Source of the DNA: Candidatus Staskawiczbacteria bacterium RIFOXYB1_FULL_38_37
Lineage (GTDB): Bacteria > Patescibacteriota > Minisyncoccia > Minisyncoccales > Staskawiczbacteraceae
Assembly (NCBI GenBank): GCA_001822075.1
Contig: MHPK01000006.1
Location: 124,977 to 183,898, forward strand
Direction of reading: 5' to 3'
DNA length: 58,922 bases
Below the pieces are notes generated by a model that saw nothing but the letters and a program-made list of their open reading frames with translations, searched no databases and had not been told where the DNA came from. The position numbers and the translations under genes are program-made. Positions 1 to 58,922 of this stretch are shown in pieces. How positions within the stretch are numbered: position 1 is the stretch's first letter; the number at the start of each line of letters is the position of its first letter.

Positions 1-471
1 CAAATTAATCGATATCAATGCCTCAATAGCAACCACACAACTCAAATCGCCGGCCAGCATTGCCATAGAATGGCAAAATTGACGTTGCTCAATGTTGGCT
101 TTAAGAATCCTGCTGGACCACTGCTCAAACATTTTGTGCATTGTGGGTCTGGCCCTTCGGATATCAGACAAGTCAATGATATCGTCGTGGATCAAGAAAA
201 AACTATGCAATAACTCAATGGCGACAGCCGCTGCAAAAACGTCTTCCATTTTGCCTCCGCCGCCAGCTTGATATCCCAACGCCACTAATGCCGCACGGAT
301 TCTTTTTCCGCCGCCAACTGAAAAATCGAAAATTTTTTCAGTTAGAAGGCGTCCCATGTCGCTAATTCTCGCGAGTTCTCCGGTTTTCTCATTGAGATAC
401 TTGCTGAAATAAGGCTCAAAAATCGCCCTGAACTCTTTTAAATACTGTTGGGCTTTCTCTATCGCTTTCAT
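1..471 (-). CDS. polyprenyl synthetase (trans-prenyltransferase), runs off window start
   Basis: Manual translation MKAIEKAQQY...GGGKRIRAAL...ELLHSFFLIHDDIIDLSDIRRARPTMH shows the GKRxR motif and first DDxxD motif; AAGGAG RBS upstream of ATG at 471; missing from ORF track because it is truncated. Confidence 0.9.
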   Translation of the reverse strand, partial: MKAIEKAQQYLKEFRAIFEPYFSKYLNEKTGELARISDMGRLLTEKIFDFSVGGGKRIRAALVALGYQAGGGGKMEDVFAAAVAIELLHSFFLIHDDIIDLSDIRRARPTMHKMFEQWSSRILKANIEQRQFCHSMAMLAGDLSCVVAIEALISINL

Positions 472-657
472 CTTGTTGCTCCTTTTCGTTTTGATCTCAG
501 AAATCTCTATTCACTTTTCAAAGCCGAGAAACATTCTCAGCGTACTGATTTTATTATACAACTATTAAATAAACAAGTCAAATTTTTGTCTAAAAAATCT
601 GCAAGCAATATAGCAAAAACCCCGCCTAGCGGGGCGCTTTTTTTGGTATATATAATT

Positions 658-1695
658 TTATGCTGTTTGAGCGCCTTTCAAAAAGTATTTTTCATTTTCG
701 TCTTTTGCAAAATACTTTTTGTTGTTTAAATTCATTAACACTGTATTTTTTGCAACTAATCTCTGGGCTAAAACCTCTTTTACAATTTCATCTTTATGAG
801 TTGCCTGTTTTTTATCTTTCAAAACTTTCACAATAACGTCTTTTATTGTTCCTGGCATATACCCCCATTCAGACAAAGCATAAGTTCCCCTTCCAACCAG
901 CACAAATCTTGAGTCTTTTATAAGTTCGTTATGCACTGTTTGGGGATAGGTTTTTTTGCCAACGTTGTATTCAAGCTGATCTATAAGCTTTGCCACTTCT
1001 GTAAAGTGCAAAGGCTTTTCATTCTTTTTGAAAGCCAAATAAGCTTTGTCCTTAACTCCTCTTGGCTTTATTTCAGGCCATTCAGTTAGGCCAAATTTTC
1101 CTTCTTTGTTTTCCTGGATATTTTTTGAAAGCTCAAGATAAGACAAAGCTGCCTGTTTTGCAAATCCATTTTTCAAAGCCAATGAAACAAACTCTTCTTT
1201 TGAAACAGGTTTTCCTATTTTCTTCATTTCGGAAACCAAAGAGTTTAAGTTGGCTATAACTTTGCTTTTGGCATCGGGCATAGTTGACCAAAAATAGCAG
1301 AAGTCTTTCTTCTCGCAAACTCTTGAGAACTGCTCTCCTAATGTGAGCAAAAATAAAACATATGGCTTTTGGCTTTTTCCGCCAAGCTCCTGCAAAACAG
1401 ATTCCTCTTTTTTAAATCCGCCCTGCTCCTGAAAATAATTAGCAAACTGGCCATAAATGCTGTCTATCAATTCGCCGTTTTGCTTTCTTATGTGGTTGAA
1501 TCCGGCTTCCTCTATTTGGCGGACCCTTTCTCTGGTTATGCCAAAAGACTTGCCTATTGATTCTAATGTTTCAGGATTGCTTGTTTTCACGCCAAATCTG
1601 CGATCAAAGATGTCTTTGGTCTTTTCAGAAAGGCCTTTTGTAAGCTTTTGATATATTTGCTTATAATTTAGCGTAGCGATATAATTGGTTTCCAT
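658..1695 (-). CDS. sigma-70 region 4 HTH plus HARE-HTH (RNAP delta-like) protein typical of CPR
   Basis: ETLESIGKSFGITRERVRQIE (sigma r4); C-terminal PLHFTEVA...TVHNELIKDSRFVLVGRGTYAL. Confidence 0.8.
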   Translation of the reverse strand: METNYIATLNYKQIYQKLTKGLSEKTKDIFDRRFGVKTSNPETLESIGKSFGITRERVRQIEEAGFNHIRKQNGELIDSIYGQFANYFQEQGGFKKEESVLQELGGKSQKPYVLFLLTLGEQFSRVCEKKDFCYFWSTMPDAKSKVIANLNSLVSEMKKIGKPVSKEEFVSLALKNGFAKQAALSYLELSKNIQENKEGKFGLTEWPEIKPRGVKDKAYLAFKKNEKPLHFTEVAKLIDQLEYNVGKKTYPQTVHNELIKDSRFVLVGRGTYALSEWGYMPGTIKDVIVKVLKDKKQATHKDEIVKEVLAQRLVAKNTVLMNLNNKKYFAKDENEKYFLKGAQTA

Positions 1696-1757
1696 ATGTT
1701 TTATTAACCCTGATGGGACTATTAATTATTTAAGTTTACCATATTAAAAACTCCTTG

Positions 1758-2669
1758 TCAAGTTTGTCGCATTGCCCCCCATTTATACCAGCTGACAAGC
1801 AAGGGGGACGCAATAAATATAGAAGAGTAGGCTCCCGAAGTAATGCCTATTATTAAAGCTAAAGAAAAATATTTTAGGGTTTCTCCTCCAAAAAAGAATA
1901 TGGCAATAAGCACTATTAATGTGCTAAACACCGTGCTCAAAGACCTGCCTAGTGTTTGGTTTAAGCTCCAGTTAACGGTTTCTTCAAACTGGCCCATTCC
2001 CTGCCTTAAAATGTTTTCTCTTATCCTGTCAAAAATAACAATGGTGTCGTGCACAGAAAATCCAAGCACTGTTAAAAGAGCAGCTATAATTGGAATTGTA
2101 ATTTCAACATTATACAACCTTCCCAAAATAGAAAAAACTCCAACGGGAATCAATATGTCGTGAAACAGGGCGATTAAAGAAGCAACTCCATATTTCCACG
2201 AATTTACAGGCCTTGAAACTTTTCTAAAAGCAAAAGCAATGTATAGAGTTATAGCCAGCAAAGCTAAAACAATTGCCAGCTCTGTTTTGTTTCTCAGCTC
2301 CTGGCCCACAGAAGGGCCGATATACTGAAAACTTTTTTCACTGGTTTTGGCAAGCTCATTTAATTTTGCCAATATCTGCTGATGGGTTGCTTCGTCAACG
2401 CCTATAAACTGCAAAATTGCTCCGTTAACTCCAATTGGCTGTATGCTAACCTGGCCCAAACCAAACTGAGAAAGAGCCTGCTCTATTACTTCGTTTGATG
2501 GCCTTTCTCCGCCAGCTGGCGGATTAAACTCAATCTGCATGCTACTGCCGCCCGCAAACTCAATTCCAAATTTTAACCCAAAAATAAACAAAGAAACAAT
2601 CGTGGCCAAAACCAAAATCCCAGAAATTATATAATAGATATTTGAATATTTAGTAAACTGTATGTTCAT
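1758..2669 (-). CDS. secF: protein translocase subunit SecF
   Basis: LKFGIEFAGG, GFSVHDTIVIFDRIRE, QTLGRSL, GAYSSIFIASPLL. Confidence 0.97.
   Translation of the reverse strand: MNIQFTKYSNIYYIISGILVLATIVSLFIFGLKFGIEFAGGSSMQIEFNPPAGGERPSNEVIEQALSQFGLGQVSIQPIGVNGAILQFIGVDEATHQQILAKLNELAKTSEKSFQYIGPSVGQELRNKTELAIVLALLAITLYIAFAFRKVSRPVNSWKYGVASLIALFHDILIPVGVFSILGRLYNVEITIPIIAALLTVLGFSVHDTIVIFDRIRENILRQGMGQFEETVNWSLNQTLGRSLSTVFSTLIVLIAIFFFGGETLKYFSLALIIGITSGAYSSIFIASPLLVSWYKWGAMRQT
2508..2523. repeat. 16-bp perfect palindrome TCCGCCAGCTGGCGGA (family A), in-frame in secF
   Basis: Identical copies at 18014-18029 and 27857-27872. Confidence 0.9.
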
Positions 2670-2677
2670 TTAATTAC

Positions 2678-2781
2678 TAATTTTAAATTTAAAATTTTAA
2701 TTGAATGCCCTAATCTCAAATGTTTAAAACATTCTATCATTTAGATTTCATTTAAAATTTAAAATTTGTTATTTAAAATTT
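2678..2781. repeat. 104-bp AT-rich intergenic repeat, copy 1 (secD-secF spacer)
   Basis: 4 mismatches over 104 bp to 27010-27113; diverged copy near 32168-32268. Confidence 0.9.
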
Positions 2782-4201
2782 ACAAAAGCCATTTAGCTTT
2801 TTCTGTCCACTTTCCTACGAATACCTGCAAAAATATCCTTGTTATAAATATGGCTGAAAACAAACTTATAATAATACCCAAAGCCAAAGTAAAAGCAAAC
2901 CCCTTAATAAATGAAGTTGCCACAAAAAATAAAATGGCGCACACAATCAAAGAATTAAAGTTTGAATCTCGAATAGACGACCAAGCTCTTCTAAACCCCT
3001 CATCAATTGCCTGAGACAAACCTTTTCCAGCTTTTATTTCTTCTTTCATTCTGGCAAAAATAAGAATATTTGCGTCAACTGCCATTCCTATAGAAAGTAT
3101 AAAACCTCCGATGCCAGCCAACGTTAACGTAACAGGAATTAATTTAAACAAAGAAAGCACAATGGCAACATAAATTATTAAAGCAAAAGAGGCTAAGAGC
3201 CCTGGCAGCCTATAAATTAAAACCATAAATACAACCACTGCCAAAAGCCCAAAAATTCCAGCCAGTAAAGATTTCTGCAAAGACGCATATCCTAAAGTAG
3301 GCCCCACGGTTTCTTGCGAAATCGGGCTTCCTATTTTTACAGGCAAAGCTCCAGAATTCAACCTTCTTGCGATTTCATTTGCTTTTTGGGTTGACATGTC
3401 TCCTGTAATAACAGCTTTGCCTCCTGAAATTTTTTCTTGCACGTTGGGAGCGTATAAATCGTTGACGTCAATTTTTCCATCTCCGTTTGTGTCAATAATA
3501 GAGGCTCCGTCAAGAAAAATGGCCAAGCTCTTGTTAACGTTTCTTTCTGTAATTTGTTCAAAAATTTTAGCTCCCTCGTCGTTAAAGCGCAGTTCTATCT
3601 GGGGCTTGTAAGTTGTGGGGTCAAAAATAACATTTGCTTTTGTAAGATATTTTCCTGTTAATTCTGTGGGCTTATAATAAGGATTTTGCAAAGCCAGCTC
3701 CCAGTTTTCAATGCTTGTAATATCTCCCCCCTCGTCCTGAACCGCTTGGACTTCTTTCATTTTATCTATAATCTGCTGGGCTTCCTCGGCTGTCCTTTCT
3801 TCATCAAACTCCAAATACGGAGTTTGGCCTATCATATCAATTGCCTGTTTTACATCTGTAACTCCGGGCAACTCAACTAAAAGCCTGTCTTGGCCCTGAA
3901 TTTGGACAACAGGCTCTGAAACCCCAAACATATTTACTCTTCTTTCAATTACATCTCGCAATCCTGCCATAGCTCCGGATTTATCTTCAACTGAACTCAA
4001 ATCTGCCTGGTAAATAAGCTGGACTCCGCCTTGCAGGTCAAGGCCCAAAATATATGGCTTTTCTGGAAAATGCCAAAGAGTCCAGCCAGCTTTGCTGTTT
4101 AAATAATCAATAGCCTTATTTACATAATTTGGGTATGAAAAAATCCCGGCTAAAACAGCCAAGATTAAAACTGCAATAAAAATATAATATTTCTGCTGCA
4201 T
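2780..4201 (-). CDS. secD: protein translocase subunit SecD
   Basis: LGLDLQGG, IERRVNMFGVSEP, IGMAVDANILIFARMKEE, IKGFAFTL. Confidence 0.97.
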   Translation of the reverse strand: MQQKYYIFIAVLILAVLAGIFSYPNYVNKAIDYLNSKAGWTLWHFPEKPYILGLDLQGGVQLIYQADLSSVEDKSGAMAGLRDVIERRVNMFGVSEPVVQIQGQDRLLVELPGVTDVKQAIDMIGQTPYLEFDEERTAEEAQQIIDKMKEVQAVQDEGGDITSIENWELALQNPYYKPTELTGKYLTKANVIFDPTTYKPQIELRFNDEGAKIFEQITERNVNKSLAIFLDGASIIDTNGDGKIDVNDLYAPNVQEKISGGKAVITGDMSTQKANEIARRLNSGALPVKIGSPISQETVGPTLGYASLQKSLLAGIFGLLAVVVFMVLIYRLPGLLASFALIIYVAIVLSLFKLIPVTLTLAGIGGFILSIGMAVDANILIFARMKEEIKAGKGLSQAIDEGFRRAWSSIRDSNFNSLIVCAILFFVATSFIKGFAFTLALGIIISLFSAIFITRIFLQVFVGKWTEKAKWLL

Positions 4202-4295
4202 TTAGCAAATTTGATTTAATAAAATTATTATATGCCTGATTTTCAAAATAGTCAACAATAAAAAAGCCCCGACGTTTCCCGTCGGGGTAGATTGT

Positions 4296-4817
4296 TTAAT
4301 CATTAATTTTTAAAAAATGCTTGAATGCTTTTTTAACAGCTTCCGCCTCGTCCGGAAACATTGCAATCATTGTTCTGTCTGGCACTATTTGGGCTTTTTT
4401 GGAGAAATTTCTAAAATCCCACACATAATCAAGCCCGCACTGAGTCAAAAATCTTATGCTTCCTGTAGAAGGTTCAAGCCTAATTAAGTTAAGCATATAA
4501 AAATCAACTTTTGCAGAAAAAATTACAACTTCTTTTTCTTCTGTTTTCTCGTGGAATACTTCAACTAAATCTTTATGACCCGGCCAAAAAGCATTAAGAA
4601 ACCTTGTGCCTAGCTCTTCTTCTGTTTCGCATCGAAGAGCTAATAAAAAAGTTTCATTTGGCCCCAGCTTTCCGAGCACTGTAACTTGGCATACTCCGGG
4701 CCATGATTGATAATCAGTTTCTTCAAAATTCCAAAATCCACGCTCTCTCAAAACTGCTGCAACGCCCAAATCCGGGACCTCTGTAACAAGAACTAATCCA
4801 ACACTTTTTTCGCACAT
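4296..4817 (-). CDS. NUDIX-like hypothetical protein
   Basis: Degenerate Nudix box ALRCETEEELG; start moved to ATG 4817, which follows AGGAGG; own terminator hairpin near 4262-4287. Confidence 0.55.
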   Translation of the reverse strand: MCEKSVGLVLVTEVPDLGVAAVLRERGFWNFEETDYQSWPGVCQVTVLGKLGPNETFLLALRCETEEELGTRFLNAFWPGHKDLVEVFHEKTEEKEVVIFSAKVDFYMLNLIRLEPSTGSIRFLTQCGLDYVWDFRNFSKKAQIVPDRTMIAMFPDEAEAVKKAFKHFLKIND

Positions 4818-4959
4818 TGCTATGCCTCCTGTGGTTAACAAAATTTCAATGAACAACGCCAATATAAATTTACCACTTTATCAAATTTTGTCCATACAAT
4901 CAAAAACACCCCAAACAATGTCTAGAGTGTTTTGAAATTCTACAGCAGGCTAATAAATT

Positions 4960-5997
4960 CTAAAAGTCTTCTTTTCCTGCGTCTCTGCGATCAGCATCTG
5001 TATGATTGCGGATTTTAACGCCCGTTTTCTTAGCTTTTTTTCTATTTTCGGCGTCAAGATAAATAAGTTTATCGGTTTTATCTAAAAATTCGTGAAATTC
5101 TGCTCTTACGCCGGCCATATATTTTTTATTGACTTCAAATGCTTGGGGATTTTCAAATGCTTCTTCGGGCCAATCGGCGCAAAAATGCAACATTGAATCA
5201 TATGCTCCTTTTACATCTTCTTTACTTGGAGGCATTCTGCCGAAACTATCAATCATCAAATGTTCTGGACATTCACTGGCACCTTCTGCAATCTCTCCGG
5301 TTTTTTCGTCAAAATCAAGCGCTGGCTGGATATACGGCAATTCTGTGTATTGTTTTTTGTCTCCAGTCTGTGCATAAATTCTTTTCCACCCTACATTATT
5401 CCAAAATTTTTCAGAAGTATGTGTGCATTCTCCCATCGCAAATTTTAACTGTTTGCTCTCCTCGCCCGCTCTTTTTGTTGCATCTATCAAAGCTGAAATA
5501 TAAGCTTCTCTTGCCAGTCCTTTTTTGCGCGACCCTCTGGCGCTTGCAGCATAGCCAACGTAATAGACCTGCTCGCCCGTCGGTTCGCCTTTTTCATTCT
5601 GGCAGTCCAAAGGGGCCCCACCAAAAACAGAAACTAATTTTCCTTTTTCATCCCTGACTGTGACAATCCTATAATTTGTATCTTCTGTGTCCCACGGAGT
5701 AACGCCGTCAACAGAAGAGCGTAAAATCTCTTCAGAATCAACCTCTTCTTCAGAAAAGGTTTTTTCAAGCAATTCCTGAACCTCACTTAAAGCCGGATCT
5801 TTGCCGTCTTCAATTACCTCTATCCTAAATTTTTTCCCTTCTGATTCAATTTCGCAATTAGCAGAAATTCCATCTGACCTTTTAAATTCACTCCCTTCCT
5901 GCATTTGCTTAATCGTTTTCCAGACCGACTGTTCTTCAGAGAGCTCGACTGATTGCTCCGGTTGAACTTCTTCTTGTTCTCTAAATATTTCTGCCAT
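4960..5997 (-). CDS. GNAT-like acetyltransferase
   Basis: YVGYAASARGSRKKGLAREAY acetyl-CoA-loop-like motif; SEKFWNNVGW. Confidence 0.55.
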   Translation of the reverse strand: MAEIFREQEEVQPEQSVELSEEQSVWKTIKQMQEGSEFKRSDGISANCEIESEGKKFRIEVIEDGKDPALSEVQELLEKTFSEEEVDSEEILRSSVDGVTPWDTEDTNYRIVTVRDEKGKLVSVFGGAPLDCQNEKGEPTGEQVYYVGYAASARGSRKKGLAREAYISALIDATKRAGEESKQLKFAMGECTHTSEKFWNNVGWKRIYAQTGDKKQYTELPYIQPALDFDEKTGEIAEGASECPEHLMIDSFGRMPPSKEDVKGAYDSMLHFCADWPEEAFENPQAFEVNKKYMAGVRAEFHEFLDKTDKLIYLDAENRKKAKKTGVKIRNHTDADRRDAGKEDF

Positions 5998-6003
5998 ATT
6001 TTT

Positions 6004-7215
6004 TTAATTTAATAATTTTGTAAACAAAAGAAATTTTGTTTTGTCTCCTTTTCCAAAAACTCCTGGCACTCCGTGCTTTGCTTTTTTAAATCCCCCCGCT
6101 CGCAAACCCTCATCTTCATTTTCATTATAAATCATTAATATGTCTTTGTCATTTCCTTTAGAAATTGATTTTATTCCAGACAAAAGATTTGCTTTTGCCG
6201 AAGCATCTTTGCCATTAGCTCCCAGCCAATAAACAAGACTGCAGTTATCGTATATTCCGTCAACATAAATAGCAAAACTTTCCGGCTGGCCGGAAGAATC
6301 CGTAAAAACGGCAGAATGTCCGGTAAAAATTGCGCCGGATCCTTTGTCTTGCTGTAAAAAAAGATCGAGGCACGCCATAAACTCTTCAAATCTTTCAGGT
6401 GAATAATTTTCTTTTGCAATTTGAATTATTTTTTCTTTGTTTTCTTCAGTAATTTCTGCAGGCTCTACTGTTTGTTCGGCGTCTTTCTCTTTGCTACAAT
6501 CGCAGTAATAAACATTTAAATCTCTTCTCGGTCCATAAAAATCTTTTACAGGAAATCCTTCTTTATATCCTGATTTTTGGTACATTTTTACAGCTTTTTC
6601 TGAAACCGACCAGTCGTCTGTTTCTACTTCAAAATGTTTTGCCCCTCTTGTTTTAGCTAAATTTTCTGTCCAATCCAAAAAATATTTTCCGAGCCCTGTC
6701 CCCTGCGCTTCTTTGCTCACAGAATACCAGCCCAACCCCATGTTTAAATTGTGCTTTTCTGTATCAAGGTGGTTTTTTGTGGAAAATCCCGCCCCGCCCT
6801 GTATATCTATTGTGTAAAGGCCAGTCATAGCTAGGGGCTTATCTTCTTGGTCTGTAGCAATATAATATTCAACATTCAAAAGCCCTGGCTTTCCTGTTTC
6901 TTTTTGCTCAAAATAAGCAGTTAAAGTTTCTCTAAGGTTTTCGAAAGAAACATCATCCCATGAATTTTTTAAACTTTCCAAAGTCGGTTCTAAAAAATCT
7001 TTTGTCAAAGCCCTTACTTTGATATCTGTTTCTATTTTTTCTCCTTTTTTTTCTGAAACTAATTTATGCGAAAACAAAACGTCCTCTGGGTGATTCAAAT
7101 ATTCCAAAATTTCTTCATTTGTAATATTACCCATCGCCATGCGTTCGTTTCTTTTTTCTGCAGATTCAAGCTGCTCTGGTTCGCTATGTGTGTTCGACTC
7201 AAATTTTTCTTGCAT
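6004..7215 (-). CDS. GNAT family acetyltransferase, probably two GNAT-like domains
   Basis: YSVSKEAQGTGLGKYFLD, AVKMYQKSGY; second degenerate domain ending LRAGGFKK. Confidence 0.8.
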   Translation of the reverse strand: MQEKFESNTHSEPEQLESAEKRNERMAMGNITNEEILEYLNHPEDVLFSHKLVSEKKGEKIETDIKVRALTKDFLEPTLESLKNSWDDVSFENLRETLTAYFEQKETGKPGLLNVEYYIATDQEDKPLAMTGLYTIDIQGGAGFSTKNHLDTEKHNLNMGLGWYSVSKEAQGTGLGKYFLDWTENLAKTRGAKHFEVETDDWSVSEKAVKMYQKSGYKEGFPVKDFYGPRRDLNVYYCDCSKEKDAEQTVEPAEITEENKEKIIQIAKENYSPERFEEFMACLDLFLQQDKGSGAIFTGHSAVFTDSSGQPESFAIYVDGIYDNCSLVYWLGANGKDASAKANLLSGIKSISKGNDKDILMIYNENEDEGLRAGGFKKAKHGVPGVFGKGDKTKFLLFTKLLN

Positions 7216-7226
7216 ATTTTTATAAT

Positions 7227-7796
7227 TTAAAGTTTTTCTAAAATTTTGAGTTCAAGATTATCTGTTTCTGTGTCGTAAATTGCAAAAGTGGGCTTATGAA
7301 ACTGACCCGCCAGCTCGCCTGGATTTATCATTCTGCACTCGCTTCCTCCTTCGCCATTCGGCTTCGGATGGACAAGTATTTTTTCTTCCCCGCTCGCAAC
7401 GCTTCGCGTAGCGATGCGGGCGAGCCATGGTCTGTGCGTGTGGCCATAAAAAACCACGTCAAATTTTCCTGACTGCGCCAATTTTTTTGCCATATCTGGA
7501 AAATGGGTAAAAGCTATTCGTTTTTTATCAATTTCTTTTTCAAAAACATCTTCATTTATTTCAACGCCGGGTATTTTATTATATTCTTCCAGCAAAATCT
7601 TAAAATCCTTGTCCATGTTTCCAAACACTCCAAAAAATTCTCCTTTAAAATCTGCCAGTGATTCTTTTAAGCTTTCCGGGTTTCCAATATCCCCGCAATG
7701 CAAAATTAACTGGATATTTTCTTTATTCAGCCAATCGACAACTTTTTTAAAATTAGCCACATTGCCGTGCGTGTCTGAAATAATTGCAAATTTCAT
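7227..7796 (-). CDS. YfcE/MJ0936-family metallophosphoesterase
   Basis: IISDTHGN, HCGDIG, GNMD, FTHFP, YGHTH, INPG; carries two palindromic in-frame inserts. Confidence 0.92.
   Translation of the reverse strand: MKFAIISDTHGNVANFKKVVDWLNKENIQLILHCGDIGNPESLKESLADFKGEFFGVFGNMDKDFKILLEEYNKIPGVEINEDVFEKEIDKKRIAFTHFPDMAKKLAQSGKFDVVFYGHTHRPWLARIATRSVASGEEKILVHPKPNGEGGSECRMINPGELAGQFHKPTFAIYDTETDNLELKILEKL
7345..7421. repeat. two adjacent GC-rich hairpin elements inside the phosphoesterase ORF (about 7345-7373 and 7389-7421)
   Basis: cctccttcgccattcggcttcggatggac and cccgctcgcaacgcttcgcgtagcgatgcgggc; both fold back and keep the frame. Confidence 0.7.
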
Positions 7797-8458
7797 AATA
7801 AACCTTTAATTTCTAATTCAAATCTTTTAAAAAAATCAACCATATAATTATGTCTTTCCTCGGCAATCTTTTTCCCAGTCTTTGTCAATATTTTTGATTT
7901 TACTTTTTTTAATTTAAAATAATATTCCAGCAAAGCCGAATCTTCTTTTGAATAGCTAAAATCTCTTGCATTTTTTACTAACTTTTTTTCGTTGCCAGTA
8001 TATAAGCAATTAGAGCCGGACGAACCGGCAAATAAAAAATCTCTGCCAACTCCCACCGCCCCAATTGAATCTAATTTATCTGCATCAAATAAAATTTTCG
8101 CTTCAATTGTCGCGGGTTTGTGGTCATTTCTAAACCTGTGAACTAAAATACAATGTTTTATATTTTCTATTGTTTCTTTATCTAAATTATATTTTTCCAA
8201 AATCTTTTCAGCCAGTTCAACTCCTTTTTCAGCGTGGCAGATTTTTCCTTTGCTCTGCATTTCTTCTCTACGCCCGACATCATGCAGATAAGCTGCTAAT
8301 TTTATAACATTAATGTCTGCTTTTTCTTTTTTAGCAATTCTTAAAGCTAAATTATAAACCCTTTCAACATGGCTCCAGTCATGGCATCCGGAAGCTGAAA
8401 CAAAAAATTCTTTTGCTTTTTCTTTTACTTCTTCAATAATTTTATTATTTATTTTCAT
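7793..8458 (-). CDS. HD-domain phosphohydrolase
   Basis: HDWSHVERV, AAYLHDVG, HAEKG, DADKLDSIGAVG. Confidence 0.92.
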   Translation of the reverse strand: MKINNKIIEEVKEKAKEFFVSASGCHDWSHVERVYNLALRIAKKEKADINVIKLAAYLHDVGRREEMQSKGKICHAEKGVELAEKILEKYNLDKETIENIKHCILVHRFRNDHKPATIEAKILFDADKLDSIGAVGVGRDFLFAGSSGSNCLYTGNEKKLVKNARDFSYSKEDSALLEYYFKLKKVKSKILTKTGKKIAEERHNYMVDFFKRFELEIKGLL

Positions 8459-8670
8459 ATTTCAATGTATTTAAACCTTAAAACTTTTTTACCGCCGAAT
8501 TCAACTTTTTCTGTAAACATTTTTAACGGACGAATCCATAATTCGCCTTCGCCGTACAAAGCTTTATAAACTACAAATTCCTCAAGGGTCTCCGAATGTT
8601 TTGCTGTACCTAAAACTTCATATTCTGCTCCCTTATAATGTTTATATTTTCCCGATTTAATTTTTACCAT
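8455..8670 (-). CDS. DUF1653 family protein
   Basis: GKYKHYKG..YEV...AKHSET.EE.VVY.ALYG...WIRP..MF. Confidence 0.9.
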   Translation of the reverse strand: MVKIKSGKYKHYKGAEYEVLGTAKHSETLEEFVVYKALYGEGELWIRPLKMFTEKVEFGGKKVLRFKYIEI

Positions 8671-8680
8671 AATATTAATA

Positions 8681-8712
8681 ACACTCTCTTATTCTCGAGA
8701 ATAAGAGAGTGT
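8681..8712. repeat. 32-bp perfect palindrome ACACTCTCTTATTCTCGAGAATAAGAGAGTGT
   Basis: Perfect self-complementarity; fills most of the spacer between the ArsR-like and DUF1653 genes. Confidence 0.9.
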
Positions 8713-8719
8713 ATAAAAT

Positions 8720-8995
8720 TTATAGTTTTCGGAATTCTCTGATAAATTTAACAAAAAATTTTCCGTATGGCGATAGATAATGCAAAACCATCTGTCCATT
8801 ATGACTTTTGTCTATCAAGCCGGCATTTACTAATTTTAACGTATGTCCAGAAATTGTTTTAAAATTACAATTCAAACTTTTTGAAATATTTTCAAGCGTT
8901 ATCCCTCCGGCATTCGCAACTAAAAACAAAATATCGATTCTTCTATGATTGGCAATCCCTTTTATATGTTTTTCAATTTGTTTTGAATTTTTCAT
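8720..8995 (-). CDS. ArsR-type winged-HTH regulator
   Basis: KGIANHRRIDIL...NFKTISGHTLKLVNAGLI. Confidence 0.8.
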   Translation of the reverse strand: MKNSKQIEKHIKGIANHRRIDILFLVANAGGITLENISKSLNCNFKTISGHTLKLVNAGLIDKSHNGQMVLHYLSPYGKFFVKFIREFRKL

Positions 8996-9013
8996 GCCAC
9001 ATTTTTCATGTTG

Positions 9014-9901
9014 TTATTTGCCCGCGACGCATTGGTTAAAATTATTTACCTGATTGTTATAATTTGAAATAAGCCGTTTTGTTTGTTCAGCTAAAAAATT
9101 ATAATTTTCAACTAGCTGGTTGTAGTCGTCAATCATTTGGCTGTAAGGCGCGGATTTTGAATTTGCGCTGTTAATTTCTTCTTTTTTTGCATCAATTTGC
9201 AAAGACAAATTAGCTAATTCCGTTTGATTATAATCTATGTTTATTTTTAAGCTTTCGTTGGGCTGAGAACAAGCAGACAAAGGAAGCCCAAATTCCTGCA
9301 CGCCAATCCATACAGTTTCACCCTCATATGTGCCCTTTATAATAGAAACACCGATTTCTGTGTACCTGTTGTTTAAAATATTTGCCCTGTGCCCCGGACT
9401 TGCCATCCAGTTTGAAACAACCTCCCTTTCGTTTTTAAAATTTCCAAGAATCAAATTTTCTCCTGTGGCTATGTAGCCATACCCAAAACTTTTTACCAAG
9501 TCTCCTGGAGCTTGGCCAGAGGGCGACACATGCTCAAAATACTGGTTTTTGAACATGTCTTGCGCTTTAGCTGAAGCTACCAAGCTTAAATATTGGTTTT
9601 CAGTTAAGGCTGGTAAATTATTTTCTGCTCTTTGTAAATTTGTTTGCTCAATAATTTTGCTTTTTAATAAAACAACATTATTGCTCTCGCCTCCGATTTT
9701 TAATGGCAAGGGATTAAAAATTTCTCTGCCCGCTTCCGCCATAACAGAACCTATGTCTGTTTTTTGAAAATCCTGTATCTGTTTGTTAATTTGCCAACTC
9801 GCAGAATTATAAAATTTTATGGCATCGTCCTTAAAATATATGCCTGCTCCAAAAGCTGAAACTATCAAAACCAAAATTATTATTTTGCTATATTTTCCCA
9901 T
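9014..9901 (-). CDS. CAP/SCP-domain secreted protein with C-terminal coiled coil
   Basis: YFEHVSP, GENL, WMASPGHRANIL, YTEIGV; N-terminal TM; start set at ATG 9901. Confidence 0.88.
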   Translation of the reverse strand: MGKYSKIIILVLIVSAFGAGIYFKDDAIKFYNSASWQINKQIQDFQKTDIGSVMAEAGREIFNPLPLKIGGESNNVVLLKSKIIEQTNLQRAENNLPALTENQYLSLVASAKAQDMFKNQYFEHVSPSGQAPGDLVKSFGYGYIATGENLILGNFKNEREVVSNWMASPGHRANILNNRYTEIGVSIIKGTYEGETVWIGVQEFGLPLSACSQPNESLKINIDYNQTELANLSLQIDAKKEEINSANSKSAPYSQMIDDYNQLVENYNFLAEQTKRLISNYNNQVNNFNQCVAGK

Positions 9902-10023
9902 ACATTTAATATTTGTATTTTTCCCTCCTTGCATTCTACTCCAAACTGCAACCTTACACGCGACATAAGTTAAAAATCATAATTCGAAAAATCCGCACCG
10001 ATTTTGGTGCGGATTTTACATCT

Positions 10024-10650
10024 TTACGCGTTTATTTTTCTCACTTCGACTTCCAAAAATTCTTCTATGTCTTTTTGCGAATACGTTTTAGCGAAAAATT
10101 CAATTGTAAAATCCTCCAAATCATCAAAATATACCAATTGAGATAAAAATAATTTTTCAGAAAAAGAATCACCGAATTTTTTTTCTGATTGGACGATAAT
10201 GTCTTTCAGAAAAAAATCTGACTTTAATATAAAAAATAAATCGACATAATCGCGCCACGCACCCCTTCTGCCGACAGTATGCGCTTTGTCTAAAGCAATG
10301 TCGCGCCAATCGAAAACTGAAAGATAGTCAGAAGATATTGTCTTATATAAAGACTTGTACGGGTAATAAATAAAACTAATTTTTACCTCATGGGGCAATG
10401 ATACAAAACTTAATTCATCTGAAGTATTGACAGTAATATTAATAGATTTAAAATGTTCTTTTATTTTATAAAGAAATTGCTTGGATATTGGTTTTGGCGT
10501 AAAAATATCAAAATCAAATGATTTTCGAAAAGCAAGCTGTAGCATTAAAGCCGTGCCGCCGCCCAAAACTCCGTATTTAGAGAAGTTTTTTAAAATTTCG
10601 AGACATTTTTTTTGATTGCCGTTCAAAAGCTCAAAATGAAGTTTTGACAT
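10024..10650 (-). CDS. AbiEii-family nucleotidyltransferase (type IV TA toxin-like)
   Basis: GGTALMLQLAFRKSFDFDIF; DKAHTVGRRGAWRDYVDL. Confidence 0.85.
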   Translation of the reverse strand: MSKLHFELLNGNQKKCLEILKNFSKYGVLGGGTALMLQLAFRKSFDFDIFTPKPISKQFLYKIKEHFKSINITVNTSDELSFVSLPHEVKISFIYYPYKSLYKTISSDYLSVFDWRDIALDKAHTVGRRGAWRDYVDLFFILKSDFFLKDIIVQSEKKFGDSFSEKLFLSQLVYFDDLEDFTIEFFAKTYSQKDIEEFLEVEVRKINA

Positions 10651-10930
10651 ATTTATTTGCGGATAAATCTTTCTCCTTTAAATTCAAAATAAAATTTTTG
10701 ATAAAATTGAAAACTGCTGGCGAATATATTCGTTTGGGATGATTAACAAATACGTCTATAATCTCTCTTGGTTTATAAATTTTAAAAAGATATTTTATTT
10801 GATTAATTTTCCCGTAACTTAAAACTTGGTGGATAATATAAATTTTATCTCCTTCAAGGTCGATATTTTTGATATCTTTGGACCATAAAATTCCCTGTCC
10901 AAAATTAGCTTTCAAAAAATTTTTTCGCAT
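10631..10930 (-). CDS. small partner of AbiEii toxin (DUF6922-like putative antitoxin)
   Basis: LWSKDIKNIDLEGDKIYIIHQVLSYG; overlaps the toxin start. Confidence 0.6.
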   Translation of the reverse strand: MRKNFLKANFGQGILWSKDIKNIDLEGDKIYIIHQVLSYGKINQIKYLFKIYKPREIIDVFVNHPKRIYSPAVFNFIKNFILNLKEKDLSANKYVKTSF

Positions 10931-11019
10931 TTCCTAATTTGGTTATATAAGTACATTTTGATTATATCATATCCATACATAAAATTCCAGCTTATCTTAC
11001 TCTTAAAGTGGATAATTTT

Positions 11020-11319
11020 TTAGATTATTTTTTGATCAAAAATTGCTCTGTCATCTCGCGATTCAAAGCCAAGCTCAGACATATACGCATCTATCGCGCA
11101 ATCTTCACAAAAATATTTTGGATTTTTACTGTAGCCATCTTTAACGGCACCGATAAATGGAATATTATTCATGCCACACTTATCGCAAGTATAATTCGTT
11201 CTCGGATGATCCGACAATTTTATATCGGGTCGCTTGAAATATTTGAGTTTAATTTGTGGTAAAATTGTATTTTTATAACTTTTTACAATAATTTTTATTT
11301 TTCTCTTTTGCTTTATCAA
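11020..11319 (-). CDS. hypothetical protein with two CxxC motifs
   Basis: CDKC and CEDC; true start uncertain. Confidence 0.4.
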   Translation of the reverse strand: MIKQKRKIKIIVKSYKNTILPQIKLKYFKRPDIKLSDHPRTNYTCDKCGMNNIPFIGAVKDGYSKNPKYFCEDCAIDAYMSELGFESRDDRAIFDQKII

Positions 11320-11458
11320 ACAATTTTTTAGTTTCTTCTAATGCCAACCCCTTTCCGCTTTCGTAAGCTTTTTTCATTCCCTGACAAATCGGGCAGTCAT
11401 CAAAATAGAATTCATCGGGATATTTATCTGTTTTAATTTCTTTATTTTTCTTTGTCAT
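11273..11458 (-). CDS. small hypothetical protein with CPIC motif
   Basis: Starts 1 bp after the AbiEii stop; FDDCPICQ. Confidence 0.6.
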   Translation of the reverse strand: MTKKNKEIKTDKYPDEFYFDDCPICQGMKKAYESGKGLALEETKKLFDKAKEKNKNYCKKL

Positions 11459-11459
11459 A

Positions 11460-12122
11460 CTATTTTATAATTTTGCTGGAAAGTTTTTTGGCCTCTGAAA
11501 TAAAAAATTCTTGCCAATCGTTTTCTTTAACGTCCGCCAACATCTTAGGAAAATCTTTTAATTCCTTTGCCTTCATGTATTGAGCACCTAATTGAATTGG
11601 ATCAATATAATTGCCGAATTTTATCTGTGCCTTTTTGACCAATTCGTCGAGATATAATTTCCTGTCTTTTTGCAAAATGAAATATAAATCAATAAAATCT
11701 CTGCTTCTTGGTTTTTGATAAATTGTAAAAACTTTATTCACGGCAATATCCAAAAGACTATCTATATACAAATCGCCTATCTTATTTTTTTTATCAATTC
11801 TCTCAAAAGGAAAAAAAGTAAACTCCATTTTAACTTTATCGCCATCTGCCAAATCAAGGAAAAATAAATTTCTGTTAAAGCTTTGTTGAAATTCCACTTT
11901 TTTTATTTTTGCCTCTTTTTTTATCTTTTCAAAAAAAACAGAAATACTTTGCGGGTCAAACTCTTTTTCAGAAAAAAAATCTAAATCCTCCGACAAGCGG
12001 TGATTCAAATAAAACTCAGCTAAAGCAGTGCCGCCCGTTAAATAAAAATTATCGCAAAGCGTTTTGTCTTTGCTTATTATTTTGAGAATATTTTGTTGAT
12101 TTTCCGATAAAATGCTCTTCAT
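11460..12122 (-). CDS. AbiEii-family nucleotidyltransferase (second copy)
   Basis: FYLTGGTALAEFYLNHRLSEDLDFF; NKVFTIYQKPRSRDFIDL. Confidence 0.9.
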   Translation of the reverse strand: MKSILSENQQNILKIISKDKTLCDNFYLTGGTALAEFYLNHRLSEDLDFFSEKEFDPQSISVFFEKIKKEAKIKKVEFQQSFNRNLFFLDLADGDKVKMEFTFFPFERIDKKNKIGDLYIDSLLDIAVNKVFTIYQKPRSRDFIDLYFILQKDRKLYLDELVKKAQIKFGNYIDPIQLGAQYMKAKELKDFPKMLADVKENDWQEFFISEAKKLSSKIIK

Positions 12123-12313
12123 TACTTTATGAATAAAGATAAAAATTTCCTTTTAGCAGGATCTATGTTTAAAATTTTCCAATATTTTTTAAGTTCTTTT
12201 CGTTTAATTTTTTTCCCACCCAAACCAAAATTCACCGTTTGCTCCAGCTTCCAAATGGCAAATTCTTCCTTATTCTTCCTTATTTTTTTTATGTCTACAG
12301 ACCAGTTTTTCAT
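12122..12313 (-). CDS. small putative antitoxin partner
   Basis: WKLEQTVNFGL; stop overlaps the toxin ATG. Confidence 0.6.
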   Translation of the reverse strand: MKNWSVDIKKIRKNKEEFAIWKLEQTVNFGLGGKKIKRKELKKYWKILNIDPAKRKFLSLFIK

Positions 12314-12331
12314 ACCTTATTATATCACATT

Positions 12332-14845
12332 TTAAGCGTTTTTACCATGGCACTTCTTATATTTTTTACCGCTACCGCACGGACACGGATCGTTTCTGCC
12401 GACTTCTTTTTTACCTGCCTGCCCAGGCAGGCCTGCTTCAACAGGTTTAAAATTTAGCATTGGCTTTTGTTGCCGGGGAATGCCGGATTTTAAAATATTT
12501 TCTGCAATGTTGGCATCAAGCATTGATAACAATTGCCCAAATGCTTTGTGCGCTTCATTTTTATATTCCACCAAAGGATCCCTGCCAGCATAAGCCCTTA
12601 ATTTTACAGAGTCTCTGACATGGTCCATGTAAGACAAATGGTCTTGCCATGCTAAATCCAAAACCCGCAAACTTACAGCCCTGCACAGCTGGTTAAAATT
12701 TTCCTCTCCCAATTCTTTTTCTTTCTCGCCCAAAGCCTGCAGAGCAGGCATTGTGGCGGGCCCGTCAAAATGGCTTTGGCTTTTGTCGGGTTTCTCAATT
12801 TTGTTAAAAATTTCCCAAATTTCTGTTTTGGGATTTACAAGAAACGCCATGCGCTTTTTGTAAATAATTTCTCTGTGCTTATTTATTACGTCATCATACT
12901 CTAATAAATGCTTTCTAGCGTCAAAATTAAACCCCTCAATTTTTGTTTGGGCAGATTCAATGGCCCCCGAAACCATGCCCGCTTGTATGGGCTGGTCTTC
13001 TGGCATGTTCAAAGCTGTCATTAAATTTTTTATTTTGTCTCCGCCAAAAATACGCATTAGGTCATCTTCCAAAGAAACAAAAAATTGCGTGGAGCCCGGG
13101 TCGCCCTGCCTGCCAGACCTGCCCCTTAACTGGTTGTCTATTCTTCTTGCGTCGTGCCTTTCTGTGCCAATTACATGAAGGCCGCCTAATTCCTTAACTC
13201 TTCGACCCTGCTCAGGGCTCGGTGGGTTCCCACCGAGAATAATATCAACTCCCCTGCCTGCCATATTAGTTGCAATGGTCACACCCCCTTGCTTTCCTGC
13301 CTGGGCTATAATTTCACCTTCTCTTTCATGATTTTTTGCATTCAATGTATTATGAGGTATGCCTTTTGTTTCTAAAAGCCTGCCAACGTATTCATTTTTT
13401 TCAACAGATCTGGTTCCCACTAAAATCGGCTGGCCTTTTTTGTTCAATTCTTCTATTTCTTTTACAAGAGCTTCAAACTTTCCTTTTTCTGTTTTGTAAA
13501 CTTTGTCAGCAGAATCTTTTCTTATCATTGGCTTGTTTGTAGGAATTGAAACAACTTCCAATTTGTAAACCTTGTCAAACTCTTCAGCTGAAGTTAAGGC
13601 GGTGCCTGTCATGCCAGACAATTTTTTGTACATTCTAAAATAATTCTGAAAAGTAATTGTGGCCATTGTTATTGATTCCGGCTTTACCTCGACTCCTTCT
13701 TTTGCCTCAACTGCTTGATGAAGCCCGGCAGACCAGCGGCGCCCGGGCAAAATTCTGCCTGTGAATTCATCTATAATTAAAATTTCTCCGTTTTTTACAG
13801 TGTAATCTCTGTCTTTCAAAAACAATGTTTTAGCCCTTAAGGCCGACTCTAACTGGTGGGTTGAGGCAATATCATTGTCTAACCACGGGTCAAAGCCCAA
13901 ACTTTTTACAATTTTGTTCTGGCCTTCTTCTGTAAAGGTTGCTGTTTTTAATTTTTCATCAATCTCGTAATCTATGTCTCTTTGCAGAGGAGACACGACT
14001 TTGGCAAACTTATAATATTTTTCCGTTGCTTCTTCGGCCCGCCCGGAAATAATTAACGGCACGCGAGCTTCGTCAATTAAAATTGAGTCAATTTCGTCAA
14101 CTATGGCAAAGTTGTGGCTTCGTTGCGCTTGTTGATTTTGTTCGTATGCCATATTGTCCCGCAAATAATCAAATCCAAATTCATTGTTTGTGCCGTAAGT
14201 AATGTCAGCTGCATAGGCTTCTTTTCTTGAAACCGGCTTTAAAAAATCCTGCACCACTTTAAACCCGCCCAATTCATCGCGCTCTTTGTCTAATTCGTCA
14301 GAATTTTGAATTTTGAATTTTGAATTTGTATAACCAGCATCATAGACATAGCCACTCTCGTTTGTAATACAGCCTACCGTCAAGCCAAGAAAATGATATA
14401 TCTGGCCCATCCAGACAGCATCTCTTTTTGCAAGGTAATCGTTAACAGTAATTATGTGCGCGCCCTTGCCCTCTAATGCATTTAAATATGCGGGCAGAGT
14501 GGCAGATAAAGTTTTTCCCTCTCCGGTTTTCATTTCAGCAATTTTACCCTGATGCAAAACAATTCCGCCAATTAGTTGTGAATCAAAATGGCGCTGGTTC
14601 AAGCTTCTTTTTGAGGCTTCTCTCACCAAAGCAAAAGCCTCTGGAAGAATGTCATCCAGCCCGCCCAAAGCCGCGGCATTGTTGCGGGCAAGCTTTTCTT
14701 TTAACTCGCTCGTTTTTTGCTTTAACTGCTCGTCTGAAAGCTTCTCAAACTCAGGTGAAAGCGAATTTATCTTATCAACTAAAGGCTGGAGGCTTTTGAC
14801 AAATTTTTCATTCGGGTCGCCAAAAATTTTATTAAAAATCGACAT
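12332..14845 (-). CDS. secA: preprotein translocase ATPase SecA
   Basis: EMKTGEGKT, VDEIDSILIDEARVPLIISG, NMAGRGVDI, QLRGRSGRQGDPG, C-terminal GRNDPCPCGSGKKYKKCHG. Confidence 0.99.
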   Translation of the reverse strand: MSIFNKIFGDPNEKFVKSLQPLVDKINSLSPEFEKLSDEQLKQKTSELKEKLARNNAAALGGLDDILPEAFALVREASKRSLNQRHFDSQLIGGIVLHQGKIAEMKTGEGKTLSATLPAYLNALEGKGAHIITVNDYLAKRDAVWMGQIYHFLGLTVGCITNESGYVYDAGYTNSKFKIQNSDELDKERDELGGFKVVQDFLKPVSRKEAYAADITYGTNNEFGFDYLRDNMAYEQNQQAQRSHNFAIVDEIDSILIDEARVPLIISGRAEEATEKYYKFAKVVSPLQRDIDYEIDEKLKTATFTEEGQNKIVKSLGFDPWLDNDIASTHQLESALRAKTLFLKDRDYTVKNGEILIIDEFTGRILPGRRWSAGLHQAVEAKEGVEVKPESITMATITFQNYFRMYKKLSGMTGTALTSAEEFDKVYKLEVVSIPTNKPMIRKDSADKVYKTEKGKFEALVKEIEELNKKGQPILVGTRSVEKNEYVGRLLETKGIPHNTLNAKNHEREGEIIAQAGKQGGVTIATNMAGRGVDIILGGNPPSPEQGRRVKELGGLHVIGTERHDARRIDNQLRGRSGRQGDPGSTQFFVSLEDDLMRIFGGDKIKNLMTALNMPEDQPIQAGMVSGAIESAQTKIEGFNFDARKHLLEYDDVINKHREIIYKKRMAFLVNPKTEIWEIFNKIEKPDKSQSHFDGPATMPALQALGEKEKELGEENFNQLCRAVSLRVLDLAWQDHLSYMDHVRDSVKLRAYAGRDPLVEYKNEAHKAFGQLLSMLDANIAENILKSGIPRQQKPMLNFKPVEAGLPGQAGKKEVGRNDPCPCGSGKKYKKCHGKNA
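12414..12431. repeat. 18-bp palindrome CCTGCCTGCSCAGGCAGG (family B), in-frame in secA
   Basis: Other copies at 16991-17008 and 26924-26941. Confidence 0.9.
12728..12793. repeat. about 66-bp two-hairpin element (family C), in-frame in secA
   Basis: Near-identical copy at 17065-17132 in an unrelated gene. Confidence 0.9.
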
Positions 14846-14932
14846 ATAAGTACCCTTATTCTACATCAAAACCGCCCTTCTGTAAACACACACAACAAAA
14901 CATTGGGAGATATGATCTCCCAATACATTTTA

Positions 14933-14998
14933 TTAAGTTAACACTTGTTAGCCTGTACTTACTATTGCGACGGCTTTTTGCCGTTCGGCAAAAAGCCG
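14933..14998. repeat. 66-bp structured direct repeat, copy 1
   Basis: 59/66 identical to 16139-16204; terminal hairpin shows a compensatory C-G/G-C change. Confidence 0.9.
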
Positions 14999-15026
14999 CA
15001 CATCTTTATTTTTTTGGCCTCACGTT

Positions 15027-15068
15027 AGGGTCACCGTTAGGGGTAACGTTACCCCTAACGGTGACCCT
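15027..15068. repeat. 42-bp perfect palindrome centred on GTAACGTTAC
   Basis: AGGGTCACCGTTAGGGGTAAC-GTTACCCCTAACGGTGACCCT. Confidence 0.9.
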
Positions 15069-15073
15069 TGCAT

Positions 15074-15101
15074 AAAAAAGCCCCTTGGGTGCCAAGGGGC
15101 T
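15074..15101 (-). terminator. intrinsic terminator of PEP-CTERM gene
   Basis: AGCCCCTTGG/CCAAGGGGCT stem followed by a T6 run on the minus strand. Confidence 0.8.
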
Positions 15102-15118
15102 AAAGCGACGAATCGCTA

Positions 15119-15940
15119 TCATTTGCGACAAAGAAGAAATCCACCAACAATCAGGCCAGTAACCAGCAACACAACCGTCGCAGGCTCAGGAATGTCAGTT
15201 GGCTGACCCGACCAGATATTGAACTCTGCAACATGTGGGTTAATATAGAACTCGACGAGATGACCGTCTACAATACCCTCAACAGCTTTGTAGTATTGTT
15301 GTCCAGACCAAACGAATCTTTTACTAAGGTTAAGGCGCAATCCAAGCCATTCAGGATAAAGCGAATCATCGAATTTCCCAAGAAATTCCGAGGCATCGTC
15401 TCCCCACGCAACCCCTTCAGGATTCGTTGTAAGGTTGAAGTTGCGCTGCTGATCGTTGAAAGTAATACTACCTGCAACCTCAATAGATATGTCTTGAGCT
15501 CTTATGGGTCCGCTAACCATCTCAAAGGTAAGATCCTGTGCTATCGGAAAAGGACCCCTAACAACATTGATATCTGAACTATATGTTGTCAGATAAAGCG
15601 TGAAAGGTATCTCCAACTGGTTGCCGAAGCCCATCTGATATGTGACATTATCAGATAGTGTAATCGTTTCATCCAGTTCGGTATGCATGCCGAGAAATGT
15701 GGTAGTCATTGCCTGCACATCAACATCCCACAAGGAATCTCCATTTGCTGGGACGTGATGCGACGGATCCCAAAAGGATCCTACACTGCCGTTCCAGGCT
15801 TCTGTCGCAATTCCGTCCACGTAGGACTGAATTTGACATCCGTAACCGTTGGATTCAGAGGTAAAGTGATACAAATCGGCAAAAGCCAAATTTGCGGCGG
15901 ACAACAAAACCAACAGGCAAACGAAAAATCTCGTCTTCAT
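15119..15940 (-). CDS. PEP-CTERM sorting-domain secreted protein
   Basis: N-terminal signal peptide; C-terminal IPEPATVVLLVTGLIVGGFLLCRK; AGGAG RBS. Confidence 0.85.
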   Translation of the reverse strand: MKTRFFVCLLVLLSAANLAFADLYHFTSESNGYGCQIQSYVDGIATEAWNGSVGSFWDPSHHVPANGDSLWDVDVQAMTTTFLGMHTELDETITLSDNVTYQMGFGNQLEIPFTLYLTTYSSDINVVRGPFPIAQDLTFEMVSGPIRAQDISIEVAGSITFNDQQRNFNLTTNPEGVAWGDDASEFLGKFDDSLYPEWLGLRLNLSKRFVWSGQQYYKAVEGIVDGHLVEFYINPHVAEFNIWSGQPTDIPEPATVVLLVTGLIVGGFLLCRK

Positions 15941-15990
15941 CGGTATTCTCCTGTAAAGGTACGTTGCAGCGAAGTTGCTGCAATAAAATT

Positions 15991-16019
15991 AGAATATGCC
16001 TAATATCAAAACTTGTCAA
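15991..16019 (-). promoter_or_regulatory. sigma70-like promoter of PEP-CTERM gene
   Basis: TTGACA-17bp-TATTCT on minus strand. Confidence 0.65.
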
Positions 16020-16021
16020 CC

Positions 16022-16078
16022 TCACGTGAGGGATCACGTGACATGGTACATACCTTGGTACATACCACAATACGTACC
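16022..16078. repeat. five 12-bp-phased units with ACGT/ACAT core
   Basis: tcacgtgaggga tcacgtgacatg gtacataccttg gtacataccaca atacgtacc. Confidence 0.7.
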
Positions 16079-16138
16079 AAACCAAAAAACAGGCTCCCCC
16101 GCCCATTTTTTATGGCTCAACCTCGTTGAGCCATATTT

Positions 16139-16204
16139 TTAAGTTAACACTTATTAACCTGCGCTTGCTATTGCGACGGGTTTTTGCCGTTCGGCAAAAA
16201 CCCG
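16139..16204. repeat. 66-bp structured direct repeat, copy 2
   Basis: See 14933-14998. Confidence 0.9.
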
Positions 16205-16248
16205 TCGAATTATGTAACTTCTTTTGGCAATATTAAACTGCTTGCTAT

Positions 16249-16728
16249 TTAATAATATAAATCTAGTTTTGAGCCGGGGGTGATGCCCAATTCTTCAATA
16301 ATTCCGGCATTTATTTCCAAAACGTATTTTGCCAAAGCTCCAGGGTTAATTGCAAGGCACTCTGCGCCCTCAAGACATGGCTGGCTGTTTTCAGCAATAA
16401 AAACAACTTCACCTAAACTGTTTATCCATATTATGTCTAAAGGGATTAAAGTGTTTCTCATCCAAAAAGGATATATACCCTCCTGCCCAAAAACAAAAAG
16501 CATGCCCTGGTCTTTTGGCAAAGAAAACCTGTACATTAGCCCTTTTTCTAATTCTTGTTTTGTTTTTGCCAATTCCACAAAAAAACAAGTTTCTTTATAG
16601 CAAACTTTAGATTGCAAATCATTTTCTAAAGAAGGAGCCAGCAAAATGCCTTTTATTTGAAAAAACAAAAAAGCCAAGCACAACAGAGCTGCAATAAAAA
16701 TTAAAATTTTGAAAACAAATTTTATCAT
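16249..16728 (-). CDS. DUF192 family protein
   Basis: VELAKT...EKGLMYR..LP..QGMLFVF, FWMRNTLIPLDIIWI, YVLEINAG. Confidence 0.92.
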   Translation of the reverse strand: MIKFVFKILIFIAALLCLAFLFFQIKGILLAPSLENDLQSKVCYKETCFFVELAKTKQELEKGLMYRFSLPKDQGMLFVFGQEGIYPFWMRNTLIPLDIIWINSLGEVVFIAENSQPCLEGAECLAINPGALAKYVLEINAGIIEELGITPGSKLDLYY

Positions 16729-17490
16729 TTATTTTGCGTTAAGTCTTTTTTGGACGGCTTCACTTTGCAGCTCAGTTAAAGCATTGTTTGCCACCCACTT
16801 GGCTGGCTTTGAATTTATTTTTTGGATTTCTTTGGCAAGCTTTATTGCCTTTTTGTTTAAATTTTTGTTTCTTTTGCCAATCTGGCGCAAAGCCCAGTTT
16901 ACAGCTTTTTTAACAAAATTTCTTTCATCGGTTGAAGCTTTTTTTATCAAAGGAAAAAATTTTAAAAAATCTTTGTCTTTCATTTTTTTACCTGCCTGCG
17001 CAGGCAGGCCATGCACAGCTAAACACGCTATGAGCGTGAAGGCGGTACGTCGTTGAAATTCCCCGCCCAAAGCCTGCGAAGCAGGCATTATGGCGGGCCC
17101 GTCTAAATGCCTTTTAGGCTTTTGTCGGGTTTTGGCCAATTCAAATACCTTTTTATAAATAAAACTTGCCTTATCAAACAAGCTTAAGCAGACCTGGTCA
17201 ACAACATCCCAAGAGTCAAAACCATTGATCCATTTATCCATTTGCTTTTCTGTCAGAAGCCCGGCATCTGCAATAAATCCGGCTAAAATTCTTGCCTCAT
17301 GTATTCCAGAATCAAAAAGTTTTAAAGCTAACTTATGGTCTTTTTTTATAATTTTTGCCAGTTTTCTTAATTCCGGAATCGGAATGCCAAAAACTTTTGT
17401 TTTTGGCCTAATGCCAAACCGCGCCATGCCTTCAGCATTGCGCGGATTCTTTAGAGATTTCAATTTTTTTATAACCTCTGAATAGTTCAT
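16729..17490 (-). CDS. DNA alkylation repair (AlkD-like) protein
   Basis: GIHEARILA, FDSWDVVDQVC, DERNFVKKAVNWALRQIGKRN; carries family B and C inserts. Confidence 0.9.
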   Translation of the reverse strand: MNYSEVIKKLKSLKNPRNAEGMARFGIRPKTKVFGIPIPELRKLAKIIKKDHKLALKLFDSGIHEARILAGFIADAGLLTEKQMDKWINGFDSWDVVDQVCLSLFDKASFIYKKVFELAKTRQKPKRHLDGPAIMPASQALGGEFQRRTAFTLIACLAVHGLPAQAGKKMKDKDFLKFFPLIKKASTDERNFVKKAVNWALRQIGKRNKNLNKKAIKLAKEIQKINSKPAKWVANNALTELQSEAVQKRLNAK

Positions 17491-18194
17491 TGCCAGACTG
17501 TATCAATTTTTGCTTTTTCTTCTGATTTTATAATCCACTTATCTTTATCTTGCGTAATAACAGCTTTGTCTGCTGTCCATATTCTTGATTTTTCCAAATC
17601 GCCAAATAAAATCACGTGTTCTTCTTTATCATCTAACGGGTTGTCAACTGACGCGCAAGCATAATAAGCAAGTTTTCCTTGTATAACAGGCCTTATGCCT
17701 GTAAAAGGCCTGCAATAAGACCCGTCTTCTAATTTTAGAAACCATGCCCAATTATCTTGCGTAAAATCCAGCAAAGAAGGCTGGGGCAATGGCTTTTCAA
17801 GCTCTATTAAAAAAGATTCTGGAGTTAAGGGGTTTGGCTGGCAAAAAACAAAAGCTGGGTCTTGCGTTTCAAAACACGGGTCAAAAATTTCATTTTTAAC
17901 TTGGCACCTAAAAGCATCCGGACGAAATGGGTCAGCTATAGAATATGAAAAGCATTCTCCTTGCTTTTTTTGCTGGGGTAAAACTTCAGGAATGCTAAAA
18001 GCTATTATATTAGTCCGCCAGCTGGCGGATTCTTTTACTGCATTTGAAATTCCAGAAAAAGAGGTGTTTTCTGATTGCGAAAAGCTTTCAGATTTTACTG
18101 CAAAATAAAAAAAGGCTATGCTAAGCGCTAAAATAATCAGCACTGCAAAAATGGTGATGACAATTGTTGATATAGAATGTCCTTTTTTGCTCAT
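17487..18194 (-). CDS. membrane-anchored Cys-containing hypothetical protein
   Basis: N-terminal TM; CFSYSIADPFRPDAFRC...DPCF; contains family A palindrome. Confidence 0.6.
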   Translation of the reverse strand: MSKKGHSISTIVITIFAVLIILALSIAFFYFAVKSESFSQSENTSFSGISNAVKESASWRTNIIAFSIPEVLPQQKKQGECFSYSIADPFRPDAFRCQVKNEIFDPCFETQDPAFVFCQPNPLTPESFLIELEKPLPQPSLLDFTQDNWAWFLKLEDGSYCRPFTGIRPVIQGKLAYYACASVDNPLDDKEEHVILFGDLEKSRIWTADKAVITQDKDKWIIKSEEKAKIDTVWQ

Positions 18195-18233
18195 ATTCTT
18201 TATTAATTGTATTACTTTTAAAAATCAAAACAA

Positions 18234-18265
18234 GACCCGTTAGAAGCTGCAGCTTCTAACGGGTC
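18234..18265. repeat. 32-bp perfect palindrome GACCCGTTAGAAGCTGCAGCTTCTAACGGGTC (family D)
   Basis: Shares the CCCGTTAGAAG arm with the inverted repeat at 55675-55775. Confidence 0.9.
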
Positions 18266-18289
18266 AAGCCACAAAATTTTTAAATTTAA

Positions 18290-19042
18290 CTATTTTTGAA
18301 CGTTTTCTTTTTTGTCCCCGTTTTCTTTTTTTGAAATAAACCACCAAACAATAGCCGCCAGCAAAATTATAATTATAAGCCAGACTATCCAATTAGAAAA
18401 AAATGAAGAAAACTGGCTTTCGCCCAAAGCCGCAGGTTGAGTTTCGGCATTATTTTCTTCCTGGGACGTTAAAATATCTTCTGTTTCTTCTTGCTGGGTT
18501 GTCTCTTCGCCCGTTATCTCCTGGCTTGTGTTATCCAGCCCCACTTCTGCGCTTGATAGCGGAGCTTGCTGCGCAACAGAAGCTGCTCCGGAAATTGCTG
18601 TTATATTATAAGTCCCGCTATTGCTGCCAGAATCTACTGCTGCATCTGAATCTAAAACACTGACATCTGAAAAAGATAAGCTTGCTTGGCCGGGGTTGAT
18701 TCCTTTTACAGATATTGCCATAAGATCTTGTAAAGCTGCGGCGCACTTTGGAATTCCCAAAACAAAACTTGGGCTTTGGCAATTTGGAGCTGTTTGAGCC
18801 ACCACTCCTGAACCAAGCGCAATATTTTGGCAGGATAAATTACCAAAATTTAAAACGCCTTTTGCTATGCATGCTTTATTCCCCGCTGGATCCAGCTGAA
18901 TTAAAACATCAAATGACGAACCAATATCTTTATTGCCAGACGAAGGCGCGACAGACAGCATACTGGTATCAGCTAAAGCAAATTGGCCAGCTGCCACGCA
19001 CCCTGCAATAATAAATAATGATAGTATGGTTATTTTTTTCAT
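18290..19042 (-). CDS. cohesin-like domain protein with C-terminal membrane anchor
   Basis: Signal peptide; LSVAPSSGNKDIGSSFDVLIQL...ASLSFSDVSV (cohesin-like); acidic linker; WIVWLIIIILLAAIVWWFISKK. Confidence 0.6.
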   Translation of the reverse strand: MKKITILSLFIIAGCVAAGQFALADTSMLSVAPSSGNKDIGSSFDVLIQLDPAGNKACIAKGVLNFGNLSCQNIALGSGVVAQTAPNCQSPSFVLGIPKCAAALQDLMAISVKGINPGQASLSFSDVSVLDSDAAVDSGSNSGTYNITAISGAASVAQQAPLSSAEVGLDNTSQEITGEETTQQEETEDILTSQEENNAETQPAALGESQFSSFFSNWIVWLIIIILLAAIVWWFISKKENGDKKENVQK

Positions 19043-19086
19043 GTAATTTTAATTTTTGTTTTAAATTTTAAAATTTAAAATCAATT

Positions 19087-22000
19087 TTACTCGCCCCAGT
19101 GAAGCATTAAAATAGCCATATCATATTCATCAATCTTTCCGTCATTATTTAAGTCAGCTGGCATAGAGCTATCTGTCTGGCCCCAAACAGATAACATTAA
19201 AGCAAGGTCTTGGTCGTCTACATTGCCATCGCGGTTGATATCGCCTATTTTTGCCACAGAAAAGGCTGCAGAAATTGTGTGATTTCCAGTTACATGCTCA
19301 AAAAAGTAAGAATCGACCGGACCAATAGAAATGCCGTCAACCAGCACATCTTTAATTTTATAAGCTTTGCTGGGCTCTATGCTAAAAAACTGACTGCTTA
19401 GAAACTGCACATGCACTTCGCCCAGCGGAGTCATAGACCCGCCTTCTCCGTGAGAAGCCAAAATTGTTGAATAATAGTTTACGCCCATAATTCCTGCGCC
19501 ATTTCCCGAAGTTTGCTCTGTCTGGCAGGTTGAAGAGCAGCCGTCTCCACCTGAAGTGTTTCCGTCATCGCACTGCTCGTCCGATTCCACGGCGCTATTT
19601 CCGCAAACAGGCTCTTCTGGTTGTGGATCTGCATGGCAGCTGTCATCGTACCAGTAGAAGCCAGCTGATTCGCAGTCTTCTTGGTTGTTATAATCTTCTG
19701 GCTGTGGCGGCACATATGGCAATTCATGGCAACTATTATTATACCAATAGAAACCAGCATTCTCGCAGTCTTCTTGATTATTGTAATCTTCTGGATTTGC
19801 AGGTGTTTCTGTTTGGCATGTTGAAGAGCAGCCGTCTCCGTTTGAAGTGTTTCCGTCATCGCACTGCTCGTCCGATTCCACGGCGCTATTTCCGCAAACA
19901 GGCTCTTCTGGTTGTGGATCTGCATGGCAGCTGTCATCGTACCAGTAGAAGCCAGCTGATTCGCAGTCTTCTTGGTTGTTATAATCTTCTGGCTGTGGCG
20001 GCACATATGGCAATTCATGGCAACTATTATTATACCAATAGAAACCAGCATTCTCGCAGTCTTCTTGATTATTGTAATCTTCTGGATTTGCAGGTGTTTC
20101 TGTTTGGCATGTTGAAGAGCAGCCGTCTCCGTTTGAAGTGTTTCCGTCATCGCACTGCTCATCTGTTTCCAATATATTATTTCCGCAAACAGGCGCAAAA
20201 CCGCAGCTGTCATTCAAACTGCCAGGCGTCCCAAGGTCTCCTAATCCATAGGGGGTTGTTGAAACGCACCAATTAGCGCCCACATTATTATCTAAAGCAG
20301 GATTTCCTAAAATTGTTGAAGCGCCAGTTGGGTCAGGGAATTCTGCGCCTCCGTCATAGTCTACTCTGTCAATTTCTGCGCTGTTGCAATCAAGTATAAT
20401 AGAGTCGCTTGCATTGCCAAGAGTCGTATTAGAATAAACATAATCTGGATTCAGCCCTCCGTTCAGGCTATAGTTTCCGTTTTTGGCAAAAACAGCATAA
20501 CCATTGGCTGATAAAATAAGCGATGTAATAGTATGAAGATTATTTAATTCATCTTTTATAACGCATCCTGATAAGTCAATATCATAATTTGTTGTGTTAT
20601 ACAGCTCAAACCATTCTCCATAAGTGTCCGAAACAGCGCCTGGATCCTGCATTATTTCATTTATCACAACATATCCGGGTTCTGGAGCTACAGGCTCCTC
20701 AGGATTCGGCTCTGCGTGGCAAGAATCATCATACCAATAGAAACCTGCATTCTCGCAGTCTTCTTGATTATTGTAATCTTCTGGATTTGCAGGTGTTTCT
20801 GTTTGGCATGTTGAAGAGCAGCCGTCTCCGTTTGAAGTGTTTCCGTCATCGCACTGCTCATCTGTTTCCAATATATTATTTCCGCAAACAGGCGCAAAAC
20901 CGCAGCTGTCATTCAAACTGCCAGGCGTCCCAAGGTCTCCTAATCCATAGGGGGTTGTTGAAACGCACCAATTAGCGCCCACATTATTATCTAAAGCAGG
21001 ATTTCCTAAAATTGTTGAAGCGCCAGTTGGGTCAGGGAATTCTGCGCCTCCGTCATAGTCTACTCTGTCAATTTCTGCGCTGTTGCAATCAAGTATAATA
21101 GAGTCGCTTGCATTGCCAAGAGTCGTATTAGAATAAACATAATCTGGATTCAGCCCTCCGTTCAGGCTATAGTTTCCGTTTTTGGCAAAAACAGCATAAC
21201 CATTGGCTGATAAAATAAGCGATGTAATAGTATGAAGATTATTTAATTCATCTTTTATAACGCATCCTGATAAGTCAATATCATAATTTGTTGTGTTATA
21301 CAGCTCAAACCATTCTCCATAAGTGTCCGAAACAGCGCCTGGATCCTGCATTATTTCATTTATCACAACATATCCGGGTTCTGGAGCTACAGGCTCCTCA
21401 GGATTCGGCTCTGCGTGGCAAGAATCATCATACCAATAGAAACCTGCATTCTCGCAGTCTTCTTGATTATTGTAATCTTCTGGATTTGCAGGTGTTTCTG
21501 TTTGGCATGTTGAAGAGCAGCCGTCTCCGTTTGAAGTGTTTCCGTCATCGCACTGCTCGCTTTCATCTAAAATTTCATTTCCGCAAACAGAAAAATAATT
21601 TGCAAAATCTTTTTCTGTTGAATTTTCTCCCTGGGACAATGTTAAAGCATAAAATCCTTCTGAAGGATAAGTTTGCAGCCATCCATTTTGATTTGTTTCT
21701 GAAATTGTATAACTGCCTGCCTCCAATCCTGCAAATGCATAAAATCCGTTTTCGTCTGTAGTCTGGGTTGCTGACGCGTCTCCAGACAAAACAATTTCCC
21801 AGCCATGCAAAGCTTCTTCTCCATCATCAATTTCTCCGTTATTATTTAAATCATTGTATTTATATCCTGAAATTGAAGCATATTGGCATATATCAGTTGA
21901 AATTTCCTGATAAATGCCTTCTAATCCGTCTCCATTTGAGGCATGGTGGTAATCTGCTCCTGTAATATCAGCTATATCTTGCAACATTGTTTCATTAATA

Positions 22001-22731
22001 TCAGAATTACTTCCCAACCCTATTGTAAATATCTTATAACCCAAATTTCCAGCTTCTGTTGCTTTTTGTATTGCATAAGCAACATCGTCAGAGTCTTCCC
22101 CGGAACCTAAACCGTTTGGCCTATTTGCCTTGCCGTCTGTTAATAAAATAATTGTTTTGGCTGCCTGGAGATTTGCATTCCCATTAAATTCCGCAATTGC
22201 AAATGAAATTGCGTCTCCAATATTTGTTGCCCCGCCCGTTACAGCAGAATCAATAGAATCAATAGCTGTTTTTGTGACGTTATGGTCTGAAGAAAGGCTT
22301 TTTGCCAGTTGGGCTGTGTCTGAAAAAGTAATCAAGCCCGACTGGTCTTGCGATTTTAAATTATCTAAAAATGATTTTGCTGCTGCTTTCGCTGACTCTA
22401 TTTTAGAAGGCGCAGGCGCCGTATATGCGGGCGAGCCGCACTGGATAGTGTCTGGTTTTGCTAAACATTCCTCTTCTGATAAACTGTCTTGGCTGTGGCC
22501 GACGCATTGCATGCTAGAATCAACCCATTCAAGCTCTTTCCAATTGCACTGGCTCTGGCTCCCCCCGTCTTCCATGCTGCCCGAAACATCCAAAACTAAA
22601 ATAACATCAACATCAACCTGGCACATATTGGCGCCTTCTGCCAATGCAATATTTTTAGGAAATAAAAAACCGGCCATCAGCATGCTGATAATCAGCCACA
22701 AAGCGGCCGTAAAATTTAAAAATGGCTTCAT
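19087..22731 (-). CDS. large secreted adhesin-like protein: vWA, SdrD-B-like, Cys-rich repeats, 2x lamin-tail domain, dockerin
   Basis: DVSGSM and LLTDG (vWA MIDAS); GYKYNDLNNNG (SdrD-B-like); CGN...EQCDDGN...GDGCSSTC repeats; VVINEIMQDP (LTD); GDINRDGNVD...ADLNNDGKID (dockerin). Confidence 0.85.
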   Translation of the reverse strand: MKPFLNFTAALWLIISMLMAGFLFPKNIALAEGANMCQVDVDVILVLDVSGSMEDGGSQSQCNWKELEWVDSSMQCVGHSQDSLSEEECLAKPDTIQCGSPAYTAPAPSKIESAKAAAKSFLDNLKSQDQSGLITFSDTAQLAKSLSSDHNVTKTAIDSIDSAVTGGATNIGDAISFAIAEFNGNANLQAAKTIILLTDGKANRPNGLGSGEDSDDVAYAIQKATEAGNLGYKIFTIGLGSNSDINETMLQDIADITGADYHHASNGDGLEGIYQEISTDICQYASISGYKYNDLNNNGEIDDGEEALHGWEIVLSGDASATQTTDENGFYAFAGLEAGSYTISETNQNGWLQTYPSEGFYALTLSQGENSTEKDFANYFSVCGNEILDESEQCDDGNTSNGDGCSSTCQTETPANPEDYNNQEDCENAGFYWYDDSCHAEPNPEEPVAPEPGYVVINEIMQDPGAVSDTYGEWFELYNTTNYDIDLSGCVIKDELNNLHTITSLILSANGYAVFAKNGNYSLNGGLNPDYVYSNTTLGNASDSIILDCNSAEIDRVDYDGGAEFPDPTGASTILGNPALDNNVGANWCVSTTPYGLGDLGTPGSLNDSCGFAPVCGNNILETDEQCDDGNTSNGDGCSSTCQTETPANPEDYNNQEDCENAGFYWYDDSCHAEPNPEEPVAPEPGYVVINEIMQDPGAVSDTYGEWFELYNTTNYDIDLSGCVIKDELNNLHTITSLILSANGYAVFAKNGNYSLNGGLNPDYVYSNTTLGNASDSIILDCNSAEIDRVDYDGGAEFPDPTGASTILGNPALDNNVGANWCVSTTPYGLGDLGTPGSLNDSCGFAPVCGNNILETDEQCDDGNTSNGDGCSSTCQTETPANPEDYNNQEDCENAGFYWYNNSCHELPYVPPQPEDYNNQEDCESAGFYWYDDSCHADPQPEEPVCGNSAVESDEQCDDGNTSNGDGCSSTCQTETPANPEDYNNQEDCENAGFYWYNNSCHELPYVPPQPEDYNNQEDCESAGFYWYDDSCHADPQPEEPVCGNSAVESDEQCDDGNTSGGDGCSSTCQTEQTSGNGAGIMGVNYYSTILASHGEGGSMTPLGEVHVQFLSSQFFSIEPSKAYKIKDVLVDGISIGPVDSYFFEHVTGNHTISAAFSVAKIGDINRDGNVDDQDLALMLSVWGQTDSSMPADLNNDGKIDEYDMAILMLHWGE

Positions 22732-22769
22732 ATTTATTTTGGGCCTGCTGGCCCGCTCAATATTATTAA

Positions 22770-23741
22770 TTAAAATAATCTCCTTATGTTGTTAAAAATT
22801 AATTTTCCTTTAGAAAAATTAACTCCATTTTTGCGTAAAATATCAAATGTAATTGCCAAGACCAGCAACATTCCTGCTATTACAAACCATCCTACAGCTA
22901 AATTTCCGCCTCCCAAAAATGAAACAGCTGCTATCCACATGCTATTTTGGAAATGTCCTATCAAAAATTTGAACGAATATGATTGTATTTCCTGTCCGTT
23001 TAAAATCACCTTAAGCTCGGCTGTATAATTTCCGTTTTCCTGGCCCGTTGTCTGCCATTCTATTGGAGAAACTTCTCTATTAGTATATGCCCTCACTGCT
23101 TCTTCTGACTCAGAATATGGAAAAATTGCATTATAAACAGTTTGGCTGTTTTTTATAATTTTCAGCTGTAAATCAGGTTTTACAGCAACATTTCCCTGGT
23201 TGTCGTACAAAACCCTTATTTTCAGCGGCTTTCCCTGCTGGACATCATATGTCAAAGGTATAAAACTTGCCTGCAATTTTACAATTTCTTTATCTGTCAC
23301 AGTTATTGTCACATCTCGTCCTATCTGCTGTGAAACGTTGACTGACGTTTCTTCGCTTTTAAGCTCCCTGTTTGAAGCCAAAAACACTAATAACTCTCCT
23401 GCATACTCGCCGTTCGGAGTATCATCGGGAATTTTAAATCTTACATTGACATTAGTGTATTGGTCTGCTGGCATTTTAATTTCTGTTATAGGATTTTCAA
23501 AATTTGTGTCATCTGCGCTAAAAAATACTGCCCAATCAGCAATCTGGCCTTCAGCCCTTAATCCATACTTTACTTCTTTTTGTTCTGAATTAAGCAAAGT
23601 AATTGTAGTTAATGCTTCTTGGCCCCTCAAAACGTCTTTAATAATAATCGGTTCTGTAATTTGCCCGATAGCAAAAACTGTTTGCGCTGAAATAAAGCTT
23701 AAAAATATAATTGTTATTAAAATTATTTTTAACTTGTTCAT
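22770..23741 (-). CDS. secreted, C-terminally anchored protein, DUF916/WxL-interacting-like architecture
   Basis: Signal peptide, two beta-rich domains (NQGNVAVKP), C-terminal TM; family assignment is inference. Confidence 0.45.
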   Translation of the reverse strand: MNKLKIILITIIFLSFISAQTVFAIGQITEPIIIKDVLRGQEALTTITLLNSEQKEVKYGLRAEGQIADWAVFFSADDTNFENPITEIKMPADQYTNVNVRFKIPDDTPNGEYAGELLVFLASNRELKSEETSVNVSQQIGRDVTITVTDKEIVKLQASFIPLTYDVQQGKPLKIRVLYDNQGNVAVKPDLQLKIIKNSQTVYNAIFPYSESEEAVRAYTNREVSPIEWQTTGQENGNYTAELKVILNGQEIQSYSFKFLIGHFQNSMWIAAVSFLGGGNLAVGWFVIAGMLLVLAITFDILRKNGVNFSKGKLIFNNIRRLF

Positions 23742-23898
23742 TGTTTTTATTTTTTATCTTTTTTTATCTTTATAGTGATTCTTATCACAACCAAAAAACC
23801 AAGTCAATACCGCCATCAATTCCTTGGACAAGCTTTAAGCAATTTTGCTTAAAACCTCTCCAAGGGGCCCCAAAGAGGCCCCGTTAGCAATCTGTTTA

Positions 23899-25029
23899 TT
23901 AATCGCTGCACGTTAAGTGCGAAACAGATGTGGCGCTCAGGGTCATGTTCCCTACGTAATAGTTTCCTGAATGAGTCGGCGGGAATTTGGAAATATCAAT
24001 TGAAAAATCCATTTCATTTAATTCTGACAAATCCAGCGGATTATTCAGTGTTTTTGTTTCTTCTGGCCAGTATTGAATAAATTCTGCGCTGCTTCCTACC
24101 CTTGCATCGTATTTTACGTTCCAGTTTCCATCAGTTTTTCCTAAACCCATATCATCCTGCGAAACCTTCATTTTTAACCTGGTGTTTCCAACGTTCCTAA
24201 CTGAAGCTTGGTTTTCGCCGGCAGGGCTGTTCCAGACCAAATCGCCATTAATTATTTTGTGGGTGTTAAGGCGGACATTTCCATAATTAATGGAATTAAA
24301 ATCTGCTTCAAAAGCAGTCACTGGAAGATAGGTAAAATGATTTTCCAATGTGCCCTGCAGGCCAACTTTGTCTTGTCCTATCGCCCACACCTTGTAATCA
24401 CCGGATGGGTCTTCGTAAGAAAGGTCTTTTGTGCCGCAATAAACAGCTGCTGTTTCCTTTTGCAATTCGCCGTCTGCTTTGCAAATTTCGTCGTAATCAT
24501 AATACTGTGGATCGGTGTTAAAAGTCGGTAAATTGTTGTTATTGCTTCTTACCCTGTTGCAGAAAAGCTCAATGCCGTCTGCTTTAGATAATTTATTCAA
24601 GCTGTCTTCTTGCATAAGCTCGCCACAGCCGTCACCGCTTTGATCTGGCAGTGCTACATGGTGCGCGCCCAAATCTATGTTTTCTGGGTAGAAAACATCT
24701 GAATAAACATTAATTACGTCAGACAATCCGTCTGGGTCGGTTACCACCGCGCACATTGCAATCTTTTTATTTACATCTTTGTGGCCTGATGGTAAAAATT
24801 GAGCGCCAGCTGACGCACTGTCATCCCTGTAATAATCAAGGGCGCTGGCATAAGCAACTCCCCGAGCATCAGCGCCATTGGCCTCCCACTTAGCTTTTAC
24901 AATTGGGGAGGCGCCTCCGGTAGTGTCTTGCGTCAAACCAGTGCCGACAGTTTCAGCTATTGCAAAGCTCGGGCCTACCAGCATAACCAACATTGCAAAT
25001 GTTAATAAACTTGCTATTAATTTTTTCAT
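23899..25029 (-). CDS. secreted hypothetical protein, possible surface structural subunit
   Basis: Signal peptide; SVRNVGNT; long leader with consensus-like promoter near 25225-25252. Confidence 0.55.
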   Translation of the reverse strand: MKKLIASLLTFAMLVMLVGPSFAIAETVGTGLTQDTTGGASPIVKAKWEANGADARGVAYASALDYYRDDSASAGAQFLPSGHKDVNKKIAMCAVVTDPDGLSDVINVYSDVFYPENIDLGAHHVALPDQSGDGCGELMQEDSLNKLSKADGIELFCNRVRSNNNNLPTFNTDPQYYDYDEICKADGELQKETAAVYCGTKDLSYEDPSGDYKVWAIGQDKVGLQGTLENHFTYLPVTAFEADFNSINYGNVRLNTHKIINGDLVWNSPAGENQASVRNVGNTRLKMKVSQDDMGLGKTDGNWNVKYDARVGSSAEFIQYWPEETKTLNNPLDLSELNEMDFSIDISKFPPTHSGNYYVGNMTLSATSVSHLTCSD

Positions 25030-25340
25030 GTTTTTTATTTTTTTTACTTATATTTTTTGTCCTATTTAATTTCCTTGGGTCGACCTATTAAACACTTTGT
25101 GTATTTAATTGTTCTGTTTTTTTCCAGAACCCAAATCCATTTTTTAGAATAAAAATATAAAAGACATAATAAAACAAGATACTAAAATGACCTATCTCGG
25201 TTAAAAAAACGCAACAGTATTATTTATTATAGAAATGTAAGAGCCCGTGTCAATACTCAATTTTTTCACACCTGTTAACAAACTAAGATAGGACAAAAAA
25301 GCCCGTGCCGGGCTTTCAAAAATTAATCTGTCAAATCGCT

Positions 25341-25601
25341 TTATTGCTCTACAATGCACCTTACTTCATTATTGGGCTTTACTTCAAGAAATCCTGATTT
25401 CACCGGAAAAAAATGCTCCCTTGGTCCTGAGCTTGTCGAAGGATTTGCCTCTACAACTTTTATAATTCCCGCAGTTAAAACTCCAATAAAAGTTTCGTGA
25501 TTGTCTAAAACAGTTATCTCTCCCATAATTGTTTTGCAATTTAAAAGCCGCGCTTCGCCCTGAAACAAAACTTTTTTTAATGAATAGATAGACAGCTTCA
25601 T
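25341..25601 (-). CDS. atpC: ATP synthase epsilon subunit (short, N-terminal domain only)
   Basis: GEITVLDNHETFIGVL..G; follows atpD. Confidence 0.85.
   Translation of the reverse strand: MKLSIYSLKKVLFQGEARLLNCKTIMGEITVLDNHETFIGVLTAGIIKVVEANPSTSSGPREHFFPVKSGFLEVKPNNEVRCIVEQ
25425..25443. repeat. family E element (CCTTCGAC-N-GCTCAGG), in-frame in atpC
   Basis: Encodes PSTSSG; related copies at 35943-35960 and 47619-47637. Confidence 0.75.
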
Positions 25602-25608
25602 AAAATTA

Positions 25609-27112
<1,504 letters not shown>

Positions 27113-27113
<1 letters not shown>

Positions 27114-28090
27114 TAGCTAAGCGCTTCGGCTCCCGCGCTTATCTCGCTTATTTCTGTTGTTATTCTGGCTTGGCGCGATTTATTATATTGTAAATTTAAT
27201 TTATTTCCCAAATCAGATGCGTTATCCGAAGCTGTTTTCATTGCCATTCTTCTGGCTGAATGTTCTGAAGCATTGGCCTCTAAAATTAAATGGTAAATTT
27301 GCATAAAAAATAAATGCTCCGCCAATTTTTCTAAAACTTTTTCCGGCTCGGGCTCAATAGTATATTCTTTTAATTTATTTTTATCTAAAGTAAAAGTTAT
27401 ATTGTGCTCTTTTATCAAGTCGGCAAACTTTCCGCGCTCGGGTATTATTTGTTTAATTGTGTCGGCTATATGACTGTAATCAATTGGCAAAACCCTTCTT
27501 ACATGGGGCTCCTGCTTTAAAGCAGACCTAAAATGCGTTGAAACAATAATTACTCTATCAAAATCTTTGTTTAAATAACCTTTTATTAAAAAATCAAACA
27601 ACGGCCTCACCTGCTCGGGAGTTGTATAATCTCCGGCTTCAACAAACTTTCTTAGTACCGTGGACTGGTCTACGGTACTGAACTTTTTTAAAAGATAATT
27701 ATATGCTTTTTCCCCGACTGCCGCAAAAACTTTTTCTTCATTTTCGTGCTTTTTATCTTCTTTAATATGCTTTTCAAATTTTTTAAAAACCGAACTGTTA
27801 AATGCTCCTGCCAATCCCTTGTCAGAAGAAACCAAAACAAATAAAACTTTTTTTATTCCGCCAGCTGGCGGATTTCTCCTGTCTTCAAACAACGGAGGCA
27901 GTTTTTGGTCTTCTAAGCTTGAAATCGTTGCCAAAAAATCTAATGCCGCAAAAGCATACGGCCTGGAGTCCAAAGCAATCTGCTGGGATTTTCTCATTTT
28001 TGTAGCCGAAACCAGCTCCATTGCTTTGGTAATTTGTCCTATGTTATTTACGCTTTTTAAACGTTTTTTGATATTCTGCGGTGATTCCAT
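27113..28090 (-). CDS. atpG: ATP synthase gamma subunit
   Basis: ITKAMELVSATK, SSDKGLAGAFN, ASEHSARRMAMKTASDNA, NKSRQARITTEI. Confidence 0.98.
27654..27679. repeat. 26-bp near-perfect palindrome in-frame in atpG (family F)
   Basis: AGTACCGTGGACTGGTCTACGGTACT, encodes STVDQSTV. Confidence 0.7.
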
Positions 28091-28098
28091 AATTAATT

Positions 28099-28148
28099 TT
28101 TATATCATTTTATCAACCACTTGACAACAGCCCTGTATTTGCTATACT
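28099..28148. promoter_or_regulatory. overlapping divergent promoters upstream of atpG (44-bp core repeated at 28498-28541)
   Basis: Minus: TTGTCA-17-TATAAA ending 8 bp before the atpG ATG; plus: TTGACA-16-TATACT. Confidence 0.6.
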
Positions 28149-28258
28149 TAACTTGCTGATATGAACCGTATAATTACGGGTCAAATCGGGTGTCAAACAA
28201 AGAGGATTCCGAAAGGGGTCTTTTTTGTTTGATAAATTTTCTGTGATATAATCAATTC

Positions 28259-28345
28259 GTGGACTCGGGCCCGTAATTGTATGTAGTTAACATATCGGTG
28301 TTGACACCCGATGAAGCGGGTGCAAATCCCGCCGGGTCCACGCCA
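28259..28345 (+). ncRNA. atypical tRNA-like RNA (pseudo-tRNA; anticodon not assignable)
   Basis: Acceptor GGGCCCG/CGGGTCC, T-arm GCGGG-TGCAAAT-CCCGC, aberrant D and anticodon arms; extended -10 upstream and terminator at 28345-28375. Confidence 0.6.
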
Positions 28346-28423
28346 AAAAATCTGTCATTTCCTGACGGATTTTTTGTTTAACTTTGTTTAATGTCGGGAC
28401 TTTTTTTATATTTTTAATTTGCC

Positions 28424-28479
28424 TCTATAAAAGAACTGATTACTTTTTTTATTTCTGCTTCGGTTTCGTCGGTGATTTG
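28424..28479. repeat. 56-bp duplicate of the atpA 3' end
   Basis: 55/56 identical to 29477-29532. Confidence 0.92.
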
Positions 28480-28602
28480 GCATTCGGTCTATATTCTTAT
28501 ATCATTTTATCTGCCTCTTGACAACAGCCCTGAATTTGCTAATATTATAGTATAACCATGAAAAAGACCCTTGTAAGGTTTCGTCCTTGCCGGGGGCTTT
28601 TT

Positions 28603-29094
28603 TTATTTGCCCTCTAACTTTCTTCGCTGGGTATCTAAATATAATAATGGTGTATTCTGTCTTCGTAATAAATAAGAACATTTATTGCTCGGTGATACAA
28701 CAGACAAAAGTGCTTTTTTATTTTTCAAAAATTCAACGAGCTCGGCATAATCCCCATCACTTGAAACAATAACTGCTTTGTCATATTTCTTTTCATAAAA
28801 ACCAGAAACTGCATCCAAAACAAGTATGGCGTCACAATTGCCCTTAACGGTTCCAACATCATCATAGCTTACTTGTTTATAAGTTAGAATAAACCCACAC
28901 TCCTGTAAGTATTTATAGAGTTCTTTGTATTTTGGAACCAATCCCAAAAATAAATAAGCTGTCTTAATTTCATATTTTTCTGCCAGCCAAACTCTAAATC
29001 TTTTATAATCCAATTTCCAACCCAAACTCGTAGTTCCTCTATGCAGGTTTGCTCCGTCAATATATGCAAAATTGTTTTCTTTCTTATTTTCCAT
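28603..29094 (-). CDS. NYN (LabA/DUF88) domain protein
   Basis: AYIDGANL, KGNCDAILVLDA, IVSSDGDYAELV. Confidence 0.92.
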   Translation of the reverse strand: MENKKENNFAYIDGANLHRGTTSLGWKLDYKRFRVWLAEKYEIKTAYLFLGLVPKYKELYKYLQECGFILTYKQVSYDDVGTVKGNCDAILVLDAVSGFYEKKYDKAVIVSSDGDYAELVEFLKNKKALLSVVSPSNKCSYLLRRQNTPLLYLDTQRRKLEGK

Positions 29095-29101
29095 TTTACT
29101 A

Positions 29102-29130
29102 TTGACAATTATTTATAACGGGTGTATAAT
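29102..29130 (+). promoter_or_regulatory. perfect consensus sigma70 promoter
   Basis: TTGACA-17bp-TATAAT. Confidence 0.8.
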
Positions 29131-29209
29131 TAGTATATAGGCTCGATTTAGCACTTTCCCATCACTCGTAGGCAGCTACGCCTTAAAATAGCGAAAGAGG
29201 ATCAAAGCC

Positions 29210-29410
29210 ATGTCAGGTATGAGTATGTTCCCGTCGTGGATTGGGATGGTTCCCAATGTCGTTATACAAATCGTCGTCACGTGCCCTGTCTGCTATGTGG
29301 AGTTTGCTCTGACAGGAGCGAAGTTGCGATGCCCAAACGAACATCTATACCCCAACGCAGAGGAGGCTCTTCGCAAGGCGGCGAAGGATCAAAGCAAAGA
29401 CGACAAATAA
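29210..29410 (+). CDS. small Zn-ribbon-like hypothetical protein
   Basis: CPVC...CPNEH; GAGG RBS, consensus promoter upstream, terminator near 29443-29468. Confidence 0.55.
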   Translation: MSGMSMFPSWIGMVPNVVIQIVVTCPVCYVEFALTGAKLRCPNEHLYPNAEEALRKAAKDQSKDDK

Positions 29411-29466
29411 GTCGTCGCGACCCGAGTATGTGGCTAACTGCTCCCCAACACATGTTGGGCTTTTTT

Positions 29467-30987
29467 TTACTGATTTTCTATAAAAGAACTGATTACTTTT
29501 TTTATTTCTGCTTCGGTTTCGTCTGTGATTTGTCTTTCTTTTTTGATTGTTTCCAATAAATCTTTATGCAAGTTTTCAATATATTCAAAAAACTTTTTCT
29601 CAATTTCTTGCATTTGTTCCGGCTGAAATTTATCAAAATATCCGTTTAGCGCCGCATATAAAACCAAAACCTGTTTTTCAAAACTTATTGGAGCTAAATC
29701 TGACTGCTTTAAAATTTCTGTAATTATTCTGCCTTTTTGAATTCTTTCTTTTGTGGCTTGGTCAACATCAGAAGCAAACTGCACGAATGTTTGCAATTCT
29801 CTAAATTGAGCAAGCTCTAATCTTAATTTTCCAGCAACTTTTTTCATTGCTTTTGTTTGCGCCGAACTGCCTACGCGCGAAACCGACAAACCAACGTTAA
29901 CCGCAGGCCTTGTTCCTTGATAAAATAAATCTGACTCTAAATAAATTTGTCCGTCTGTGATTGAAATTACGTTTGTGGGAATGTAAGCTGTAACGTCTCC
30001 CAGCTGTGTTTCAATAATTGGCAAAGCTGTTAAACTGCCCCCTCCCTTCTCCTTTGATAATTTGGCTGACCTTTCCAGCAATCTTGAATGCAAATAAAAT
30101 ACGTCGCCAGGATACGCTTCTCTTCCAGGTGGCCTTCTTAACAATAATGAAATTTGCCTGTATGCCCAGGCGTGCTTTGAAAGGTCGTCATAAATTACAA
30201 GGGCGTCTTTTCCTTTATCGCGAAAATATTCTCCAATTGCGCACCCGGCAAAAGGAGCCAAATACCAAAAAGCAGCCGGACTTGAAGCTGAGGCCGACAC
30301 AACAATTGTATATTCTAAAACGTTATTTTGTTTTAATGTCTCAACTATTTTTGCGATTTTTGATTCTTTTTGTCCTACTGCAACATAAATGCAAACCGGC
30401 CTATTTTCTTCTTTAAGTTGGTTTATAATTGTGTCTAAAACAATTGCTGTTTTTCCTGTCTGCCTGTCGCCGATTATAAGCTCCCTCTGCCCCCTGCCTA
30501 TAGGAATCATAGAGTCAATTGCTTTTATTCCTGTGTGCAAAGGATAATTAACCGATTCACGGGCCAAAACATTTGGCGCATCGTTTTCTAAATTATAAAA
30601 TTCTTTTTTATCTTTCTCGCTAAATATCGGCCCCTTGCCGTCCAAAACATTTCCCAAGGGGTCAATTACTCTGCCCAGCAATTGCTCGCCCACTTGCAAA
30701 GACAAAAGCTGGTTTGTTCTTTTTACTGTTTGTCCCGATTTAATATGAGAGGCCTCTCCTAAAACTAAAGCTCCAATAGAATCTTCTTCCAAATTAAGCG
30801 CTACGGCGAAGACCCGTTCTCCGCTGCTTTCTACAGATAAAACTTCCAAAGCTCCGGCATTTTTTAATCCGGATATTTTTAATATGCCGTCTCCGGCTTC
30901 AACAACCTTGCCGACTTCTTCCCATTCGGGATTGTCTTTATAGCCCTCAATGGACTTTTTTATTTTTTCTAAAATCTCATTTGACAT
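29467..30987 (-). CDS. atpA: ATP synthase alpha subunit
   Basis: [42 protein letters not shown]. Confidence 0.99.
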
Positions 30988-30989
30988 AT

Positions 30990-31361
30990 TTAAAATATAT
31001 TATTAATTTTCGTTAAAATTGTCTGGTCTAATTGTTTTTCGCTGTCAACTATTATTTTAATTCCTGCAATCAAATCTTTATTTATTTTTTCTTCAACAAT
31101 GTCTCCTTCATCAATAAACTTTAAAAGCATTTTTTTCTGGCCAGCAGATAATTTTCTGGCTGTTTCAAAAAAAACAGACTTTTTTCCGTTTTTCTTTGCC
31201 GATAAAAATTTGGCAGTGTTTAGAATTTCTTTTGCTTTTTTAATGTCACCCTGCCTTTCTAAAAGCCGTAGAAAACCCTGGGTTATCTGTTCTTCATTAA
31301 AATTTTTGTCAGATAAAATTTCAGCCAATGCTTTGGCATATTCTTTAGTTTTATACTTCAT
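30990..31361 (-). CDS. atpH: ATP synthase delta subunit (short CPR type)
   Basis: YAKAL at N-terminus; C-terminal [11 protein letters not shown]; operon position. Confidence 0.8.
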
Positions 31362-31851
31362 TTATTTCTGATACTGCTTTTTTAATAAGGGCATCGTCTA
31401 TTGCCTCGGGTTTTAATTCAACTGTTTTTATTATTGCTTTTTTAACCAGCTCGCCGGCTTGAGATAAAACAAGCTTTTTGTTTTCTTCCAGCTGTTTTTT
31501 AAGCTGATCCTGCAGTTCTTTCTGAAGCTGAACTTGTTTTTCTTCATTTTTCTTTTGCAATTCGCGCTCTAAAATTTTGGATTTTTCTTCGGTGTTTTTT
31601 ATTATATTTATAGATTCGGCTTCTGCCTCCTTAATTTTTCCTTTGGCTATGTTATCAACTTCTTTTAACCTTATACCCGCTTGTTCTGCTTTTTCTAAAC
31701 CCTCTTTTATTTTTTGGCTTCTTTCTTTTATAACTTTAATTAAGGGCTTGTAAACAAAAAATGTCAGCACGATTAAAATTACAAAAAAGTTAATCGCCTG
31801 CCATAAAAACAGGCTCCAATTTATTCCAAGTTGTTCTAAAAGCTCATTCAT
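31351..31851 (-). CDS. atpF: ATP synthase Fo b subunit
   Basis: LGINWSLFLWQAINF...KPL...ERSQKIKEGL. Confidence 0.92.
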   Translation of the reverse strand: MNELLEQLGINWSLFLWQAINFFVILIVLTFFVYKPLIKVIKERSQKIKEGLEKAEQAGIRLKEVDNIAKGKIKEAEAESINIIKNTEEKSKILERELQKKNEEKQVQLQKELQDQLKKQLEENKKLVLSQAGELVKKAIIKTVELKPEAIDDALIKKAVSEINEV

Positions 31852-31862
31852 GATTTCATCAA

Positions 31863-31921
31863 CGAATTACGAATCCATTACGAATTTACGAATTCGTACA
31901 TTCGTAGAAATTCGTAATTCG
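31863..31921. repeat. nested palindrome built from TACGAAT units (atpE-atpF spacer)
   Basis: 12-bp terminal IR CGAATTACGAAT/ATTCGTAATTCG; central TACGAATTCGTA. Confidence 0.85.
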
Positions 31922-31927
31922 ATGATG

Positions 31928-32158
31928 TTACACTACGAATTTTACTATCAACGAGACAACTAAAGCGTAAATAGCAATAGCTTCGGCAAAAGCAATAGCT
32001 AAAATAGCCATTGTTTGCACTTTTGAGGCTGATTCTGGGTTTCTGCCAATTGCTTTTAGGGCAGTTGAACCTATCCAGCCAATTGAAATTGCAGGGAAAA
32101 TTGTTCCCAATGCAATTGCCCCTACTACGGCTAACGTGCGAATTGATTCTGCATCCAT
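31928..32158 (-). CDS. atpE: ATP synthase Fo c subunit
   Basis: AIGRNPE; AFAEAIAIYAL (carboxylate Glu). Confidence 0.97.
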   Translation of the reverse strand: MDAESIRTLAVVGAIALGTIFPAISIGWIGSTALKAIGRNPESASKVQTMAILAIAFAEAIAIYALVVSLIVKFVV

Positions 32159-32167
32159 TTTTTTAAA

Positions 32168-32268
32168 AATTTTAAATTCTCAATTTTAAATTTTAAATGA
32201 AATATTTAATTTTAAAACATTTAATCATTCAAAATTGATTTAAAATTTGTTATTTATAATTTAAAATT
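32168..32268. repeat. diverged AT-rich intergenic repeat (atpB-atpE spacer)
   Basis: Shares TTTTAAATTCT and TAAAATTTGTTATTTA ends with copies 1 and 2; boundaries approximate. Confidence 0.6.
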
Positions 32269-32276
32269 AATATTAT

Positions 32277-33008
32277 TTAGTGTTCGTGTTCTGCAGTATG
32301 TAAAGAAATTGAAACCAGTGTAATCATTGCAAATATAAATGCCTGTATCAAACCGACAAAAATTTCCAAAAACAAAAATGGCAAGGGAATAAAATATGGC
32401 GCCAGAAAAAAAATAATGGTTAACAGAACTTCACCAGCAAAAACGTTTCCAAACAGCCTGAAAGTCAGAGAAATAATTTTTGCAATTTCAGAAATAATTT
32501 CCAATATGCCTATAAAAAAAGTTATCGGATTTTTAAAATTAAGATATTTTCCAAGGTGTTTGAATACCCCGACAGACGTCATTCCTATTATATTTGTAAC
32601 TATCACCGATATTACTGCAAACGCCAACGTAAAATTTAAATCACTGGCCGGAGAGCGAAAAAGAGGCACATGTTCTGAACCGTTATAAAAAGTTAAAGAG
32701 CCAACTCCGGGAAATATGCCCAAAAGGTTTGAAACTAATATAAAAATAAAAATTGTGGCAACTAATGGAAGATATTTTTCGGCTTTTTCCATAGAGCCGA
32801 GCACAGATTCCATTAGCCCAAGCAATGATTCCAGCCCCATTTCAACTGTGCCCTGCAATTTCCCCGGAATAATTTTTACCTTGCTTCTTATAACAACAGA
32901 AAAAACTATCAAAACAAAACCTGCAACCAAAGTCAGTAAAATAGCATTGGTAATATAAAACCCTCCTATATGAAATAATTCTTGCGCCCTTAATGATATT
33001 TCTTCCAT
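32277..33008 (-). CDS. atpB: ATP synthase Fo a subunit
   Basis: SLTFRLFGNVFAGE, GLIQAFIF. Confidence 0.97.
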   Translation of the reverse strand: MEEISLRAQELFHIGGFYITNAILLTLVAGFVLIVFSVVIRSKVKIIPGKLQGTVEMGLESLLGLMESVLGSMEKAEKYLPLVATIFIFILVSNLLGIFPGVGSLTFYNGSEHVPLFRSPASDLNFTLAFAVISVIVTNIIGMTSVGVFKHLGKYLNFKNPITFFIGILEIISEIAKIISLTFRLFGNVFAGEVLLTIIFFLAPYFIPLPFLFLEIFVGLIQAFIFAMITLVSISLHTAEHEH

Positions 33009-33104
33009 TTTTTAAGTTTTTGCAAAACAAAAAAATCAAGTTTTATTATACGCCTGTTTTTTATAAATTGCAATAGAAAAAAATTTGGAGAAAGCTTGGA
33101 ACAG

Positions 33105-33464
33105 CTAAAATTTAAAATTTTCGGCAAAAAAACCGATTAAAGGCAGAGGTTTTTCAACTCCGTTAACCGCATTTATAATGCCCATAATCAGCAATACGAT
33201 TATAGCTATATCTAAAATTGGAGCTATCAAAATGCCTATTACAGGAAGCGCGCTAATAATAAGCCATGCCAAAACTGCTGCAATAAAAAGCACCATCCCC
33301 TGCTTTACATGATATTTTACAAAAGGGTCATCTTTTGCATCTGTGAGCAAGGGAACAAAAAAAACTATGTAGGCTATTACAGCCATCATCGTATTTTTGC
33401 CTTTACCGGGTTTAGCTCCCGGCTGCTGGGACTGCTGGCCTGAGTTTTGAGTTGTTTGATCCAT
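33105..33464 (-). CDS. DUF4870-like membrane protein
   Basis: DPFVKYHVKQG; GIINAVNG.EKPLPLIG. Confidence 0.8.
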   Translation of the reverse strand: MDQTTQNSGQQSQQPGAKPGKGKNTMMAVIAYIVFFVPLLTDAKDDPFVKYHVKQGMVLFIAAVLAWLIISALPVIGILIAPILDIAIIVLLIMGIINAVNGVEKPLPLIGFFAENFKF

Positions 33465-33531
33465 ATATTTTAAACTTTAATTATAATTAGACTTATTTTA
33501 TTGTACTACAAATTCCATATTTATGCCTCTG

Positions 33532-34008
33532 TTAAAAAACAAAATTTATGCCCAAAGCTCCAAGATACATAACAGAAGCCACAATCATGCCAGAGCACAA
33601 AATTCCCAGAAAAATAGCAAAAACAGATTTCCAAAAAGGAAGGCCTAAAATATAAGCTGCTATTACCCCGCTCCAGGCGCCTGTAAACGGAAAAGGTATT
33701 GCCACAAAAATAAAAAGCGCCAAAAGTTTCCAGTCCCAATCTTCAAAATTGCTTTTTTGCTTTTTTTGGAACCTTTCAAAAAGCCAGTTCATAAACCGGT
33801 TAAAAAAATAAAACTTGTGGCTCAAATATTCAGAAAATTCTCTCAGAAAATAAAGAAACGGAATTACAGGCAGCATATTCCCAAAAATTCCAAGCAAAAG
33901 CGCCTTGTAAATCGGAAAATGATAATGCACAACAGCAAAAGGTATTGCCCCTCTTAGCTCAAGCACCGGAGACGCCCCTAAAAATATTGTAATAATTTCA
34001 GCTGACAT
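33532..34008 (-). CDS. putative small multi-drug export family membrane protein
   Basis: PVLELRGAIP; FVAIPFPFTGAWSG. Confidence 0.88.
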   Translation of the reverse strand: MSAEIITIFLGASPVLELRGAIPFAVVHYHFPIYKALLLGIFGNMLPVIPFLYFLREFSEYLSHKFYFFNRFMNWLFERFQKKQKSNFEDWDWKLLALFIFVAIPFPFTGAWSGVIAAYILGLPFWKSVFAIFLGILCSGMIVASVMYLGALGINFVF

Positions 34009-34035
34009 ATAAAATTATTATACCATAAAAAAACT

Positions 34036-34626
34036 TTATAGCTTCTTAAGGCCTGCGCCTATGATATAAAGCTCTTTGCTTTGTTTCATTACAGCTTTTG
34101 GCCTGAATCTTTTTGAAAAATCAAAATGCTTTTCAAGTTTTACAAAAAAATCTGCGGTTGACGAGCTGTCAAAAATTTTGCACACAAAGCTTCCTCCGGG
34201 CTTTAAAAATAATTTTACCAGCTCAAAAGCTTTTTCAACAAGCTCCAATGATTTTCCTGCGTCAACAAAAGCCACACCTGTTGTTTTGGGAGCCATATCA
34301 GAAACAACAATATCAAACACTTTGCCCTTAATATCTTGTTTTTCTAAATCAAAAACGCTTTTTTTTATAAAAACGATATTGTTTTTTAAAGGTATTTTTA
34401 TTTCTTCTGTATCAACGCCCACAACAAGCCCCGAATTCCCTATTTTTTCAGAAATATACAAAAGCCACGAACCAGGAGCTGAACCTAAATCTAAAACCCT
34501 GTGGCCATTTTTGAATATCTTATACTTTTTATCTATTTCTTTTAATTTATAAACAGACCTGGCAGGATAATTCTGTTTTTTCGCCAACTCTGTATAAAAT
34601 TCAGATTTTCTGCCTTTTCTGTACAT
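34036..34626 (-). CDS. rlmE: 23S rRNA Um2552 methyltransferase RlmE/FtsJ
   Basis: RSVYKLKEID, VLDLGSAPGSW, VSDMAP, FVCKIF, S+ELY. Confidence 0.93.
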   Translation of the reverse strand: MYRKGRKSEFYTELAKKQNYPARSVYKLKEIDKKYKIFKNGHRVLDLGSAPGSWLLYISEKIGNSGLVVGVDTEEIKIPLKNNIVFIKKSVFDLEKQDIKGKVFDIVVSDMAPKTTGVAFVDAGKSLELVEKAFELVKLFLKPGGSFVCKIFDSSSTADFFVKLEKHFDFSKRFRPKAVMKQSKELYIIGAGLKKL

Positions 34627-34633
34627 TATTTCT

Positions 34634-34798
34634 TTATTTCTTTTTCCAGTCTCTGATTATTACGCACCCTTTGCCGCGGGTAATTGCTAATTTCTGATGC
34701 TCTTTCCAATCCAAAGAAGCCACAATGTCTTTTGGCAAAGTCACATATATTGTGCCCCGTCCGGTTTTTGTCAGTTTTCTTATATTTTGATTTTTCAT
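34634..34798 (-). CDS. AbrB/MazE/SpoVT-family DNA-binding protein (54 aa, below ORF-track cutoff)
   Basis: Manual translation MKNQNIRKLTKTGRGTIYVTLPKDIVASLDWKEHQKLAITRGKGCVIIRDWKKK. Confidence 0.75.
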   Translation of the reverse strand: MKNQNIRKLTKTGRGTIYVTLPKDIVASLDWKEHQKLAITRGKGCVIIRDWKKK

Positions 34799-34806
34799 AG
34801 TTTTAG

Positions 34807-34840
34807 GTAACGTTACTTGTTACGTTACCTGTTACGTTAC
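34807..34840. promoter_or_regulatory. three 12-bp-phased GTWACGTTAC repeats upstream of the AbrB-like gene (candidate operator)
   Basis: Units start at 34807, 34819, 34831. Confidence 0.6.
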
Positions 34841-35053
34841 TTTCATTTATTTTACCACAAAACAAAAAACCGCCATATAGACGGCTAAAAGATTTGAATA
34901 AAAGGCTCCTGACACTTTTCTTTCCTTCACAATACTAACTCTTATAATGAACGACCGCTTTAATTAGGAGTTGATTATAGCAGTTTAATAGCAGTTTAGT
35001 TGTGTATGAAATAAAAAAGCTGTGTAGATTTTATCTGCGCAGCCATAGTTGTT

Positions 35054-35431
35054 TTAATCCCCCTCGTTTAAGGACGGATATTGCGCTCTCATTATAGCAT
35101 CACTCGGAGACAGGGGCACATCAATTTGAATGTCAGAAATATCAATGCCCAACTCCACGCATTTTGTATAAATGGCCTTCAAAAAATCGTGGCCGTCTTG
35201 TATTCTCATTGCATGAAGTTTTTCGCCGTCAGTTGTCGCTATCACGCGCCAGAAAAGGCTGGCCATATCTTCTGCAAAATTTTGCACTTCGCCTTTTCCG
35301 AGCGGTAAATCATAATACTCTTTCCATTGTTCTTCACCCGCCATTCCGTGCCACTCTTCAAAAATCATCTCTGATTCAAGGTTAACTTTTGACACTTCTC
35401 GCATAGCATCAATAAATTCGCCGTATTTCAT
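35054..35431 (-). CDS. hypothetical protein
   Basis: 125-aa ORF with AAGGAG RBS. Confidence 0.6.
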   Translation of the reverse strand: MKYGEFIDAMREVSKVNLESEMIFEEWHGMAGEEQWKEYYDLPLGKGEVQNFAEDMASLFWRVIATTDGEKLHAMRIQDGHDFLKAIYTKCVELGIDISDIQIDVPLSPSDAIMRAQYPSLNEGD

Positions 35432-35490
35432 CGCGCGTCTCCTTGGTTAAAAAAATTATTTTTCAAAAAGAAATGACTAGAAGCACAGCC

Positions 35491-35850
35491 CTAAAAAAGC
35501 TGGAGGCCTTCTTCTTCGGTTTTAACGATTTCAAAGTGCTTATTTAATCTTGTGATTGCGAAAACCTCGTATACTTCTGGGATAATCCCGCAAAATACGA
35601 GGCGACCTTGATGCGTCTTGACATTCTTTCCAAGAGCGATGAGTTTCCCAAACATAGCAGAAGACATAAACTCTACCATGCTGAAATTAATAAGAATTTT
35701 TGTGCGATTTTCTGTATCGACCAGTTCGAGGAGTCGTATCCCGATGTCTCTGATTTGTAGATCTTTAAAGATATGTCTACACACAAATGTCACAATCGTA
35801 ACATCTCCGATTTCTCGCAGCTCGAAATAATTTTCTTTTGCCGTTAACAT
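35491..35850 (-). CDS. STAS-domain anti-sigma factor antagonist
   Basis: ILINFSMVEFMSSAMFGKLI (phospho-Ser motif), VYEVFAITRL; AGGAGG RBS; promoter TTGACA-17-TACACT at 35913-35941. Confidence 0.9.
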   Translation of the reverse strand: MLTAKENYFELREIGDVTIVTFVCRHIFKDLQIRDIGIRLLELVDTENRTKILINFSMVEFMSSAMFGKLIALGKNVKTHQGRLVFCGIIPEVYEVFAITRLNKHFEIVKTEEEGLQLF

Positions 35851-36177
35851 GACAAAACCTCCTTGAAAAGAGCTGAAATTAGTTTTCCGAACGGAAAACT
35901 AAACTTAATTATAGTGTATATTTATTGTTTCCGTCTGTCAAACCCTTCGACGTGGCTCAGAGTAAACAAAAAGCCGTAACTAGTACGGTTAAAAGATTTT
36001 TAAAAAAGTCCTGACCCCATTCCAGCAGAGCTGATTAGAGCCATTCCAGCTGGTTAGAAACACGGCCCGTAAATTCTTCGCATCCTTGCGAGTTCTTTCT
36101 ACCACTTTTTCCATCGGGCTTCTCTTTGTCTCTTAGTTAAAAGTTTTTTCTTTGCCATTGCAGAGCTCCTAATTGAG

Positions 36178-36225
36178 GGGTCAGGGGGGATAAAGGGGTC
36201 AGGGTCAGGGGGGATAAAGGGGTCA
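36178..36225 (+). repeat. perfect 2x24-bp G-rich tandem repeat (G-quadruplex-capable, REP-like)
   Basis: (GGGTCAGGGGGGATAAAGGGGTCA)x2. Confidence 0.85.
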
Positions 36226-36326
36226 GGTACCTTTAACTTTTCTCTTTCTTATATTTATCCTATCAAAAAACCGCTCCCCCAGCCCTTGAAAATTTTGTTT
36301 TTGTTTAGTAATATAAAATTACACAT

Positions 36327-36631
36327 TCCGGTGTAGCTCAGCGGTAGAGCGACTCCCTGTGAAATAAGTATTGCAGCCTTCCACAGCAATGTGGAATGGA
36401 AAAACGAGGTGAATTCGGGGAAGTCCCGACGATGTCGCGGATAATCCCGAGCCAAGCCACGATTTTAAAAAAATCGCGGGAAGGTGTAGAGACTATCCTT
36501 TTTAGGAGTAGTCCCATCAAACGGGACGAAGCGCCTCGCACCCTTTAAGGGTGATGATATAGTCCACCCCCAATGGCAACATAGGGATAAGTGTAAGGAG
36601 TGGGTCGTAGGTTCGAATCCTACCACCGGAG
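36327..36631 (+). tRNA. trnN: tRNA-Asn(GTT) interrupted by an intron (exons 36327-36360 and 36594-36631)
   Basis: Joined exons give a canonical cloverleaf TCCGGTG/CACCGGA, anticodon loop CT-GTT-AA, G73; CCA not encoded. Confidence 0.93.
36361..36593 (+). ncRNA. 233-nt group I intron at tRNA position 35/36
   Basis: 5' exon ends in U, intron ends in G; core elements AATTCGGGGAA (P), AATCCCGAGC (Q), GTAGAGACTA (R), GATATAGTCC (S); no ORF. Confidence 0.9.
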
Positions 36632-36644
36632 CAAAGTGGGATTT

Positions 36645-36667
36645 GCCCCGCCAACGGCGGGGCTTTT
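36645..36667 (+). terminator. intrinsic terminator after tRNA-Asn
   Basis: GCCCCGCC-AAC-GGCGGGGC-TTTT. Confidence 0.8.
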
Positions 36668-36671
36668 CTCT

Positions 36672-37622
36672 TTATTTTATATCTTTTCTTTCAAGCACAT
36701 CAAAACCATCGGCGATTGCCTCGCATAAAAAGTCTTCCAACTGGCTTTGATCTTCTTTTGTTTGCGCCTTGTAGAGATACGTGTAGTAAAGCTGTTTCTG
36801 CTGCTGTTTGATTATTGCCGGAACAAAGTTGTATTTCAAAAGCATGGCAGTCATTAACAATCTGCCTACACGACCATTGCCGTCTGAAAATGGATGAATC
36901 TGCTCAAACTTGCTGTGGACTTTAGCTATCAACAAAATAATATCGTCTGTCTTGTTTGCCGCATCTTTCATAACAAGTAGCATTAATTTAGGAACGTTCA
37001 GATAATTGGCAGTGGGCAAATCTGTGCCCCTAATTCTTACTGCGTGGTCTCTGTATTTGCCTGCATCTGGGCGCACTCCGTTCATCAAAATGCTGTGCAA
37101 CTTAACAACCATTTCTTCGTTTATTTCTCCCATTTTAGAGATGTAGTCAAACAAATAATTCAAAGCTGTCTGATGGTTTTTTGCCTCCAGTTGTTCTGTT
37201 AAGCTTTTATTTGGCAGGGCAATATTATCAAAAATAACTGCGGCTGTGTCTTTTTCGTTCAACGTACTGCCTTCAATGCTGTTTGAGTTGTAAGTAAGCT
37301 TTAATATAAACTGGTCGCGGATATCCGGGTTTGTCAAAATCTCGCCAACAATATTTTTGTGTTGAAACGATTTTTGTTGCAATGCTTGTTTTTTTGCAGT
37401 CAAAACATCTGCCGGAATTATTTTCTGACCCGTGACTTCCAAAAACAATTCGTCTATTGTTGCCTGCATTTTTGCACGGGGAGTGGATTTGCCATTCCAC
37501 CAGCTGTTTAGGGTTGCAAAAGACACGTCAAACCTATGGGCCAGTTTGGCTTGAGTCAGTCCGAGCATCCTTCTTATAATTTCTAATTTTTGTTTTAATG
37601 TCATATAATGTGATATTATCAA
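36672..37622 (-). CDS. XRE-HTH plus Fic domain protein
   Basis: LTQAKLA...VSFATLNSWWNG; SNSIEG; HPFSDGNGRVGR; start may be 37604. Confidence 0.93.
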   Translation of the reverse strand: MIISHYMTLKQKLEIIRRMLGLTQAKLAHRFDVSFATLNSWWNGKSTPRAKMQATIDELFLEVTGQKIIPADVLTAKKQALQQKSFQHKNIVGEILTNPDIRDQFILKLTYNSNSIEGSTLNEKDTAAVIFDNIALPNKSLTEQLEAKNHQTALNYLFDYISKMGEINEEMVVKLHSILMNGVRPDAGKYRDHAVRIRGTDLPTANYLNVPKLMLLVMKDAANKTDDIILLIAKVHSKFEQIHPFSDGNGRVGRLLMTAMLLKYNFVPAIIKQQQKQLYYTYLYKAQTKEDQSQLEDFLCEAIADGFDVLERKDIK

Positions 37623-37664
37623 ACTTTATATAGTTAGTCAAATAGCGTAAAACTATATAAAGTT
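37622..37664. promoter_or_regulatory. 14-bp perfect inverted repeat over the fic promoter (candidate operator)
   Basis: AACTTTATATAGTT-15bp-AACTATATAAAGTT. Confidence 0.7.
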
Positions 37665-37700
37665 ATGATATACTGCAATAATATGACTAAGATGCATGGG

Positions 37701-37826
37701 TTATAATTTTTTGAACAAAAAGTTGAAAACAGGCGCTTTGTCTTCCAGCATATCCACGGCTGCGTTCAGTTCGTAGGATTTACTACAACCGCTTAGAATA
37801 ACAGTTCGAAGTTCACGCGCCGCGGT
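37701..37826 (-). pseudogene. 3' gene remnant containing the left 27-bp direct repeat
   Basis: Start-less open frame ...RELRTVILSGCSKSYELNAAVDMLEDKAPVFNFLFKKL*. Confidence 0.35.
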
Positions 37827-37856
37827 CTACGAAAATTAAATTTTTAATATTTGCCT

Positions 37857-38171
37857 TCATTGTACGTTAAATTTTTTTCCGAGAGTTGTTTGGAGTATGT
37901 CTAATGTGGCCAACACTGAAGGATTATTGGTGTTTTTTAGAATTAATTTGTCTCCGTAGATATTCAAAAGCGGAGTGAGAAATTCATCTCCCCATGAAGG
38001 CGAAAAGGTTAAAACACCTGTAAAATCAACCTCAACATTTTCGCCTTCTTTCATCTCTCTCAAAATTGGTTGTATTGCTAAGTACGCCTCTTTGCCCGTT
38101 TGCCTTGAGATTAATGTGGTTCCAATTTTTTTTAGTTCTATAATCATAAGTATGATATAAATGCTAAGCAA
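37857..38171 (-). CDS. DUF4325 STAS-like domain protein
   Basis: LISRQTGKEA, VDFTGVLTFSPSWGDEF; start may be slightly downstream. Confidence 0.8.
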   Translation of the reverse strand: MLSIYIILMIIELKKIGTTLISRQTGKEAYLAIQPILREMKEGENVEVDFTGVLTFSPSWGDEFLTPLLNIYGDKLILKNTNNPSVLATLDILQTTLGKKFNVQ

Positions 38172-38875
38172 CCGTGAAAATTATCTTTTGCGTTTGATAT
38201 TCTCAACTCGCTGCTCCCGGCATCTAAATTTAATTTTGCATCGCCTGTCTGGAAAAACAAATTTATTTGACCTTTTGAAATTACCCTTCTTACGTATTTC
38301 AGTCCGTTGCCACGCGCTTCTGGTGTTCTACCCGAAATAATTTCAGTAAAGGCAACTTGCAAGGCTTCTTTAAAATCTTTTAACTCAGGCTTAACTCTTT
38401 TTAATGTTTCCAATATGCCCAATCCCCTGTCTGCCAGCGCAATCTGATTTTTCTTTAATTCATATCCGAAAAAGATTCCGGGGATGTCTGGCCAATGCGC
38501 TATGTTGTGGTCATAGGAATTATTGCCTATTTCGCCGGCCACTGAAACAATCAAGGAGAAATAATCTTTAAGTTTTGGATCGTTTAACATTTCAGTTTCC
38601 ATTCTTATAAGCCTAGTGTTGAAGACCGAACTGTTTTGGCAGTAATAATTATTCGGAATTTCAGTGCCTTTTATAACCCAGTCATATGCCTGCTGAAACA
38701 TCTCACTGGATAACACTTCAACATCTATTTTTCTATAGTATCGATGGCCTCCGGGAGTTTTCCTTACAGGCGCCAACTTGCCGCTTTCGTCCCAACGTCG
38801 AAGCGTCATTAAGGTTACATTTAAAATCTTGGCGGCTTCGCCTATTGTTATCAAATTGTCGTTTTTCATAGTCAT
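38144..38875 (-). CDS. MerR-type HTH fused to GHKL-ATPase-like domain
   Basis: IGEAAKILNVTLMTLRRWDESG; EIGNNSYDH, ADRGLGI, RGNGL. Confidence 0.8.
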   Translation of the reverse strand: MTMKNDNLITIGEAAKILNVTLMTLRRWDESGKLAPVRKTPGGHRYYRKIDVEVLSSEMFQQAYDWVIKGTEIPNNYYCQNSSVFNTRLIRMETEMLNDPKLKDYFSLIVSVAGEIGNNSYDHNIAHWPDIPGIFFGYELKKNQIALADRGLGILETLKRVKPELKDFKEALQVAFTEIISGRTPEARGNGLKYVRRVISKGQINLFFQTGDAKLNLDAGSSELRISNAKDNFHGCLAFISYL

Positions 38876-38985
38876 TAATTAGAGTATATCATATATATAC
38901 ATTTTTTGCCAGAACCCCTATTTTTAGTCATTAAACCTATACATTTCGCTTATTATACGGTAAGATATTAATATAGATAATTTTT

Positions 38986-40278
38986 ATGACCCAAAATGAA
39001 ACGTTGGAGATTTTAAAGACGGGGCATAATGTGTTTTTGACTGGTCCGGCTGGAAGCGGAAAAACTTTTGTTTTAAATAAATACATAAAATATTTAAAGC
39101 AAAAAGGAACTAAGTTCGGCATTACTGCTTCAACCGGAATTGCCGCAACTCACATTGGCGGAGTTACTATACACTCCTGGTCTGGACTAGGAATTAAAGA
39201 TAAACTTTATGAAAAAGATTTAAAGAAAATTTTAAGAAAAAGTTATGTAAGAAAAAAGTTTAATGGAAATAAAGTTTTGATTATAGACGAAATTTCAATG
39301 CTGAACTCTTTTCAGTTTGATTCTTTAAATAAAATCTGCCAAATGTTTAAAATGAATAAAAAGCCATTTGGCGGAATGCAGATAGTTTGTTCGGGAGATT
39401 TTTTCCAGCTTCCGCCGATAAGAAGAAATGGCGATGAAAAATTTGTCACAGAATCAGAAGTTTGGAACAAAATGAATTTAAGGGTTTGTTATTTGGAAGA
39501 ACAACACAGGCAGCAGAATGATTGTTTGATAGATTTTTTGAATCATATCCGTGGCAATAATCCCGAAAAAGCAGAAGAAATTTTGAACACATTTGATTTT
39601 GACAAAAATAATTTTTCGGTAATTTTAACAAAGCTTTACACCCATAATGCAGACGTTGATGCAATAAATAACCGCGAACTGGAAAAAATAACCGGCGAAC
39701 CCGCAGTCTTTGATATGAGGTGGTCAGGGAATAAAAATGTTGTTAATTTGTTAAAACGCGGATGCCTGGCTCCGGAAAAACTGGCTCTTAAAAAGGGGGC
39801 TAAAGTAATGTTTATTAAAAACAATTTTGACGCAGGATACGTAAATGGAACATTGGGGGAAATTGCATATTTTGACGTAGATGACGGCCTGCCCGTTGTA
39901 TCAACTTATAGCGGCAAAACCATAAAAGCCGGATTTGCGACTTGGACTATTGAGGAAGATGAAAAAATTAAGGCGCAAGTAGACCAAATCCCTTTGCGTT
40001 TGGCTTGGGCAATTACAGTGCATAAAAGCCAAGGGATGAACCTTGATTCAGCAGAAATTGACCTTTCAAAGTGTTTTGAAGAAGGGATGGGATATGTGGC
40101 GTTATCAAGATTACGTTCGTTAAATGGTTTAAAGCTTAACGGGATAAATGGAATGGCGTTTGCCGTAAGTAACGAAGCAGTTGAACTGGATAAAAAATTG
40201 AAACTAATGTCGCAGATTGCGACTGAAGAGTTAAAGAGGCAATCAAAAGCTTCTGAAGAAGTTTCCAAAAAAATATGA
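38986..40278 (+). CDS. PIF1-like helicase
   Basis: TGPAGSGKT, IDEISML, GDFFQLPP, AITVHKSQG, YVALSR. Confidence 0.93.
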   Translation: MTQNETLEILKTGHNVFLTGPAGSGKTFVLNKYIKYLKQKGTKFGITASTGIAATHIGGVTIHSWSGLGIKDKLYEKDLKKILRKSYVRKKFNGNKVLIIDEISMLNSFQFDSLNKICQMFKMNKKPFGGMQIVCSGDFFQLPPIRRNGDEKFVTESEVWNKMNLRVCYLEEQHRQQNDCLIDFLNHIRGNNPEKAEEILNTFDFDKNNFSVILTKLYTHNADVDAINNRELEKITGEPAVFDMRWSGNKNVVNLLKRGCLAPEKLALKKGAKVMFIKNNFDAGYVNGTLGEIAYFDVDDGLPVVSTYSGKTIKAGFATWTIEEDEKIKAQVDQIPLRLAWAITVHKSQGMNLDSAEIDLSKCFEEGMGYVALSRLRSLNGLKLNGINGMAFAVSNEAVELDKKLKLMSQIATEELKRQSKASEEVSKKI

Positions 40279-40601
40279 AAATTGGCATTATTTTGCAATC
40301 TAATAAACCAGAACATATATGGAATGCGTTTCGTTTTTGCATAATATCATTAACCGCAAAACATTATGTTGAGATGTTTTTAATGAACGAAGGATCGGAG
40401 TTAGACGCGATAAAAGACACAGATGAGTTTGATATATCAAAAAAAGTGGCCGAGTTTAAGGAATTGGGCGGTAAAATATACGTCTGCGCCACCTGTCTGA
40501 AAATCAGGGGCAAGAAAGAAAACAAAGTTTGTCCTGTTTCCTCTATGTCTGATTTGTTAAAAATAGTGGAAAATTCAGATAAGGTTTTAGTATTCGGCTA
40601 G
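40275..40601 (+). CDS. DsrE family protein
   Basis: FLMNEGSE; CATCLKIRG; DKVLVF. Confidence 0.88.
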   Translation: MKIGIILQSNKPEHIWNAFRFCIISLTAKHYVEMFLMNEGSELDAIKDTDEFDISKKVAEFKELGGKIYVCATCLKIRGKKENKVCPVSSMSDLLKIVENSDKVLVFG

Positions 40602-40695
40602 TAGTCCGTTGTTGGAAATATCAATAACCGGCATTTTAACTTTTTTCTATGTGTTCTATAATAAATAAAACATTTAAATTATTAAAAATTGTATT

Positions 40696-41694
40696 ATGAA
40701 AATATCATTTTTTGAAACACAAGACTGGGAGGCAAATTATATAAAAAATAAACTAAAAGGGCATGCCCTTAGTTTTTATGACAAGCCGCTATCTTCAGAA
40801 ACAATAAAAAAGGCCGCTGATTGCGATATCTTTTCGGTTTTTATATATTCAAAAATCAACAAAGAAATTATAAGCAAACTCTCTGAAGTAAAACTAATCG
40901 CCACAAGGTCAACGGGCTTTGACCACATAGACATTAAAGAATGCAACAAAAAGAAAATAACGGTTTGCAGTGTTCCTTATTACGGTGAAAACACGGTAGC
41001 CGAGCACACATTTGCTTTAATTCTTTCTCTTTCCAGAAATATCCACAAAGCCTATGTTAGAACTCTAAAACAGGATTATTCTATTGAAGGGCTGAAAGGA
41101 TTTGACCTTAAAGGAAAAACCATTGGCGTTATTGGCGCCGGCCATATTGGTTTGCACGTAATTCGAGCGGCTAAGAGTTTTGGAATGAATGTTTTAGCTT
41201 GCGACGTTAATCAAGATGATTTTCTTAAAGAAGTTTTAGACTTTAAATATGCCCCATTAGAAGAATTGCTAAATAAGTCTGATATCATAACCCTGCATGT
41301 TCCTTATAACGAACGCACCCGCCATTTAATAAATAAAGACACTATTAAACAAATTAAAAAGGGCGCGCTCTTAATAAACACATCAAGGGGAGCAATTATT
41401 GACACAGACGCCTTGATTGAAGCCCTCGACAAAAAAATTCTGTCAGGAGCAGGCCTTGACGTGTTAGAGGGCGAGGAATTGATAAAAGAAGAAAAACAGC
41501 TTTTATCCGACCCTAAAAAAGCGGAGGTTTTTGGCCAGATAATAAAAGACCATATTTTGCTTAACAAAGACAATGTTGTTTTTACTCCGCATATAGCTTT
41601 TTACAGCCAGGAGGCGTTAGAAAGAATTTTGGACACTACCATTGAAAACATAAATTGTTTTGAAAAAGAAAAGCCACAAAACGTTGTGAAATAA
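40696..41694 (+). CDS. D-2-hydroxyacid dehydrogenase (D-lactate dehydrogenase-like)
   Basis: RSTGFDHID, GVIGAGHIG, LINTSRG, GLDVLEGE, TPHIAF. Confidence 0.93.
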   Translation: MKISFFETQDWEANYIKNKLKGHALSFYDKPLSSETIKKAADCDIFSVFIYSKINKEIISKLSEVKLIATRSTGFDHIDIKECNKKKITVCSVPYYGENTVAEHTFALILSLSRNIHKAYVRTLKQDYSIEGLKGFDLKGKTIGVIGAGHIGLHVIRAAKSFGMNVLACDVNQDDFLKEVLDFKYAPLEELLNKSDIITLHVPYNERTRHLINKDTIKQIKKGALLINTSRGAIIDTDALIEALDKKILSGAGLDVLEGEELIKEEKQLLSDPKKAEVFGQIIKDHILLNKDNVVFTPHIAFYSQEALERILDTTIENINCFEKEKPQNVVK

Positions 41695-41804
41695 AATTTA
41701 GATATAAAGCTTTCACCAAGAAAGATTTGATAGCTGGAAATTGGCCGAAATAAAGCACAAAAAACCAGCAATATAACTGGCTTTTTTATTTACAAATTAT
41801 GTAG

Positions 41805-42077
41805 GCTTATCCAATTGCCTTTAACTGGGCTGTTCAACACCCTTTACGGGGAAATGATGGGAAAACTGGTTATCGGTATACCGAATGGGGACTACCTTCC
41901 AGCTCGTGGCTGGAGGCGTTCCGAGATTTCGGAGAAGCTTCTGTTTTATATCCGATAGCTGGTCAAAAACCGCCTGTTCTTGAAGAAGTTCAGGAAATAG
42001 CGGACTTTTGCAGCGAGTTGATAGAGAACGACAAAGATGCTACAATCAACCAAAAGAAAGGAAACGGTGTATTATGA
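41805..42077 (+). pseudogene. 5'-truncated gene remnant
   Basis: 90-codon start-less open frame whose TGA overlaps the next ATG (ATGA). Confidence 0.5.
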
Positions 42078-42742
42078 TTACAATTTCTATCGACCAACAA
42101 CTTAAGGAGACCGCCCCGAATTTGGTTTTGGGGGTTGTTTCTGCTCCGGTGGAGGTGACGAAAAATTCACCGCCCCTTTGGGTGGAAATCAACAAGCGCA
42201 TCAAAGAGATCGAATCGGAAATCACGATGGCGTCTCTTTACAATGTTCCGCAAATCAAGGCCCTGAGGGATGCCTACAAGGCTCTCGGAAAGGATCCTGG
42301 TCGTTATAGAGGATCTCAGGAAGCTCTTGTGCGAAGGATATTGCAAGGGAAAGGATTGTATAAAATCAACACCATTGTTGACATCAACAATCTTGTTTCT
42401 CTTGAAACCCTGCATTCGGTCGGCGCCTATAATGTCGACAATATCAAGTCTCCAATGATTTTTCGGGTTGGAAAACCGGGAGAATCCTACAAAGGAATTG
42501 GCAAAGAAGTGATTAATATCGCCGAACTGCCTCTCTTTGCGGACGATGCGGGACCATTCGGAAGTCCGACAAGCGACTCTGAAAGAGCAATGATTACCAT
42601 GGATGCTAAAAACATCATGATTGTAATCATCTCCTTCACTGGTCAAGATCATTTGAGGGGACAGCTTCAACGTACTGCAAATCTTTTGTGCGATTACGCA
42701 GGAGCTCCAAGAGACAAAATTGAAACCGCGATTGTCGAATAG
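42074..42742 (+). CDS. stand-alone B3/B4 (PheRS beta-like editing) domain protein
   Basis: YKALGKDPGRYRGSQEALVRRI, INTIVDINN, GPFGSPTSDSER; start set at ATG 42074. Confidence 0.9.
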   Translation: MITISIDQQLKETAPNLVLGVVSAPVEVTKNSPPLWVEINKRIKEIESEITMASLYNVPQIKALRDAYKALGKDPGRYRGSQEALVRRILQGKGLYKINTIVDINNLVSLETLHSVGAYNVDNIKSPMIFRVGKPGESYKGIGKEVINIAELPLFADDAGPFGSPTSDSERAMITMDAKNIMIVIISFTGQDHLRGQLQRTANLLCDYAGAPRDKIETAIVE

Positions 42743-42751
42743 GAGGTCACC

Positions 42752-43468
42752 GTGACAAAGAAAAAAGATTTTTACGGAAACGGACAGGGGGATCGTTTAA
42801 TCGACCCCCTTTTTTATCCCAAGGGTATCAATCTTTTTTTGGAGGACGAGGAAAAACTTCTGAAATTGCTTGCGCCGTTCTTCGATCTGTTAATTGAGGT
42901 TGGGTGTATGCATGGTCGATATCTTTGTTGGGCCATAAGAAGAAAAAAGTCTTACATTGGCATCGACGTCGTTGAGCGGTACATCTCTGAAGGAGAGCAG
43001 AGGCTTGGTGAATTAAAAACGCCAAGTGACCAATGTCGTTTCATTTTAGGGAGCGCAGAAGATATTGCTGCTATAATACATCCGAATGATTTGGGTGTGG
43101 ATGTCAGGCGGTGTTTAGCCTTCTTTCCGTTCAATAGCTTCGGCAATATGCCAAATCCAAAATCGGTGGTAAAAAGCTTAGCACAGAGCGGATTGCCATT
43201 TTGCATAAGCTCCTATAGAATCTCACAGAAGGCAACGGAATGCCGGAAAAGGTATTATAGGAATTGTGGCTACGTTGGAATCAGAACTTCAAGAAGCCGA
43301 AGTGGAGTTCGATTTTCGTCTCCGGACGGATTGAGCACAATCGCATACGGCCCTACTTTTCTGAGAGAAATGTTTGCCACAAATAATATTGATGCAAGAT
43401 CAATGCCATTTTCGCAAGTTGGCATGGCGCATCTTTCGTCGAAATTATTCATGGCGGCTAACAAGTAA
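42752..43468 (+). CDS. class I SAM-dependent methyltransferase-like protein
   Basis: Motif I LIEVGCMHG, YIGIDVV, FNSFGNM; GTG start after AGGAGG. Confidence 0.65.
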   Translation: MTKKKDFYGNGQGDRLIDPLFYPKGINLFLEDEEKLLKLLAPFFDLLIEVGCMHGRYLCWAIRRKKSYIGIDVVERYISEGEQRLGELKTPSDQCRFILGSAEDIAAIIHPNDLGVDVRRCLAFFPFNSFGNMPNPKSVVKSLAQSGLPFCISSYRISQKATECRKRYYRNCGYVGIRTSRSRSGVRFSSPDGLSTIAYGPTFLREMFATNNIDARSMPFSQVGMAHLSSKLFMAANK

Positions 43469-43540
43469 ACGAACAGACGGGAGGCATACTAAAAATGTGT
43501 CTCCCTTTTTTATTCTAAAAAAATGGTATATATTTAGAAT

Positions 43541-44101
43541 ATGAATATTGAAGTAGAAATAAAAATTGAGATAAATAATTTTGAGAATATTAAAGCAAAG
43601 GTGGCAGCTATCGGGAAACTAGTAAAATCAATAAGACAAATTGATGATTATTTTATCCCCAGTCACAGGGATTTTTTTGCTCAAAAACCATGTCCGACAG
43701 AATGGCTACGCATAAGAACCAATCCTGATAAAGTAATTTTCGAATATGATAAGGCTGTAAATATGACAGTGAATGGCGATTACGATTATGCAGAGGAATA
43801 TGAAACAGCAATTTCTGAAGCAGATGAACTCAGAAAAATATTGAACTTTTTGGATTTCAAAAAAGTGGTGACAATTGATAAACAAAGGGAATATTGGGAT
43901 TGTGGAGACGTAGAAGTCGCACTAGATAAAATTGAAGGATTAGGTACTTTTATTGAGGCAGAAGCAAAAGGAGATTTTAAGGACGCCACACAAGCTAAGC
44001 ATGCCTGCCTTAAATTTTTAAAAGAATTAGGAATTGAAAACGCCGAAAACAGAGAAATTAAAAAAGGTTATCCCGTTTTGTTTTTAGAAAAAAATAATTA
44101 A
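43541..44101 (+). CDS. cyaB: CYTH-domain protein (class IV adenylate cyclase-like)
   Basis: IEVEIK, QIDDYF, LRIR, EEYET, K.RE.W, LGTFIEAE. Confidence 0.85.
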   Translation: MNIEVEIKIEINNFENIKAKVAAIGKLVKSIRQIDDYFIPSHRDFFAQKPCPTEWLRIRTNPDKVIFEYDKAVNMTVNGDYDYAEEYETAISEADELRKILNFLDFKKVVTIDKQREYWDCGDVEVALDKIEGLGTFIEAEAKGDFKDATQAKHACLKFLKELGIENAENREIKKGYPVLFLEKNN

Positions 44102-44151
44102 ATCGGAATTTTCCTTACAGCATATCCACGGCTGCGTCCAGTTCATTTGTT

Positions 44152-45939
44152 TTATCTTAAACTATAAAGCCCCCTGGCTATTATATAGAGCACTGAACCT
44201 AAAAATGTTCGAGGATTTAAAAACGAGCTTATGGGAGGCGGAGGAGGCGGTGGCGGAGGTTCGCTCGGAGCTGTCTGCTCTGTCGAAGGAGCTGAAGGAA
44301 CTTGCTCTCCTGGTATAAGACTGCCTCTTGAACCCGGCTCGCCCGATGGCGGCGGCGGAGGAGAAATATTTTCTCTAGATGGCGCGATTCCCGGCGCCAT
44401 TCCCTCTTGCAAAAGCATATTATTGGGTCCGGTTCCCGGCGCAAATTGTTGCTGTTGTTGCATGTTGGTTGAATCGCCAGGTGATGGCGGAGCCATTTGA
44501 GAACAATTATCTCCCACGCATTGCGTTGGCATTTCGCCTGGTTGCATAGGTTGATATTGGATATTTTGGCAATTATCCCCTTGGCACGGAGGTAGCCCCT
44601 GTTGCTGGCCATTGGGACCAGGATATTGCTGGCAATTTTGGGGATTAGATTCGCAATATGATTTGCATTCTTCAGGAGTTTTGCAACCGCCCGGACCTGT
44701 CTGCCCTGCAGGAGGTATCATACCGCTCTCTCCCGGTCTCCCTTCTTGTGGAGGACCAATTTTTTGAAAACACTCGCGCATTTTTTCGCCCATTTCTCTT
44801 GGGGGCATAAATCCGCTTTTCATTTTTTCAACCATATCTGCGCCAACTGCTGAATTAAGACACTCTTCTGCTTCGACCGGCATTTGTTCAAAAGACTGTT
44901 TAATTTGTTGCTGGCCTGCCTCCATTTTTTTTAAATCCTCTTCTGGTATCATTCCATTGTCTTTTGCAAAGTTAAAACAAGTTTGTTGATTGTCAGGGTT
45001 GTTACAAAATGTTTCGCATTCTTCTTTGCCTTTGCAATCGCCGGGGCCTTTTCCGCCTGTTTTACGAGCCATTTTTGCGTCTTCTTCTGTCATAAAACCA
45101 GCGGCCACGGCAAAATTCATACATTCCTTAAGGTGCTCTTCCTGTCCGCAATAAGCATCGCATTCTTCTCTTCCTTTGCAAGGAGGCGGTTTTACTCCTT
45201 TTTTAAGCGCTTGCAGCATTTTTTGCGAATCGGCTTTTTCTTGCTCTGACATAAACCCGGCTTCCATAGCAAAAGTCATACACACTTCCATATTGTCGGG
45301 ACTTGAGCAATATTCATCGCAGGCCTCTCTGCCTTTGCAGGGAGGAGGTTTTACGCCCCGCCTTACTGCCTGCAACATTTTTTGGACATCTTCTAATTCT
45401 TTGCCATGGATAAAACCTGCTTCAATGCCGAAAGCAATACATTCTTCCATATGCTCCGGTTCTTCGCAGTAAATATCGCATTGCTTTTTATTTCCGCAAG
45501 GAGGCGGTTTGGCGCCTCTTTTAATCGCGGCTTGGACTTTTTTGGCTTCTTCTAATTCTTCAGGCGGTATTAAATTATTATTTTCCGCAAAAGAAATACA
45601 CTCATCAATATGGTTTATATCATTGCAGTATGCTTCGCAGGAATCTTTTGCGGTACAGCCGCCGGGACCCTCAATTTCGTTTGACAGGAATTTTTTAGCA
45701 ACTTTAATTTCTTGTTCAGTCATAAGGTTATTTTTTTGCGCAAAATCCAAACAGCCGTCGCTATTTTTCGGTTTGTCGCAATATGATTTGCAATCCGCTT
45801 TATTTTCGCAATTGCCCAATTCTTCAACAGGGTATTGTATAGCCGACATTTGGTTAGATTCTTGGGCAATAATTTTGTCCACAAAGACAGCCAAGCCAAT
45901 TAACAAAAAAATTGTGATAATAAAATATTTTGTTTTCAT
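44152..45939 (-). CDS. secreted Cys-rich repeat protein with Pro/Gln-rich tail
   Basis: Seven or more C..K..C..YC..P.H...C repeats; signal peptide from ATG 45939. Confidence 0.75.
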   Translation of the reverse strand: MKTKYFIITIFLLIGLAVFVDKIIAQESNQMSAIQYPVEELGNCENKADCKSYCDKPKNSDGCLDFAQKNNLMTEQEIKVAKKFLSNEIEGPGGCTAKDSCEAYCNDINHIDECISFAENNNLIPPEELEEAKKVQAAIKRGAKPPPCGNKKQCDIYCEEPEHMEECIAFGIEAGFIHGKELEDVQKMLQAVRRGVKPPPCKGREACDEYCSSPDNMEVCMTFAMEAGFMSEQEKADSQKMLQALKKGVKPPPCKGREECDAYCGQEEHLKECMNFAVAAGFMTEEDAKMARKTGGKGPGDCKGKEECETFCNNPDNQQTCFNFAKDNGMIPEEDLKKMEAGQQQIKQSFEQMPVEAEECLNSAVGADMVEKMKSGFMPPREMGEKMRECFQKIGPPQEGRPGESGMIPPAGQTGPGGCKTPEECKSYCESNPQNCQQYPGPNGQQQGLPPCQGDNCQNIQYQPMQPGEMPTQCVGDNCSQMAPPSPGDSTNMQQQQQFAPGTGPNNMLLQEGMAPGIAPSRENISPPPPPSGEPGSRGSLIPGEQVPSAPSTEQTAPSEPPPPPPPPPISSFLNPRTFLGSVLYIIARGLYSLR

Positions 45940-45940
45940 A

Positions 45941-46201
45941 TTATTCAAAAGGATTAATTTTAATATCTTTGATGGGATTGGCCGCCTCGGCCGGGTTAAT
46001 GTCCGGTTTGTTTTCAAGGGGGTTTGTCCCCAGAGACGGCAAAACGCCCTTTGTCGCGCTATTAGTTATATCTTCTGCACTGCCGAAATCATTGGTTTTA
46101 ATTTTTTTATAATTAATCCAATAAAAATAGCCGCCCAAAATCAAAACAATCAGCAACACAGCTGAAACTGCTGATATTATTATAATCATTTTTTTATCCA
46201 T
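45941..46201 (-). CDS. small membrane-anchored hypothetical protein
   Basis: N-terminal TM; ends NPFE. Confidence 0.65.
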   Translation of the reverse strand: MDKKMIIIISAVSAVLLIVLILGGYFYWINYKKIKTNDFGSAEDITNSATKGVLPSLGTNPLENKPDINPAEAANPIKDIKINPFE

Positions 46202-46384
46202 AATTTGTTGTTTTAAAAATATTTTATGATTGCTCTATTGTAATAAATTTGAGGAAAGTTTTATATAGCGCGCGTGTGAATAACTCAAATATCAGAAACG
46301 TTTACAAAGCTTGTATTTATACAGAATAGTGTTATAATGATTAAGTAAGTTTCTATTAGATTTCTTTCTTAGGTTTTTACTGAA

Positions 46385-46435
46385 AATAAAAGTAAGCCGT
46401 GAGAGGAGAACTAGAGAGGTCGGCTTACTTTTATT
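46385..46435 (+). promoter_or_regulatory. 15-bp stem hairpin in the 5' UTR of the RRM gene
   Basis: AATAAAAGTAAGCCG/CGGCTTACTTTTATT with purine-rich loop. Confidence 0.65.
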
Positions 46436-46454
46436 AACTAAAATAAAAAAAATT

Positions 46455-46736
46455 ATGGCAAAAAAATTATATGTAGGCGGTCTGTCTTATGACACCACCG
46501 AAGCTACTTTGAAAGAGACATTTGCAGAAGCTGGAACAGTTGAATCGGCTACAATCATCATAGACAAGATGACCAACCGTTCAAAAGGTTTTGGATTTGT
46601 GGAAATGTCAACCGACGAAGAAGCCCAAAAAGCCATTGAAATGTTTGATGGCAAAGAACTTGATGGAAGAACTGTCAAAGTAAATGAAGCAAAACCAATG
46701 GAGCCAAGAGGCAACGGCGGCGGCAAACGTTGGTAA
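46455..46736 (+). CDS. RRM RNA-binding protein
   Basis: RNP2 LYVGGL; RNP1 KGFGFVEM. Confidence 0.97.
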   Translation: MAKKLYVGGLSYDTTEATLKETFAEAGTVESATIIIDKMTNRSKGFGFVEMSTDEEAQKAIEMFDGKELDGRTVKVNEAKPMEPRGNGGGKRW

Positions 46737-46816
46737 ACAAAATTGCTTATAAAAACAAAGGCGCGCAACCGCCTTTGTTTTTTTGCATAACTATACAATT
46801 TATGGTATGCTTAATT

Positions 46817-47077
46817 ATGATATTTATTAGCAAAGAACAATTTTTAGAAGAGCACAATAAGTTGTCGCCTCTTAATCTAAAAGCTACGCCAGCTTTGCTT
46901 AATCGTTTTAAAGAGGAAAAAAAGCCGCTTATAAAAGATAATGAATGGTGTTTAGACAAATTTAGAATCCCGTTTATTTTGTGGCTTACAGCAGCCAAAA
47001 AAGAACCTGAAAAAAAGATTTCTAAATCTAAAAAAGACGACGTATATAAAAATTATCCCGAAACCCACTACGATTAA
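46817..47077 (+). CDS. hypothetical protein
   Basis: Start set at MIFISKEQF, downstream of the RRM terminator near 46753-46783. Confidence 0.6.
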   Translation: MIFISKEQFLEEHNKLSPLNLKATPALLNRFKEEKKPLIKDNEWCLDKFRIPFILWLTAAKKEPEKKISKSKKDDVYKNYPETHYD

Positions 47078-47091
47078 AAATTATAGATAGA

Positions 47092-47133
47092 TAAATTAAA
47101 AACCAAAGATAATTATCTTTGGTTTTTAATTTA
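47092..47133. terminator. 42-bp perfect palindrome between convergent genes (bidirectional terminator-like)
   Basis: TAAATTAAAAACCAAAGATAA/TTATCTTTGGTTTTTAATTTA. Confidence 0.7.
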
Positions 47134-47155
47134 AAATTTCCTCTGGCAAATAGCC

Positions 47156-47359
47156 CTATTTCTTTTCCATTTTCATTGATACTACAGCCACATATATGGC
47201 TGACAACCCCACCAAGATATATACTACGCGGGATAATACAGACGATGCGCCAAAAAGAGTGGCGACAAGGTCAAAATTTGCAAGACCCACCAAGCCCCAG
47301 TTTAACCCGCCAACAATGACGAGAACCATGGCTATCCAGTCTATAACATTTAGTTTCAT
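47156..47359 (-). CDS. DUF378 family membrane protein
   Basis: LVIVGGLNWGLVG...DLVA.LFG...YILVG. Confidence 0.93.
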   Translation of the reverse strand: MKLNVIDWIAMVLVIVGGLNWGLVGLANFDLVATLFGASSVLSRVVYILVGLSAIYVAVVSMKMEKK

Positions 47360-47605
47360 ATTCTTTTTGTTTTAAAACTTAGCTTTTGCCTGATTCTAAA
47401 ACAATAATATTACTAAAATTTTCGACCTTTAGTCAAGTTGTTGTTTAGTTTTCTTTATTATAACACAAAAAAGCTTGTCAATACTGGGGATTATTTTTGA
47501 AAGAAGAAACAGCTTTTTTGATGGTTATAACACCCGGAATTGCTATGGCTGTGATAACTGTTGTTTATTCATATTTTGCTTATAGAAAATTAAATAAATA
47601 ATTTA

Positions 47606-47651
47606 CAAACTAAAAACGCCCTGAGCAAAGTCGAAGGACGTTTTTAGTTTG
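47606..47651 (-). terminator. 13-bp stem hairpin whose loop is a family E element
   Basis: CAAACTAAAAACG-[CCCTGAGCAAAGTCGAAGGA]-CGTTTTTAGTTTG. Confidence 0.7.
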
Positions 47652-47655
47652 CGTG

Positions 47656-47913
47656 TTAAGATAAGTGCTTTGAAACTAATTTTGTCATCTCAAACATATT
47701 CACAACTTTCTTGCCTCCGAAAACAGCTTTTAACTTATCGTCAGCGTTAATGTTGCGCTTGTTTTTTGGATCCTGCAAGCCGTTCTTTTTGATATACGCC
47801 CAAAGTTTTTTTACAACCTGAGAGCGCGGCATCGGACCCTTGCCCACTACAGCTTCCAAATCTGCGGTAAGCTTTAAAGGCTTCATAAAAGCCGAATTTG
47901 CTTTTCCTGGCAT
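47656..47913 (-). CDS. stand-alone SWIB/MDM2 domain protein
   Basis: LEAVVG.GPMPRSQVVKKLWAYIKKNGLQDPKNKR.INADDKL. Confidence 0.93.
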   Translation of the reverse strand: MPGKANSAFMKPLKLTADLEAVVGKGPMPRSQVVKKLWAYIKKNGLQDPKNKRNINADDKLKAVFGGKKVVNMFEMTKLVSKHLS

Positions 47914-48034
47914 ATTTTTTTCATCGGGTTAAATGCTTAAAAAGCAGCTAATTCCGACGTTTAATAGTTTTTTAATTTATACTGCCTATGTTTATTATAC
48001 CCTCGAAGAGAAGCCTTTGCAATAGTCGACCTAT

Positions 48035-48397
48035 TTATTTCAAGTCCATCTTTGCCTTAGCTTTGGCGACAACGTCATCAATATGCATTTGAGACTTTAC
48101 AAGATATTCAACATTCTCGCCTTCTTTCTCCTCGCTATCAACATTTGTCAAAAACATAACCGGGCACATTACGCCAGCTTCCCTTATTTTTTTTACCATT
48201 TGCTTGCCGTCAAGCTTTGGCAAAAGCATATCTGAGATAATCAGAGCCGGCTTTTCTTTTATGGCGGCCTCTGCCCCCTTCTCTCCGTCTGAAGCTGTAA
48301 TAACTGAAATTTTTTCTAAGCTAAAAACTTTCTTTAAGATAGAAAGAAAACTTTCTTCGTCTTCAACTATGAGTATTTTTTTATTAATGTTTTCCAT
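48035..48397 (-). CDS. single-domain response regulator
   Basis: ILIVEDE, ISDMLLPKLDG, FLTN. Confidence 0.9.
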   Translation of the reverse strand: MENINKKILIVEDEESFLSILKKVFSLEKISVITASDGEKGAEAAIKEKPALIISDMLLPKLDGKQMVKKIREAGVMCPVMFLTNVDSEEKEGENVEYLVKSQMHIDDVVAKAKAKMDLK

Positions 48398-48435
48398 ATA
48401 AAATCTTATCGCATATTCTATAAAAAATCAATATA

Positions 48436-48729
48436 TCAAAATGGATTTTCATAGTTTTCGTCTGCGGGCTCTTGCAGTTTTTCTTCTCTTTTTTGCCATT
48501 CTTCCAAAATTCCATGGTAATCGCTTTCTGAAAAATTCAAAGTGCTGCCATCAATCTGGGGTGTTTCTATTTCTGGCAAAAAAGCGTATTTATAATATAA
48601 GAAAGCTCCCGAAATTACTTCCGCTAAAATAACGCAAAGCAAAAACAGAAAGGCGCGCCTCCCAAAGTATAAACATATTTTTTTGAGGCGAAAAATTTTA
48701 AAAACTTTTGTGCAGGTTGGCAATTTCAT
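48436..48729 (-). CDS. hypothetical membrane protein at end of pilMNO operon
   Basis: Single TM; 3 bp downstream of the pilO-like stop. Confidence 0.55.
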   Translation of the reverse strand: MKLPTCTKVFKIFRLKKICLYFGRRAFLFLLCVILAEVISGAFLYYKYAFLPEIETPQIDGSTLNFSESDYHGILEEWQKREEKLQEPADENYENPF

Positions 48730-48732
48730 AAA

Positions 48733-49281
48733 TTATTTTTTTGCAAAAACATTTATTAAAAATACACTCTTTGTCTGATTGGTTTGTTTCTTGCCAGAAA
48801 GCTTGTCTTGGTATCTGCCGATATCTAAATTCTGTATTTTAATAAGATAAGGGCCTGCCTCTAATTTTTTGATAAAAGACAAATTATCCAAAAAATCTCC
48901 GTAAGATGACAGCCTAAAAATTATCAAAGGAGACTCTACGTTAGACAAGAAAGATGGAGATGAAATTTCCAGCCTTACTGAAGTTTCCTCGGCAGTATTT
49001 TCTAAAAATTTAATAAATTCAACGGGGTTTTGGACGTCAATAAACAAGCCGTCTATTTTATCTAAATTTTCTCTGTACTCTTGGTATTTTTGCTTGAAAG
49101 CTTCTGTGTCTTCAATCTCTTTTGCTATAATCAAAGATTTTTGTTTTTCAGAAACAAATTCTCGGGATTTATCGTAAATTTCTTTTAATGCAGGGTAAAT
49201 AAAAAACAAAACCATGCATAAAGCAATCAAAAAGAATGCTAAAATAATTATATAAATTTTTTTCTTAATTGCCATACTCAA
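48733..49281 (-). CDS. pilO: PilO-like protein
   Basis: N-terminal TM, coiled coil, ferredoxin-like C-terminus; position after pilM/pilN. Confidence 0.65.
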   Translation of the reverse strand: MSMAIKKKIYIIILAFFLIALCMVLFFIYPALKEIYDKSREFVSEKQKSLIIAKEIEDTEAFKQKYQEYRENLDKIDGLFIDVQNPVEFIKFLENTAEETSVRLEISSPSFLSNVESPLIIFRLSSYGDFLDNLSFIKKLEAGPYLIKIQNLDIGRYQDKLSGKKQTNQTKSVFLINVFAKK

Positions 49282-49813
49282 AAGTAAAACTAAAATTAGT
49301 ATTTACGGGGTTTATCCAGCTTTCAGTGGAAAAAGAAACATTTTTAAGCTTGCGCTCCTGCTTCACGTTTTTTTGAAATAATAAAAGATTTTCTCTATTA
49401 TCGGAGAATCCAAAGACAACTGCCTTGATTTTTCCAGGGGTATCTGACCTTTCTATATAAATTTTATCAAAAACTAATCCCTCGGGCCTCGGGACATCCA
49501 AAACAACATCAAACACATTTGTGAATGGTATTTCTTTTTTGTAAAAAGAAAACAATCCTGGCAGAATTTCATTATATTTCTCAATTATCTGCTTATATTC
49601 TAAAAAATCCGATGATTGGTATTCTGCTTCCACAGAATCTAAAACAAATTTTTGGCTATTGATTTGCGATAATATATAAAATTCTATTGATAATAATATT
49701 AAAATCAGGCATACCAAAGCTATTATAATTGAAACGGCAAAAACTATAACAAGATTCTTTGTCTGTTCTAATTTCAAAGATTTTTTTTCTTCTGGAGGCA
49801 AAAGATCAGTCAT
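49265..49813 (-). CDS. pilN: PilN-like protein
   Basis: MTDLLPPEEK start, TM, GFSDNRENLLLF; start set at ATG 49813. Confidence 0.65.
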   Translation of the reverse strand: MTDLLPPEEKKSLKLEQTKNLVIVFAVSIIIALVCLILILLSIEFYILSQINSQKFVLDSVEAEYQSSDFLEYKQIIEKYNEILPGLFSFYKKEIPFTNVFDVVLDVPRPEGLVFDKIYIERSDTPGKIKAVVFGFSDNRENLLLFQKNVKQERKLKNVSFSTESWINPVNTNFSFTFEYGN

Positions 49814-50915
49814 CAAGGTCTTCACATTTAATATTAATTCCTCTGCCAGCAAGTCCAAGCGCTGTAGTAAAAACCAAAAAATCAGCAGGATTAATTTTTG
49901 ATTTTTTTTCAAGGGGAGTGTTTGCAAAAGGGTCTCCTATCTCAGCTGGCAGAGAAAGCTCTTTTGATAAAAATTCCGGCAAGCCTTTTAACGTAGCTCC
50001 CCCGCCGCAAAGAATAATTTTTTTAATTCCGCTGGGCGTAAAAAGGTGCTCATGTGAGGCGTGGTCTTGGTAAAAATCTATGTATTTTTTAATTTGATTT
50101 ACAAGATTATTTAAAAGCTTCATTTGCGAGTCTGCAGCTTTTAAAGATTCTGCCGGCATTTTTTTATCAGAGTTCGCAATCCCGTATTTTATCTTAATTT
50201 CTTCTGCTTTTTCCGGGCTGATTTTTAAATCTTGCGCTATTGCCAAAGTAAGCTGGCCGGAAGAAATTGGGATTGAATATGTAAAACGTATTGAACGGCC
50301 GCAAAAAACTATAAAATCTGTTGTGTTCTCGCCTATGTCAATTATAGCCGCCGGAAATTCGGTTGTTTCGTTTTTTATAACTGCAGTTAACACTGATTGG
50401 GCTTCAACCTCCATTGCAATAGGTATAAGGCCGGCTGACTTTATGCAAGAAACGTATGGGTCTACAACTTTTTTGGGAGTCGCAACAACTAAAACATCTG
50501 TGTGGTCTAAGCTGTCTTTTATCGGAACTATAACTTTGAAATCCATATAAACTTCGCTTATTGGCAGAGGAATATAATTTTCTGCTTGAAAAATAACAGC
50601 TGATTTCAACTCTTTTTGCGACATCTTGGGCATCTGTATGACCTGTAAAAAAGATTCTTCTTCTGGCAAAGAAGCCACCACATATTTTGTGGTAATTCTT
50701 TTGCCCTTTGCAGTCTTGCGAGCAGATTTAATGGCCTCTGACAATGCTTTTTCGTCTTTTATTATCCCAGCCTCCACTATGCCTGGATTTATTTTTATTT
50801 TGTTATAAGAGTCTACGGCAAAATTCGCTCCGTTTTTAGAGAGCTTAATTATTTTTATAGAGGAATCATTTATATCCAGTCCAAAAGCATCATATTTTAA
50901 CTCTAAAAAAGCCAT
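49806..50915 (-). CDS. pilM: type IV pilus assembly protein PilM
   Basis: FGLDINDSSIKI, AENYIPLP, IDIGENTT, LCGGGATL. Confidence 0.93.
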   Translation of the reverse strand: MAFLELKYDAFGLDINDSSIKIIKLSKNGANFAVDSYNKIKINPGIVEAGIIKDEKALSEAIKSARKTAKGKRITTKYVVASLPEEESFLQVIQMPKMSQKELKSAVIFQAENYIPLPISEVYMDFKVIVPIKDSLDHTDVLVVATPKKVVDPYVSCIKSAGLIPIAMEVEAQSVLTAVIKNETTEFPAAIIDIGENTTDFIVFCGRSIRFTYSIPISSGQLTLAIAQDLKISPEKAEEIKIKYGIANSDKKMPAESLKAADSQMKLLNNLVNQIKKYIDFYQDHASHEHLFTPSGIKKIILCGGGATLKGLPEFLSKELSLPAEIGDPFANTPLEKKSKINPADFLVFTTALGLAGRGINIKCEDLDD

Positions 50916-50953
50916 TGATATTATTATATCACTAAAATTAAACTAATAAAAAT

Positions 50954-51898
50954 TTAGTCTTTTGCCATTATTATTTTTATTACGATAAAAACAATAAATA
51001 TCAAAACAATTAAAGATGATAATATTATCCAAAATAAATTAGAACCTTTGGCTTTTTCAGGGTCTTTTTCTGAAACTTTTTCTTTTGCCGATGATTTCTG
51101 AGTTTGGGAAAAAACATTTGCTGCTTTTTCCCCGTTTATAACTGAATAAACATCAAAAACCATAATGCGTCTGTTGCCCTTGTCTGACACAGAAAGAAAA
51201 TCTGTATCTGGGTCAAAAACAAGGCCCACCGGACCTGATAACTCAGAGCCCGAAGAGCCCGGGTCGTTTTCTGTAAAATCAGGCTGACCCAAAACATTTA
51301 CAGCGCTCTCTCCGTTGGCAATTAAAGAAACGTCAAAAATCATTATTCTGTTGTTGCCTGTGTCAGCTACGAAAAGCAAATCATTTACCGAGTCATAAGC
51401 AATGCCCTGCGGCATATTAAATTCTGAATCACTGGCGCCCGGGTCAAAAGTCACAAAATCAGGCTGACCCAAAACATGGTCTGGAATGTCATCTATCAAA
51501 GTGTCGTCATTATTAAGCTCAAAAACAAGAACACGGTTATTTTGAGGCTCAGCTGAAAAAAGCCGGTGGTGCTCTGTATCTATATAAGTGATGTTCCCGT
51601 TCAAAAGGTTATAAATTTCTTCATCGCTAAATCCGCCCATTTCATCTCCAGCATCTCCTCCGTTGTCTTCTCCGTTATCTCCAGGGTTTTCTGGATTTTC
51701 CTGAGGGTTTTCCGGCACCAGGGCAGAATAATCTATCGGAGGGTCGTTCTCGTTCCTGTCAATGTTACTGGAAACGTCTGGAGAAACGTCAGAAGGCATT
51801 GGCTGGATAGGAAAAAAATAATCATTTTTTGCAAAAACATTTGAAGAAAATAAAATCAGAAAAAATATTAACAAAAATAATATATTGGAATTTTTCAT
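50954..51898 (-). CDS. secreted NHL-repeat protein with C-terminal TM
   Basis: FNMPQGIAYD...LFVADTGNNRIMIF; VLGQPDF repeats. Confidence 0.8.
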   Translation of the reverse strand: MKNSNILFLLIFFLILFSSNVFAKNDYFFPIQPMPSDVSPDVSSNIDRNENDPPIDYSALVPENPQENPENPGDNGEDNGGDAGDEMGGFSDEEIYNLLNGNITYIDTEHHRLFSAEPQNNRVLVFELNNDDTLIDDIPDHVLGQPDFVTFDPGASDSEFNMPQGIAYDSVNDLLFVADTGNNRIMIFDVSLIANGESAVNVLGQPDFTENDPGSSGSELSGPVGLVFDPDTDFLSVSDKGNRRIMVFDVYSVINGEKAANVFSQTQKSSAKEKVSEKDPEKAKGSNLFWIILSSLIVLIFIVFIVIKIIMAKD

Positions 51899-51913
51899 AA
51901 TATTTATGCCTTT

Positions 51914-53299
51914 TTAATCGCTGACCCAGTTTAACATTTGGTACCCAGAACTTGAAATAGGAAAATTCGGCGGAGGTGAATATAAAAGATTGCTATCATA
52001 ATTAGAATAAGTGTTTCTGTATCCTGAAACAACGTTGCCCCAATAATTTACCCATGTCCATGTCCATTGCCCGAAAGTCATAATAGAGCCGTAAATTGTA
52101 ATGTTATCTTTGATATTGCCAGGCCAGTAAAAAAATTGGCAGGAGCCGTTTTGGGCAATCAAAGCCGCGTCAATTTCTAAGTCATTTGGGGCATAGTATG
52201 TCACAACAATATTTTTTTGAGAAATCAACCCCAAAACAGACGAGCCGTCTTTTGCGCTATAAACTATGTTATTGGGTATATATATTACAGGGGCTGTTGA
52301 AGGGCTGTATGGCAACACGGAGGCCGCAACAGTAACTCTTCCGTTCACTATTCCCTCCACCCATATATCGTCTTCAATATAAATTATTCCGTTTAAAGGC
52401 AGAGCATAATGGTCATAACCAGGTAAAATGTCTCTGGCGCTATAATCAACGTCTTCATTGTGGGCATTGCCTTCAACGTCCCAGCCAGTGGGGTTGCTCC
52501 TCAGATTTTTAACTTTATAAATGCTAACTGTGCCATCAGCATTAAACACCAGAGAATATCCTTTTTTATTGGAAGGAGGAAGATAGATTCCATTATCTTG
52601 AGCTGAGCTTTTCATGCCTGCTAAATCTGATGTTAAAGAAGCAAAATCTACTATTGGAACTGGAAACTGCCAAAAGCTTTGCACAGACGGCGGAGCTGAA
52701 CCCCATACTCCTGGCTTTAAGGCTGGGCAAGGCGGGCCTTGCGAAGAAGGGCAGGTGTATGTTTCTTTTGCTGACTGTATGGGGGCTGACCCAGTTCCGT
52801 CAAACCTTACTCCGTTATTTGAAAGCAGCTGTCCTCCAACATTTTCATTTCCTCCAATCCAAATAACGTCATTGCTCAAAAAAGCAAATTGGGCAAGCGA
52901 AGGAACTCCGTATTTTACAGTAATTGTTCTTTCAAGCCCCGTCTGCGCCTCAACTTTTCCGGTTGATTTTATTATGACAATTGTAGACCCAGTATCGGGA
53001 GACGTGATTTCAAGGCTAAATTCTCCAATTTTTTCCTGAGTGTCAAAATCTTTATAATCATGCACATAAGGGCCTGGCTGGCCGGTTCCGTCTTGATAAT
53101 CATCTGGAAAATGGGCTAAGTGCCATTGATAATAATTTATGCCAGCTTCTGCTATCTGAAAAGCTTGTTCTTTATTTATGGATGAGCGGAGTATATTGAG
53201 CTTTAACATAAAATCAGCCACCACAGGAAGCATCATCATCATAAAAACAGCAATTATGATTATAAGATATGCAATTATTGATCCTTTTTTTGTTTTCAT
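51914..53299 (-). CDS. PilX-like minor pilin
   Basis: KKGS N-terminus, AFQIAEAGINYY. Confidence 0.75.
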   Translation of the reverse strand: MKTKKGSIIAYLIIIIAVFMMMMLPVVADFMLKLNILRSSINKEQAFQIAEAGINYYQWHLAHFPDDYQDGTGQPGPYVHDYKDFDTQEKIGEFSLEITSPDTGSTIVIIKSTGKVEAQTGLERTITVKYGVPSLAQFAFLSNDVIWIGGNENVGGQLLSNNGVRFDGTGSAPIQSAKETYTCPSSQGPPCPALKPGVWGSAPPSVQSFWQFPVPIVDFASLTSDLAGMKSSAQDNGIYLPPSNKKGYSLVFNADGTVSIYKVKNLRSNPTGWDVEGNAHNEDVDYSARDILPGYDHYALPLNGIIYIEDDIWVEGIVNGRVTVAASVLPYSPSTAPVIYIPNNIVYSAKDGSSVLGLISQKNIVVTYYAPNDLEIDAALIAQNGSCQFFYWPGNIKDNITIYGSIMTFGQWTWTWVNYWGNVVSGYRNTYSNYDSNLLYSPPPNFPISSSGYQMLNWVSD

Positions 53300-53916
53300 T
53301 AATTTCCTAAATTATCCTTTAAATTTCTAATGGCGGCCCCGGCATTAACCAAAAAAGTTGAGCTGCCCTCTTCTGAAAGCCTTGGCGCCACCAAGCTTAT
53401 TTTTACAAATTTTACCGCAGTTAAATTTATTGGCTCTGAAAGCTCACTGCCAGAGCCGTTATAGTCGCCGTCGTAATAATAAAAAGCAGGGTCTGAACCA
53501 TTTTCTAAGCCCGTTAGCAATGTAGTCACATCTTCTGAAAGCAAATCATAAGTTAAGGGGCTTCCCGATGGAATTATCACGCCTTTGTATAAATTATTAT
53601 TTTCAACAAAATAACGGATTCTGTAAATAATTGTCGGACTTGAAGACCCATAATTAGAATAAAAAATTATTTGATTTTCGGTTGTATGATTCAATGCATA
53701 AGACCCATCATTTGCAACAGAAGCATTTCTAATCTCATTGGCAAAATCAGATGTCACTGCTCTTGCCTCGTCTATATTTTCCAAGGCTGACAAATTCTTT
53801 TCGGGATTTGAAAAAACATTCAAAAACATTGAAACCACCACAAATATAAGAACTGAAAAAAGGCATATTGATATTATCAATTCTATGATTGTGAATCCTG
53901 TTGGTGTTTTTTTCAT
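53299..53916 (-). CDS. type IV minor pilin (PilW/PulJ-like)
   Basis: GFTIIELII prepilin motif. Confidence 0.8.
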   Translation of the reverse strand: MKKTPTGFTIIELIISICLFSVLIFVVVSMFLNVFSNPEKNLSALENIDEARAVTSDFANEIRNASVANDGSYALNHTTENQIIFYSNYGSSSPTIIYRIRYFVENNNLYKGVIIPSGSPLTYDLLSEDVTTLLTGLENGSDPAFYYYDGDYNGSGSELSEPINLTAVKFVKISLVAPRLSEEGSSTFLVNAGAAIRNLKDNLGN

Positions 53917-53917
53917 T

Positions 53918-55732
53918 TTAATATTCTAAATAAGTTTCTAAAAATCCGTATCCTCCGATATGAATGTCATTTATTACTTTTGTCTGGTAGCCTGGCATAG
54001 AAATTATTATTTGGTAAGTATCTGAAGGCAAAAGCTCGGTGAATATAACCTGGCCTGGAGTGAAACAGCCAGAAATATAATTTAAATTAATGTTTGCTAA
54101 AACCGGAGTCTTGGAAGGGTCTTCTGTTGAAAGAAAAACCTTATAGCGCGCATAACGTTCGTTATTGTGGGCAGAGCTAATTGTAGCTCCAGGAACAGCA
54201 TAATAAGTTGAGCTTGTGCCGTCAGGGCCCAAAAAATTCCACGTTAAATTATCATTGTTTGTGGCAATCTGAAATTTAAGGCTTGCTGAAGGGTCCTGGG
54301 AGGCCGGCTGCCAATTCAAGGTTGTATAAGCTGTCAAATCAGTCCCTGTATCAAAAGTTGAAGATATCAAATAACCTGAAGCAACATAAAGGCCCCCATT
54401 TTCTGCGAGTTCTATGCCAGATGGCGCCGAATTATTTATATTTCCATCATCATCAAAATATCTTGCGGCATTAACAAAATCTTCCTGGCCTGAACCTCCT
54501 GACCAATCTTGCTGGCTCCAAACGTTTCCTCCTGTTATTTTTTCCATATTTACCGCAGGACTTGAGTTCACTAATTGCACTACAGCTCCCTCTATAGGGC
54601 TTTCTGTTGCAGAATCTTTCACTAAAACCAGCAAACTATTATTGGTTTTCGGCCCGAGTATCAAGCTGAAATTCTGGTTAATACCCGGCAACACAGAAGC
54701 TGGCTGGACAGGAGAAGTGCCGTAAACCATATAAGAACTTTCTTTCAATGTTGGAGTGTAATCATCCCATTCAATATCTTCTATCAAAACTTTTCCAATT
54801 GAATTTGAGGTGTAATCATTATCAAATTTTAAAACGTCAGGAGTGCCTATGAGCTTTGCGCCTTTGACATTAATTTCAACTCCTGAGATCGGCTGGCAAG
54901 CCTGGTCTTGCGTATTAAAAGATAAATCGCTCAATTGGTCGATTGAAAAACTGATATGAGTAACCTGGCCATTTGAAATAGTGGAGTCTGGTTTTATGGG
55001 ATTTGGGTTTTCTGGAGTAATAGAATAGGTCTGGTCTGAAGAAAAATTATCTTTTGTAGCTTCAATATGATATCCATTTACAGAATCTGGCAGACCCACT
55101 TCAATCCAATTTCCATTAGAATCGGCTGTTCTCGTAAGGTCAACATTTGGCTCAAGCAGGGTATTGATAATATGTATTTGAGCTCCGGGCACAGGTTCGC
55201 CCACAGAATTAAAAACTTCAATGGAAAGCGCTCCCCCGCTGTCCAAATCTTCTAAATTTTTGGGAACAACATTTGTTAAAAAACTATTTTCTCTGCCAGA
55301 ACCAATTGTTTTAATATAAAGCTTTACCTGCTTATAATCATTGGGGGCAGGGTCTGTGCCTAATAAAATAGTTCCGTCAGCCGGGTCGTCAATATAATTT
55401 ACCACATAATAAATTTGGTAATCTTTATTATCAAAAAAAATGTTAAGGGCATTGGGCAAATCCGGCAGATTGCCAGGGGGATTTCCGTTTACAGTGCCAA
55501 CTTGCGAATAAGGCAAATTACGAACGACTTCAAGGTACTGGCCAGCTAAAGAAGATATTGTTGTGCGCTCGCGGTAATATGCAATTCCGTTTATCATGGA
55601 AGTAAAAATCGCATATATTCCAGAACACAAAATAGCCACTATAGCCACAGCAACCAATATCTCAACAAGGGTAAACCCCGTTAGAAGTTTGCCGTCTTTA
55701 AAATATTTTTTTTTGGTTATTAAAAACTTCAT
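53918..55732 (-). CDS. large prepilin-type protein with carboxypeptidase-regulatory-like beta domains
   Basis: GFTLVEILVAVAI; PVPGAQIHI, PIEGAVV. Confidence 0.8.
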   Translation of the reverse strand: MKFLITKKKYFKDGKLLTGFTLVEILVAVAIVAILCSGIYAIFTSMINGIAYYRERTTISSLAGQYLEVVRNLPYSQVGTVNGNPPGNLPDLPNALNIFFDNKDYQIYYVVNYIDDPADGTILLGTDPAPNDYKQVKLYIKTIGSGRENSFLTNVVPKNLEDLDSGGALSIEVFNSVGEPVPGAQIHIINTLLEPNVDLTRTADSNGNWIEVGLPDSVNGYHIEATKDNFSSDQTYSITPENPNPIKPDSTISNGQVTHISFSIDQLSDLSFNTQDQACQPISGVEINVKGAKLIGTPDVLKFDNDYTSNSIGKVLIEDIEWDDYTPTLKESSYMVYGTSPVQPASVLPGINQNFSLILGPKTNNSLLVLVKDSATESPIEGAVVQLVNSSPAVNMEKITGGNVWSQQDWSGGSGQEDFVNAARYFDDDGNINNSAPSGIELAENGGLYVASGYLISSTFDTGTDLTAYTTLNWQPASQDPSASLKFQIATNNDNLTWNFLGPDGTSSTYYAVPGATISSAHNNERYARYKVFLSTEDPSKTPVLANINLNYISGCFTPGQVIFTELLPSDTYQIIISMPGYQTKVINDIHIGGYGFLETYLEY

Positions 55733-55775
55733 TGTTTTTCTGCGATGTTGTTGTCTTGCAAACTTCTAACGGGGT
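55675..55775. repeat. 18-bp perfect inverted repeat (family D arms) enclosing the pilin start codon
   Basis: ACCCCGTTAGAAGTTTGC at 55675-55692 and GCAAACTTCTAACGGGGT at 55758-55775. Confidence 0.9.
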
Positions 55776-55788
55776 AAACCCCCCCTTT

Positions 55789-57003
55789 TTACCTTATAGA
55801 TTGCAACGAGGAGTACATCGGCTCGATTATTGAGAATGCAAAAAATCCTACAGCCAAACCCAGCGCTATCAATAAAACCGGCTCTATTGCAGAAGAAAGC
55901 TTTGAAGTTGTTCTTATCAGCTCCTCTTCATAAAAATCAGCAAGAGTTTTTAACACGTTTGAAGTTTTTCCTGTTTCCTCGCCCACTTCTATCATTTCAA
56001 GCGCTCCCACAGGAAAAATGTCGCTGTAAGGCTGTAATGTTTTAGAAAGCCTCTCTCCTTTTTTTATTCTTTCTAAAGAGCCAGACAGAGCTTTTTTAAA
56101 ATAAAAATTACCCACAGTGCCGTGCACCACATCTAATGATTTTGTTAACGGCACTCCAGCCGACAAAAGAGAGCTTAAAGAACGTATAAAAATAGCGCAG
56201 TTGTTTTTTTTAACCAAAGACGAAATCAAGGGAATTCTCAAAAAAATTGTATCTAATGCGCGCTTGCCAGTTTTTGTTTTAGCCCACATCCATATTAAAA
56301 ATCCTAAAACAACAGGCGCAATTATCAAAAAGGGCCAATTTTTTACTGAAAAATCGCCCAAAGCAATTAATATCTTTGTATAAAAGGGAATTTCAGCGCC
56401 AACCCCCTTGAAAAAAGAATTTAAGCGAGGCAAAACCACCACAGCAACCACAGCTCCCACAGCTACCATCATTCCCAAAACAATACAGGGATAAATCATC
56501 GCCCCCTTTATTTCAGATTTTAAGCGGTGCTCTCTTTCCAAGTGCTGGGCTAAAATTTTTAATATATCCTCAAGCGTGCCAGATTCTTCTCCAACCTTAA
56601 CCATGCTCAAAAAAAACTGGGAAAAAATATCGGGGTATGAAGACAAAGATTCAGAAAGGCTTTTACCCTTATTGACCTGCTCTTTCACATTAAGCAGCGC
56701 ATTCTTCAATTTCTTGTTTTTGGCCTGCATAGAAAGCACCTCAAAACTGTTTACCAAAGAGAGACCGGTGGACACCATTACAGACAAGTTTCTTGTCATT
56801 AAAATCTTTTCTATTACAGGAACGTTTCCTAAAATAGATAAATTAAACAAATTTTTTCCCTTTGCTCCTTCTTGCAAAGCTGTAATCAAAATAAGATTGC
56901 TGTCCTTTAATTTTTGAAACAGTTCATGAGTGCTTTCAGCAATGGAATCTCCCTTAACTGTTTTTCCATCGGCAGTTTTTGCAGTATAAAAATATTTAGG
57001 CAT
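55789..57003 (-). CDS. pilC: type IV pilus platform protein PilC (GspF family)
   Basis: KVGEESGTLE, MIYPCIV, EVGEETG, IEPVL. Confidence 0.95.
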   Translation of the reverse strand: MPKYFYTAKTADGKTVKGDSIAESTHELFQKLKDSNLILITALQEGAKGKNLFNLSILGNVPVIEKILMTRNLSVMVSTGLSLVNSFEVLSMQAKNKKLKNALLNVKEQVNKGKSLSESLSSYPDIFSQFFLSMVKVGEESGTLEDILKILAQHLEREHRLKSEIKGAMIYPCIVLGMMVAVGAVVAVVVLPRLNSFFKGVGAEIPFYTKILIALGDFSVKNWPFLIIAPVVLGFLIWMWAKTKTGKRALDTIFLRIPLISSLVKKNNCAIFIRSLSSLLSAGVPLTKSLDVVHGTVGNFYFKKALSGSLERIKKGERLSKTLQPYSDIFPVGALEMIEVGEETGKTSNVLKTLADFYEEELIRTTSKLSSAIEPVLLIALGLAVGFFAFSIIEPMYSSLQSIR

Positions 57004-57005
57004 AA

Positions 57006-58766
57006 TTACTCTACAATAACTCTTAAAACTTCTTCTATTGAAGTAAGCCCTTGGGCGGCTTTTATAAAGCCGTCCTCAACCATTGTGCGCATTCCGTCTA
57101 ATATGGCTTGCTCTGCTATTTCGTTTGTCGCTGATTTTTTTACAATTAAAGTTTTTATTTTTTCAGTCACCGGCAGAACTTCAAAAATTCCTATTCTTCC
57201 TTTATATCCGTCCGGGCAGTCTTTTGAGGGCTTGGCTCTGAAAAAATTAACATCTTCTATTTTATCTTTTGCTTTTGCCAAGCCTTCTTTTTTTAAAATC
57301 TCTAAAATTTTATTTAAGTCGCAATATTTTGATAAATTTTTTAAATCAGCTTGTTTTAATTTGTAAGGCTCTTTCTCCTCATAAATTTTTCTGACAAGCC
57401 TTTGGGCTATTATCAAATTCAAGGTTGAAGAAATTAAAAAGGGTTCAGCTTTCATGTCAATAAGCCTGGGCATTGTTCCTGCGGCTGAAGTGGTGTGCAA
57501 AGTAGACAAAACCAAATGGCCTGTTAAAGCTGCATTAATTGCAAGCCCGGCTGTTTCGTCATCTCTAATTTCTCCCACCATAATAATATCAGGGTCCTGC
57601 CTCACCAGCACCCTGAGGCCGGCGGCAAACGTCAATCCTATTTTTGAATTCACCTGCGTCTGGTTTATTCTCGGCATTCTGTATTCAATAGGGTCTTCAA
57701 CAGTTGAAATATTTACATCGGGAGTGTTTAATATCTCCATCATTGTGTACAAAGTGGTTGTTTTTCCAGACCCCGTTGGCCCTACCACCAAAATCATTCC
57801 AGCCGGCCTTTCCAAATTATCTTGCACATATTCTAAAGCTTTGTCGGCAAGACCCAACCCCTCCAAAGTAGTTGCTTTTACGTCTTCTGCGAGCATTCTC
57901 ATTACAATTTTTTCTCCGTTATACACTGGCAAAACAGAAACCCTGACAGAATATTTAAAATATTCTGTCTCAATTTTAAACCTGCCATCTTGCGGAAGCC
58001 TGTGCTCGTCAAGCTTTAAATTAGAAAGCACTTTTATCCTGGCTACAATGCCGGGAGCCACAGAAACCGGGAGGGTCATCACAACGTGCAAAATTCCGTC
58101 AACTCTGTAGCGCACAATAACCTCTTTTTCCAAGGGTTCTATATGCACATCAGACGCTCTTTGCAAAATAGCGTGCTTTAGCAAAGTATCAACAACTTTT
58201 ATTATAGGAAGCTCTTCTGCGGCCTTCTGCAATCTTTCCTTGCCTCCGAAAATTTCAGCTATGCCTTCGTCTTTTATGTGCCTTACATCTTGGGTTTCCT
58301 CTTTAATAATTTCTTTGAATTCTGTTTCCAGAGTTTTTTGGTATTGCGCTAAAGCATTTTTTATACCGCTGGTTGTGGTAAGACAGGAAACTATTCTTAA
58401 AGAAGGATTGCTCTTTTGTATAAATTCAATGGTTCTTAAGTCTTCTGGGTCCAACATAGCAACCTCAAGCTTGTTGCCTTGTTTTTTAAAAGCAATAATA
58501 TTGTGCACTCTGGCTATGGGCTCTGGAATTATTTTTAAAATTTCCGCGGGAATTGCCTCTTTGTTTAAATTTATAAAAGGTATCCCAGACAGATGCGCCT
58601 TGATTTTTATAAACTCCTCTTCTGGCAAAAGCCCTGATGCAACCAAAATATCGCCAACTTTTCTGTTGCCTTCTTTGCTTTCTAACAGGGCTTTTTCAAA
58701 CTGCTTTTCTGAAACAAGCCCTGCGTCCAAAAGAAACTTTTTCAGTTTCTGTTCGTCAATTTTCAT
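57006..58766 (-). CDS. pilB: type IV pilus extension ATPase PilB (GspE family)
   Basis: ASDVHIEP, GPTGSGKTTTLY, EDPIEY, LVRQDPDIIMVGEIRD, LTGHLVLSTLHT. Confidence 0.95.
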   Translation of the reverse strand: MKIDEQKLKKFLLDAGLVSEKQFEKALLESKEGNRKVGDILVASGLLPEEEFIKIKAHLSGIPFINLNKEAIPAEILKIIPEPIARVHNIIAFKKQGNKLEVAMLDPEDLRTIEFIQKSNPSLRIVSCLTTTSGIKNALAQYQKTLETEFKEIIKEETQDVRHIKDEGIAEIFGGKERLQKAAEELPIIKVVDTLLKHAILQRASDVHIEPLEKEVIVRYRVDGILHVVMTLPVSVAPGIVARIKVLSNLKLDEHRLPQDGRFKIETEYFKYSVRVSVLPVYNGEKIVMRMLAEDVKATTLEGLGLADKALEYVQDNLERPAGMILVVGPTGSGKTTTLYTMMEILNTPDVNISTVEDPIEYRMPRINQTQVNSKIGLTFAAGLRVLVRQDPDIIMVGEIRDDETAGLAINAALTGHLVLSTLHTTSAAGTMPRLIDMKAEPFLISSTLNLIIAQRLVRKIYEEKEPYKLKQADLKNLSKYCDLNKILEILKKEGLAKAKDKIEDVNFFRAKPSKDCPDGYKGRIGIFEVLPVTEKIKTLIVKKSATNEIAEQAILDGMRTMVEDGFIKAAQGLTSIEEVLRVIVE

Positions 58767-58922
58767 TTGTTTATTTGTTTATTATAACACGCAAAGCATA
58801 ATCAAAAAACAATATGTTTTTCACACCCTATATATAAATAACTCACCGACTGACGCCGGTGAGTTATTCGGGTTTTAGAGCTAAATTTTAGTATAATATA
58901 CGTTTTTGCCGATTTTACCTAC

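Follow-up and report, generated by a model that had tools for sequence, protein, structure and literature searches.

Very short GC-rich hairpin repeats, probably of a miniature mobile type, in conserved genes of a Candidatus Staskawiczbacteria genome

Palindromic elements of the RPE-1 type, reportedly described by Ogata and colleagues in 2000, are said to measure ~100-150 nt and to be confined to Rickettsia, and very small, repeated mobile elements of cyanobacteria, the small dispersed repeats of Nostocaceae, were reportedly set out by Elhai and colleagues in 2008; to our knowledge, no nuclease partner has been proposed for the latter. Other described systems include the GTAG- and CGTC-tagged intragenic REPs, among them Rickettsia RPE-4 and RPE-6 (Di Nocera et al., 2013; PMC3733652), the REPIN-RAYT systems (Bertels and Rainey, 2011; PMC3116915), the palindromic GC clusters in mitochondria of yeast and other organisms (Wu and Hao, 2015; PMC4478555) and the SRM/NTS hairpin repeats of the Ssn GIY-YIG single-strand nucleases, which cut ssDNA beside their flanking hairpins (Chenal et al., 2025; PMC11893778). 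The stretch of 58,922 nt analysed here (the window) is part of the genome of Candidatus Staskawiczbacteria, an ultra-small groundwater bacterium. Its repeats are probably several families of very short GC-rich hairpins, miniature mobile-type DNA of the REP/RPE/GC-cluster kind, which would be tolerated as in-frame insertions in loops and shaped by hairpin copying, recombination and selection.

Families A (AATCCGCCAGCTGGCGGA) and B (CCTGCCTGCGCAGGCAGG) are exact 18-nt palindromes. That identical palindromes recur in unrelated genes, as a first-pass annotation of the window had stated, was borne out, and shuffle tests on the window put this recurrence above chance: TCCGCCAGCTGGCGGA followed by TT (family A) occurs three times exactly, at 2508, 18014 and 27857, with 0.08 copies expected, and family B three times, at 12414, 16991 and 26924, with 0.00 expected. 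Over an additional 9.3 kb of this genome, A occurs exactly once more, between genes, and B once as a variant. In the species-representative genomes scanned, the exact 18-mers of A and B were each found in at least 119-120 stretches, compared with ~9-17 stretches expected of a random 18-mer by our own arithmetic, and their hosts belong to many Patescibacteria phyla and to Bacteroidota; the two families are common to many phyla and not peculiar to the present genome. The absence of stops from the intragenic elements was likewise confirmed, as all host ORFs with elements remain open and A, B and the short form of family C (C-short) contain no stop in any of the six frames. The frames are used unequally, with LPAQAG:PACAGR:CLRRQ at 31:7:0 for B (p = 9e-10) and PPAGG:RQLA:SASWR at 35:11:6 for A (p = 1e-6), and from this strong bias we infer that the copies are translated and filtered by selection.

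Insertions were called by aligning the host proteins with 50-120 orthologues, which gave clean indels at nine host positions. In secF, the exact A repeat TCCGCCAGCTGGCGGATT (2508-2525), read as NPPAGG at residues 49-54, is an 18-nt (+6 aa) insertion relative to the orthologous DNA of L203, with a separate 6-nt indel adjoining, and in atpG the copy at 27857-27874, again read as NPPAGG (residues 73-78), is a clean gain of 6 aa over ~70 orthologues. Family B, as CCTGCCTGCCCAGGCAGG with one mismatch, lies in the C-terminal linker of secA (12414-12431, read as GLPGQAG), where the 18-nt (+6 aa) insert is missing in the nearest relatives P0003, P0008 and P0010 and the site is likewise filled in P0002 and P0004-6. 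A gene encoding an AlkD-like protein carries B at 16991-17008 (GLPAQAG, residues 161-167; +6 aa over ~119 orthologues), with independent insertions at the identical position in P0157 and P0145, and atpD carries it at 26924-26941 (DLPAQAG, residues 20-26), a clean gain of 7 aa over 80 orthologues, where the DNA reads TCAGA-B-AGAAGGA and the gain comprises 18 nt together with a 3-nt repeat.

Family C ranges from 35 to 80 nt and recurs far above chance. Its long form, an A-rich head followed by an imperfect hairpin, is present twice in the window with ~80 nt each, both on the minus strand, in secA (12717-12793, read as KPDKSQSHFDGPATMPALQALGEK; +12 to 15 aa over orthologues) and in the AlkD-like gene (17052-17132, read as TRQKPKRHLDGPAIMPASQALGG; +20 aa). 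The two copies have ~80 nt in common, yet their frames differ in the 5' part, upstream of a 2-nt indel, and they are therefore DNA-level repeats and not conserved peptides. The third member, C-short (GCCCGCAACAATGCCGCGGCTTTGGGCGGGC; 14655-14689, minus strand), added in the follow-up, is read as ARNNAAALGG in the N-terminal domain of secA and adds 5 aa relative to orthologues; its site is also filled in P0006, P0086 and P0054 and is occupied by B in P0059, and hot spots of insertion are occupied repeatedly, by one family and by different ones. Two insertions, both on the minus strand, are single-copy: a 36-nt hairpin in a Metallophos_2 phosphoesterase gene (7392-7427, read as LARIATRSVASG), clean (+12 aa) with respect to L203 and with a folding energy of -18.8 to -23.7 kcal/mol, and a GC-richer 21-nt segment with a weak hairpin (-4.3 kcal/mol) in atpC (25428-25448, read as ANPSTSS; +7 aa over ~60 orthologues).

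These alignments show A, B and C copies to be DNA insertions into otherwise conserved genes, providing 5-20 extra loop residues. The first-pass annotation, which had proposed such insertions, holds in this respect for atpD, atpG, atpC, three sites of secA, secF, the AlkD-like gene and the phosphoesterase gene, but not for the uncharacterised membrane ORF (17487-18194), the pilin and the secA segment LGGNPPS. Its view that the elements are tolerated in loops is supported by a structure prediction and a structural alignment. In the AlphaFold model of the AlkD-like protein (mean pLDDT 87.9), the two inserts are the only low-confidence coils and appear as disordered loops between helices, the C-long insert with pLDDT <50 at residues 124-141 and the B insert as a low-pLDDT coil; alignment to PDB structures places the A insert of atpG after the N-terminal helix and before the first strand.

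The exact A repeat of the membrane ORF (18014-18031), read as (E)SASWRT, was rejected as a demonstrable insertion: orthologues are equally long and align ungapped (ESVSWRT, ESAGLRT, ESAEPQT), and the copy is, to judge by this alignment, probably old or converted. Families D and E, which had been placed both between and inside genes, are intergenic only and contain stops. D, a 73-nt repeat with a 12-bp hairpin, lies upstream of secA (14926-14998) with stop codons in four frames and in a second intergenic copy at 16132-16207, and a 42-nt perfect palindrome, with a sequence unrelated to those of the pilin arms, is intergenic at 15027-15068. The arm ascribed to E in the pilin gene is no inserted element, as it overlaps the Pfam N_methyl domain and encodes the prepilin motif GFTL; it belongs to an inverted repeat (55669-55781, minus strand) whose 24-nt arms (55669-55692 and 55758-55781; 22/24 complementary) bracket the ribosome-binding site, the start codon and the first 13 codons.

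According to the preferred reading, a hairpin would rarely be copied into a new site, and filled and empty alleles would subsequently pass between related strains via homologous recombination, which would explain why one site is filled in scattered lineages. Purifying selection would then retain only copies with a length that is a multiple of three and stop-free in the host frame, the survivors being those read in the mildest frame (LPAQAG, NPPAGG) and located in loops that tolerate them. As most insertions into a gene-dense genome must hit genes, survivors would appear 'always in frame'. The leading, though tentative, candidate for an enzyme acting in trans is a small single-domain GIY-YIG nuclease (~80-90 aa, UPF0213/Ssn-like) encoded in putative tRNA-targeting cassettes with B at the junction (tRNA-Gln) or A on the flanks (tRNA-Met). 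In 34 species, an exact match places B directly between nt 1-11 and nt 12-25 of tRNA-Gln, and at 23 of 39 such loci an intact GIY-YIG ORF follows directly and then an intact tRNA-Gln. All five metagenome matches to the junction pattern, which permitted 0-18 nt, contained exactly B. For A, a Pfam-confirmed GIY-YIG gene with A on both flanks is present in a Cyclobacteriaceae MAG (Bacteroidota). Against the link, this is the one genome in which A adjoins such a gene, and only ~4% of B copies are found in a GIY-YIG context. A small nuclease of this type may be the partner enzyme of A and B. Within the window, Pfam annotation of most ORFs >=80 aa revealed neither a GIY-YIG gene nor a transposase, in agreement with the earlier statement that no mobilising enzyme is encoded there.

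Hairpins might instead spread with no dedicated enzyme: microhomologies would permit a 'paste-over' through ectopic gene conversion or template switching, homologous recombination would then carry the copies between strains, and palindromes would be favoured by folding at replication forks. Direct repeats of 2-3 nt adjoin four of five junctions, none being present in secF, and a consistent target-site duplication was not found; C partly replaces native secA residues, the membrane-ORF copy of A has left the length unchanged, the B copies of secA and of the AlkD-like gene share 27 nt including flanks, and other hairpins are nested at the center of B. The strain pair L203/L204, 99.6% identical over 13.7 kb, differs by a sole internal indel, a 21-nt C-short element inside a 155-nt patch with 26 of the 54 substitutions, which points to exchange by homologous recombination and not to insertion; as this sole strain-level polymorphism fits recombination, transposition of A, B and C is itself conjectural. 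Such copying, which we regard as rather unlikely, leaves unexplained that exact 18-nt units recur between unrelated flanks at hundreds of loci across many phyla, and that B has a fixed place in the cassette junction at 39 loci. Somewhat less likely still is mobilisation as REP/REPIN elements by a RAYT transposase (Y1 HUH, IS200-like) whose gene lies outside the window, a mechanism which the first-pass annotation had cited as a precedent and which found no support. Intragenic REPs are documented (PMC3733652), Y1_Tnp candidates number 6 in 1.67 Mb of A/B loci vs a single one over 1.35 Mb of control loci, with Pfam-confirmed genes in A/B genomes, and in two other genomes a Y1_Tnp gene lies 171-196 nt from a B copy. 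However, both of these genes are flanked on each side by their own palindromes (GTGAGCGATATCGGATATCGCTCAC; CTTAGAGGTGACACCTCTAAG) and not by B, A and B lack the head (GTAG or CGTC) by which tagged REPs are defined, REP-RAYT pairs are lineage-specific whereas the A and B 18-mers are identical across phyla, and no Y1_Tnp gene was annotated by Pfam among most ORFs >=80 aa of the window.

Selected functional sites, for instance DNA-uptake sequences, regulatory RNA hairpins or sites of methylation or protein binding, as opposed to selfish DNA, would suit Patescibacteria, which are thought to depend on DNA uptake; uptake sequences within genes, too, are in frame and show a frame bias, and a recombination tract carries an element in L203/L204. 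This explanation is nevertheless improbable, given that the motifs originate by insertion and not by substitution, form several unrelated families of low copy number (each about one per 15-20 kb), are identical in unrelated phyla and occupy positions within ORFs that share no relation to where genes start or end. Palindromes that are native or due to chance, in GC-richer codons, account for three items, namely secA LGGNPPS (13218-13237), conserved across all aligned SecA homologues, the second hairpin of the membrane ORF (17687-17712, CSPFTGTRP), native by orthologue comparison, and a hairpin in PilB (57592-57634), which is probably native, to judge by a motif of that family. As an account of A, B, C and the phosphoesterase and atpC inserts, chance is ruled out by the shuffle tests and orthologue indels. 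The number of unrelated families in ORFs, put at six or more, was accordingly too high, three to four items being native and D and E intergenic only.

With RPE-1, the preferred miniature mobile elements share the nature of selfish palindromic DNA, which lies in frame in conserved proteins encoded by a reduced genome and is tolerated at their surface, but they measure 18-80 nt and extend across Patescibacteria. The Nostocaceae repeats are similarly mobile-looking hairpin units (21-27 nt) inserting into genes and one another, of other sequences and in another phylum. Intragenic REPs are palindromic repeats of 20-40 nt within housekeeping ORFs, translated as extra residues; the CGTC type has no dedicated transposase, and disruptive copies are lost to selection. 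In contrast, A and B are untagged, exactly 18 nt, orientation-less and unchanged across many phyla, and in gene-dense genomes a considerable fraction of them is intragenic, whereas the REPs surveyed are mostly intergenic (PMC3733652). REPIN-RAYT systems also comprise short hairpin repeats in within-genome families with a trans-acting enzyme, but their mobile unit is a REP doublet, extragenic and linked to a RAYT gene that has the matching REP on its flanks, none of which was seen for A and B. Mitochondrial GC clusters are likewise GC-rich palindromes of a compact AT-rich genome, with presence/absence turnover; homologous recombination exchanges them between lineages and co-converts their flanks, and they merge and nest. 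They differ in being organellar and mostly noncoding, GC42 having 42 nt and an AG target duplication. The Ssn systems resemble the candidate cassettes in that a GC-rich hairpin adjoins the small single-domain GIY-YIG gene directly (B) or flanks it on both sides (A), in the dispersal of the repeat in many copies and in a stem-loop similar to the dRS3/NTS core (…GCGCAGGC…). They differ in that A and B do not fit the published SRM consensus (HGTCWY…), which has 0 matches in the window, that NTS repeats are seldom intragenic (2%) (PMC11893778) and that the present cassettes sit in duplicated tRNA fragments. Families of this kind have already been published, but A and B span many phyla and are found next to small GIY-YIG nuclease genes.

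The window is AT-rich (GC 0.30-0.43), and its 58.9 kb are densely packed with genes, mainly on the minus strand. Exact protein matches to it occur in contig MHPY01000022.1 of the NCBI assembly GCA_001820555.1 (Rifle groundwater) and in a 127-kb JGI contig, and proteins identical to those of the window are found in 83-102 blocks of the assembly collection; the assembly is accordingly reproducible, and the inserts described here are not artefacts. The closest named SecA and AlkD homologues are from Candidatus Staskawiczbacteria. A scan for perfect GC-rich hairpins, combined with a repeat search of the window, recovered families of elements with a GC content of 0.67-0.78 against that low background, and their copy numbers bear out the first-pass annotation in treating them as real. 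Family A, an exact 18-nt palindrome (TCCGCCAGCTGGCGGA) always directly followed by TT, has three exact copies versus 0.08 expected from shuffles; family B, likewise an exact 18-nt palindrome (CCTGCCTGCGCAGGCAGG), has three versus none expected; and the hairpin family C is represented by two long copies (C-long), with about 80 nt in common, to which a short relative (C-short, 35 nt) in the N-terminal part of secA is added here. As the 5' parts of the two C-long copies are read in different frames through a 2-nt indel (KPDKSQSHFDG… versus TRQKPKRHLDG…), their likeness lies at the DNA level and not in a conserved peptide. All nine A, B and C copies lie singly inside ORFs, and A, B and C-short are free of stop codons in all six frames. 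The 73-nt hairpin-bearing repeat D and a 42-nt palindrome are, in contrast, exclusively intergenic and do carry stop codons, so that the earlier description of in-ORF elements always devoid of stops stands for the former and has to be withdrawn for D. No known RNA was detected by Rfam at any element.

An AT-rich intergenic repeat of 111 nt occurs with 95% identity at 2671-2781 (secD/secF spacer) and 27003-27113 (atpG/atpD spacer), and a third, weaker copy at 32159-32269; in other genomes, many A copies are centred in similar AT-rich palindromes of short tandem repeats. The genome also has, 6-7 kb to the left of the window (locus L358, 17832 and 18346), a further exact A copy, intergenic and just past the stop of a TrwB-like ATPase gene, and a B variant with two mismatches inside the TrwB-like ATPase gene.

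Alignment of the host proteins with their orthologues, for the phosphoesterase and secF with the relative L203 (75-83% identical), displays the clean in-frame insertions that had been postulated, in atpD, atpG, the AlkD-like gene, the phosphoesterase and secF. DLPAQAG in atpD faces a gap in 80 orthologues and NPPAGG in atpG a gap in about 70, the AlkD-like protein is longer by 20 residues (C-long) and by 6 residues (B), and comparison with L203 shows a 36-nt hairpin in the phosphoesterase and an 18-nt A copy in secF, both cleanly inserted. Seven additional residues are found in a hairpin loop of atpC. The secA gene accommodates C-long in the helical scaffold region, C-short after residue 52 and B in the C-terminal linker; P0002 and P0004-6 have B at this very site, and it is lacking in P0003, P0008 and P0010, the closest relatives. 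That such inserts are tolerated in loops, as first proposed, agrees with an AlphaFold prediction for the AlkD-like protein (mean pLDDT 87.9), in which exactly two segments are weak, namely the inter-helix coils formed by both inserts, and with a PDB alignment that places the atpG insert between the N-terminal helix and the first strand. In-frame inserts that are likewise GC-rich, up to about 40 aa long and distinct from those described here interrupt these conserved proteins in other Patescibacteria as well (atpG of L170, atpD of L129 and the SecA homologues P0008, P0043, P0064, P0067 and P0070); the phenomenon is general among Patescibacteria.

Not every palindrome belongs here. The presence of many families inside ORFs is upheld for A, B and C, but the secA palindrome at 13218 and the hairpin at 17687 are native, encoding the conserved LGGNPPS and CSPFTGTRP, respectively, and were rejected as elements; the PilB hairpin at 57592 encodes what is presumably a motif of the PilB family. 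The A copy in a membrane ORF aligns without a gap to its orthologues (ESVSWRT/ESAGLRT/ESAEPQT) and is best read as an old or converted copy, not as a demonstrable insertion. The palindrome that had been assigned to a pilin ORF belongs to an inverted repeat with 24-nt arms (22/24; 55669-55781) around the ribosome-binding site, the AUG and the first 13 codons of a large pilin-like gene, of which it forms one arm. The in-ORF arm overlaps the N_methyl (GFTL) motif; it was discarded as an insertion, and the inverted repeat may be a translational control stem.

Beyond this genome, exact A was found in at least 119 and exact B in more than 120 stretches of a species-representative genome collection (for B, among the matches listed), where a random 18-mer would be expected to match about 9-17 times by our own arithmetic. 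The carriers listed include WWE3, Microgenomates, Saccharibacteria, Parcubacteria, Berkelbacteria and Dojkabacteria among the Patescibacteria and, further, Bacteroidota with the cultured isolates Litoribacter, Pedobacter and Aquiflexum, Elusimicrobia and others. Of the matches listed outside the window, 43 of the 125 B copies and 52 of the 136 A copies could be placed with confidence in long ORFs. When only copies in unambiguous long ORFs were counted, and for B only those from genomes below 45% GC, the frames LPAQAG, PACAGR and CLRRQ of B were used in a ratio of 31:7:0 (chi-square p = 9e-10) and the frames PPAGG, RQLA and SASWR of A in a ratio of 35:11:6 (p = 1e-6), in both cases among the matches listed. 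Since a palindrome has no orientation, such a bias can only arise from selection on the encoded peptide; it implies that the elements are most probably translated rather than skipped, and in this respect the proposal that they add peptide to proteins is sustained. The neighbours of LPAQAG are typical loop residues, G/D/S/N preceding and K/E following.

Some positions are used recurrently. At the SecA site between AKG and ET in Staskawiczbacteria, four scattered lineages have C-short and a further one has B; small GC-rich inserts of other kinds, at least five of them, are also found there. The AlkD site between H(D/N) and KK holds B-like units in three lineages. The strain pair L203/L204 is 99.6% identical over 13.7 kb, with a 21-nt C-short unit as the sole internal indel; this indel lies within a 155-nt patch bearing 26 of the 54 substitutions, 400 nt from a second mosaic patch. 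Accordingly, this polymorphism represents an imported allele and not a transposition event, an exchange which agrees with that described for yeast mitochondrial GC clusters (PMC4478555).

A further context of the palindromes emerged from non-coding copies. Five of the first 125 B copies shared identical flanks, the 5' part of tRNA-Gln, and a targeted scan found the exact tRNA-Gln/B junction in 34 species, in the order [tRNA-Gln nt 1-11]-B-[nt 12-25]-(5-35 nt)-GIY-YIG ORF of about 80 aa-[intact tRNA-Gln]. The GIY-YIG ORF, whose identity was confirmed by Pfam PF01541 and whose product has the UPF0213 proteins BH0048 and EF2693 as nearest solved structures, is intact at 23 of 39 junction loci, where B precedes it at a distance of 10-35 nt, and decayed or truncated at the rest; in the Nomurabacteria cassette of L027 the nuclease has 81 aa. 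A metagenome scan permitting any insert of 0-18 nt at the junction returned five contigs, all five with exactly B. Independently of the B cassettes, A lies on both sides of a GIY-YIG gene, confirmed by Pfam, in a Cyclobacteriaceae MAG (L303); there, downstream of a tRNA-Met gene, A takes part in tandemly repeated modules, [A]-[3' part of tRNA-Met]-[terminator]. At L038, L367, L372, L377 and L380, B sits within the D-arm of a complete second tRNA-Gln adjoining the intact one, and the interrupted tRNA-Gln of L038 is recognised by ARAGORN only once B is deleted. Proximity to tRNA genes in general (within 500 nt) is only modestly enriched, with 11 of 125 B copies, versus about 4% expected, and 8 of 136 A copies among the matches listed. 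Of the IMG/VR contigs, 25 contain B and 8 contain A, more than by chance and never in cassette context, a count to be read with the frequent misfiling of Patescibacteria fragments as viral.

As to the activity that spreads the palindromes, the window, in agreement with the earlier reading, contains neither a transposase nor a GIY-YIG gene, judged from the Pfam domains of most ORFs of at least 80 aa; its only nuclease-fold gene belongs to an NYN-domain cassette, and a PIF1 helicase is also present. REPs mobilised by RAYT, the HUH transposase of such repeats, had been invoked as a precedent, and L029 and L031 indeed have a Y1_Tnp gene close to B, but the palindromes on the two sides of each gene are its own and differ from B, so that these transposases were rejected as the cognate enzyme. 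No GTAG/CGTC tag flanks any A or B copy of the window or the 44 coding B copies elsewhere, and REPs are mainly extragenic and often inverted doublets, a habit not seen in the window's single, intragenic copies; RAYT as trans-acting partner would be the most doubtful of the routes considered. MITEs offer no better fit, since the hallmarks of IS-derived elements with terminal inverted repeats and a fixed-length target-site duplication were not found, no duplication being constant. Nor did fused terminal inverted repeats left behind by gene cassettes find support: no gene-bearing element bounded by A/B half-sites was detected in 3.2 Mb of loci, which revealed only small hairpins nested in B. These lie exactly mid-B at L070 7385-7415 and L227 6009-6040 (CCTGCCTGC-[21-22 nt]-GCAGGCAGG) and resemble the self-nesting known from GC clusters and from small repeats of cyanobacteria.

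Ssn nucleases, GIY-YIG enzymes, cut single-stranded DNA beside their SRM/NTS hairpins, and the hairpin-small GIY-YIG gene-hairpin layout found here is the layout reported for them (PMC11893778); a single-domain GIY-YIG gene of about 80-100 aa with a flanking repeat is present in other genomes, not in the window. The SRM sequence itself (HGTCWYN(0-2)YYVSBRHN(0-5)WNVSBRGN(0-2)RNCYNB) has no match in the window, versus 0.03 in shuffles, and is by inspection also lacking at the cassette junction. On the cassette association and the Ssn-like layout, a small GIY-YIG nuclease ranks as the most likely trans-acting partner, a tentative candidate ahead of RAYT and of an enzyme-free route by template switching or conversion; the latter, the second in rank, is unlikely. 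A more specific and rather speculative form of the nuclease reading is that A, B and perhaps C are cognate hairpins of a clade of GIY-YIG proteins of about 80 aa, which would be carried in Patescibacteria and Bacteroidota as tRNA-targeting mini-cassettes and would act in trans on single-stranded DNA, writing the bare 18-nt hairpin into new sites. If true, an 18-nt perfect palindrome would be a complete non-autonomous mobile element, and in-frame protein-decorating repeats, the Rickettsia type included, would be tied to Ssn-type nucleases and not to transposases.

Other features of the window deserve mention. The NYN-domain gene (PIN-like nuclease fold; 28603..29094) lies between atpA and atpG (region 28091-29551), where both the 3' end of atpA and the leader of atpG have undergone tandem duplication, over 88 nt (28411-28498 = 29464-29551) and 49 nt (28096-28144 = 28493-28541). 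Each duplicate is interrupted by an insert, in one case the NYN gene and in the other 266 nt bearing a hairpin that resembles a tRNA T-arm (28316-28347), an arrangement suggestive of a gene cassette that entered the atp operon and duplicated its target. In the region 36289-36670, the 3' half of a tRNA (T-arm and acceptor) comes, with a terminator, immediately after a group I intron (Rfam RF00028, 72.9 bits), and the upstream part is a G-rich GGGGTCAGG repeat; ARAGORN recognised no tRNA there, even with the intron removed in silico, and the region may be an intron-split or a degraded tRNA. The VWA/LTD surface-protein gene at 19087-22731 contains 291-nt and 699-nt tandem repeats and encodes 1214 aa here; two further assemblies of this organism have a version of 884 aa, so that the length of this protein varies between populations.

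The genomes of Patescibacteria are tiny and gene-packed, and nonetheless F1Fo ATP synthase, SecA and SecDF, which rank among their most conserved machineries, tolerate repeated in-frame hairpin insertions. Selfish DNA can persist with almost no intergenic space, the survivors having no stop in any of the six frames, a length divisible by three and the mildest reading frame. Alignments and marker-gene phylogenies of Patescibacteria include inserts without homology to one another, which return at hot spots and are moved by recombination. The findings may help to clarify how palindromes that are untagged or of the CGTC type are spread, and the constant association of B, and in one genome of A, with small GIY-YIG nuclease cassettes provides a directly testable enzyme-hairpin pair that could serve as a sequence-specific single-stranded DNA nuclease tool, as proposed for Ssn enzymes.

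No description of the motifs, their peptides or in-frame hairpins of Patescibacteria was found in the literature. As far as the searches reach, new are the families of untagged exact 18-nt palindromes shared across phyla, the quantitative frame bias and the fixed link of B, once A, with tRNA-targeting GIY-YIG cassettes. Palindromic repeats read in frame within housekeeping genes have been published before, as the Rickettsia RPEs and as intragenic GTAG/CGTC REPs (PMC3733652). Like RPEs, the elements here are palindromic repeats in frame within conserved proteins and absent from orthologues, but they are set apart by length and host, RPE-1 being about 100-150 nt long in Rickettsia and these 18-80 nt in Patescibacteria. 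GC-rich palindromic mobile DNA of AT-rich genomes is likewise known (PMC4478555), and A, B and C resemble the mitochondrial GC clusters in being GC-rich palindromes of an AT-rich genome that undergo presence/absence turnover and are exchanged by recombination, a likeness in behaviour and not one of common descent.

Follow-up and report, generated by a model that had tools for sequence, protein, structure and literature searches.

A two-hairpin palindromic repeat of Candidatus Staskawiczbacteria kept in frame within unrelated protein-coding genes

We describe a small GC-rich repeat, hereafter Family C, which we hold with a probability of about 80% to be a lineage-specific and non-autonomous element of Candidatus Staskawiczbacteria, copied at the level of DNA, kept in frame, and translated in tolerant loops of its host proteins. 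It is best read as a selfish repeat that is RPE-like (from the Rickettsia palindromic elements) and REPIN-shaped. Two copies lie in the window, i.e., the whole stretch of 58,922 nucleotides that was analyzed: one in secA and one in the gene of an AlkD-like DNA alkylation repair protein (Table 1). A preliminary description, made from the sequence alone, had proposed that these were members of a family of repeats that had entered two unrelated genes in frame. This is borne out by the many further members of the family, by a two-hairpin structure that covaries, and by orthologues without the copies.

The near-identity of the two stretches was recovered with blastn (89.7% over 68 columns, with five mismatches and one 2-nt gap). 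In the alignment the homology ends at the borders of the element and the flanks are unrelated. A consensus of 39 nt (3 N) has exactly two matches in the window, versus none in 100 shuffles. The translations first proposed, ...HFDGPATMPALQALG in SecA and ...HLDGPAIMPASQALG in the AlkD-like protein, are correct, and the stretches are real, but the comparison with empty sites places their borders 3 nt away from where they had been drawn. The minus-strand fold into two hairpins also stands, with two refinements: an A.A mismatch is conserved at the centre of the CCCGACAAAA/TTTTGACGGG stem, and the GCCTGC/GCAGGC hairpin is nested within a second outer stem, CCCGCC..GGCGGG. When folded on the coding strand, the hairpins reach -30.8 and -36.5 kcal/mol (z = -4.1 each), a stability that none of 200 shuffles equalled. 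The inner GCC/GGC stem of unit A is degenerate in the secA copy (GCC..GCC). In the alkD copy the loop of this unit is 2 nt longer, so its first half is read in another phase than in the secA copy; its 68 nt and one extra A make 23 codons, with the peptide TRQKPKRHLDGPAIMPASQALGG.

Table 1. Host genes, Family C copies, and hairpin units in the window (positions counted from its first nucleotide).
Feature	Position	Strand	Description
secA	12332..14845	minus	837 aa; element within the vestigial helical wing, flanked by the scaffold helix and by KEKELGE...LRAYA
Family C copy in secA	12725..12790	minus	66-nt core, 90.2 bits, E 1e-20; coding-strand read CCCGACAAAAGCC...TTTGGGCGAG; PDKSQSHFDGPATMPALQALGE-type peptide; SecA residues ~685-706
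secA copy, hairpin unit A	12761..12790	minus	5' unit on the coding strand; outer stem CCCGACAAAA/TTTTGACGGG, A.A mismatch
secA copy, hairpin unit B	12725..12760	minus	outer CCCGCC(A)CAA/TTG GGCGAG; inner GCCTGC-TCT-GCAGGC
AlkD-like DNA alkylation repair protein gene	16729..17490	minus	253 aa; element in an inter-helix loop, predicted disordered
Family C copy in AlkD-like (PF08713) gene	17062..17129	minus	68-nt core, 90.2 bits
alkD copy, hairpin unit A	17098..17129	minus	CCCGACAAAAGCC-TAAAA-GGCATTTAGACGGG
alkD copy, hairpin unit B	17062..17097	minus	CCCGCCATAAT-GCCTGC-TTC-GCAGGC-TTTGGGCGGG

The polarity of insertion is given by orthologues that are empty at the same site. The secA copy is missing from 19 orthologues (one in a genome of the same genus, G001, and 18 others), the alkD copy from five, including that of the same-genus genome, and the iscS copy from 15. 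In iscS, exactly 66 nt were inserted between native AAA|GAA and target duplication is absent; the insertions in secA, alkD, and ychF also displaced 9-54 nt of native codons. The typical junction of the family is RAAA^GA (Lys-Glu codons), without target-site duplication. Both the secA and the alkD-like insertions would postdate the split of the species from its same-genus relative. The SecA site carries a second, different variant in a distant lineage.

Each of the two copies contributes 22-23 codons, close to the 22 amino acids initially estimated. The net gain is lower: about +20 aa in the AlkD-like protein and, owing to a loss of 18 native nt, only about +16 aa in SecA. The helical wing of SecA, which had been noted as shortened, is indeed so, with 34 residues versus 76 between the same anchors in the SecA of B. 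subtilis; this was measured by alignment with the B. subtilis sequence, since the AlphaFold model was poor (pLDDT 54, pTM 0.31) and was not used. However, the element is not the cause: element-free orthologues are equally short, and the short wing is thus a trait of the whole lineage. In the model of the AlkD-like protein, pLDDT drops below 50 exactly at residues 124-141 (Family C) and 163-168 (an LPAQAG insert), both of which lie between helices. Family C is apparently translated as an extra surface loop of ~22 residues in housekeeping proteins.

The preliminary description had suggested searching the genome and its relatives and building a covariance model. The genome has six full copies, in secA, alkD-like, uL23, iscS, ychF, and pilD (E 7e-22 to 2e-13), four of which are on other contigs than the window's, and a few single hairpins besides. 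A GxxExxY-nuclease family that has also been labelled C is a different one: its region, at about C6:77.7 kb, has no resemblance to the element, and nhmmer gave no match there. The covariance model, R1, identified ~40 further copies in nine related genomes and confirmed 54 among metagenome contigs. Strong copies (E < 1e-9) were found in 10 of the 61 related genomes, all from one family, and the matches in named genomes are almost all from Ca. Staskawiczbacteria. Family C is restricted to one family-level clade and its copy number is low, 5-20 per genome. On this number we rejected a DNA uptake signal, as known DNA uptake sequences occur in thousands per genome. The hosts include SecA, AlkD-like, uL23, IscS, YchF, PilD, gyrA-like, and many others; the copies are partly non-independent, several sites being common to orthologues. 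One genome (G007) has three composite copies of 117 nt with the same nested hairpin, ~95% identical, in three unrelated genes. This composite variant has proliferated as a unit, by copy-and-paste. In the 90% cluster of SecA, the 10 members all have the element, and the exact protein is found on 37 contigs from several sources. The secA copy is no artefact.

The copies, 66-78 nt in size, are doublets of two imperfect palindromes of ~30 nt set head to head at GGG|CCC. In each unit an outer stem, CCCGNC(A)AAA / TTTGNCGGG, encloses a small variable inner hairpin, and units A (of A.A type) and B (of T.T type) are approximately reverse complements of one another in many copies. In the alignment of the family, 93.8% of the pair cells are paired and 19 of the 27 pairs show compensatory changes. 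None of 500 shuffles reached these values, and slid controls collapse. Yet this covariation is not proof of selection on the fold, because template switching at quasipalindromes can yield compensatory changes mechanically. One could see in the extensive covariation, in the very stable hairpins (-31 to -39 kcal/mol), and in the ~10-15% of copies at gene 3' ends or between genes, which are possible terminators, the marks of structured RNA (or DNA) that serves the host, for example as a ribosome pause site, a determinant of RNase action or stability, or a hairpin bound by proteins. The peptide would then be a by-product, and it does vary exactly where the stems covary. We consider this explanation improbable: besides the possibly mechanical origin of the covariation, the host genes share nothing, the positions in them are unrelated, and no Rfam family matched the element at E <= 1. 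Furthermore, presence is patchy even among species of one genus, and in close relatives essential genes work without the element.

Family C is ~85% intragenic, and its copies are constrained in frame, orientation, and length. About 70% of them lie in long ORFs in a single orientation and frame, (K)PDKSxxxHFDGPATISPKASLGG(E). Among the 46 copies of the genome set, 42 fall within ORFs of at least 100 aa and 34 use the KPDKS..HFDGP frame. The figures for the 49 non-duplicate copies of the metagenome set, which is independent, are similar: 41 in ORFs of at least 100 aa, with 32 in frame S0, five in S1, one in S2, and three antisense, and eight without a long ORF. Of 44 copies, 43 have an open antisense frame A1, which is nevertheless used only about three times; its peptide contains Cys and is more hydrophobic (GRAVY +0.14 versus -0.72 for S0). 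Among 82 genic copies, 73 have a matched length divisible by 3, versus 4 of the 12 that are non-genic (Fisher p = 7e-5), a test that is partly circular because a spanning ORF demands a preserved frame. The host frame is free of stop codons across genic copies, and indels in the loops that shift the phase are compensated further along within the same copy. All host genes in this genome are on the G-rich strand, which makes the orientation bias inseparable from a replication-strand bias. From the constraints on length and frame we infer that Family C is retained in the mRNA and translated into protein, and selection at the level of the peptide may account for the bias in frame and orientation.

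Alternatively, KPDKS..HFDGPAT..LGGE would be a selected peptide module, a short linear motif or flexible linker recruited repeatedly for binding, as a protease site, or for localization. The use of one frame in ~70% of copies when another is equally open, and the conservation of the blocks KPDKS, HFDGPAT, and LGGE, would fit this idea. However, these blocks coincide with the conserved outer stems, whereas the other residues change freely with the compensatory changes of the stems. Copies in other frames or antisense persist (NPTKAQKGILTGPSQ...; pilD), and the peptide has no match in Pfam. Finally, the 90-95% nucleotide identity across unrelated genes points to DNA copying and not to convergence. 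We regard a recruited module as very unlikely.

We give even less credit to the removal of the element, a possibility raised in the preliminary description, by intron-like RNA excision, by translational bypass as in T4 gene 60 and the mitochondrial byp, or by protein splicing. A GC-rich hairpin in an AT-rich coding region recalls byp elements and mitochondrial GC clusters, but the absence of stops in the host frame, the multiples of 3 nt, and the compensated phase shifts would be needless in a skipped sequence. No take-off codon is matched by a landing codon (the flanks are AAA and GAA), no stop follows a take-off site, 22 aa is far below the size of inteins, and no intron-like Rfam family matched. 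The copy census also rules out that the pair arose by gene conversion between secA and the AlkD-like gene or by an assembly chimera: the two copies are only 4.3 kb apart on one contig and are mutual best matches in the genome, but they share no wider flanking homology, and the family has six full copies here and ~100 in independent assemblies elsewhere.

Under the reading of Family C as a selfish repeat, copies would be placed at many independent sites, mostly within protein-coding genes and often with the loss of 9-54 nt of adjacent native codons. The survivors would be the in-phase copies in tolerant places, i.e., loops, linkers, and terminal extensions. Being in phase, they would therefore be kept in the mRNA and yield, on translation, a hydrophilic loop of 22-26 aa rich in Pro and Gly.

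To look for the mobilizing machinery, we searched for RAYTs by typing the Y1_Tnp (PF01797) genes of this genome and 60 relatives and inspecting their flanks. The RAYT-like genes score below the curated cut-off for REP_Tyr_transpos, and Family C flanks none of those examined, three in this genome and ten in relatives. They are flanked by private hairpins, each present only 2-3 times. Near these genes R1 scores at most 18 bits, at the CCCGCC..GGCGGG feet of one Y1 gene of genome G043, which faintly resemble Family C. A Y1 gene is present in 8 of the 10 element-rich genomes versus 27 of the 51 others. As this correlation is weak, we leave the link to RAYTs as a hypothesis. The R1 census, with a model that cannot span a large insert, revealed no longer, gene-bearing copy of Family C, and a parent IS with the same ends was not found. 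Tentatively, copying could be done in trans by a RAYT-like HUH/Y1 single-strand enzyme with specificity for hairpins; recombination or a template switch, "pasting" between copies and sites that resemble them, is a possibility of similar weight, and another nuclease takes the remaining probability.

A bolder proposal, which we regard as rather unlikely in its entirety, is that of a "coding REPIN", a type not described before. Family C and its sister families would still be active in Staskawiczbacteria and be written into RAAA^GA sites by a hairpin-specific single-strand enzyme (a RAYT-like Y1 in trans or another nuclease) or by template switch, overwriting neighbouring codons and older copies, and the alleles would move between genera by recombination. 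This overwriting would explain the swaps of units at orthologous sites, the nested composites, and the SecA site that was used twice. The mosaic of ychF suggests that element-bearing alleles may cross genera by recombination.

Ca. Staskawiczbacteria are a group of ultra-small groundwater bacteria. The genomes of CPR/Patescibacteria are regarded as extremely streamlined. Family C is a selfish repeat inside secA, ychF, iscS, uL23, gyrA-like, and other core genes of such bacteria, and has been inherited through speciation. In the library searched, we found no paper that joins RAYTs or REPINs with CPR/Patescibacteria, and none on palindromic elements kept in frame in CPR. When genomes of this group are annotated or used in phylogenomics, unexplained inserts of 20-40 aa in marker proteins may be repeat insertions instead of lineage-specific domains, and insertion hotspots may mislead alignments. 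The clean pairs of empty and filled sites, with their RAAA^GA junction, provide a concrete substrate for studying how hairpins are copied. If the "coding REPIN" were true, such elements would systematically generate variation in the loops of essential proteins in ultra-small bacteria.

The closest parallel is with the RPEs (Ogata et al. 2000 Science 290:347; 2002 Genome Res 12:808). As summarized in one account (PMC10969869), these palindromic repeats lie in frame in numerous unrelated housekeeping genes, in a genome that is small and rich in AT; the peptide is conserved within each family, the insertions are thought to be compatible with fold and function, and that account identifies no transposase. 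Tested for the same traits, Family C is a multicopy palindrome with a conserved fold (~100 copies), in frame in unrelated genes and with a conserved peptide. RPEs measure ~100-150 bp and belong to an alphaproteobacterial genus, whereas Family C has 66-78 nt and belongs to Ca. Staskawiczbacteria (CPR). Unlike the RPEs of that account, it pairs two nested hairpins, of which the inner ones can be exchanged, into a doublet; native codons are often displaced, and the junction is RAAA^GA. From a comparison of descriptions, and because of the differences in size and host, we regard it as an analogue of RPEs and not a member. Family C would nevertheless extend to a second, unrelated group with reduced genomes a phenomenon treated until now as a curiosity of Rickettsia, and its shape would tie this phenomenon to REPINs, for which part of the mechanism is understood.

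REPINs are doublets of imperfect palindromes that can form either two hairpins ("clover") or a single long one (Bertels & Rainey 2011, PMC3116915). The copying unit of Family C is likewise a palindrome doublet of clover shape, its single units look like remnants, there is no target-site duplication, and RAYT-like Y1 genes are present in this genome. However, REPs and REPINs are extragenic by definition, whereas most Family C copies are within genes, and a cognate RAYT should be flanked by its own REPs (PMC3116915), whereas the RAYT-like genes here have other hairpins. With IS200/IS605, Family C shares hairpin ends and insertion beside a short specific motif without duplication, and with MITEs it shares non-autonomy. 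Unlike classical MITEs, it lacks terminal inverted repeats with target duplications, as the iscS insertion exemplifies, and its frequent loss of adjacent native sequence is predicted by neither mechanism. Finally, the mobile GC clusters and "byp" elements of yeast mitochondria and the coding palindromes of Nematomorpha mitochondria (PMC6649704) are also GC-rich hairpins that have invaded genes in compact, AT-rich genomes, so that palindromes overlap protein-coding sequence. These organelle elements have no relation to Family C in sequence or structure, and byps break the frame and are bypassed by the ribosome, whereas Family C preserves it.

The preliminary description had pointed out near-identical stretches in secA and in an AlkD-like gene. 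The likeness is real: relative to the secA copy (plus strand, CTCGCCCAAAGCCTGCAGAGCAGGCATTGTGGCGGGCCCGTCAAAATGGCTTTGGCTTTTGTCGGG), the AlkD-like copy carries 5 substitutions and a loop 2 nt longer, and the translations quoted for both copies were correct. The minus strand is the coding strand of both hosts, SecA and a DNA-alkylation-repair protein (PF08713), whose Pfam matches are each broken into two at this GC-rich double-hairpin repeat, Family C. Searched with its 39-nt consensus, the window has exactly two matches, and 100 shuffles have none. An isolated pair of copies within wider shared homology, the alternative raised with the original observation, does not agree with the data, since likeness stops at the element ends, the flanks are unrelated, and a profile search of the genome (762 kb, 37% GC, 7 contigs) found six full copies, every one within a long ORF. 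Both window copies are, in our assessment, recent insertions.

The six full copies lie in the genes of SecA, the AlkD-like protein, uL23 (as an N-terminal extension), the cysteine desulfurase IscS/NifS, YchF, and the prepilin peptidase PilD; lone hairpin units are found at the N-terminus of ProRS and in a few other places. A covariance model built from these six copies matched strongly in 10 of 61 related genomes; these ten belong to one family-level group, and the distribution is patchy even inside genera. The BLASTn-type genome search and covariance model that had been proposed as checks thus uncover a family with members in this and related genomes. When one genome per species was scanned for the exact pattern, nearly all matches were in Candidatus Staskawiczbacteria MAGs, and a metagenome scan returned at least 115 stretches, the model confirming 54 of the 80 loci among the matches listed. 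Rfam and Pfam gave no match to Family C, and our literature search found no paper on such elements in CPR bacteria. We conclude that Family C is a true family of selfish repeats, in frame and with the shape of a REPIN, which is specific to Staskawiczbacteria and, as far as our search shows, had not been described before. One copy (LAKPDKSPKGHFDGPATISPKASLGGF) is in a bacterial-type GyrA, at the same site as in the related genome G007, on an 11.8-kb contig labelled as a Candidatus Aenigmatarchaeota MAG, a DPANN archaeon bin (JBAZQV010000029.1); this contig is probably mis-binned Staskawiczbacteria.

Coordinates of repeats, host genes, and RAYT-like genes (REP-associated tyrosine transposase) in the window and elsewhere in the genome (contigs C1-C4 and C6)
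Feature	Location	Remarks
Family C in secA	window 12725-12790	minus strand
Family C in AlkD-like gene	window 17062-17129	minus strand
Family B in secA	window 12418-12431	C-terminus
Family B in AlkD-like gene	window 16991-17008	
iscS	C2:91502-92800	
ychF	C6:32599-33717	
pilD, stretch compared	C1:81186-81258	zinc-binding N-terminal domain
RAYT-like gene	C4:105291-106130 (C4:105549)	244-245 aa; own inverted hairpins GTGAGCCCCGAGCTCAC/GTGAGCTCGGAGCTCAC
RAYT-like gene	C1:36194-37005 (C1:36486)	244-245 aa; own inverted hairpins GGAGTCCCGGACTCC/GGAGTCCGGGACTCC
RAYT-like gene	C3:58024	direct repeats at flanks instead
Perfect GC-rich hairpin	C6:78146-78173	CCCCGTTAGAGACATCGTCTCTAACGGGG; in apparent coding region; unrelated to Family C

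Orthologues lacking the element give the polarity of these events. In secA, Family C is absent from the same-genus relative G001 and from 18 further orthologues; at the DNA level, 66 nt occupy the place of 18 missing native nt (LTADDY-type codons). The distant SecA P0012 has another variant there and keeps the native EKYEEKEKELG, so that the secA copy here was apparently inserted first, with 18 nt deleted afterwards, at a site used twice. The element is present throughout the SecA cluster at 90% identity (all 10 proteins), and the exact element-bearing protein is found on 37 contigs of several sources; it is thus fixed in the species and no assembly artefact. The secA of G001 is itself read in two frames, with the break at a poly-A run shortly before the empty site (locus positions ~1786-1810), probably through a homopolymer assembly error and not as a pseudogene. 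Five AlkD-like orthologues, including that of G001, lack Family C and read ...SKRKE|EF..., where 69 nt here substitute for AGA AAA GAG. In iscS the insertion is clean: it places exactly 66 nt between the native AAA and GAA, duplicates nothing, and is absent from 15 orthologues.

At other loci, the sites are shared between genomes. In ychF the element is common to this genome and G007, of another genus, and replaces ~54 nt (net +21 nt); the native sequence is kept in G001 and 18 others. The gene looks mosaic: its first ~300 nt are nearer G001 than G007 (0.89 vs 0.80) and the remainder, element included, is nearer G007 (0.88) than G001 (0.71), which suggests that an element-bearing allele was transferred by recombination. 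Copies in uL23 (three genomes) and PilD (two genomes) are at the same site with different or inverted units. In pilD, the second unit is a normal unit B in the related genome G002 (GPATMPAKRALGGE) and an inverted unit A here (GPVKMREALLSGR), pointing to inversion or replacement of a unit at an already occupied site.

On the coding strand, Family C consists of two imperfect palindromes, units A and B, meeting at GGG|CCC. Unit A is made of CCCGACAAAAG, a 3-4-bp inner stem and loop, and CATTTTGACGGG, with a conserved A.A mismatch; where a variant has CCCGCC, the partner is GGCGGG. Unit B reads CCCG(C/T)CACAAT, a 6-bp inner hairpin, and TTTGG(G/T)CGGG. Its T-type is approximately the reverse complement of unit A, making the element pseudo-symmetric and REPIN-like in its clover fold. 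Over 59 aligned matches, pairing holds in 93.8% of the pair cells, and both sides have changed in 19 of 27 pairs, values reached by none of 500 shuffles; sliding the partners by one column lowers pairing to 49-56%. Copies differ by wholesale swaps of the unit B inner hairpin (GCCTGC/GCAGGC, TTCGCC/GGCGAA, CTCGCC/GGCGAG, CCCCGC/GCGGGG, and others). In G007 an extra hairpin is nested in the loop of this inner hairpin, and the resulting 117-nt composite is ~95% identical in three unrelated genes; it was therefore copied as a unit after nesting.

Immediately 5' of the core stands RAAA (with A at -1 in 39/44 copies), and immediately 3' of it GA (G in 30/44, A in 37/44). In long ORFs of this genome, the AAA codon has a frequency of 0.075, and AAA followed by GA of 0.012. 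The empty site of the iscS orthologues, the one clean case, already reads AAA|GAA, and for this reason we take these flanks as a likely target preference and not as element sequence.

In the genome set, 42 of 46 copies are in ORFs of at least 100 aa, 34 of them in the frame yielding (K)PDKSxxxHFDGPATISPKASLGG(E); four are in the +1 frame, four antisense, and four at gene ends or intergenic. An independent metagenome set gave, for 49 non-duplicate copies among the matches listed, 32, 5, and 1 in the sense frames S0, S1, and S2, 3 antisense, and 8 lacking a long ORF. Stop codons alone do not explain this bias, since the antisense frame A1, whose peptide is more hydrophobic and contains Cys, is open in 43/44 copies yet almost never used. 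The matched length is a multiple of three in 73/82 genic vs 4/12 non-genic copies (p = 7e-5, in a partly circular test), and copies phase-shifted midway by loop length (...KPDKSAKRILTGPSQSRPKASLVGE) regain phase before the element ends. Non-genic copies are at gene 3' ends, where several provide the stop codon. Constraints on frame and length would be pointless under excision or bypass, and we conclude from these sequence patterns that Family C is most probably translated, neither excised nor bypassed; SQSHFDGPATMPALQALGEK exemplifies the tryptic peptides predicted through the secA/alkD junctions.

The AlphaFold model of SecA was too poor, and the position of the element was taken from alignment to the B. 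subtilis protein. It places the copy between equivalents of residues 622 and 699, in the helical wing domain as initially proposed. The wing segment indeed looks shortened (34 residues vs 76 in B. subtilis); this is a lineage trait, since element-free orthologues are equally short. The AlkD-like model is modest (pLDDT 66), and two of its three low-confidence segments are exactly residues 124-141 (Family C) and 163-168 (an LPAQAG insert), both between helices.

Other repeats interrupt the same proteins. Family B, a second and shorter palindrome (CCTGCCTGCGCAGGCAGG-type), adds LPGQAG or LPAQAG to SecA and the AlkD-like protein; the genome has at least 8 copies of it, 5/5 AlkD orthologues lack it, and the unit B inner hairpin (GCCTGC..GCAGGC) of both window copies of Family C resembles it. 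In the SecA wing, just upstream of the Family C site, four orthologues (in G006, G007, G012, and G024) carry other in-frame inserts, e.g., NFQFSIFNFQSNLNGQNSNYKN: this stretch is a hotspot where several unrelated repeat types have inserted. In IscS, a second loop (ARRSPALLAGRLGEGG here) bears inserts that differ in at least six genomes, and a third site (PPPARQSHSAQ) is variable too. YchF has a TAQAGQ insert here and LPAQAG in G001, at separate places.

Three genes of this genome with a Y1_Tnp domain have as best NCBIfam match the REP-associated tyrosine transposase, under the curated cut-off. The hairpins of those on C4 and C1 occur nowhere else in the genome, so that both resemble IS200-type units or REPtrons that lack dispersed repeats. 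Ten Y1 genes of element-rich relatives likewise have hairpins of their own; the CCCGCC..GGCGGG feet of the one in G043 bear a faint likeness to Family C. Y1 genes are present in 8/10 element-rich genomes, and also in 27/51 others. The frequent loss of native codons at the junction, the different units at orthologous sites, and the homogeneity of the G007 composite across three genes point to a recombination or template-switch component alongside, or in place of, transposition.

In structure, the nearest known system is the REPIN (PMC3116915), which by definition is extragenic and has a cognate RAYT beside it; Family C departs from it on both points, being mostly intragenic and absent from the flanks of the RAYT-like genes examined. 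In function, the nearest is the Rickettsia palindromic element (PMC10969869), a palindromic repeat set in frame into housekeeping genes that are unrelated to one another, likewise in a reduced genome; it differs from Family C in size, architecture, and host.

Follow-up and report, generated by a model that had tools for sequence, protein, structure and literature searches.

A covarying repeat around a PEP-CTERM gene in a Staskawiczbacteria genome: a likely DNA-level mosaic of a mini-PaaX palindrome and a promoter-like fragment

In the genome of Candidatus Staskawiczbacteria bacterium RIFOXYB1_FULL_38_37, a gene for a PEP-CTERM protein is bracketed by two copies of a short repeat that differ, among other positions, by two compensating changes in a hairpin stem. 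This raises the question of what the repeat is: a structured RNA, a hairpin site used for cassette capture, or a DNA site of another kind. We analyzed it in the window, i.e., the whole stretch of 58,922 nt from contig MHPK01000006.1, in the whole genome (762 kb, roughly 36.5% GC, 7 contigs; G000 in the following) and in related genomes. As laid out below, the repeat appears reasonably likely to be a DNA-level mosaic, in which a solo palindrome belonging to a small DNA-binding protein, mini-PaaX, is joined to a promoter/operator fragment and was copied to three intergenic sites, and not an RNA gene.

Architecture of the repeat pair

All genes near the repeat pair lie on the minus strand. The genes and their expression signals are the following.

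14845..12332, minus strand: secA
14858..14886, minus strand: sigma-70-like promoter of secA (TTTACA-17-TAGAAT), downstream of hairpin B
15027..15068: perfect 42-bp palindrome with an ACGT/GTAACGTTAC core, of a palindrome family different from P
15079..15101, minus strand: canonical intrinsic terminator of the PEP-CTERM gene, a 10-bp GC-rich stem and then TTTTTAT
15119..15940, minus strand: PEP-CTERM gene; encodes a secreted protein of 273 aa, the PEP-CTERM tail of which is weak
15991..16019, minus strand: sigma-70-like promoter of the PEP-CTERM gene (TTGACA-17-TATTCT)
16022-16078: CACGTGAG-type repeats, immediately upstream of the PEP-CTERM gene promoter
16728..16249, minus strand: DUF192 gene
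near the repeat pair, minus strand: AlkD-like gene

A first-pass annotation of this DNA had described a 66-bp repeat with 7/66 differences, which we see over 14933-14998 and the second copy. In a repeat search, the pair appeared as a direct repeat of 73 nt (14926-14998 and 16132-16204, 88% identity, spacing 1206), and BLAST against the whole genome returned the second copy with E = 8.5e-21. The compensatory pair that had been noted in a 12-bp stem with GTTC loop is formed by 14974 C>G and 14995 G>C. Also present are the two flanking hairpins of unrelated sequence (14900-14926 and 16111-16135) and the minus-strand ATGs at 4 bp from the 66-nt repeat, at 14928-14926 with a 20-aa frame and at 16134-16132 with a 5-aa frame. 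In a metagenome assembly made independently (L098, ERZ978281), the region has the identical layout and is collinear with 99.9% identity; the repeat arrangement hence is not an assembly artefact.

The repeat consists of two parts, a hairpin P, which is a near-perfect palindrome of 28-40 bp, and the other 40 nt, which we call L. P has the form ACGACGG[C/G]TTTTTGCCG-WW-CGGCAAAAA[G/C]CCGTCGT. L reads CAGG(Y)TAA(Y)(R)AG(Y)GTTAACTT on the minus strand and contains a quasi-palindrome, M, the second arm of which forms an extended -10-like TGTTAACTT. In the window, these elements are placed as follows.

14900..14926, minus strand: hairpin B, 12 pairs and then TTTGTTGTGT, terminator-like on the minus strand; abuts L and is unique in the genome
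14926..14928, minus strand: ATG of the 20-aa frame, 7 nt downstream of the -10-like box of L copy 1
14933..14970, minus strand: L copy 1, with M at 14935-14955 (minus strand CAGGCTAACAAGTGTTAACTT) and a 15-nt spacer to P
14943-14935, minus strand: extended -10-like TGTTAACTT in L copy 1
14971..14998: P copy 1, a perfect 28-bp palindrome CGGCTTTTTGCCG-TT-CGGCAAAAAGCCG, the left arm with an added CGA that is unpartnered on the right
14999..15030, plus strand: module R (CACATCTTTATTTTTTTGGCCTCACGTTAGGG), common to the right flanks of P at C1:4504 and C6:109008
16111..16135: hairpin B', 11 pairs; meets L in a register equal to that of B and is unique in the genome
16132..16134, minus strand: ATG of the 5-aa frame, 7 nt downstream of the -10-like box of L copy 2
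16139..16173, minus strand: L copy 2, with M at 16141-16161 and the extended -10-like TGTTAACTT at 16149-16141
16172..16209: P copy 2, a 38-bp palindrome (TG)CGACGGGTTTTTGCCG-TT-CGGCAAAAACCCGTCG(AA), the G:C variant of the swapped stem pair

The whole-genome search revealed a third full L+P copy at C6:89975-90041 and five hairpin-only copies. Window copy 2 is nearer to this distant copy 3 (93% identity) than to window copy 1 (88-90%). We mapped all P sites pairwise and found the left flank L to be common to three of them (-53..+17 relative to the dyad) and the right flank R to two (-16..+80), with window copy 1 carrying both. Homology between copies ends at the edges of P, which results in L+P, P+R and L+P+R arrangements. 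Breakpoints at the palindrome edges are the mark of a BIME-like mosaic, not of one conserved RNA.

Motif inspection suggests that L is a promoter fragment, with a poor -35 element. If so, P would occupy the stretch from about -37 to -75 of this promoter in each of the three L+P copies. M together with its ATG also forms the true 5' end of a gene for a 62-aa excisionase-type HTH protein (C1:65794..65606). This explains the ATG 4 bp away from the repeat, which probably is a vestigial start codon of an M promoter/operator module. Further copies of M follow the 62-aa HTH gene and lie upstream of gyrB, and several genes have M, with ACGTGAG-type repeats after it, in their upstream regions. The bracketing of this HTH family by repeats is seen in G000 only, and homologs in other genomes are not bracketed, so that M as cognate site of the HTH protein is an observation limited to this genome. 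When the 78-nt unit was compared with 60 relatives by BLAST, we found no homologs of L and just weak partial matches to the hairpin, and hence no covariance model of L+P can be built. With three full copies of L, no statistical statement can be made on selection acting on it.

The palindrome P and the mini-PaaX gene

P occurs eight times in the genome, which is a low number compared with classical REPs; seven copies are intergenic and one lies in frame within uvrC. The C:G and G:C variants of the stem occur 4:4 and are compensated every time, and at the center TT, AA or TA occurs without a constant relation to the L sequence alongside. Over 21 P copies from several organisms, 84.9% of cells pair and double changes affect 9 of the 18 pairs, a covariation score that none of 500 shuffles reached. 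Dyad symmetry is thus kept, in partial agreement with the first-pass annotation, which had inferred selection on the structure. That annotation had also named two findings that would count against it, namely that no further homologues exist and that covariation does not go beyond the single pair. The hairpin, with 21 covarying copies, has stood up on both counts, but L has no homologs in the 60 relatives. Covariation is no proof of RNA, since a symmetric DNA site for a dimer, or a self-templating palindrome, covaries likewise.

The positions of the P copies are diverse. The distance to the next gene start varies from 73 to 250 nt, which counts against a simple regulon. At six sites P is located 3-260 nt 3' of genes, and one copy is found in a divergent promoter region. 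Of the six intergenic solo copies, three directly follow the 3' end of a gene from one paralogous family that codes for ~550-aa zinc-ribbon proteins, as does one P copy in the related genome G383. The uvrC copy (C1:30428-30457) encodes ~10 extra residues in a variable linker that are absent from 12 orthologs, and from this comparison we take it to be a lineage-specific insertion of about 10 aa. In other organisms P was, as read by eye, apparently in frame within rluA-like and tsaD-like genes.

Among 401 genomes of the order, P is found in G000 (8 copies), G383 and G400, and weakly in G059. Exact matches elsewhere are confined to one species-representative genome record and nine metagenome contigs, and a scan of viral contigs gave no match for P or M. 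The same-genus genome G001 is without P and also without a mini-PaaX ortholog. Other palindrome families in G000 bracket two R-M cassettes and a RAYT gene.

The mini-PaaX gene itself (C7:27707-28231, 174 aa) lies between two P copies at C7:27615-27652 and 28260-28289. Its only Pfam match is PaaX_M (PF20803, the Cas2-like middle domain of PaaX; E = 1.5e-16). The AlphaFold (AF2) model (pLDDT 85.5) features a winged helix and, after it, a ferredoxin-like domain. Foldseek places E. coli PaaX first among PDB structures (8A39, E = 1e-4); Cas2 (3EXC) ranks lower among the fold matches, for the C-terminal half. A sequence search of the PDB gave no match, i.e., PaaX was found by the fold search only. 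In E. coli PaaX, the Cas2-like domain serves dimerization. In an alignment of mini-PaaX proteins, residues D91 and D100 are invariant. One of the two P copies overlaps the -35 region of the promoter of mini-PaaX itself (TGTTATAAT box).

The mini-PaaX gene is bracketed in this way in at least five other organisms. P is found on both sides of it in a metagenome contig (L035, 73% identical protein), in G383, in G400, with a compensated GCCG>GGCG change in the palindrome, and in Staskawiczbacteria RIFOXYB1_FULL_37_44. Since the hairpin of the repeat thus flanks a gene for a DNA-binding protein in more than one organism, the evidence favors a role at the DNA level. P copy 1 of the window is a solo copy of the mini-PaaX-cognate palindrome. 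Of 301 genomes of the order, 95 have a member of the mini-PaaX family, and often several. At 18 of 33 homologous loci, the gene lies between matched palindromes that are specific to the lineage and 592-729 nt apart. Homologs with 52-73% identity are accompanied by TTTTT-GCC..GGC-AAAAA-type palindromes, more distant ones by CGATCG-centred palindromes; protein and palindrome thus change together. The neighbors of mini-PaaX in G000 and of its orthologs are unrelated housekeeping genes, and orthologs with 65-75% identity are found in neighborhoods unrelated to each other, such as the murG/gltX gap, beside cysS, or in a ribosomal-protein cluster. In the literature on PaaX, Cas2-like proteins and palindromes, and on palindromic repeats of Patescibacteria, we found no published description of a mini-PaaX/palindrome module.

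The bracketed segment and rival explanations

The PEP-CTERM gene differs from its surroundings. Its GC content is 45.4% versus about 36.5% for the genome, and no homolog was found in 200 genomes of the order, in which it is an orphan. Among 5.8 billion proteins the only relative (29% identity) is encoded beside a tyrosine integrase gene. This surface-protein gene appears to be horizontally acquired. In relatives, including the same genus, genes follow the orders hyp-AlkD-DUF192-DUF378 and hpf-terminator-secA, and hence synteny is broken at either end of the PEP-CTERM segment, specifically in G000. Each of these breakpoints carries one L+P copy. In ten relatives, the region upstream of secA contains hpf and a terminator and none of the window genes; in G001, the contig ends within secA, and DUF378 comes next after DUF192. 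At the present positions of hpf and DUF378 in G000 no P is found nearby, so that a simple reciprocal exchange between P copies is not visible.

These junctions could be explained if P, acted on by mini-PaaX or a host recombinase, were a site of insertion or exchange, and if the PEP-CTERM gene, like the mini-PaaX gene, were a cassette captured between P(+L) copies. The deviating GC content, the lack of homologs in the order, the integrase beside the distant relative and the L+P copies at both breakpoints are in line with such a capture, as are the breakpoints of inter-copy homology at the edges of P and the R-M cassettes and RAYT gene that other palindrome families bracket in G000. But an empty site with one copy and no PEP-CTERM gene, as suggested in the first-pass annotation, was not seen in the synteny of relatives, and no excised form was found either. 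The higher similarity of copy 2 to the distant copy 3 than to copy 1 fits poorly with a fresh target duplication. Mini-PaaX has no recognized recombinase or transposase domain, and the two tyrosine recombinases of G000 (PF00589; C7:44456 and C3:19267) are far from every P copy. Furthermore, synteny is generally poor in this family, which makes breakpoints weak evidence, and hpf and DUF378 do not adjoin a P where they now are. We hence regard cassette capture at P as unlikely. A bolder version, in which Patescibacteria possess an undescribed system for palindrome-directed insertion or exchange, with mini-PaaX as its enzyme or specificity factor, seems less likely still. The Cas2 fold of mini-PaaX would act on the dyad of its own palindrome and duplicate the palindrome around inserted DNA, so that any segment could become a palindrome-bounded cassette; the PEP-CTERM gene would have been captured as cargo, with the three L+P copies as a hitch-hiking flank carried by P. 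Such a duplication would formally resemble the duplication of the repeat in CRISPR spacer integration.

An element acting as RNA, i.e., a minus-strand transcript serving as small RNA, 5' leader, or 3'-end stabilizer or terminator of the upstream gene, is slightly less probable again and to us a doubtful candidate. The minus strand folds with -45 and -59 kcal/mol (z = -7.1 and -9.1), but so does the plus strand (z = -6.2 and -8.6), as is expected of palindromes. Several P copies do lie 3' of genes, a promoter-like TTAATA-16-CATAAT ends just ahead of P copy 2, and the P copy in RIFOXYB1_FULL_37_44 has T-runs on both sides and resembles a bidirectional terminator. In G000, however, the intergenic solo copies have no U-tract on the strand of the upstream gene, and T-runs, where present, are on the opposite strand. 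For the window copies we rejected a plain terminator: GUCGCAAUAG follows on the minus, i.e., gene strand, and T-rich tracts are found on the plus strand only. Together with the PEP-CTERM gene having its own canonical terminator, the missing U-tract on the gene strand makes such a role of P unlikely here. A permissive cmscan of 13000-18000 against Rfam gave chance-level hits only, with nothing near a gathering score, and L is not conserved beyond G000. The proposal of a small RNA or leader was thus not upheld. The loop that flips between TT, AA and TA relative to L and the copies in the divergent promoter region and inside uvrC speak against it as well.

The least probable of the explanations, and in our view a very improbable one, is a pure regulon without mobility, with P and M as operators of mini-PaaX and of the 62-aa HTH protein upstream of the genes they control (secA, the PEP-CTERM gene, pgk, an NTase-like gene and gyrB). 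The overlap of P with the -35 region of the mini-PaaX promoter, the constant placement of P with respect to the -10-like box across the three L+P copies, and the recurrence of M with ACGTGAG-type repeats upstream of several genes would agree with operators. Perfect palindromes of 30-40 bp within coding sequence, as in uvrC and, by eye, in the rluA-like and tsaD-like genes, are unlike operators, and the second palindrome copy is always located 3' of the mini-PaaX gene. An identity of 88-93% across the nonpalindromic spacer shows copying instead of convergence. As mentioned, gene-start distances vary.

We hence return to the DNA-level mosaic. In this model, P would be a solo copy of the palindrome that is recognized by dimeric mini-PaaX, which presumably binds it as duplex DNA, although a hairpin in single-stranded DNA or in RNA may be the real ligand. 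P would be a REP-type element of maintained symmetry that co-changes with its partner protein between lineages. It might be gained and lost together with the mini-PaaX gene and now and then land at new sites, even in frame. L would contribute a promoter/operator fragment, consisting of M, the extended -10-like TGTTAACTT and the ATG 7 nt downstream. At -37 to -75 of this promoter, P might modulate transcription towards secA and the PEP-CTERM gene, and the copies may have spread through recombination or insertion at P.

What appears here as a covarying structured RNA would thus be a protein-linked DNA palindrome, which calls for caution in RNA-motif discovery in CPR genomes, rich in such palindromes. 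The locus adds a concrete case to an apparently unpublished partnership, in which small winged-helix/Cas2-fold proteins of Patescibacteria each lie between copies of a palindrome of their own that co-evolves with them. Here, solo palindromes are joined to a putative promoter fragment and sit at rearrangement junctions around an orphan surface-protein gene, directly upstream of secA. If mini-PaaX only binds its palindrome, the pair would form a compact repressor-operator code, easy to test, in organisms from which hardly any regulators have been characterized. If it also cuts or joins DNA, it would give ultra-small bacteria a new way to mobilize genes, and the Cas2 fold a use outside CRISPR.

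Comparison with known systems

Like the repeat pair, integron attC sites form hairpins and bound single, often orphan genes. In contrast to attC, P is a perfect palindrome without extrahelical bases or R and L boxes, and the PEP-CTERM gene, unlike integron cassettes, has its own promoter-like site and terminator. We rejected an integron at this locus, with no IntI, attI or Pc nearby and the two distant PF00589 genes being the only ones in the genome. Rickettsia palindromic elements (RPEs) resemble P in being found both between genes and in frame in housekeeping genes, with translation into additional loop residues, as for P in uvrC, but they are longer (100-150 bp). We know of no partner gene of RPEs and of no report of them outside Rickettsia.

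With PaaX, the phenylacetyl-CoA-responsive repressor of E. coli and Pseudomonas, mini-PaaX shares the winged helix and the Cas2-like middle domain that follows it, and PaaX binds palindromic operators, too. In contrast to PaaX, mini-PaaX has only 174 aa and is without the C-terminal ligand-binding domain (PaaX_C), and there are no paa genes in its context. It is also multi-copy and patchy in distribution, with the cognate palindrome on both sides of the gene and in solo copies elsewhere.

The closest likeness in organization is seen with the REP/REPIN-RAYT systems and BIMEs of enterobacteria and pseudomonads. The partner protein of P, however, is a winged-helix and Cas2-like protein without the HUH/Y1 transposase motifs of RAYTs; the RAYT of G000 (C4:105345-106082), in which we saw HUH and Tyr motifs by eye, is flanked by a palindrome other than P. 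The P system also differs by its 2-8 copies per genome, its perfect palindromes that lack a GTAG-type foot, and its in-frame copies in genes. Like P, REPs are short palindromes dispersed in intergenic DNA, their partner gene is flanked by the palindrome, and protein and repeat co-change between lineages. BIMEs, like L+P, join repeats and other short motifs in mosaics in which homology ends at the palindrome.

Leader hairpin and surroundings of the PEP-CTERM gene

Directly upstream of the ribosome-binding site, the PEP-CTERM gene of the window shares a 5'-UTR hairpin with an unrelated gene of the source genome G000 (contigs C1-C7):

window 15941-15985, PEP-CTERM gene, TTGCAGC-AACTTC-GCTGCAA
C2:28209-28255, unrelated gene, CCACAGC-AACTTC-GCTGTGG

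Comparison of these two copies revealed compensatory changes at three stem pairs. The window also contains a perfect 42-bp palindrome with zero loop (15027-15068; halves AGGGTCACCGTTAGGGGTAAC and GTTACCCCTAACGGTGACCCT), the core of which, GTAACGTTAC, was found again at C6:109050, C1:4545, C2:13707 and C6:75127.

For the PEP-CTERM protein, a single relative could be detected. It is 29% identical and lies on the Logan contigs L099-L101, with an HTH_3 repressor on one side and a tyrosine integrase on the other; this locus resembles the terminus of an integrative element. In relatives of three genera (G007, G009 and G016; regions L021, L023 and L025), a near-identical terminator/promoter block, CCGCATTGAATAAATGCGGTTTTTCGTATAAT, precedes secA.

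Palindromes inside coding sequence

Outside the window, uvrC of G000 carries an in-frame, perfect 30-bp palindrome (C1:30428-30457) of the type of P, the near-perfect palindrome that brackets the mini-PaaX gene. In the protein it lengthens a variable linker by about 10 residues (YDEFLPYGKN..), which 12 orthologs do not have. A second family, GGTGGGGTGTCGGACACCCCACC, is distinct from P; at least two copies are in frame within essential genes, in one case as a doubled palindrome:

C1:77236-77290, in ligA
C3:32283-32328, in thrS
C1:91812, C3:36802, C3:43333, C4:5511 and C4:117664, further sites

Genes with associated palindromes

Further genes and cassettes of G000 are associated with palindromes or with the quasi-palindrome M:

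C2:1013-3169 and C2:128890-131267, two methyltransferase + restriction-enzyme-like cassettes, each between copies of a matched palindrome (AACGCCCCAGACANNGTCTGGGGCGTT; GAATAACTCAACAGCCGTTGAGTTATTC)
C4:105345-106082, IS200/RAYT-like gene, HUH motif NHVHLL, flanked by its own palindrome AAAWYTTGTGAGCTCGGRGCTCACAARATTT
C1:65565-65821, excisionase-type HTH gene (62 aa), one M copy (GGTTAATGAGTGTTAAC) on each side
C6:115853-116420, second mini-PaaX paralog (57% identical), own palindrome AGTTAGTTTTTTGGCTCGAGCCAAAAAACTAACT
C4:138178-138753, third mini-PaaX paralog, ATACGCC..GGCGTAT palindromes
C1:75104-75698, TrpR/YerC-like gene (171 aa), AGTACCACSGACTGGTCSGTGGTACT palindromes on both sides

Each of the C2 cassettes has a small ORF ending in ..YYTK(V/T), and a 38-bp palindrome related to AAAWYTTGTGAGCTCGGRGCTCACAARATTT occurs at C4:99953. 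Downstream of the 62-aa HTH gene are ACGCGTGAGTAG repeats and an AbrB-like gene; homologs of its product in other genomes are without bracketing repeats. Zinc-ribbon paralogs lie on either side of the second mini-PaaX paralog, and degenerate solo AGTTAGTTTTTTGGCTCGAGCCAAAAAACTAACT copies (C6:~108850 and C1:~4690) share intergenic regions with two P copies. The TrpR/YerC-like locus has the same gene-between-palindromes layout as mini-PaaX, with a different protein family.

Follow-up and report, generated by a model that had tools for sequence, protein, structure and literature searches.

The window analysed here is a stretch of 58,922 nucleotides from the 762-kb genome of Candidatus Staskawiczbacteria bacterium RIFOXYB1_FULL_38_37 (G000; other G and L labels denote the related genomes and contigs compared with it). 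The family of this organism belongs to the Patescibacteria, and the relatives carry the label Candidatus Staskawiczbacteria. Read along the minus strand, the locus consists of atpA, a Zn-ribbon ORF (antisense), an NYN nuclease gene, a promoter block P2, a second copy of the atpA end (A'), a tRNA-like RNA module (antisense), a promoter block P1 and atpG, which is followed by atpD and atpC. The two flanking genes are intact. The F1 alpha subunit gene atpA (29467-30987, minus strand) encodes 506 residues having the ATP-synt_ab domain (Pfam, 2.1e-81) together with the N- and C-terminal domains, and residues 1-506 align to the relatives. The F1 gamma subunit gene atpG (27113-28090, minus strand, ATG at 28090) encodes 325 residues (Pfam ATP-synt, 1.7e-84). 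A sequence-only reading had described the operon as split by two units, each composed of an atpA end, a payload and a promoter block. The order on the minus strand agrees with this description, and the two payloads, Zn-ribbon/NYN and the tRNA-like RNA module, are unrelated to each other.

The 56-bp atpA 3' end is present twice, as had been proposed. A repeat search of the window paired 28411-28498 with 29464-29551 over 88 nt at 83% identity. The core of this repeat (28424-28479 and 29477-29532) is identical at 55 of 56 positions, being composed of a perfect run of 47 nt, one G/T mismatch and a further 8 nt (98.2% over 56 by blastn). When gaps are allowed the similarity extends over about 100 nt: the orphan copy A' then occupies 28391-28485 on the minus strand, with 98 matches in 125 and a score of 135 against 45 ± 6 in shuffles. 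By the gapped alignment, A' extends past the atpA stop codon to take in half of the terminator stem, the 5' half. In the functional copy, A (29452-29541, minus strand), the last 24 codons are followed by the stop codon and the first half of the terminator stem. Two occurrences of the 15-mer TTGACAACAGCCCTG were counted in the window, against 0.1 expected, and the genome has no other. A perfect 47-nt run situated amid much poorer identity would also fit gene conversion or a recent local duplication. At 28485-28497, as located by block comparison and the gapped alignment, the P2 leader (gaatatagac, 28496-28487) meets the start of A' (gaatgcc, 28485-28479) in what appears to be an illegitimate junction.

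The promoter block is likewise duplicated, 28096-28144 (P1) matching 28493-28541 (P2) over 49 nt at 90% identity in the repeat search; both blocks were further delineated by consensus geometry and by comparison with relatives. Each block is predicted to be bidirectional. In P1, the plus strand carries TTGACA (28121-28126), a 16-nt spacer and TATACT (28143-28148), predicted to be the module's own promoter, and the minus strand carries TTGTCA (28127-28122), 17 nt and TATAAA (28104-28099), followed by 8 nt to the atpG ATG. The corresponding elements of P2 are TTGACA (28518-28523), 16 nt and TAATAT (28540-28545) on the plus strand, and TTGTCA (28524-28519), 17 nt and TATAAG (28501-28496) on the minus strand. 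In each block two promoters would thus stand back to back, their -35 boxes overlapping. The last promoter had been said to end 8 nt from the atpG ATG, and the sigma70-like TTGTCA-17-TATAAA is predicted at exactly this place. This minus-strand promoter is the weaker one. The best consensus in both blocks lies on the plus strand and points away from atpG; these promoters (TTGACA-16-TATACT and TTGACA-16-TAATAT) are assigned to the cassette RNAs. The strong plus-strand promoter would make the cassette RNA, and the minus-strand promoter would yield a leaderless or near-leaderless atpGDC transcript. Such a geometry fits the leader habits of this genome, as predicted from its ORFs, because a Shine-Dalgarno signal is absent genome-wide (7% of ORFs against 5% in shuffles) and a predicted promoter ends 4-12 nt ahead of the ATG in 17 of 639 ORFs, compared with 2 in shuffles. 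It is plausible that atpGDC would be regulated separately.

A genome search found the P block at this locus only, ruling out a genome-wide repeat. Together with atpG, the block is about 90% conserved across four genera, which could reflect recent transfer rather than promoter function. P2 does not appear to be a local copy of P1. In its spacer (agaggcaga) and leader (aatatagac) it agrees with the atpG-proximal block of G073 and G007 better than with P1, and the left half represents the promoter that belongs to the NYN cassette, found beside NYN outside the atp context too (L085).

Payload 1 contains a Cys-rich, Zn-ribbon-like orphan ORF of 66 residues (29210-29410, plus strand) running antisense to the operon. 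It has a predicted consensus promoter (29102-29130) and terminator (29444-29459) of its own and a GC content of 0.53 against about 0.35 in its surroundings. Its only homologue found (77% identity) lies between atpA and atpG without another cassette, in L093, and searches of defence-system and NCBIfam libraries gave no match. The adjoining U block (29098-29165) is a conserved spacer that matches the gaps of G007, G019, G021 and G009 directly and that of G020 via G007, and it holds the plus-strand TTGACA-17-TATAAT predicted for the antisense ORF. In relatives the U block is situated immediately 5' of the atpG start or its remnant, atpG codons coming after it in G073, L086 and L093. Here it is found 5' of the NYN ATG, and the NYN gene occupies the position of the atpG start site in relatives.

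The NYN-domain nuclease gene (28603-29094, minus strand) encodes 163 residues and matches PF01936 at 3.8e-16 (60.3 bits, cut-off 24.2). There are 2335 homologues at E<=1e-10; the best 120 of these are 61-88% identical and come from many lineages, those with names being all Patescibacteria. Thirty homologues retain the acidic motifs IDGAN, GNCD and SDGDY. Among solved structures 2qip is nearest (E 1.3e-6), and the defence-system and NCBIfam libraries gave generic NYN and HEC-09 matches only. Convergent with the gene, an RNA of about 50 nt is predicted on the plus strand (28546-28604), extending from the P2 plus-strand promoter to a bidirectional terminator (28583-28597) shared with NYN. The promoter-plus-terminator arrangement 3' of NYN recurs in L085, L086, L087, L089, L094 and L099. 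Small ORFs downstream of P2 and in the leader RNA were discarded, as they differ in frame between the copies compared. Judged from these comparisons, the NYN nuclease cassette of payload 1 is widespread, and the convergent small-RNA promoter that it carries is conserved.

Payload 2, to judge by its copies elsewhere, is one member of a dispersed RNA-gene family consisting of a promoter, a leader hairpin, a tRNA-like RNA and a terminator. The first RNA of the module (28150-28240, plus strand) would be a leader or small RNA made from the predicted P1 plus-strand promoter; it is conserved in all 16 copies and has a hairpin and a terminator-like stem (28191-28234). An extended -10 element, TGATATAAT, is found at 28244-28252 ahead of the tRNA-like RNA, and six of the 16 copies have no second promoter ahead of this part. 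The tRNA-like RNA (28259-28346, plus strand) folds as a cloverleaf at 28267-28340, and its terminator (28344-28376, plus strand), conserved in the 16 copies, forms one end of the module. The tRNA-like character of this payload, noted in the earlier reading, is upheld by an Rfam tRNA (RF00005) score of 34.6 bits, above the gathering score of 29, and by covariation among 15 copies: 92.3% of the cells are paired, and 10 pairs, in 44 cells, carry double changes, compared with at most 5 cells in slid controls. ARAGORN made no call on the RNA here and called tRNA-Ser(tga) in relatives.

The RNA has G3:U70, a UGA triplet at the anticodon position and flanking GTGGAC/GTCCAC extensions. G3:U70 is the alanine identity element; here it is combined with a URR triplet, and the RNA lacks a long variable arm. 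The anticodon stem pair adjoining the loop is absent in all 15 tRNA-like copies, position 37 is C or U, and the T-loop is UGCAAAU in most copies. The RNA thus lacks the canonical decoding features, namely a 7-nt loop on a 5-bp stem, a purine at position 37, a TTCRANY T-loop and an amino-acid match. Supply of a missing tRNA-Ser(UGA) was ruled out by the canonical gene at C4:2814-2897, and a role as tmRNA by the normal tmRNA at C1:51494-51843 (104 bits; missed by ARAGORN). RAGATH-21 and NsiR1 were rejected in the window as weak matches far below the gathering score. The module occurs in 14 of 79 family genomes and eight of 16 genera, at no more than four matching places per genome and at different loci. 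No direct repeats flank its other copies, apart from paralogous gene starts in G070.

There is little doubt that this anatomy is real. Misassembly would have undermined the sequence-only reading, and a repeat-induced misjoin of strain variants within the metagenome bin deserves consideration, since the same-genus G001 contigs break inside atpA (residue 477) and atpG (residue 14) and mosaic contigs are known from the same sample series. However, a 6492-bp region is identical in two other records (JGI 3300025088 and GCA_001820555.1), and in 24 contigs read, out of 90-105 index blocks, the genes were reported to be arranged in the same way. The locus is therefore not misassembled in all reasonable probability; the repeats, of 56 and 49 nt, are moreover shorter than ordinary reads, and an artefact is scarcely credible.

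Across 21 relatives, the atpA-atpG gap measures between 6 and 1379 nt. It is 6-23 nt in seven relatives, 45-111 nt in four and 393-1379 nt in 10 genomes, counting G000. By contrast, 18 genomes, G000 among them, have an atpG-atpD gap of 11-168 nt, and only two have a large one. Alleles with a single cassette are present among the relatives in each form: Zn-ribbon only, NYN only and RNA module only. L093 has atpA, the Zn-ribbon homologue and U, directly followed by atpG. In L086, whose NYN is 83% identical, atpA is followed by an antisense ORF, U, atpG codons 1-9 fused to NYN, a terminator, a promoter and atpG; in L094 an NYN gene (88% identical) is separated from atpG by 139 nt. G007 has U, the RNA module, P and atpG, and G073 and G041 have U, nine atpG codons, another tRNA-like module, P and atpG. 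No known RNA families were detected at E<=0.01 in the atpA-atpG gaps of relatives. The right flank, P plus atpG, is common to all variants, and the left junctions differ. The left boundary of the RNA module adjoins the atpA terminator here, the U-ATG plus 12 nt in G007 and atpG codon 9 in G073.

L091 and G000 share 100% identity over a segment that begins with the tRNA-like RNA, includes P1 and ends near atpG nt 160; beyond this point identity is mostly 50-85%. L099 carries a mosaic NYN allele. Both patterns can be read as signs of recent exchange. However, both contigs were obtained from the same sampling series and may be metagenomic chimeras; a search for longer contigs from the L091 organism found none.

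The atpA 3' end had been proposed to act as an integration site. In such a site-specific event the 56-bp repeat would represent attL and attR, and it does have the form of a direct repeat of a gene 3' end, with a perfect 47-nt core and an element-side copy that restores the reading frame. However, no recombinase is encoded in the insert of about 1 kb or close to it; the insert holds only the Zn-ribbon ORF and NYN, and a genome-wide search for tyrosine recombinases (PF00589) gave matches only on contigs C7 and C3. A' takes in the stop codon and half of the atpA terminator, which marks it as a chromosomal fragment rather than an att core. What relatives usually have in duplicate is instead the atpG 5' end (its first 6, 9 or 20 codons), and none of the 21 has a comparable second atpA end, only weak matches of 10-11 residues being found in G019 and G020. 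Integration into an att site is largely refuted by these observations and now seems very improbable. Genomic islands integrate at the 3' ends of tRNA, tmRNA or protein genes, restoring the end by duplication, and the locus resembles them in that a gene-3'-end direct repeat brackets foreign DNA and leaves the gene intact. It differs from them in the lack of an integrase, in a repeat that includes the stop and part of the terminator, and in a site that is unused in relatives.

Alternatively, the spacer from the atpA end to the atpG start might have been duplicated in tandem in situ, the two copies then suffering different losses; the route could have been an 8-nt microhomology, AATCACCG, common to atpG codons 2-4 and the atpA end. 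The perfect 47-nt run common to A and A', the shared -35/-10 spacer ACAGCCCTG(T/A)ATT of P1 and P2, and the presence of AATCACCG both at the atpG start and in A' are in agreement with this. The right half and leader of P2, however, match G073 and G007 rather than P1, and the junction keeps CCAAATCACC from atpA, so that the crossover was not within the microhomology. Two more precise deletions would be required, and relatives have single-cassette alleles of both kinds. Tandem duplication is therefore unlikely.

A third possibility is homing by the NYN protein, which would cleave naive alleles in the 5' region of atpG, repair then copying the cassette in and leaving gene ends as repair or co-conversion scars. 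Three mutually unrelated NYN genes (22-25% identity; G000, G020 and G009) occupy the same gap, in two NYN subfamilies the gene is fused in frame to codons 1-6 or 1-9 of atpG, an 86%-identical NYN copy that retains atpG-derived codons adjoins a TraG-like gene, and the distribution is patchy. On the other hand, the annotation of the family is RNase-type, and NYN is not among the known families of homing endonucleases. The conservation of 61-88% among the best 120 matches, in many Patescibacteria lineages, resembles purifying selection for a cellular role; nuclease-free RNA modules are found at the same site, and the junction codon varies (6, 9 or 20). Homing by NYN is accordingly quite unlikely, somewhat more so than tandem duplication. 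Free-standing homing endonuclease genes lie between conserved genes, for example in T4-like phages. The present locus is similar in having a small nuclease gene distributed patchily between, or at the edge of, highly conserved genes, and different nuclease lineages at the same spot. It is dissimilar in that NYN is not a known homing fold and the protein, known here from its sequence, is unusually well conserved.

The arrangement is probably better explained by the stacking of cassettes, in which two alternative alleles were joined by one homologous and one illegitimate crossover. The atpA-atpG junction of this Patescibacteria family would then be a recombination hotspot that gathers small self-contained cassettes. 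The locus would have three layers, the first of them the antisense Zn-ribbon ORF with its promoter, in the U block. The second layer would be the NYN cassette, placed on the old start site of atpG and bringing the bidirectional terminator, the convergent small-RNA promoter and a new atpG-proximal promoter; the third would be the dispersed RNA module with its promoter, leader hairpin, tRNA-like RNA and terminator. One parent allele would have been atpA-Zn-U-NYN-P-atpG and the other atpA'-RNA module-P-atpG. The homologous crossover would have occurred in a conserved flank (atpA or P/atpG). The illegitimate join, at 28486 plus or minus a few nucleotides, would have fused the P-block leader of the first allele to the atpA of the second, 72 nt before its stop codon. 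A' and P2 would therefore be scars carried in by the cassettes, not att sites. The anatomy, the allele series in relatives, the spread of the module and the recurrence of the assembly are observed; how the recombination took place, in which order, and whether the promoters are active is inferred.

An anchor flank that is conserved opposite junctions that differ is found among the relatives, P plus atpG being shared by four genera and three left junctions being present. NYN-only (L086, L094), Zn-only (L093) and RNA-module-only (G007, G073) alleles were likewise found. Against stacking, no clear microhomology could be assigned at the junction of the P2 leader and A', and one exact-match junction scan of a metagenome collection did not find the exact second parent (atpA'-half terminator-RNA module-P-atpG). 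The genome encodes the DNA-uptake genes comEC (ComEC, 185.5 bits) and dprA (DprA, 221.6 bits).

The outcome proposed under stacking matches homology-facilitated illegitimate recombination or an unequal crossover. The former is described for naturally transformable bacteria (de Vries & Wackernagel 2002; Prudhomme et al. 2002; Meier & Wackernagel 2003; cited in PMC5361080). As far as it is outlined there, the locus is similar in having one conserved anchor (P/atpG or atpA) with a non-homologous join opposite and foreign DNA beside the anchor, in an organism that encodes ComEC and DprA. Unlike in that outline, the recipient segment, as read from the DNA, would have been kept here rather than deleted, so that the gene end is duplicated. 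Unequal crossover between two chromosomes would give the same topology. The locus also resembles the orphan immunity-gene arrays of the Vibrio cholerae T6SS and the 'C-terminal displacement' of Rhs genes (PMC5361080), in which modules are added in turn at one locus with a constant flank and displaced older pieces and orphaned gene ends remain as an array. It differs from these in being situated in an essential housekeeping operon, in having a nuclease plus small-RNA cassette and an RNA-gene module in place of toxin-immunity pairs, and in that each module has a promoter predicted to be able to re-express the displaced downstream genes.

A more speculative extension, which we regard as improbable to about the same degree as tandem duplication, is that NYN with its convergent RNA and the tRNA-like modules are recombinase-less, promoter-bearing selfish cassettes that prefer the first codons of atpG and other gene 5' edges in Patescibacteria. 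NYN might then be a homing nuclease or an addiction toxin and the RNA of about 50 nt its antidote, while the alanine-identity URR RNAs might be functional partners, decoys or targets. By re-promoting downstream genes, a bidirectional P would let the cassettes persist in an essential operon.

The locus thus suggests that exchangeable cassettes can land even in an operon that is essential and normally co-transcribed, in a genome of 0.76 Mb, and that cassettes with an outward-facing promoter of their own are apparently tolerated there. It also picks out two little-studied elements, a highly conserved NYN nuclease whose predicted convergent small RNA is also conserved, and dispersed alanine-identity tRNA-like RNAs. 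Patescibacteria are thought to depend on DNA uptake, and the series of empty, one-cassette and two-cassette alleles provides material for studying recombinase-free gene gain in these bacteria.

The atpA (29467-30987), atpG (27113-28090), atpD and atpC genes all lie on the minus strand and are intact as judged from ORFs and Pfam. Between atpA and atpG are a 163-residue NYN gene (28603-29094, minus strand; ORFs and Pfam) and a 66-residue Cys-rich (Zn-ribbon) ORF (29210-29410, plus strand), which is GC-rich (0.53 compared to about 0.35 in its surroundings). The atpG-atpD spacer (27004-27112) is filled by an AT-rich inverted repeat with 54-nt arms that are 72% complementary.

The sequence-only reading held that the atpA 3' end and a promoter block are duplicated in the atpA-atpG gap, and both duplications are real. 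A repeat search of the window found an 88-nt direct repeat (28411-28498 and 29464-29551, 83%), whose core is identical at 55/56 positions (98.2%; 28424-28479 and 29477-29532), and a 49-nt repeat at 90% (28096-28144 and 28493-28541). In a gapped alignment the second copy of the atpA end (28391-28485) runs from the last ~24 atpA codons through its own stop into the atpA terminator stem, of which it has the 5' half, with a score of 135 versus 45 +/- 6 in shuffles. A 15-mer of the promoter block, expected 0.1 times in the window, does not occur again elsewhere in the 762-kb genome. The block copies are called P1 (next to atpG) and P2 (next to NYN). Misassembly, raised earlier as a possible refutation, is not borne out. 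Identical NYN and atpG proteins occur in 90-105 index blocks of public assemblies. The 24 longest contigs were read, all with the same gene arrangement reported, and the two loci fetched (JGI 3300025088 and GCA_001820555.1) match the window at 100% identity across 6492 bp. In G001, the sole genome of the same genus, contigs end inside atpA (residue 477; C1:3-1451) and atpG (residue 14; C39:3-959), and the spacer between them may be repetitive or heterogeneous.

The atpA and atpG coordinates were taken from 21 relatives. The gap measures 6-23 nt in seven relatives, 45-111 nt in four and 393-1379 nt in ten genomes, counting the one under study (G000). Eighteen genomes, G000 among them, have an atpG-atpD gap of 11-168 nt, and two have a large one. 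This spacer reaches 651 nt in G002 and 1039 nt in G009, and in locus L089 it contains a 170-residue ORF. Several alleles of the wide atpA-atpG gap contain U, a conserved spacer (29098-29165 in G000, before the NYN ATG). In locus L093, atpA is followed by an antisense Zn-ribbon homologue, U and atpG. In locus L086, atpA, an antisense ORF and U are followed by an NYN gene whose reading frame opens with atpG codons 1-9 (a fusion also present in NYN proteins P0005 and P0010), then by a terminator, a promoter and atpG. Locus L094, the closest non-identical relative by NYN (88% identical), has NYN, 139 nt and atpG; just upstream of its NYN (1-147) is an ORF C-terminus, ending in YNGQRPHMALKMKSPLDVLRSF, that by eye is like an rve-type DDE transposase. 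G020 carries an unrelated NYN that is joined to codons 1-6 of atpG, and G009 has 20 atpG codons followed by a third NYN type; the three NYN genes occupying the gap share only 22-25% identity. G007 has U, the RNA module, P and atpG. In G073, U and nine codons of atpG precede a tRNA-like module of another type (GAU, with a long variable arm; 41 bits with the tRNA-Sec model), after which come P and atpG; from DNA matches we infer the same allele for G041.

The constant flank across these alleles is P plus atpG, and the atpA-end copy occurs only in G000 among them. Since the alleles of relatives carry atpG codons 1-6, 1-9 or 20 codons, the recurrently duplicated element is the atpG 5' end. The proposal that the atpA 3' end serves as an integration site is thus not upheld, and the window's contig encodes no tyrosine recombinase. 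The G019 (~180-660) and G020 (~180-720) gaps contain GC-rich stretches of 400-500 nt with several open frames just downstream of atpA, as listed also for loci L034 and L033. Rfam gave no match in the G019 and G020 stretches, which may represent structured RNAs missing from the annotation, or else small antisense ORFs that evolve fast.

Judged from its homologues, the first payload is a widespread NYN cassette. There are 2335 homologues at E<=1e-10. Identity is 61-88% among the best 120, whose named members are Patescibacteria, and the acidic motifs are kept in 30 homologues. In every locus examined, one and the same bidirectional terminator lies after the NYN gene, along with a convergent consensus promoter; in G000 the left half of P2 is this promoter. 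A predicted ~50-nt RNA (28546-28604, plus strand) would converge with NYN and end in the shared terminator, an arrangement resembling toxin/antisense-RNA pairs. A second NYN subfamily of the same design occurs at C4:56960-57487 of G000 (terminator and promoter around C4 57490-57570) and in the G020 gap; the design holds in both subfamilies, within and outside atp contexts. In two unrelated subfamilies there are NYN ORFs that continue in frame from atpG codons 1-6 or 1-9 (MESPQNIKK), those with an atpG-derived start being L086 2419-2922, G020 gap 769-1308 and P0003 (L085 1962-2465). In L085 a near-identical promoter lies beside an 86%-identical NYN that adjoins a TraG/VirD4-like gene, with no atp context. 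Its retention of MESLQNIKN suggests that this cassette left an atp locus.

The second payload contains a tRNA according to Rfam (28267-28340, plus strand; 34.6 bits, with the gathering score at 29). ARAGORN makes no tRNA call here; at the corresponding position of G007 and in other relatives it reports a tRNA-Ser(tga). In a family-wide DNA search the ~260-nt module was found in 14/79 genomes and 8/16 genera, at no more than four places per genome and at differing loci; by sequence, the payload is one member of a dispersed RNA-gene family. The unit, defined from an alignment of 16 copies, has a -35 box and extended -10 (TTGACA-N14-TGCTATACT). Next come a leader of ~75 nt that bears a hairpin and a terminator-like stem, in some copies a second extended -10, then the tRNA-like RNA (28259-28346, plus strand, aligned with 14 further copies) and finally a terminator. 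Over the 15 distinct copies 92.3% of cloverleaf cells are paired, with 44 double-change cells versus at most five in slid controls, and G3:U70 is invariant (15/15). The pair closing the anticodon stem at the loop side never forms in the aligned copies. The anticodon-position triplet is always U-R-R (UGA in ten, UAA in two, UAG in two, UGG in one); three of these four triplets read as stop codons. A pyrimidine occupies position 37, and most copies have a UGCAAAU-like T-loop. Canonical tRNA-Ser(UGA) and tmRNA are both present elsewhere in G000.

In a consensus scan, the best promoters of P1 (TTGACA-16-TATACT, 28121-28148) and P2 (TTGACA-16-TAATAT, 28518-28545) lie on the plus strand, directed away from atpG, and a perfect TTGACA-17-TATAAT (29102-29130) is oriented toward the Zn-ribbon ORF. 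The left edge of the RNA module is its -35 region, so the module brings its own promoter, which makes up the plus-strand half of P1. The minus-strand promoter previously described as ending 8 nt from the atpG ATG is also present (TTGTCA, 28127-28122; 17 nt; TATAAA, 28104-28099), having been left out by the scan's demand for T at position 6. Because its two -35 boxes overlap, each P block is a back-to-back promoter pair. The motif GATAAAATGATATAA of the minus-strand -10 region is confined to atp loci (P1 and P2 of G000, G007, G041 and G073), and the L086 counterpart, TTGTCA-17-TAGTAT, stops 6 nt short of the atpG ATG there. A Shine-Dalgarno signal is absent genome-wide (7% of 639 ORFs versus 5% in shuffled upstream regions). 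Sigma70-like promoters end 4-12 nt before the ATG of 17/639 ORFs, including atpG, versus two in shuffles, suggesting that leaderless starts are frequent and ordinary in this organism. Several hairpins and three strong predicted antisense promoters separate atpA from atpG, making a separate atpGDC promoter plausible.

The G000 locus looks like an NYN-type allele stacked with an RNA-module-type allele. The join would lie at 28486, give or take a few nucleotides, where the P2 leader meets the atpA of the second allele 72 nt before its stop. The spacer and leader of P2 are closer to those of G073 and G007 than to those of P1, and the leader gaatatagac matches that of G073, which argues against an origin by simple local duplication. 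Stacking would have proceeded by homology-facilitated illegitimate recombination, with a homologous anchor on one side and an illegitimate join on the other. Differing left junctions and a common right flank are then expected, and across three genomes the RNA module does have a different left junction each time beside one common right flank. The same mechanism has been put forward to explain Rhs C-terminal displacement and the stacking of orphan immunity genes (PMC5361080). The genome encodes comEC and dprA. Locus L091 (1-385) is 100% identical to window 28314-27930, a stretch that runs from the tRNA-like RNA through P1 into atpG as far as nt ~160; beyond it, identity to G000 is mostly 50-85%. 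L099 is a mosaic NYN allele. These two loci suggest that exchange is ongoing, or they could be chimeric metagenome assemblies and not recombination tracts.

The description that best fits the locus is that of a hypervariable hotspot for cassettes within the atp operon, in which two cassettes were stacked by recombination. As such it is a new form of the displacement or stacking loci already known; the more unusual elements are the cassettes themselves, namely NYN with its convergent RNA and the tRNA-like modules of alanine identity.
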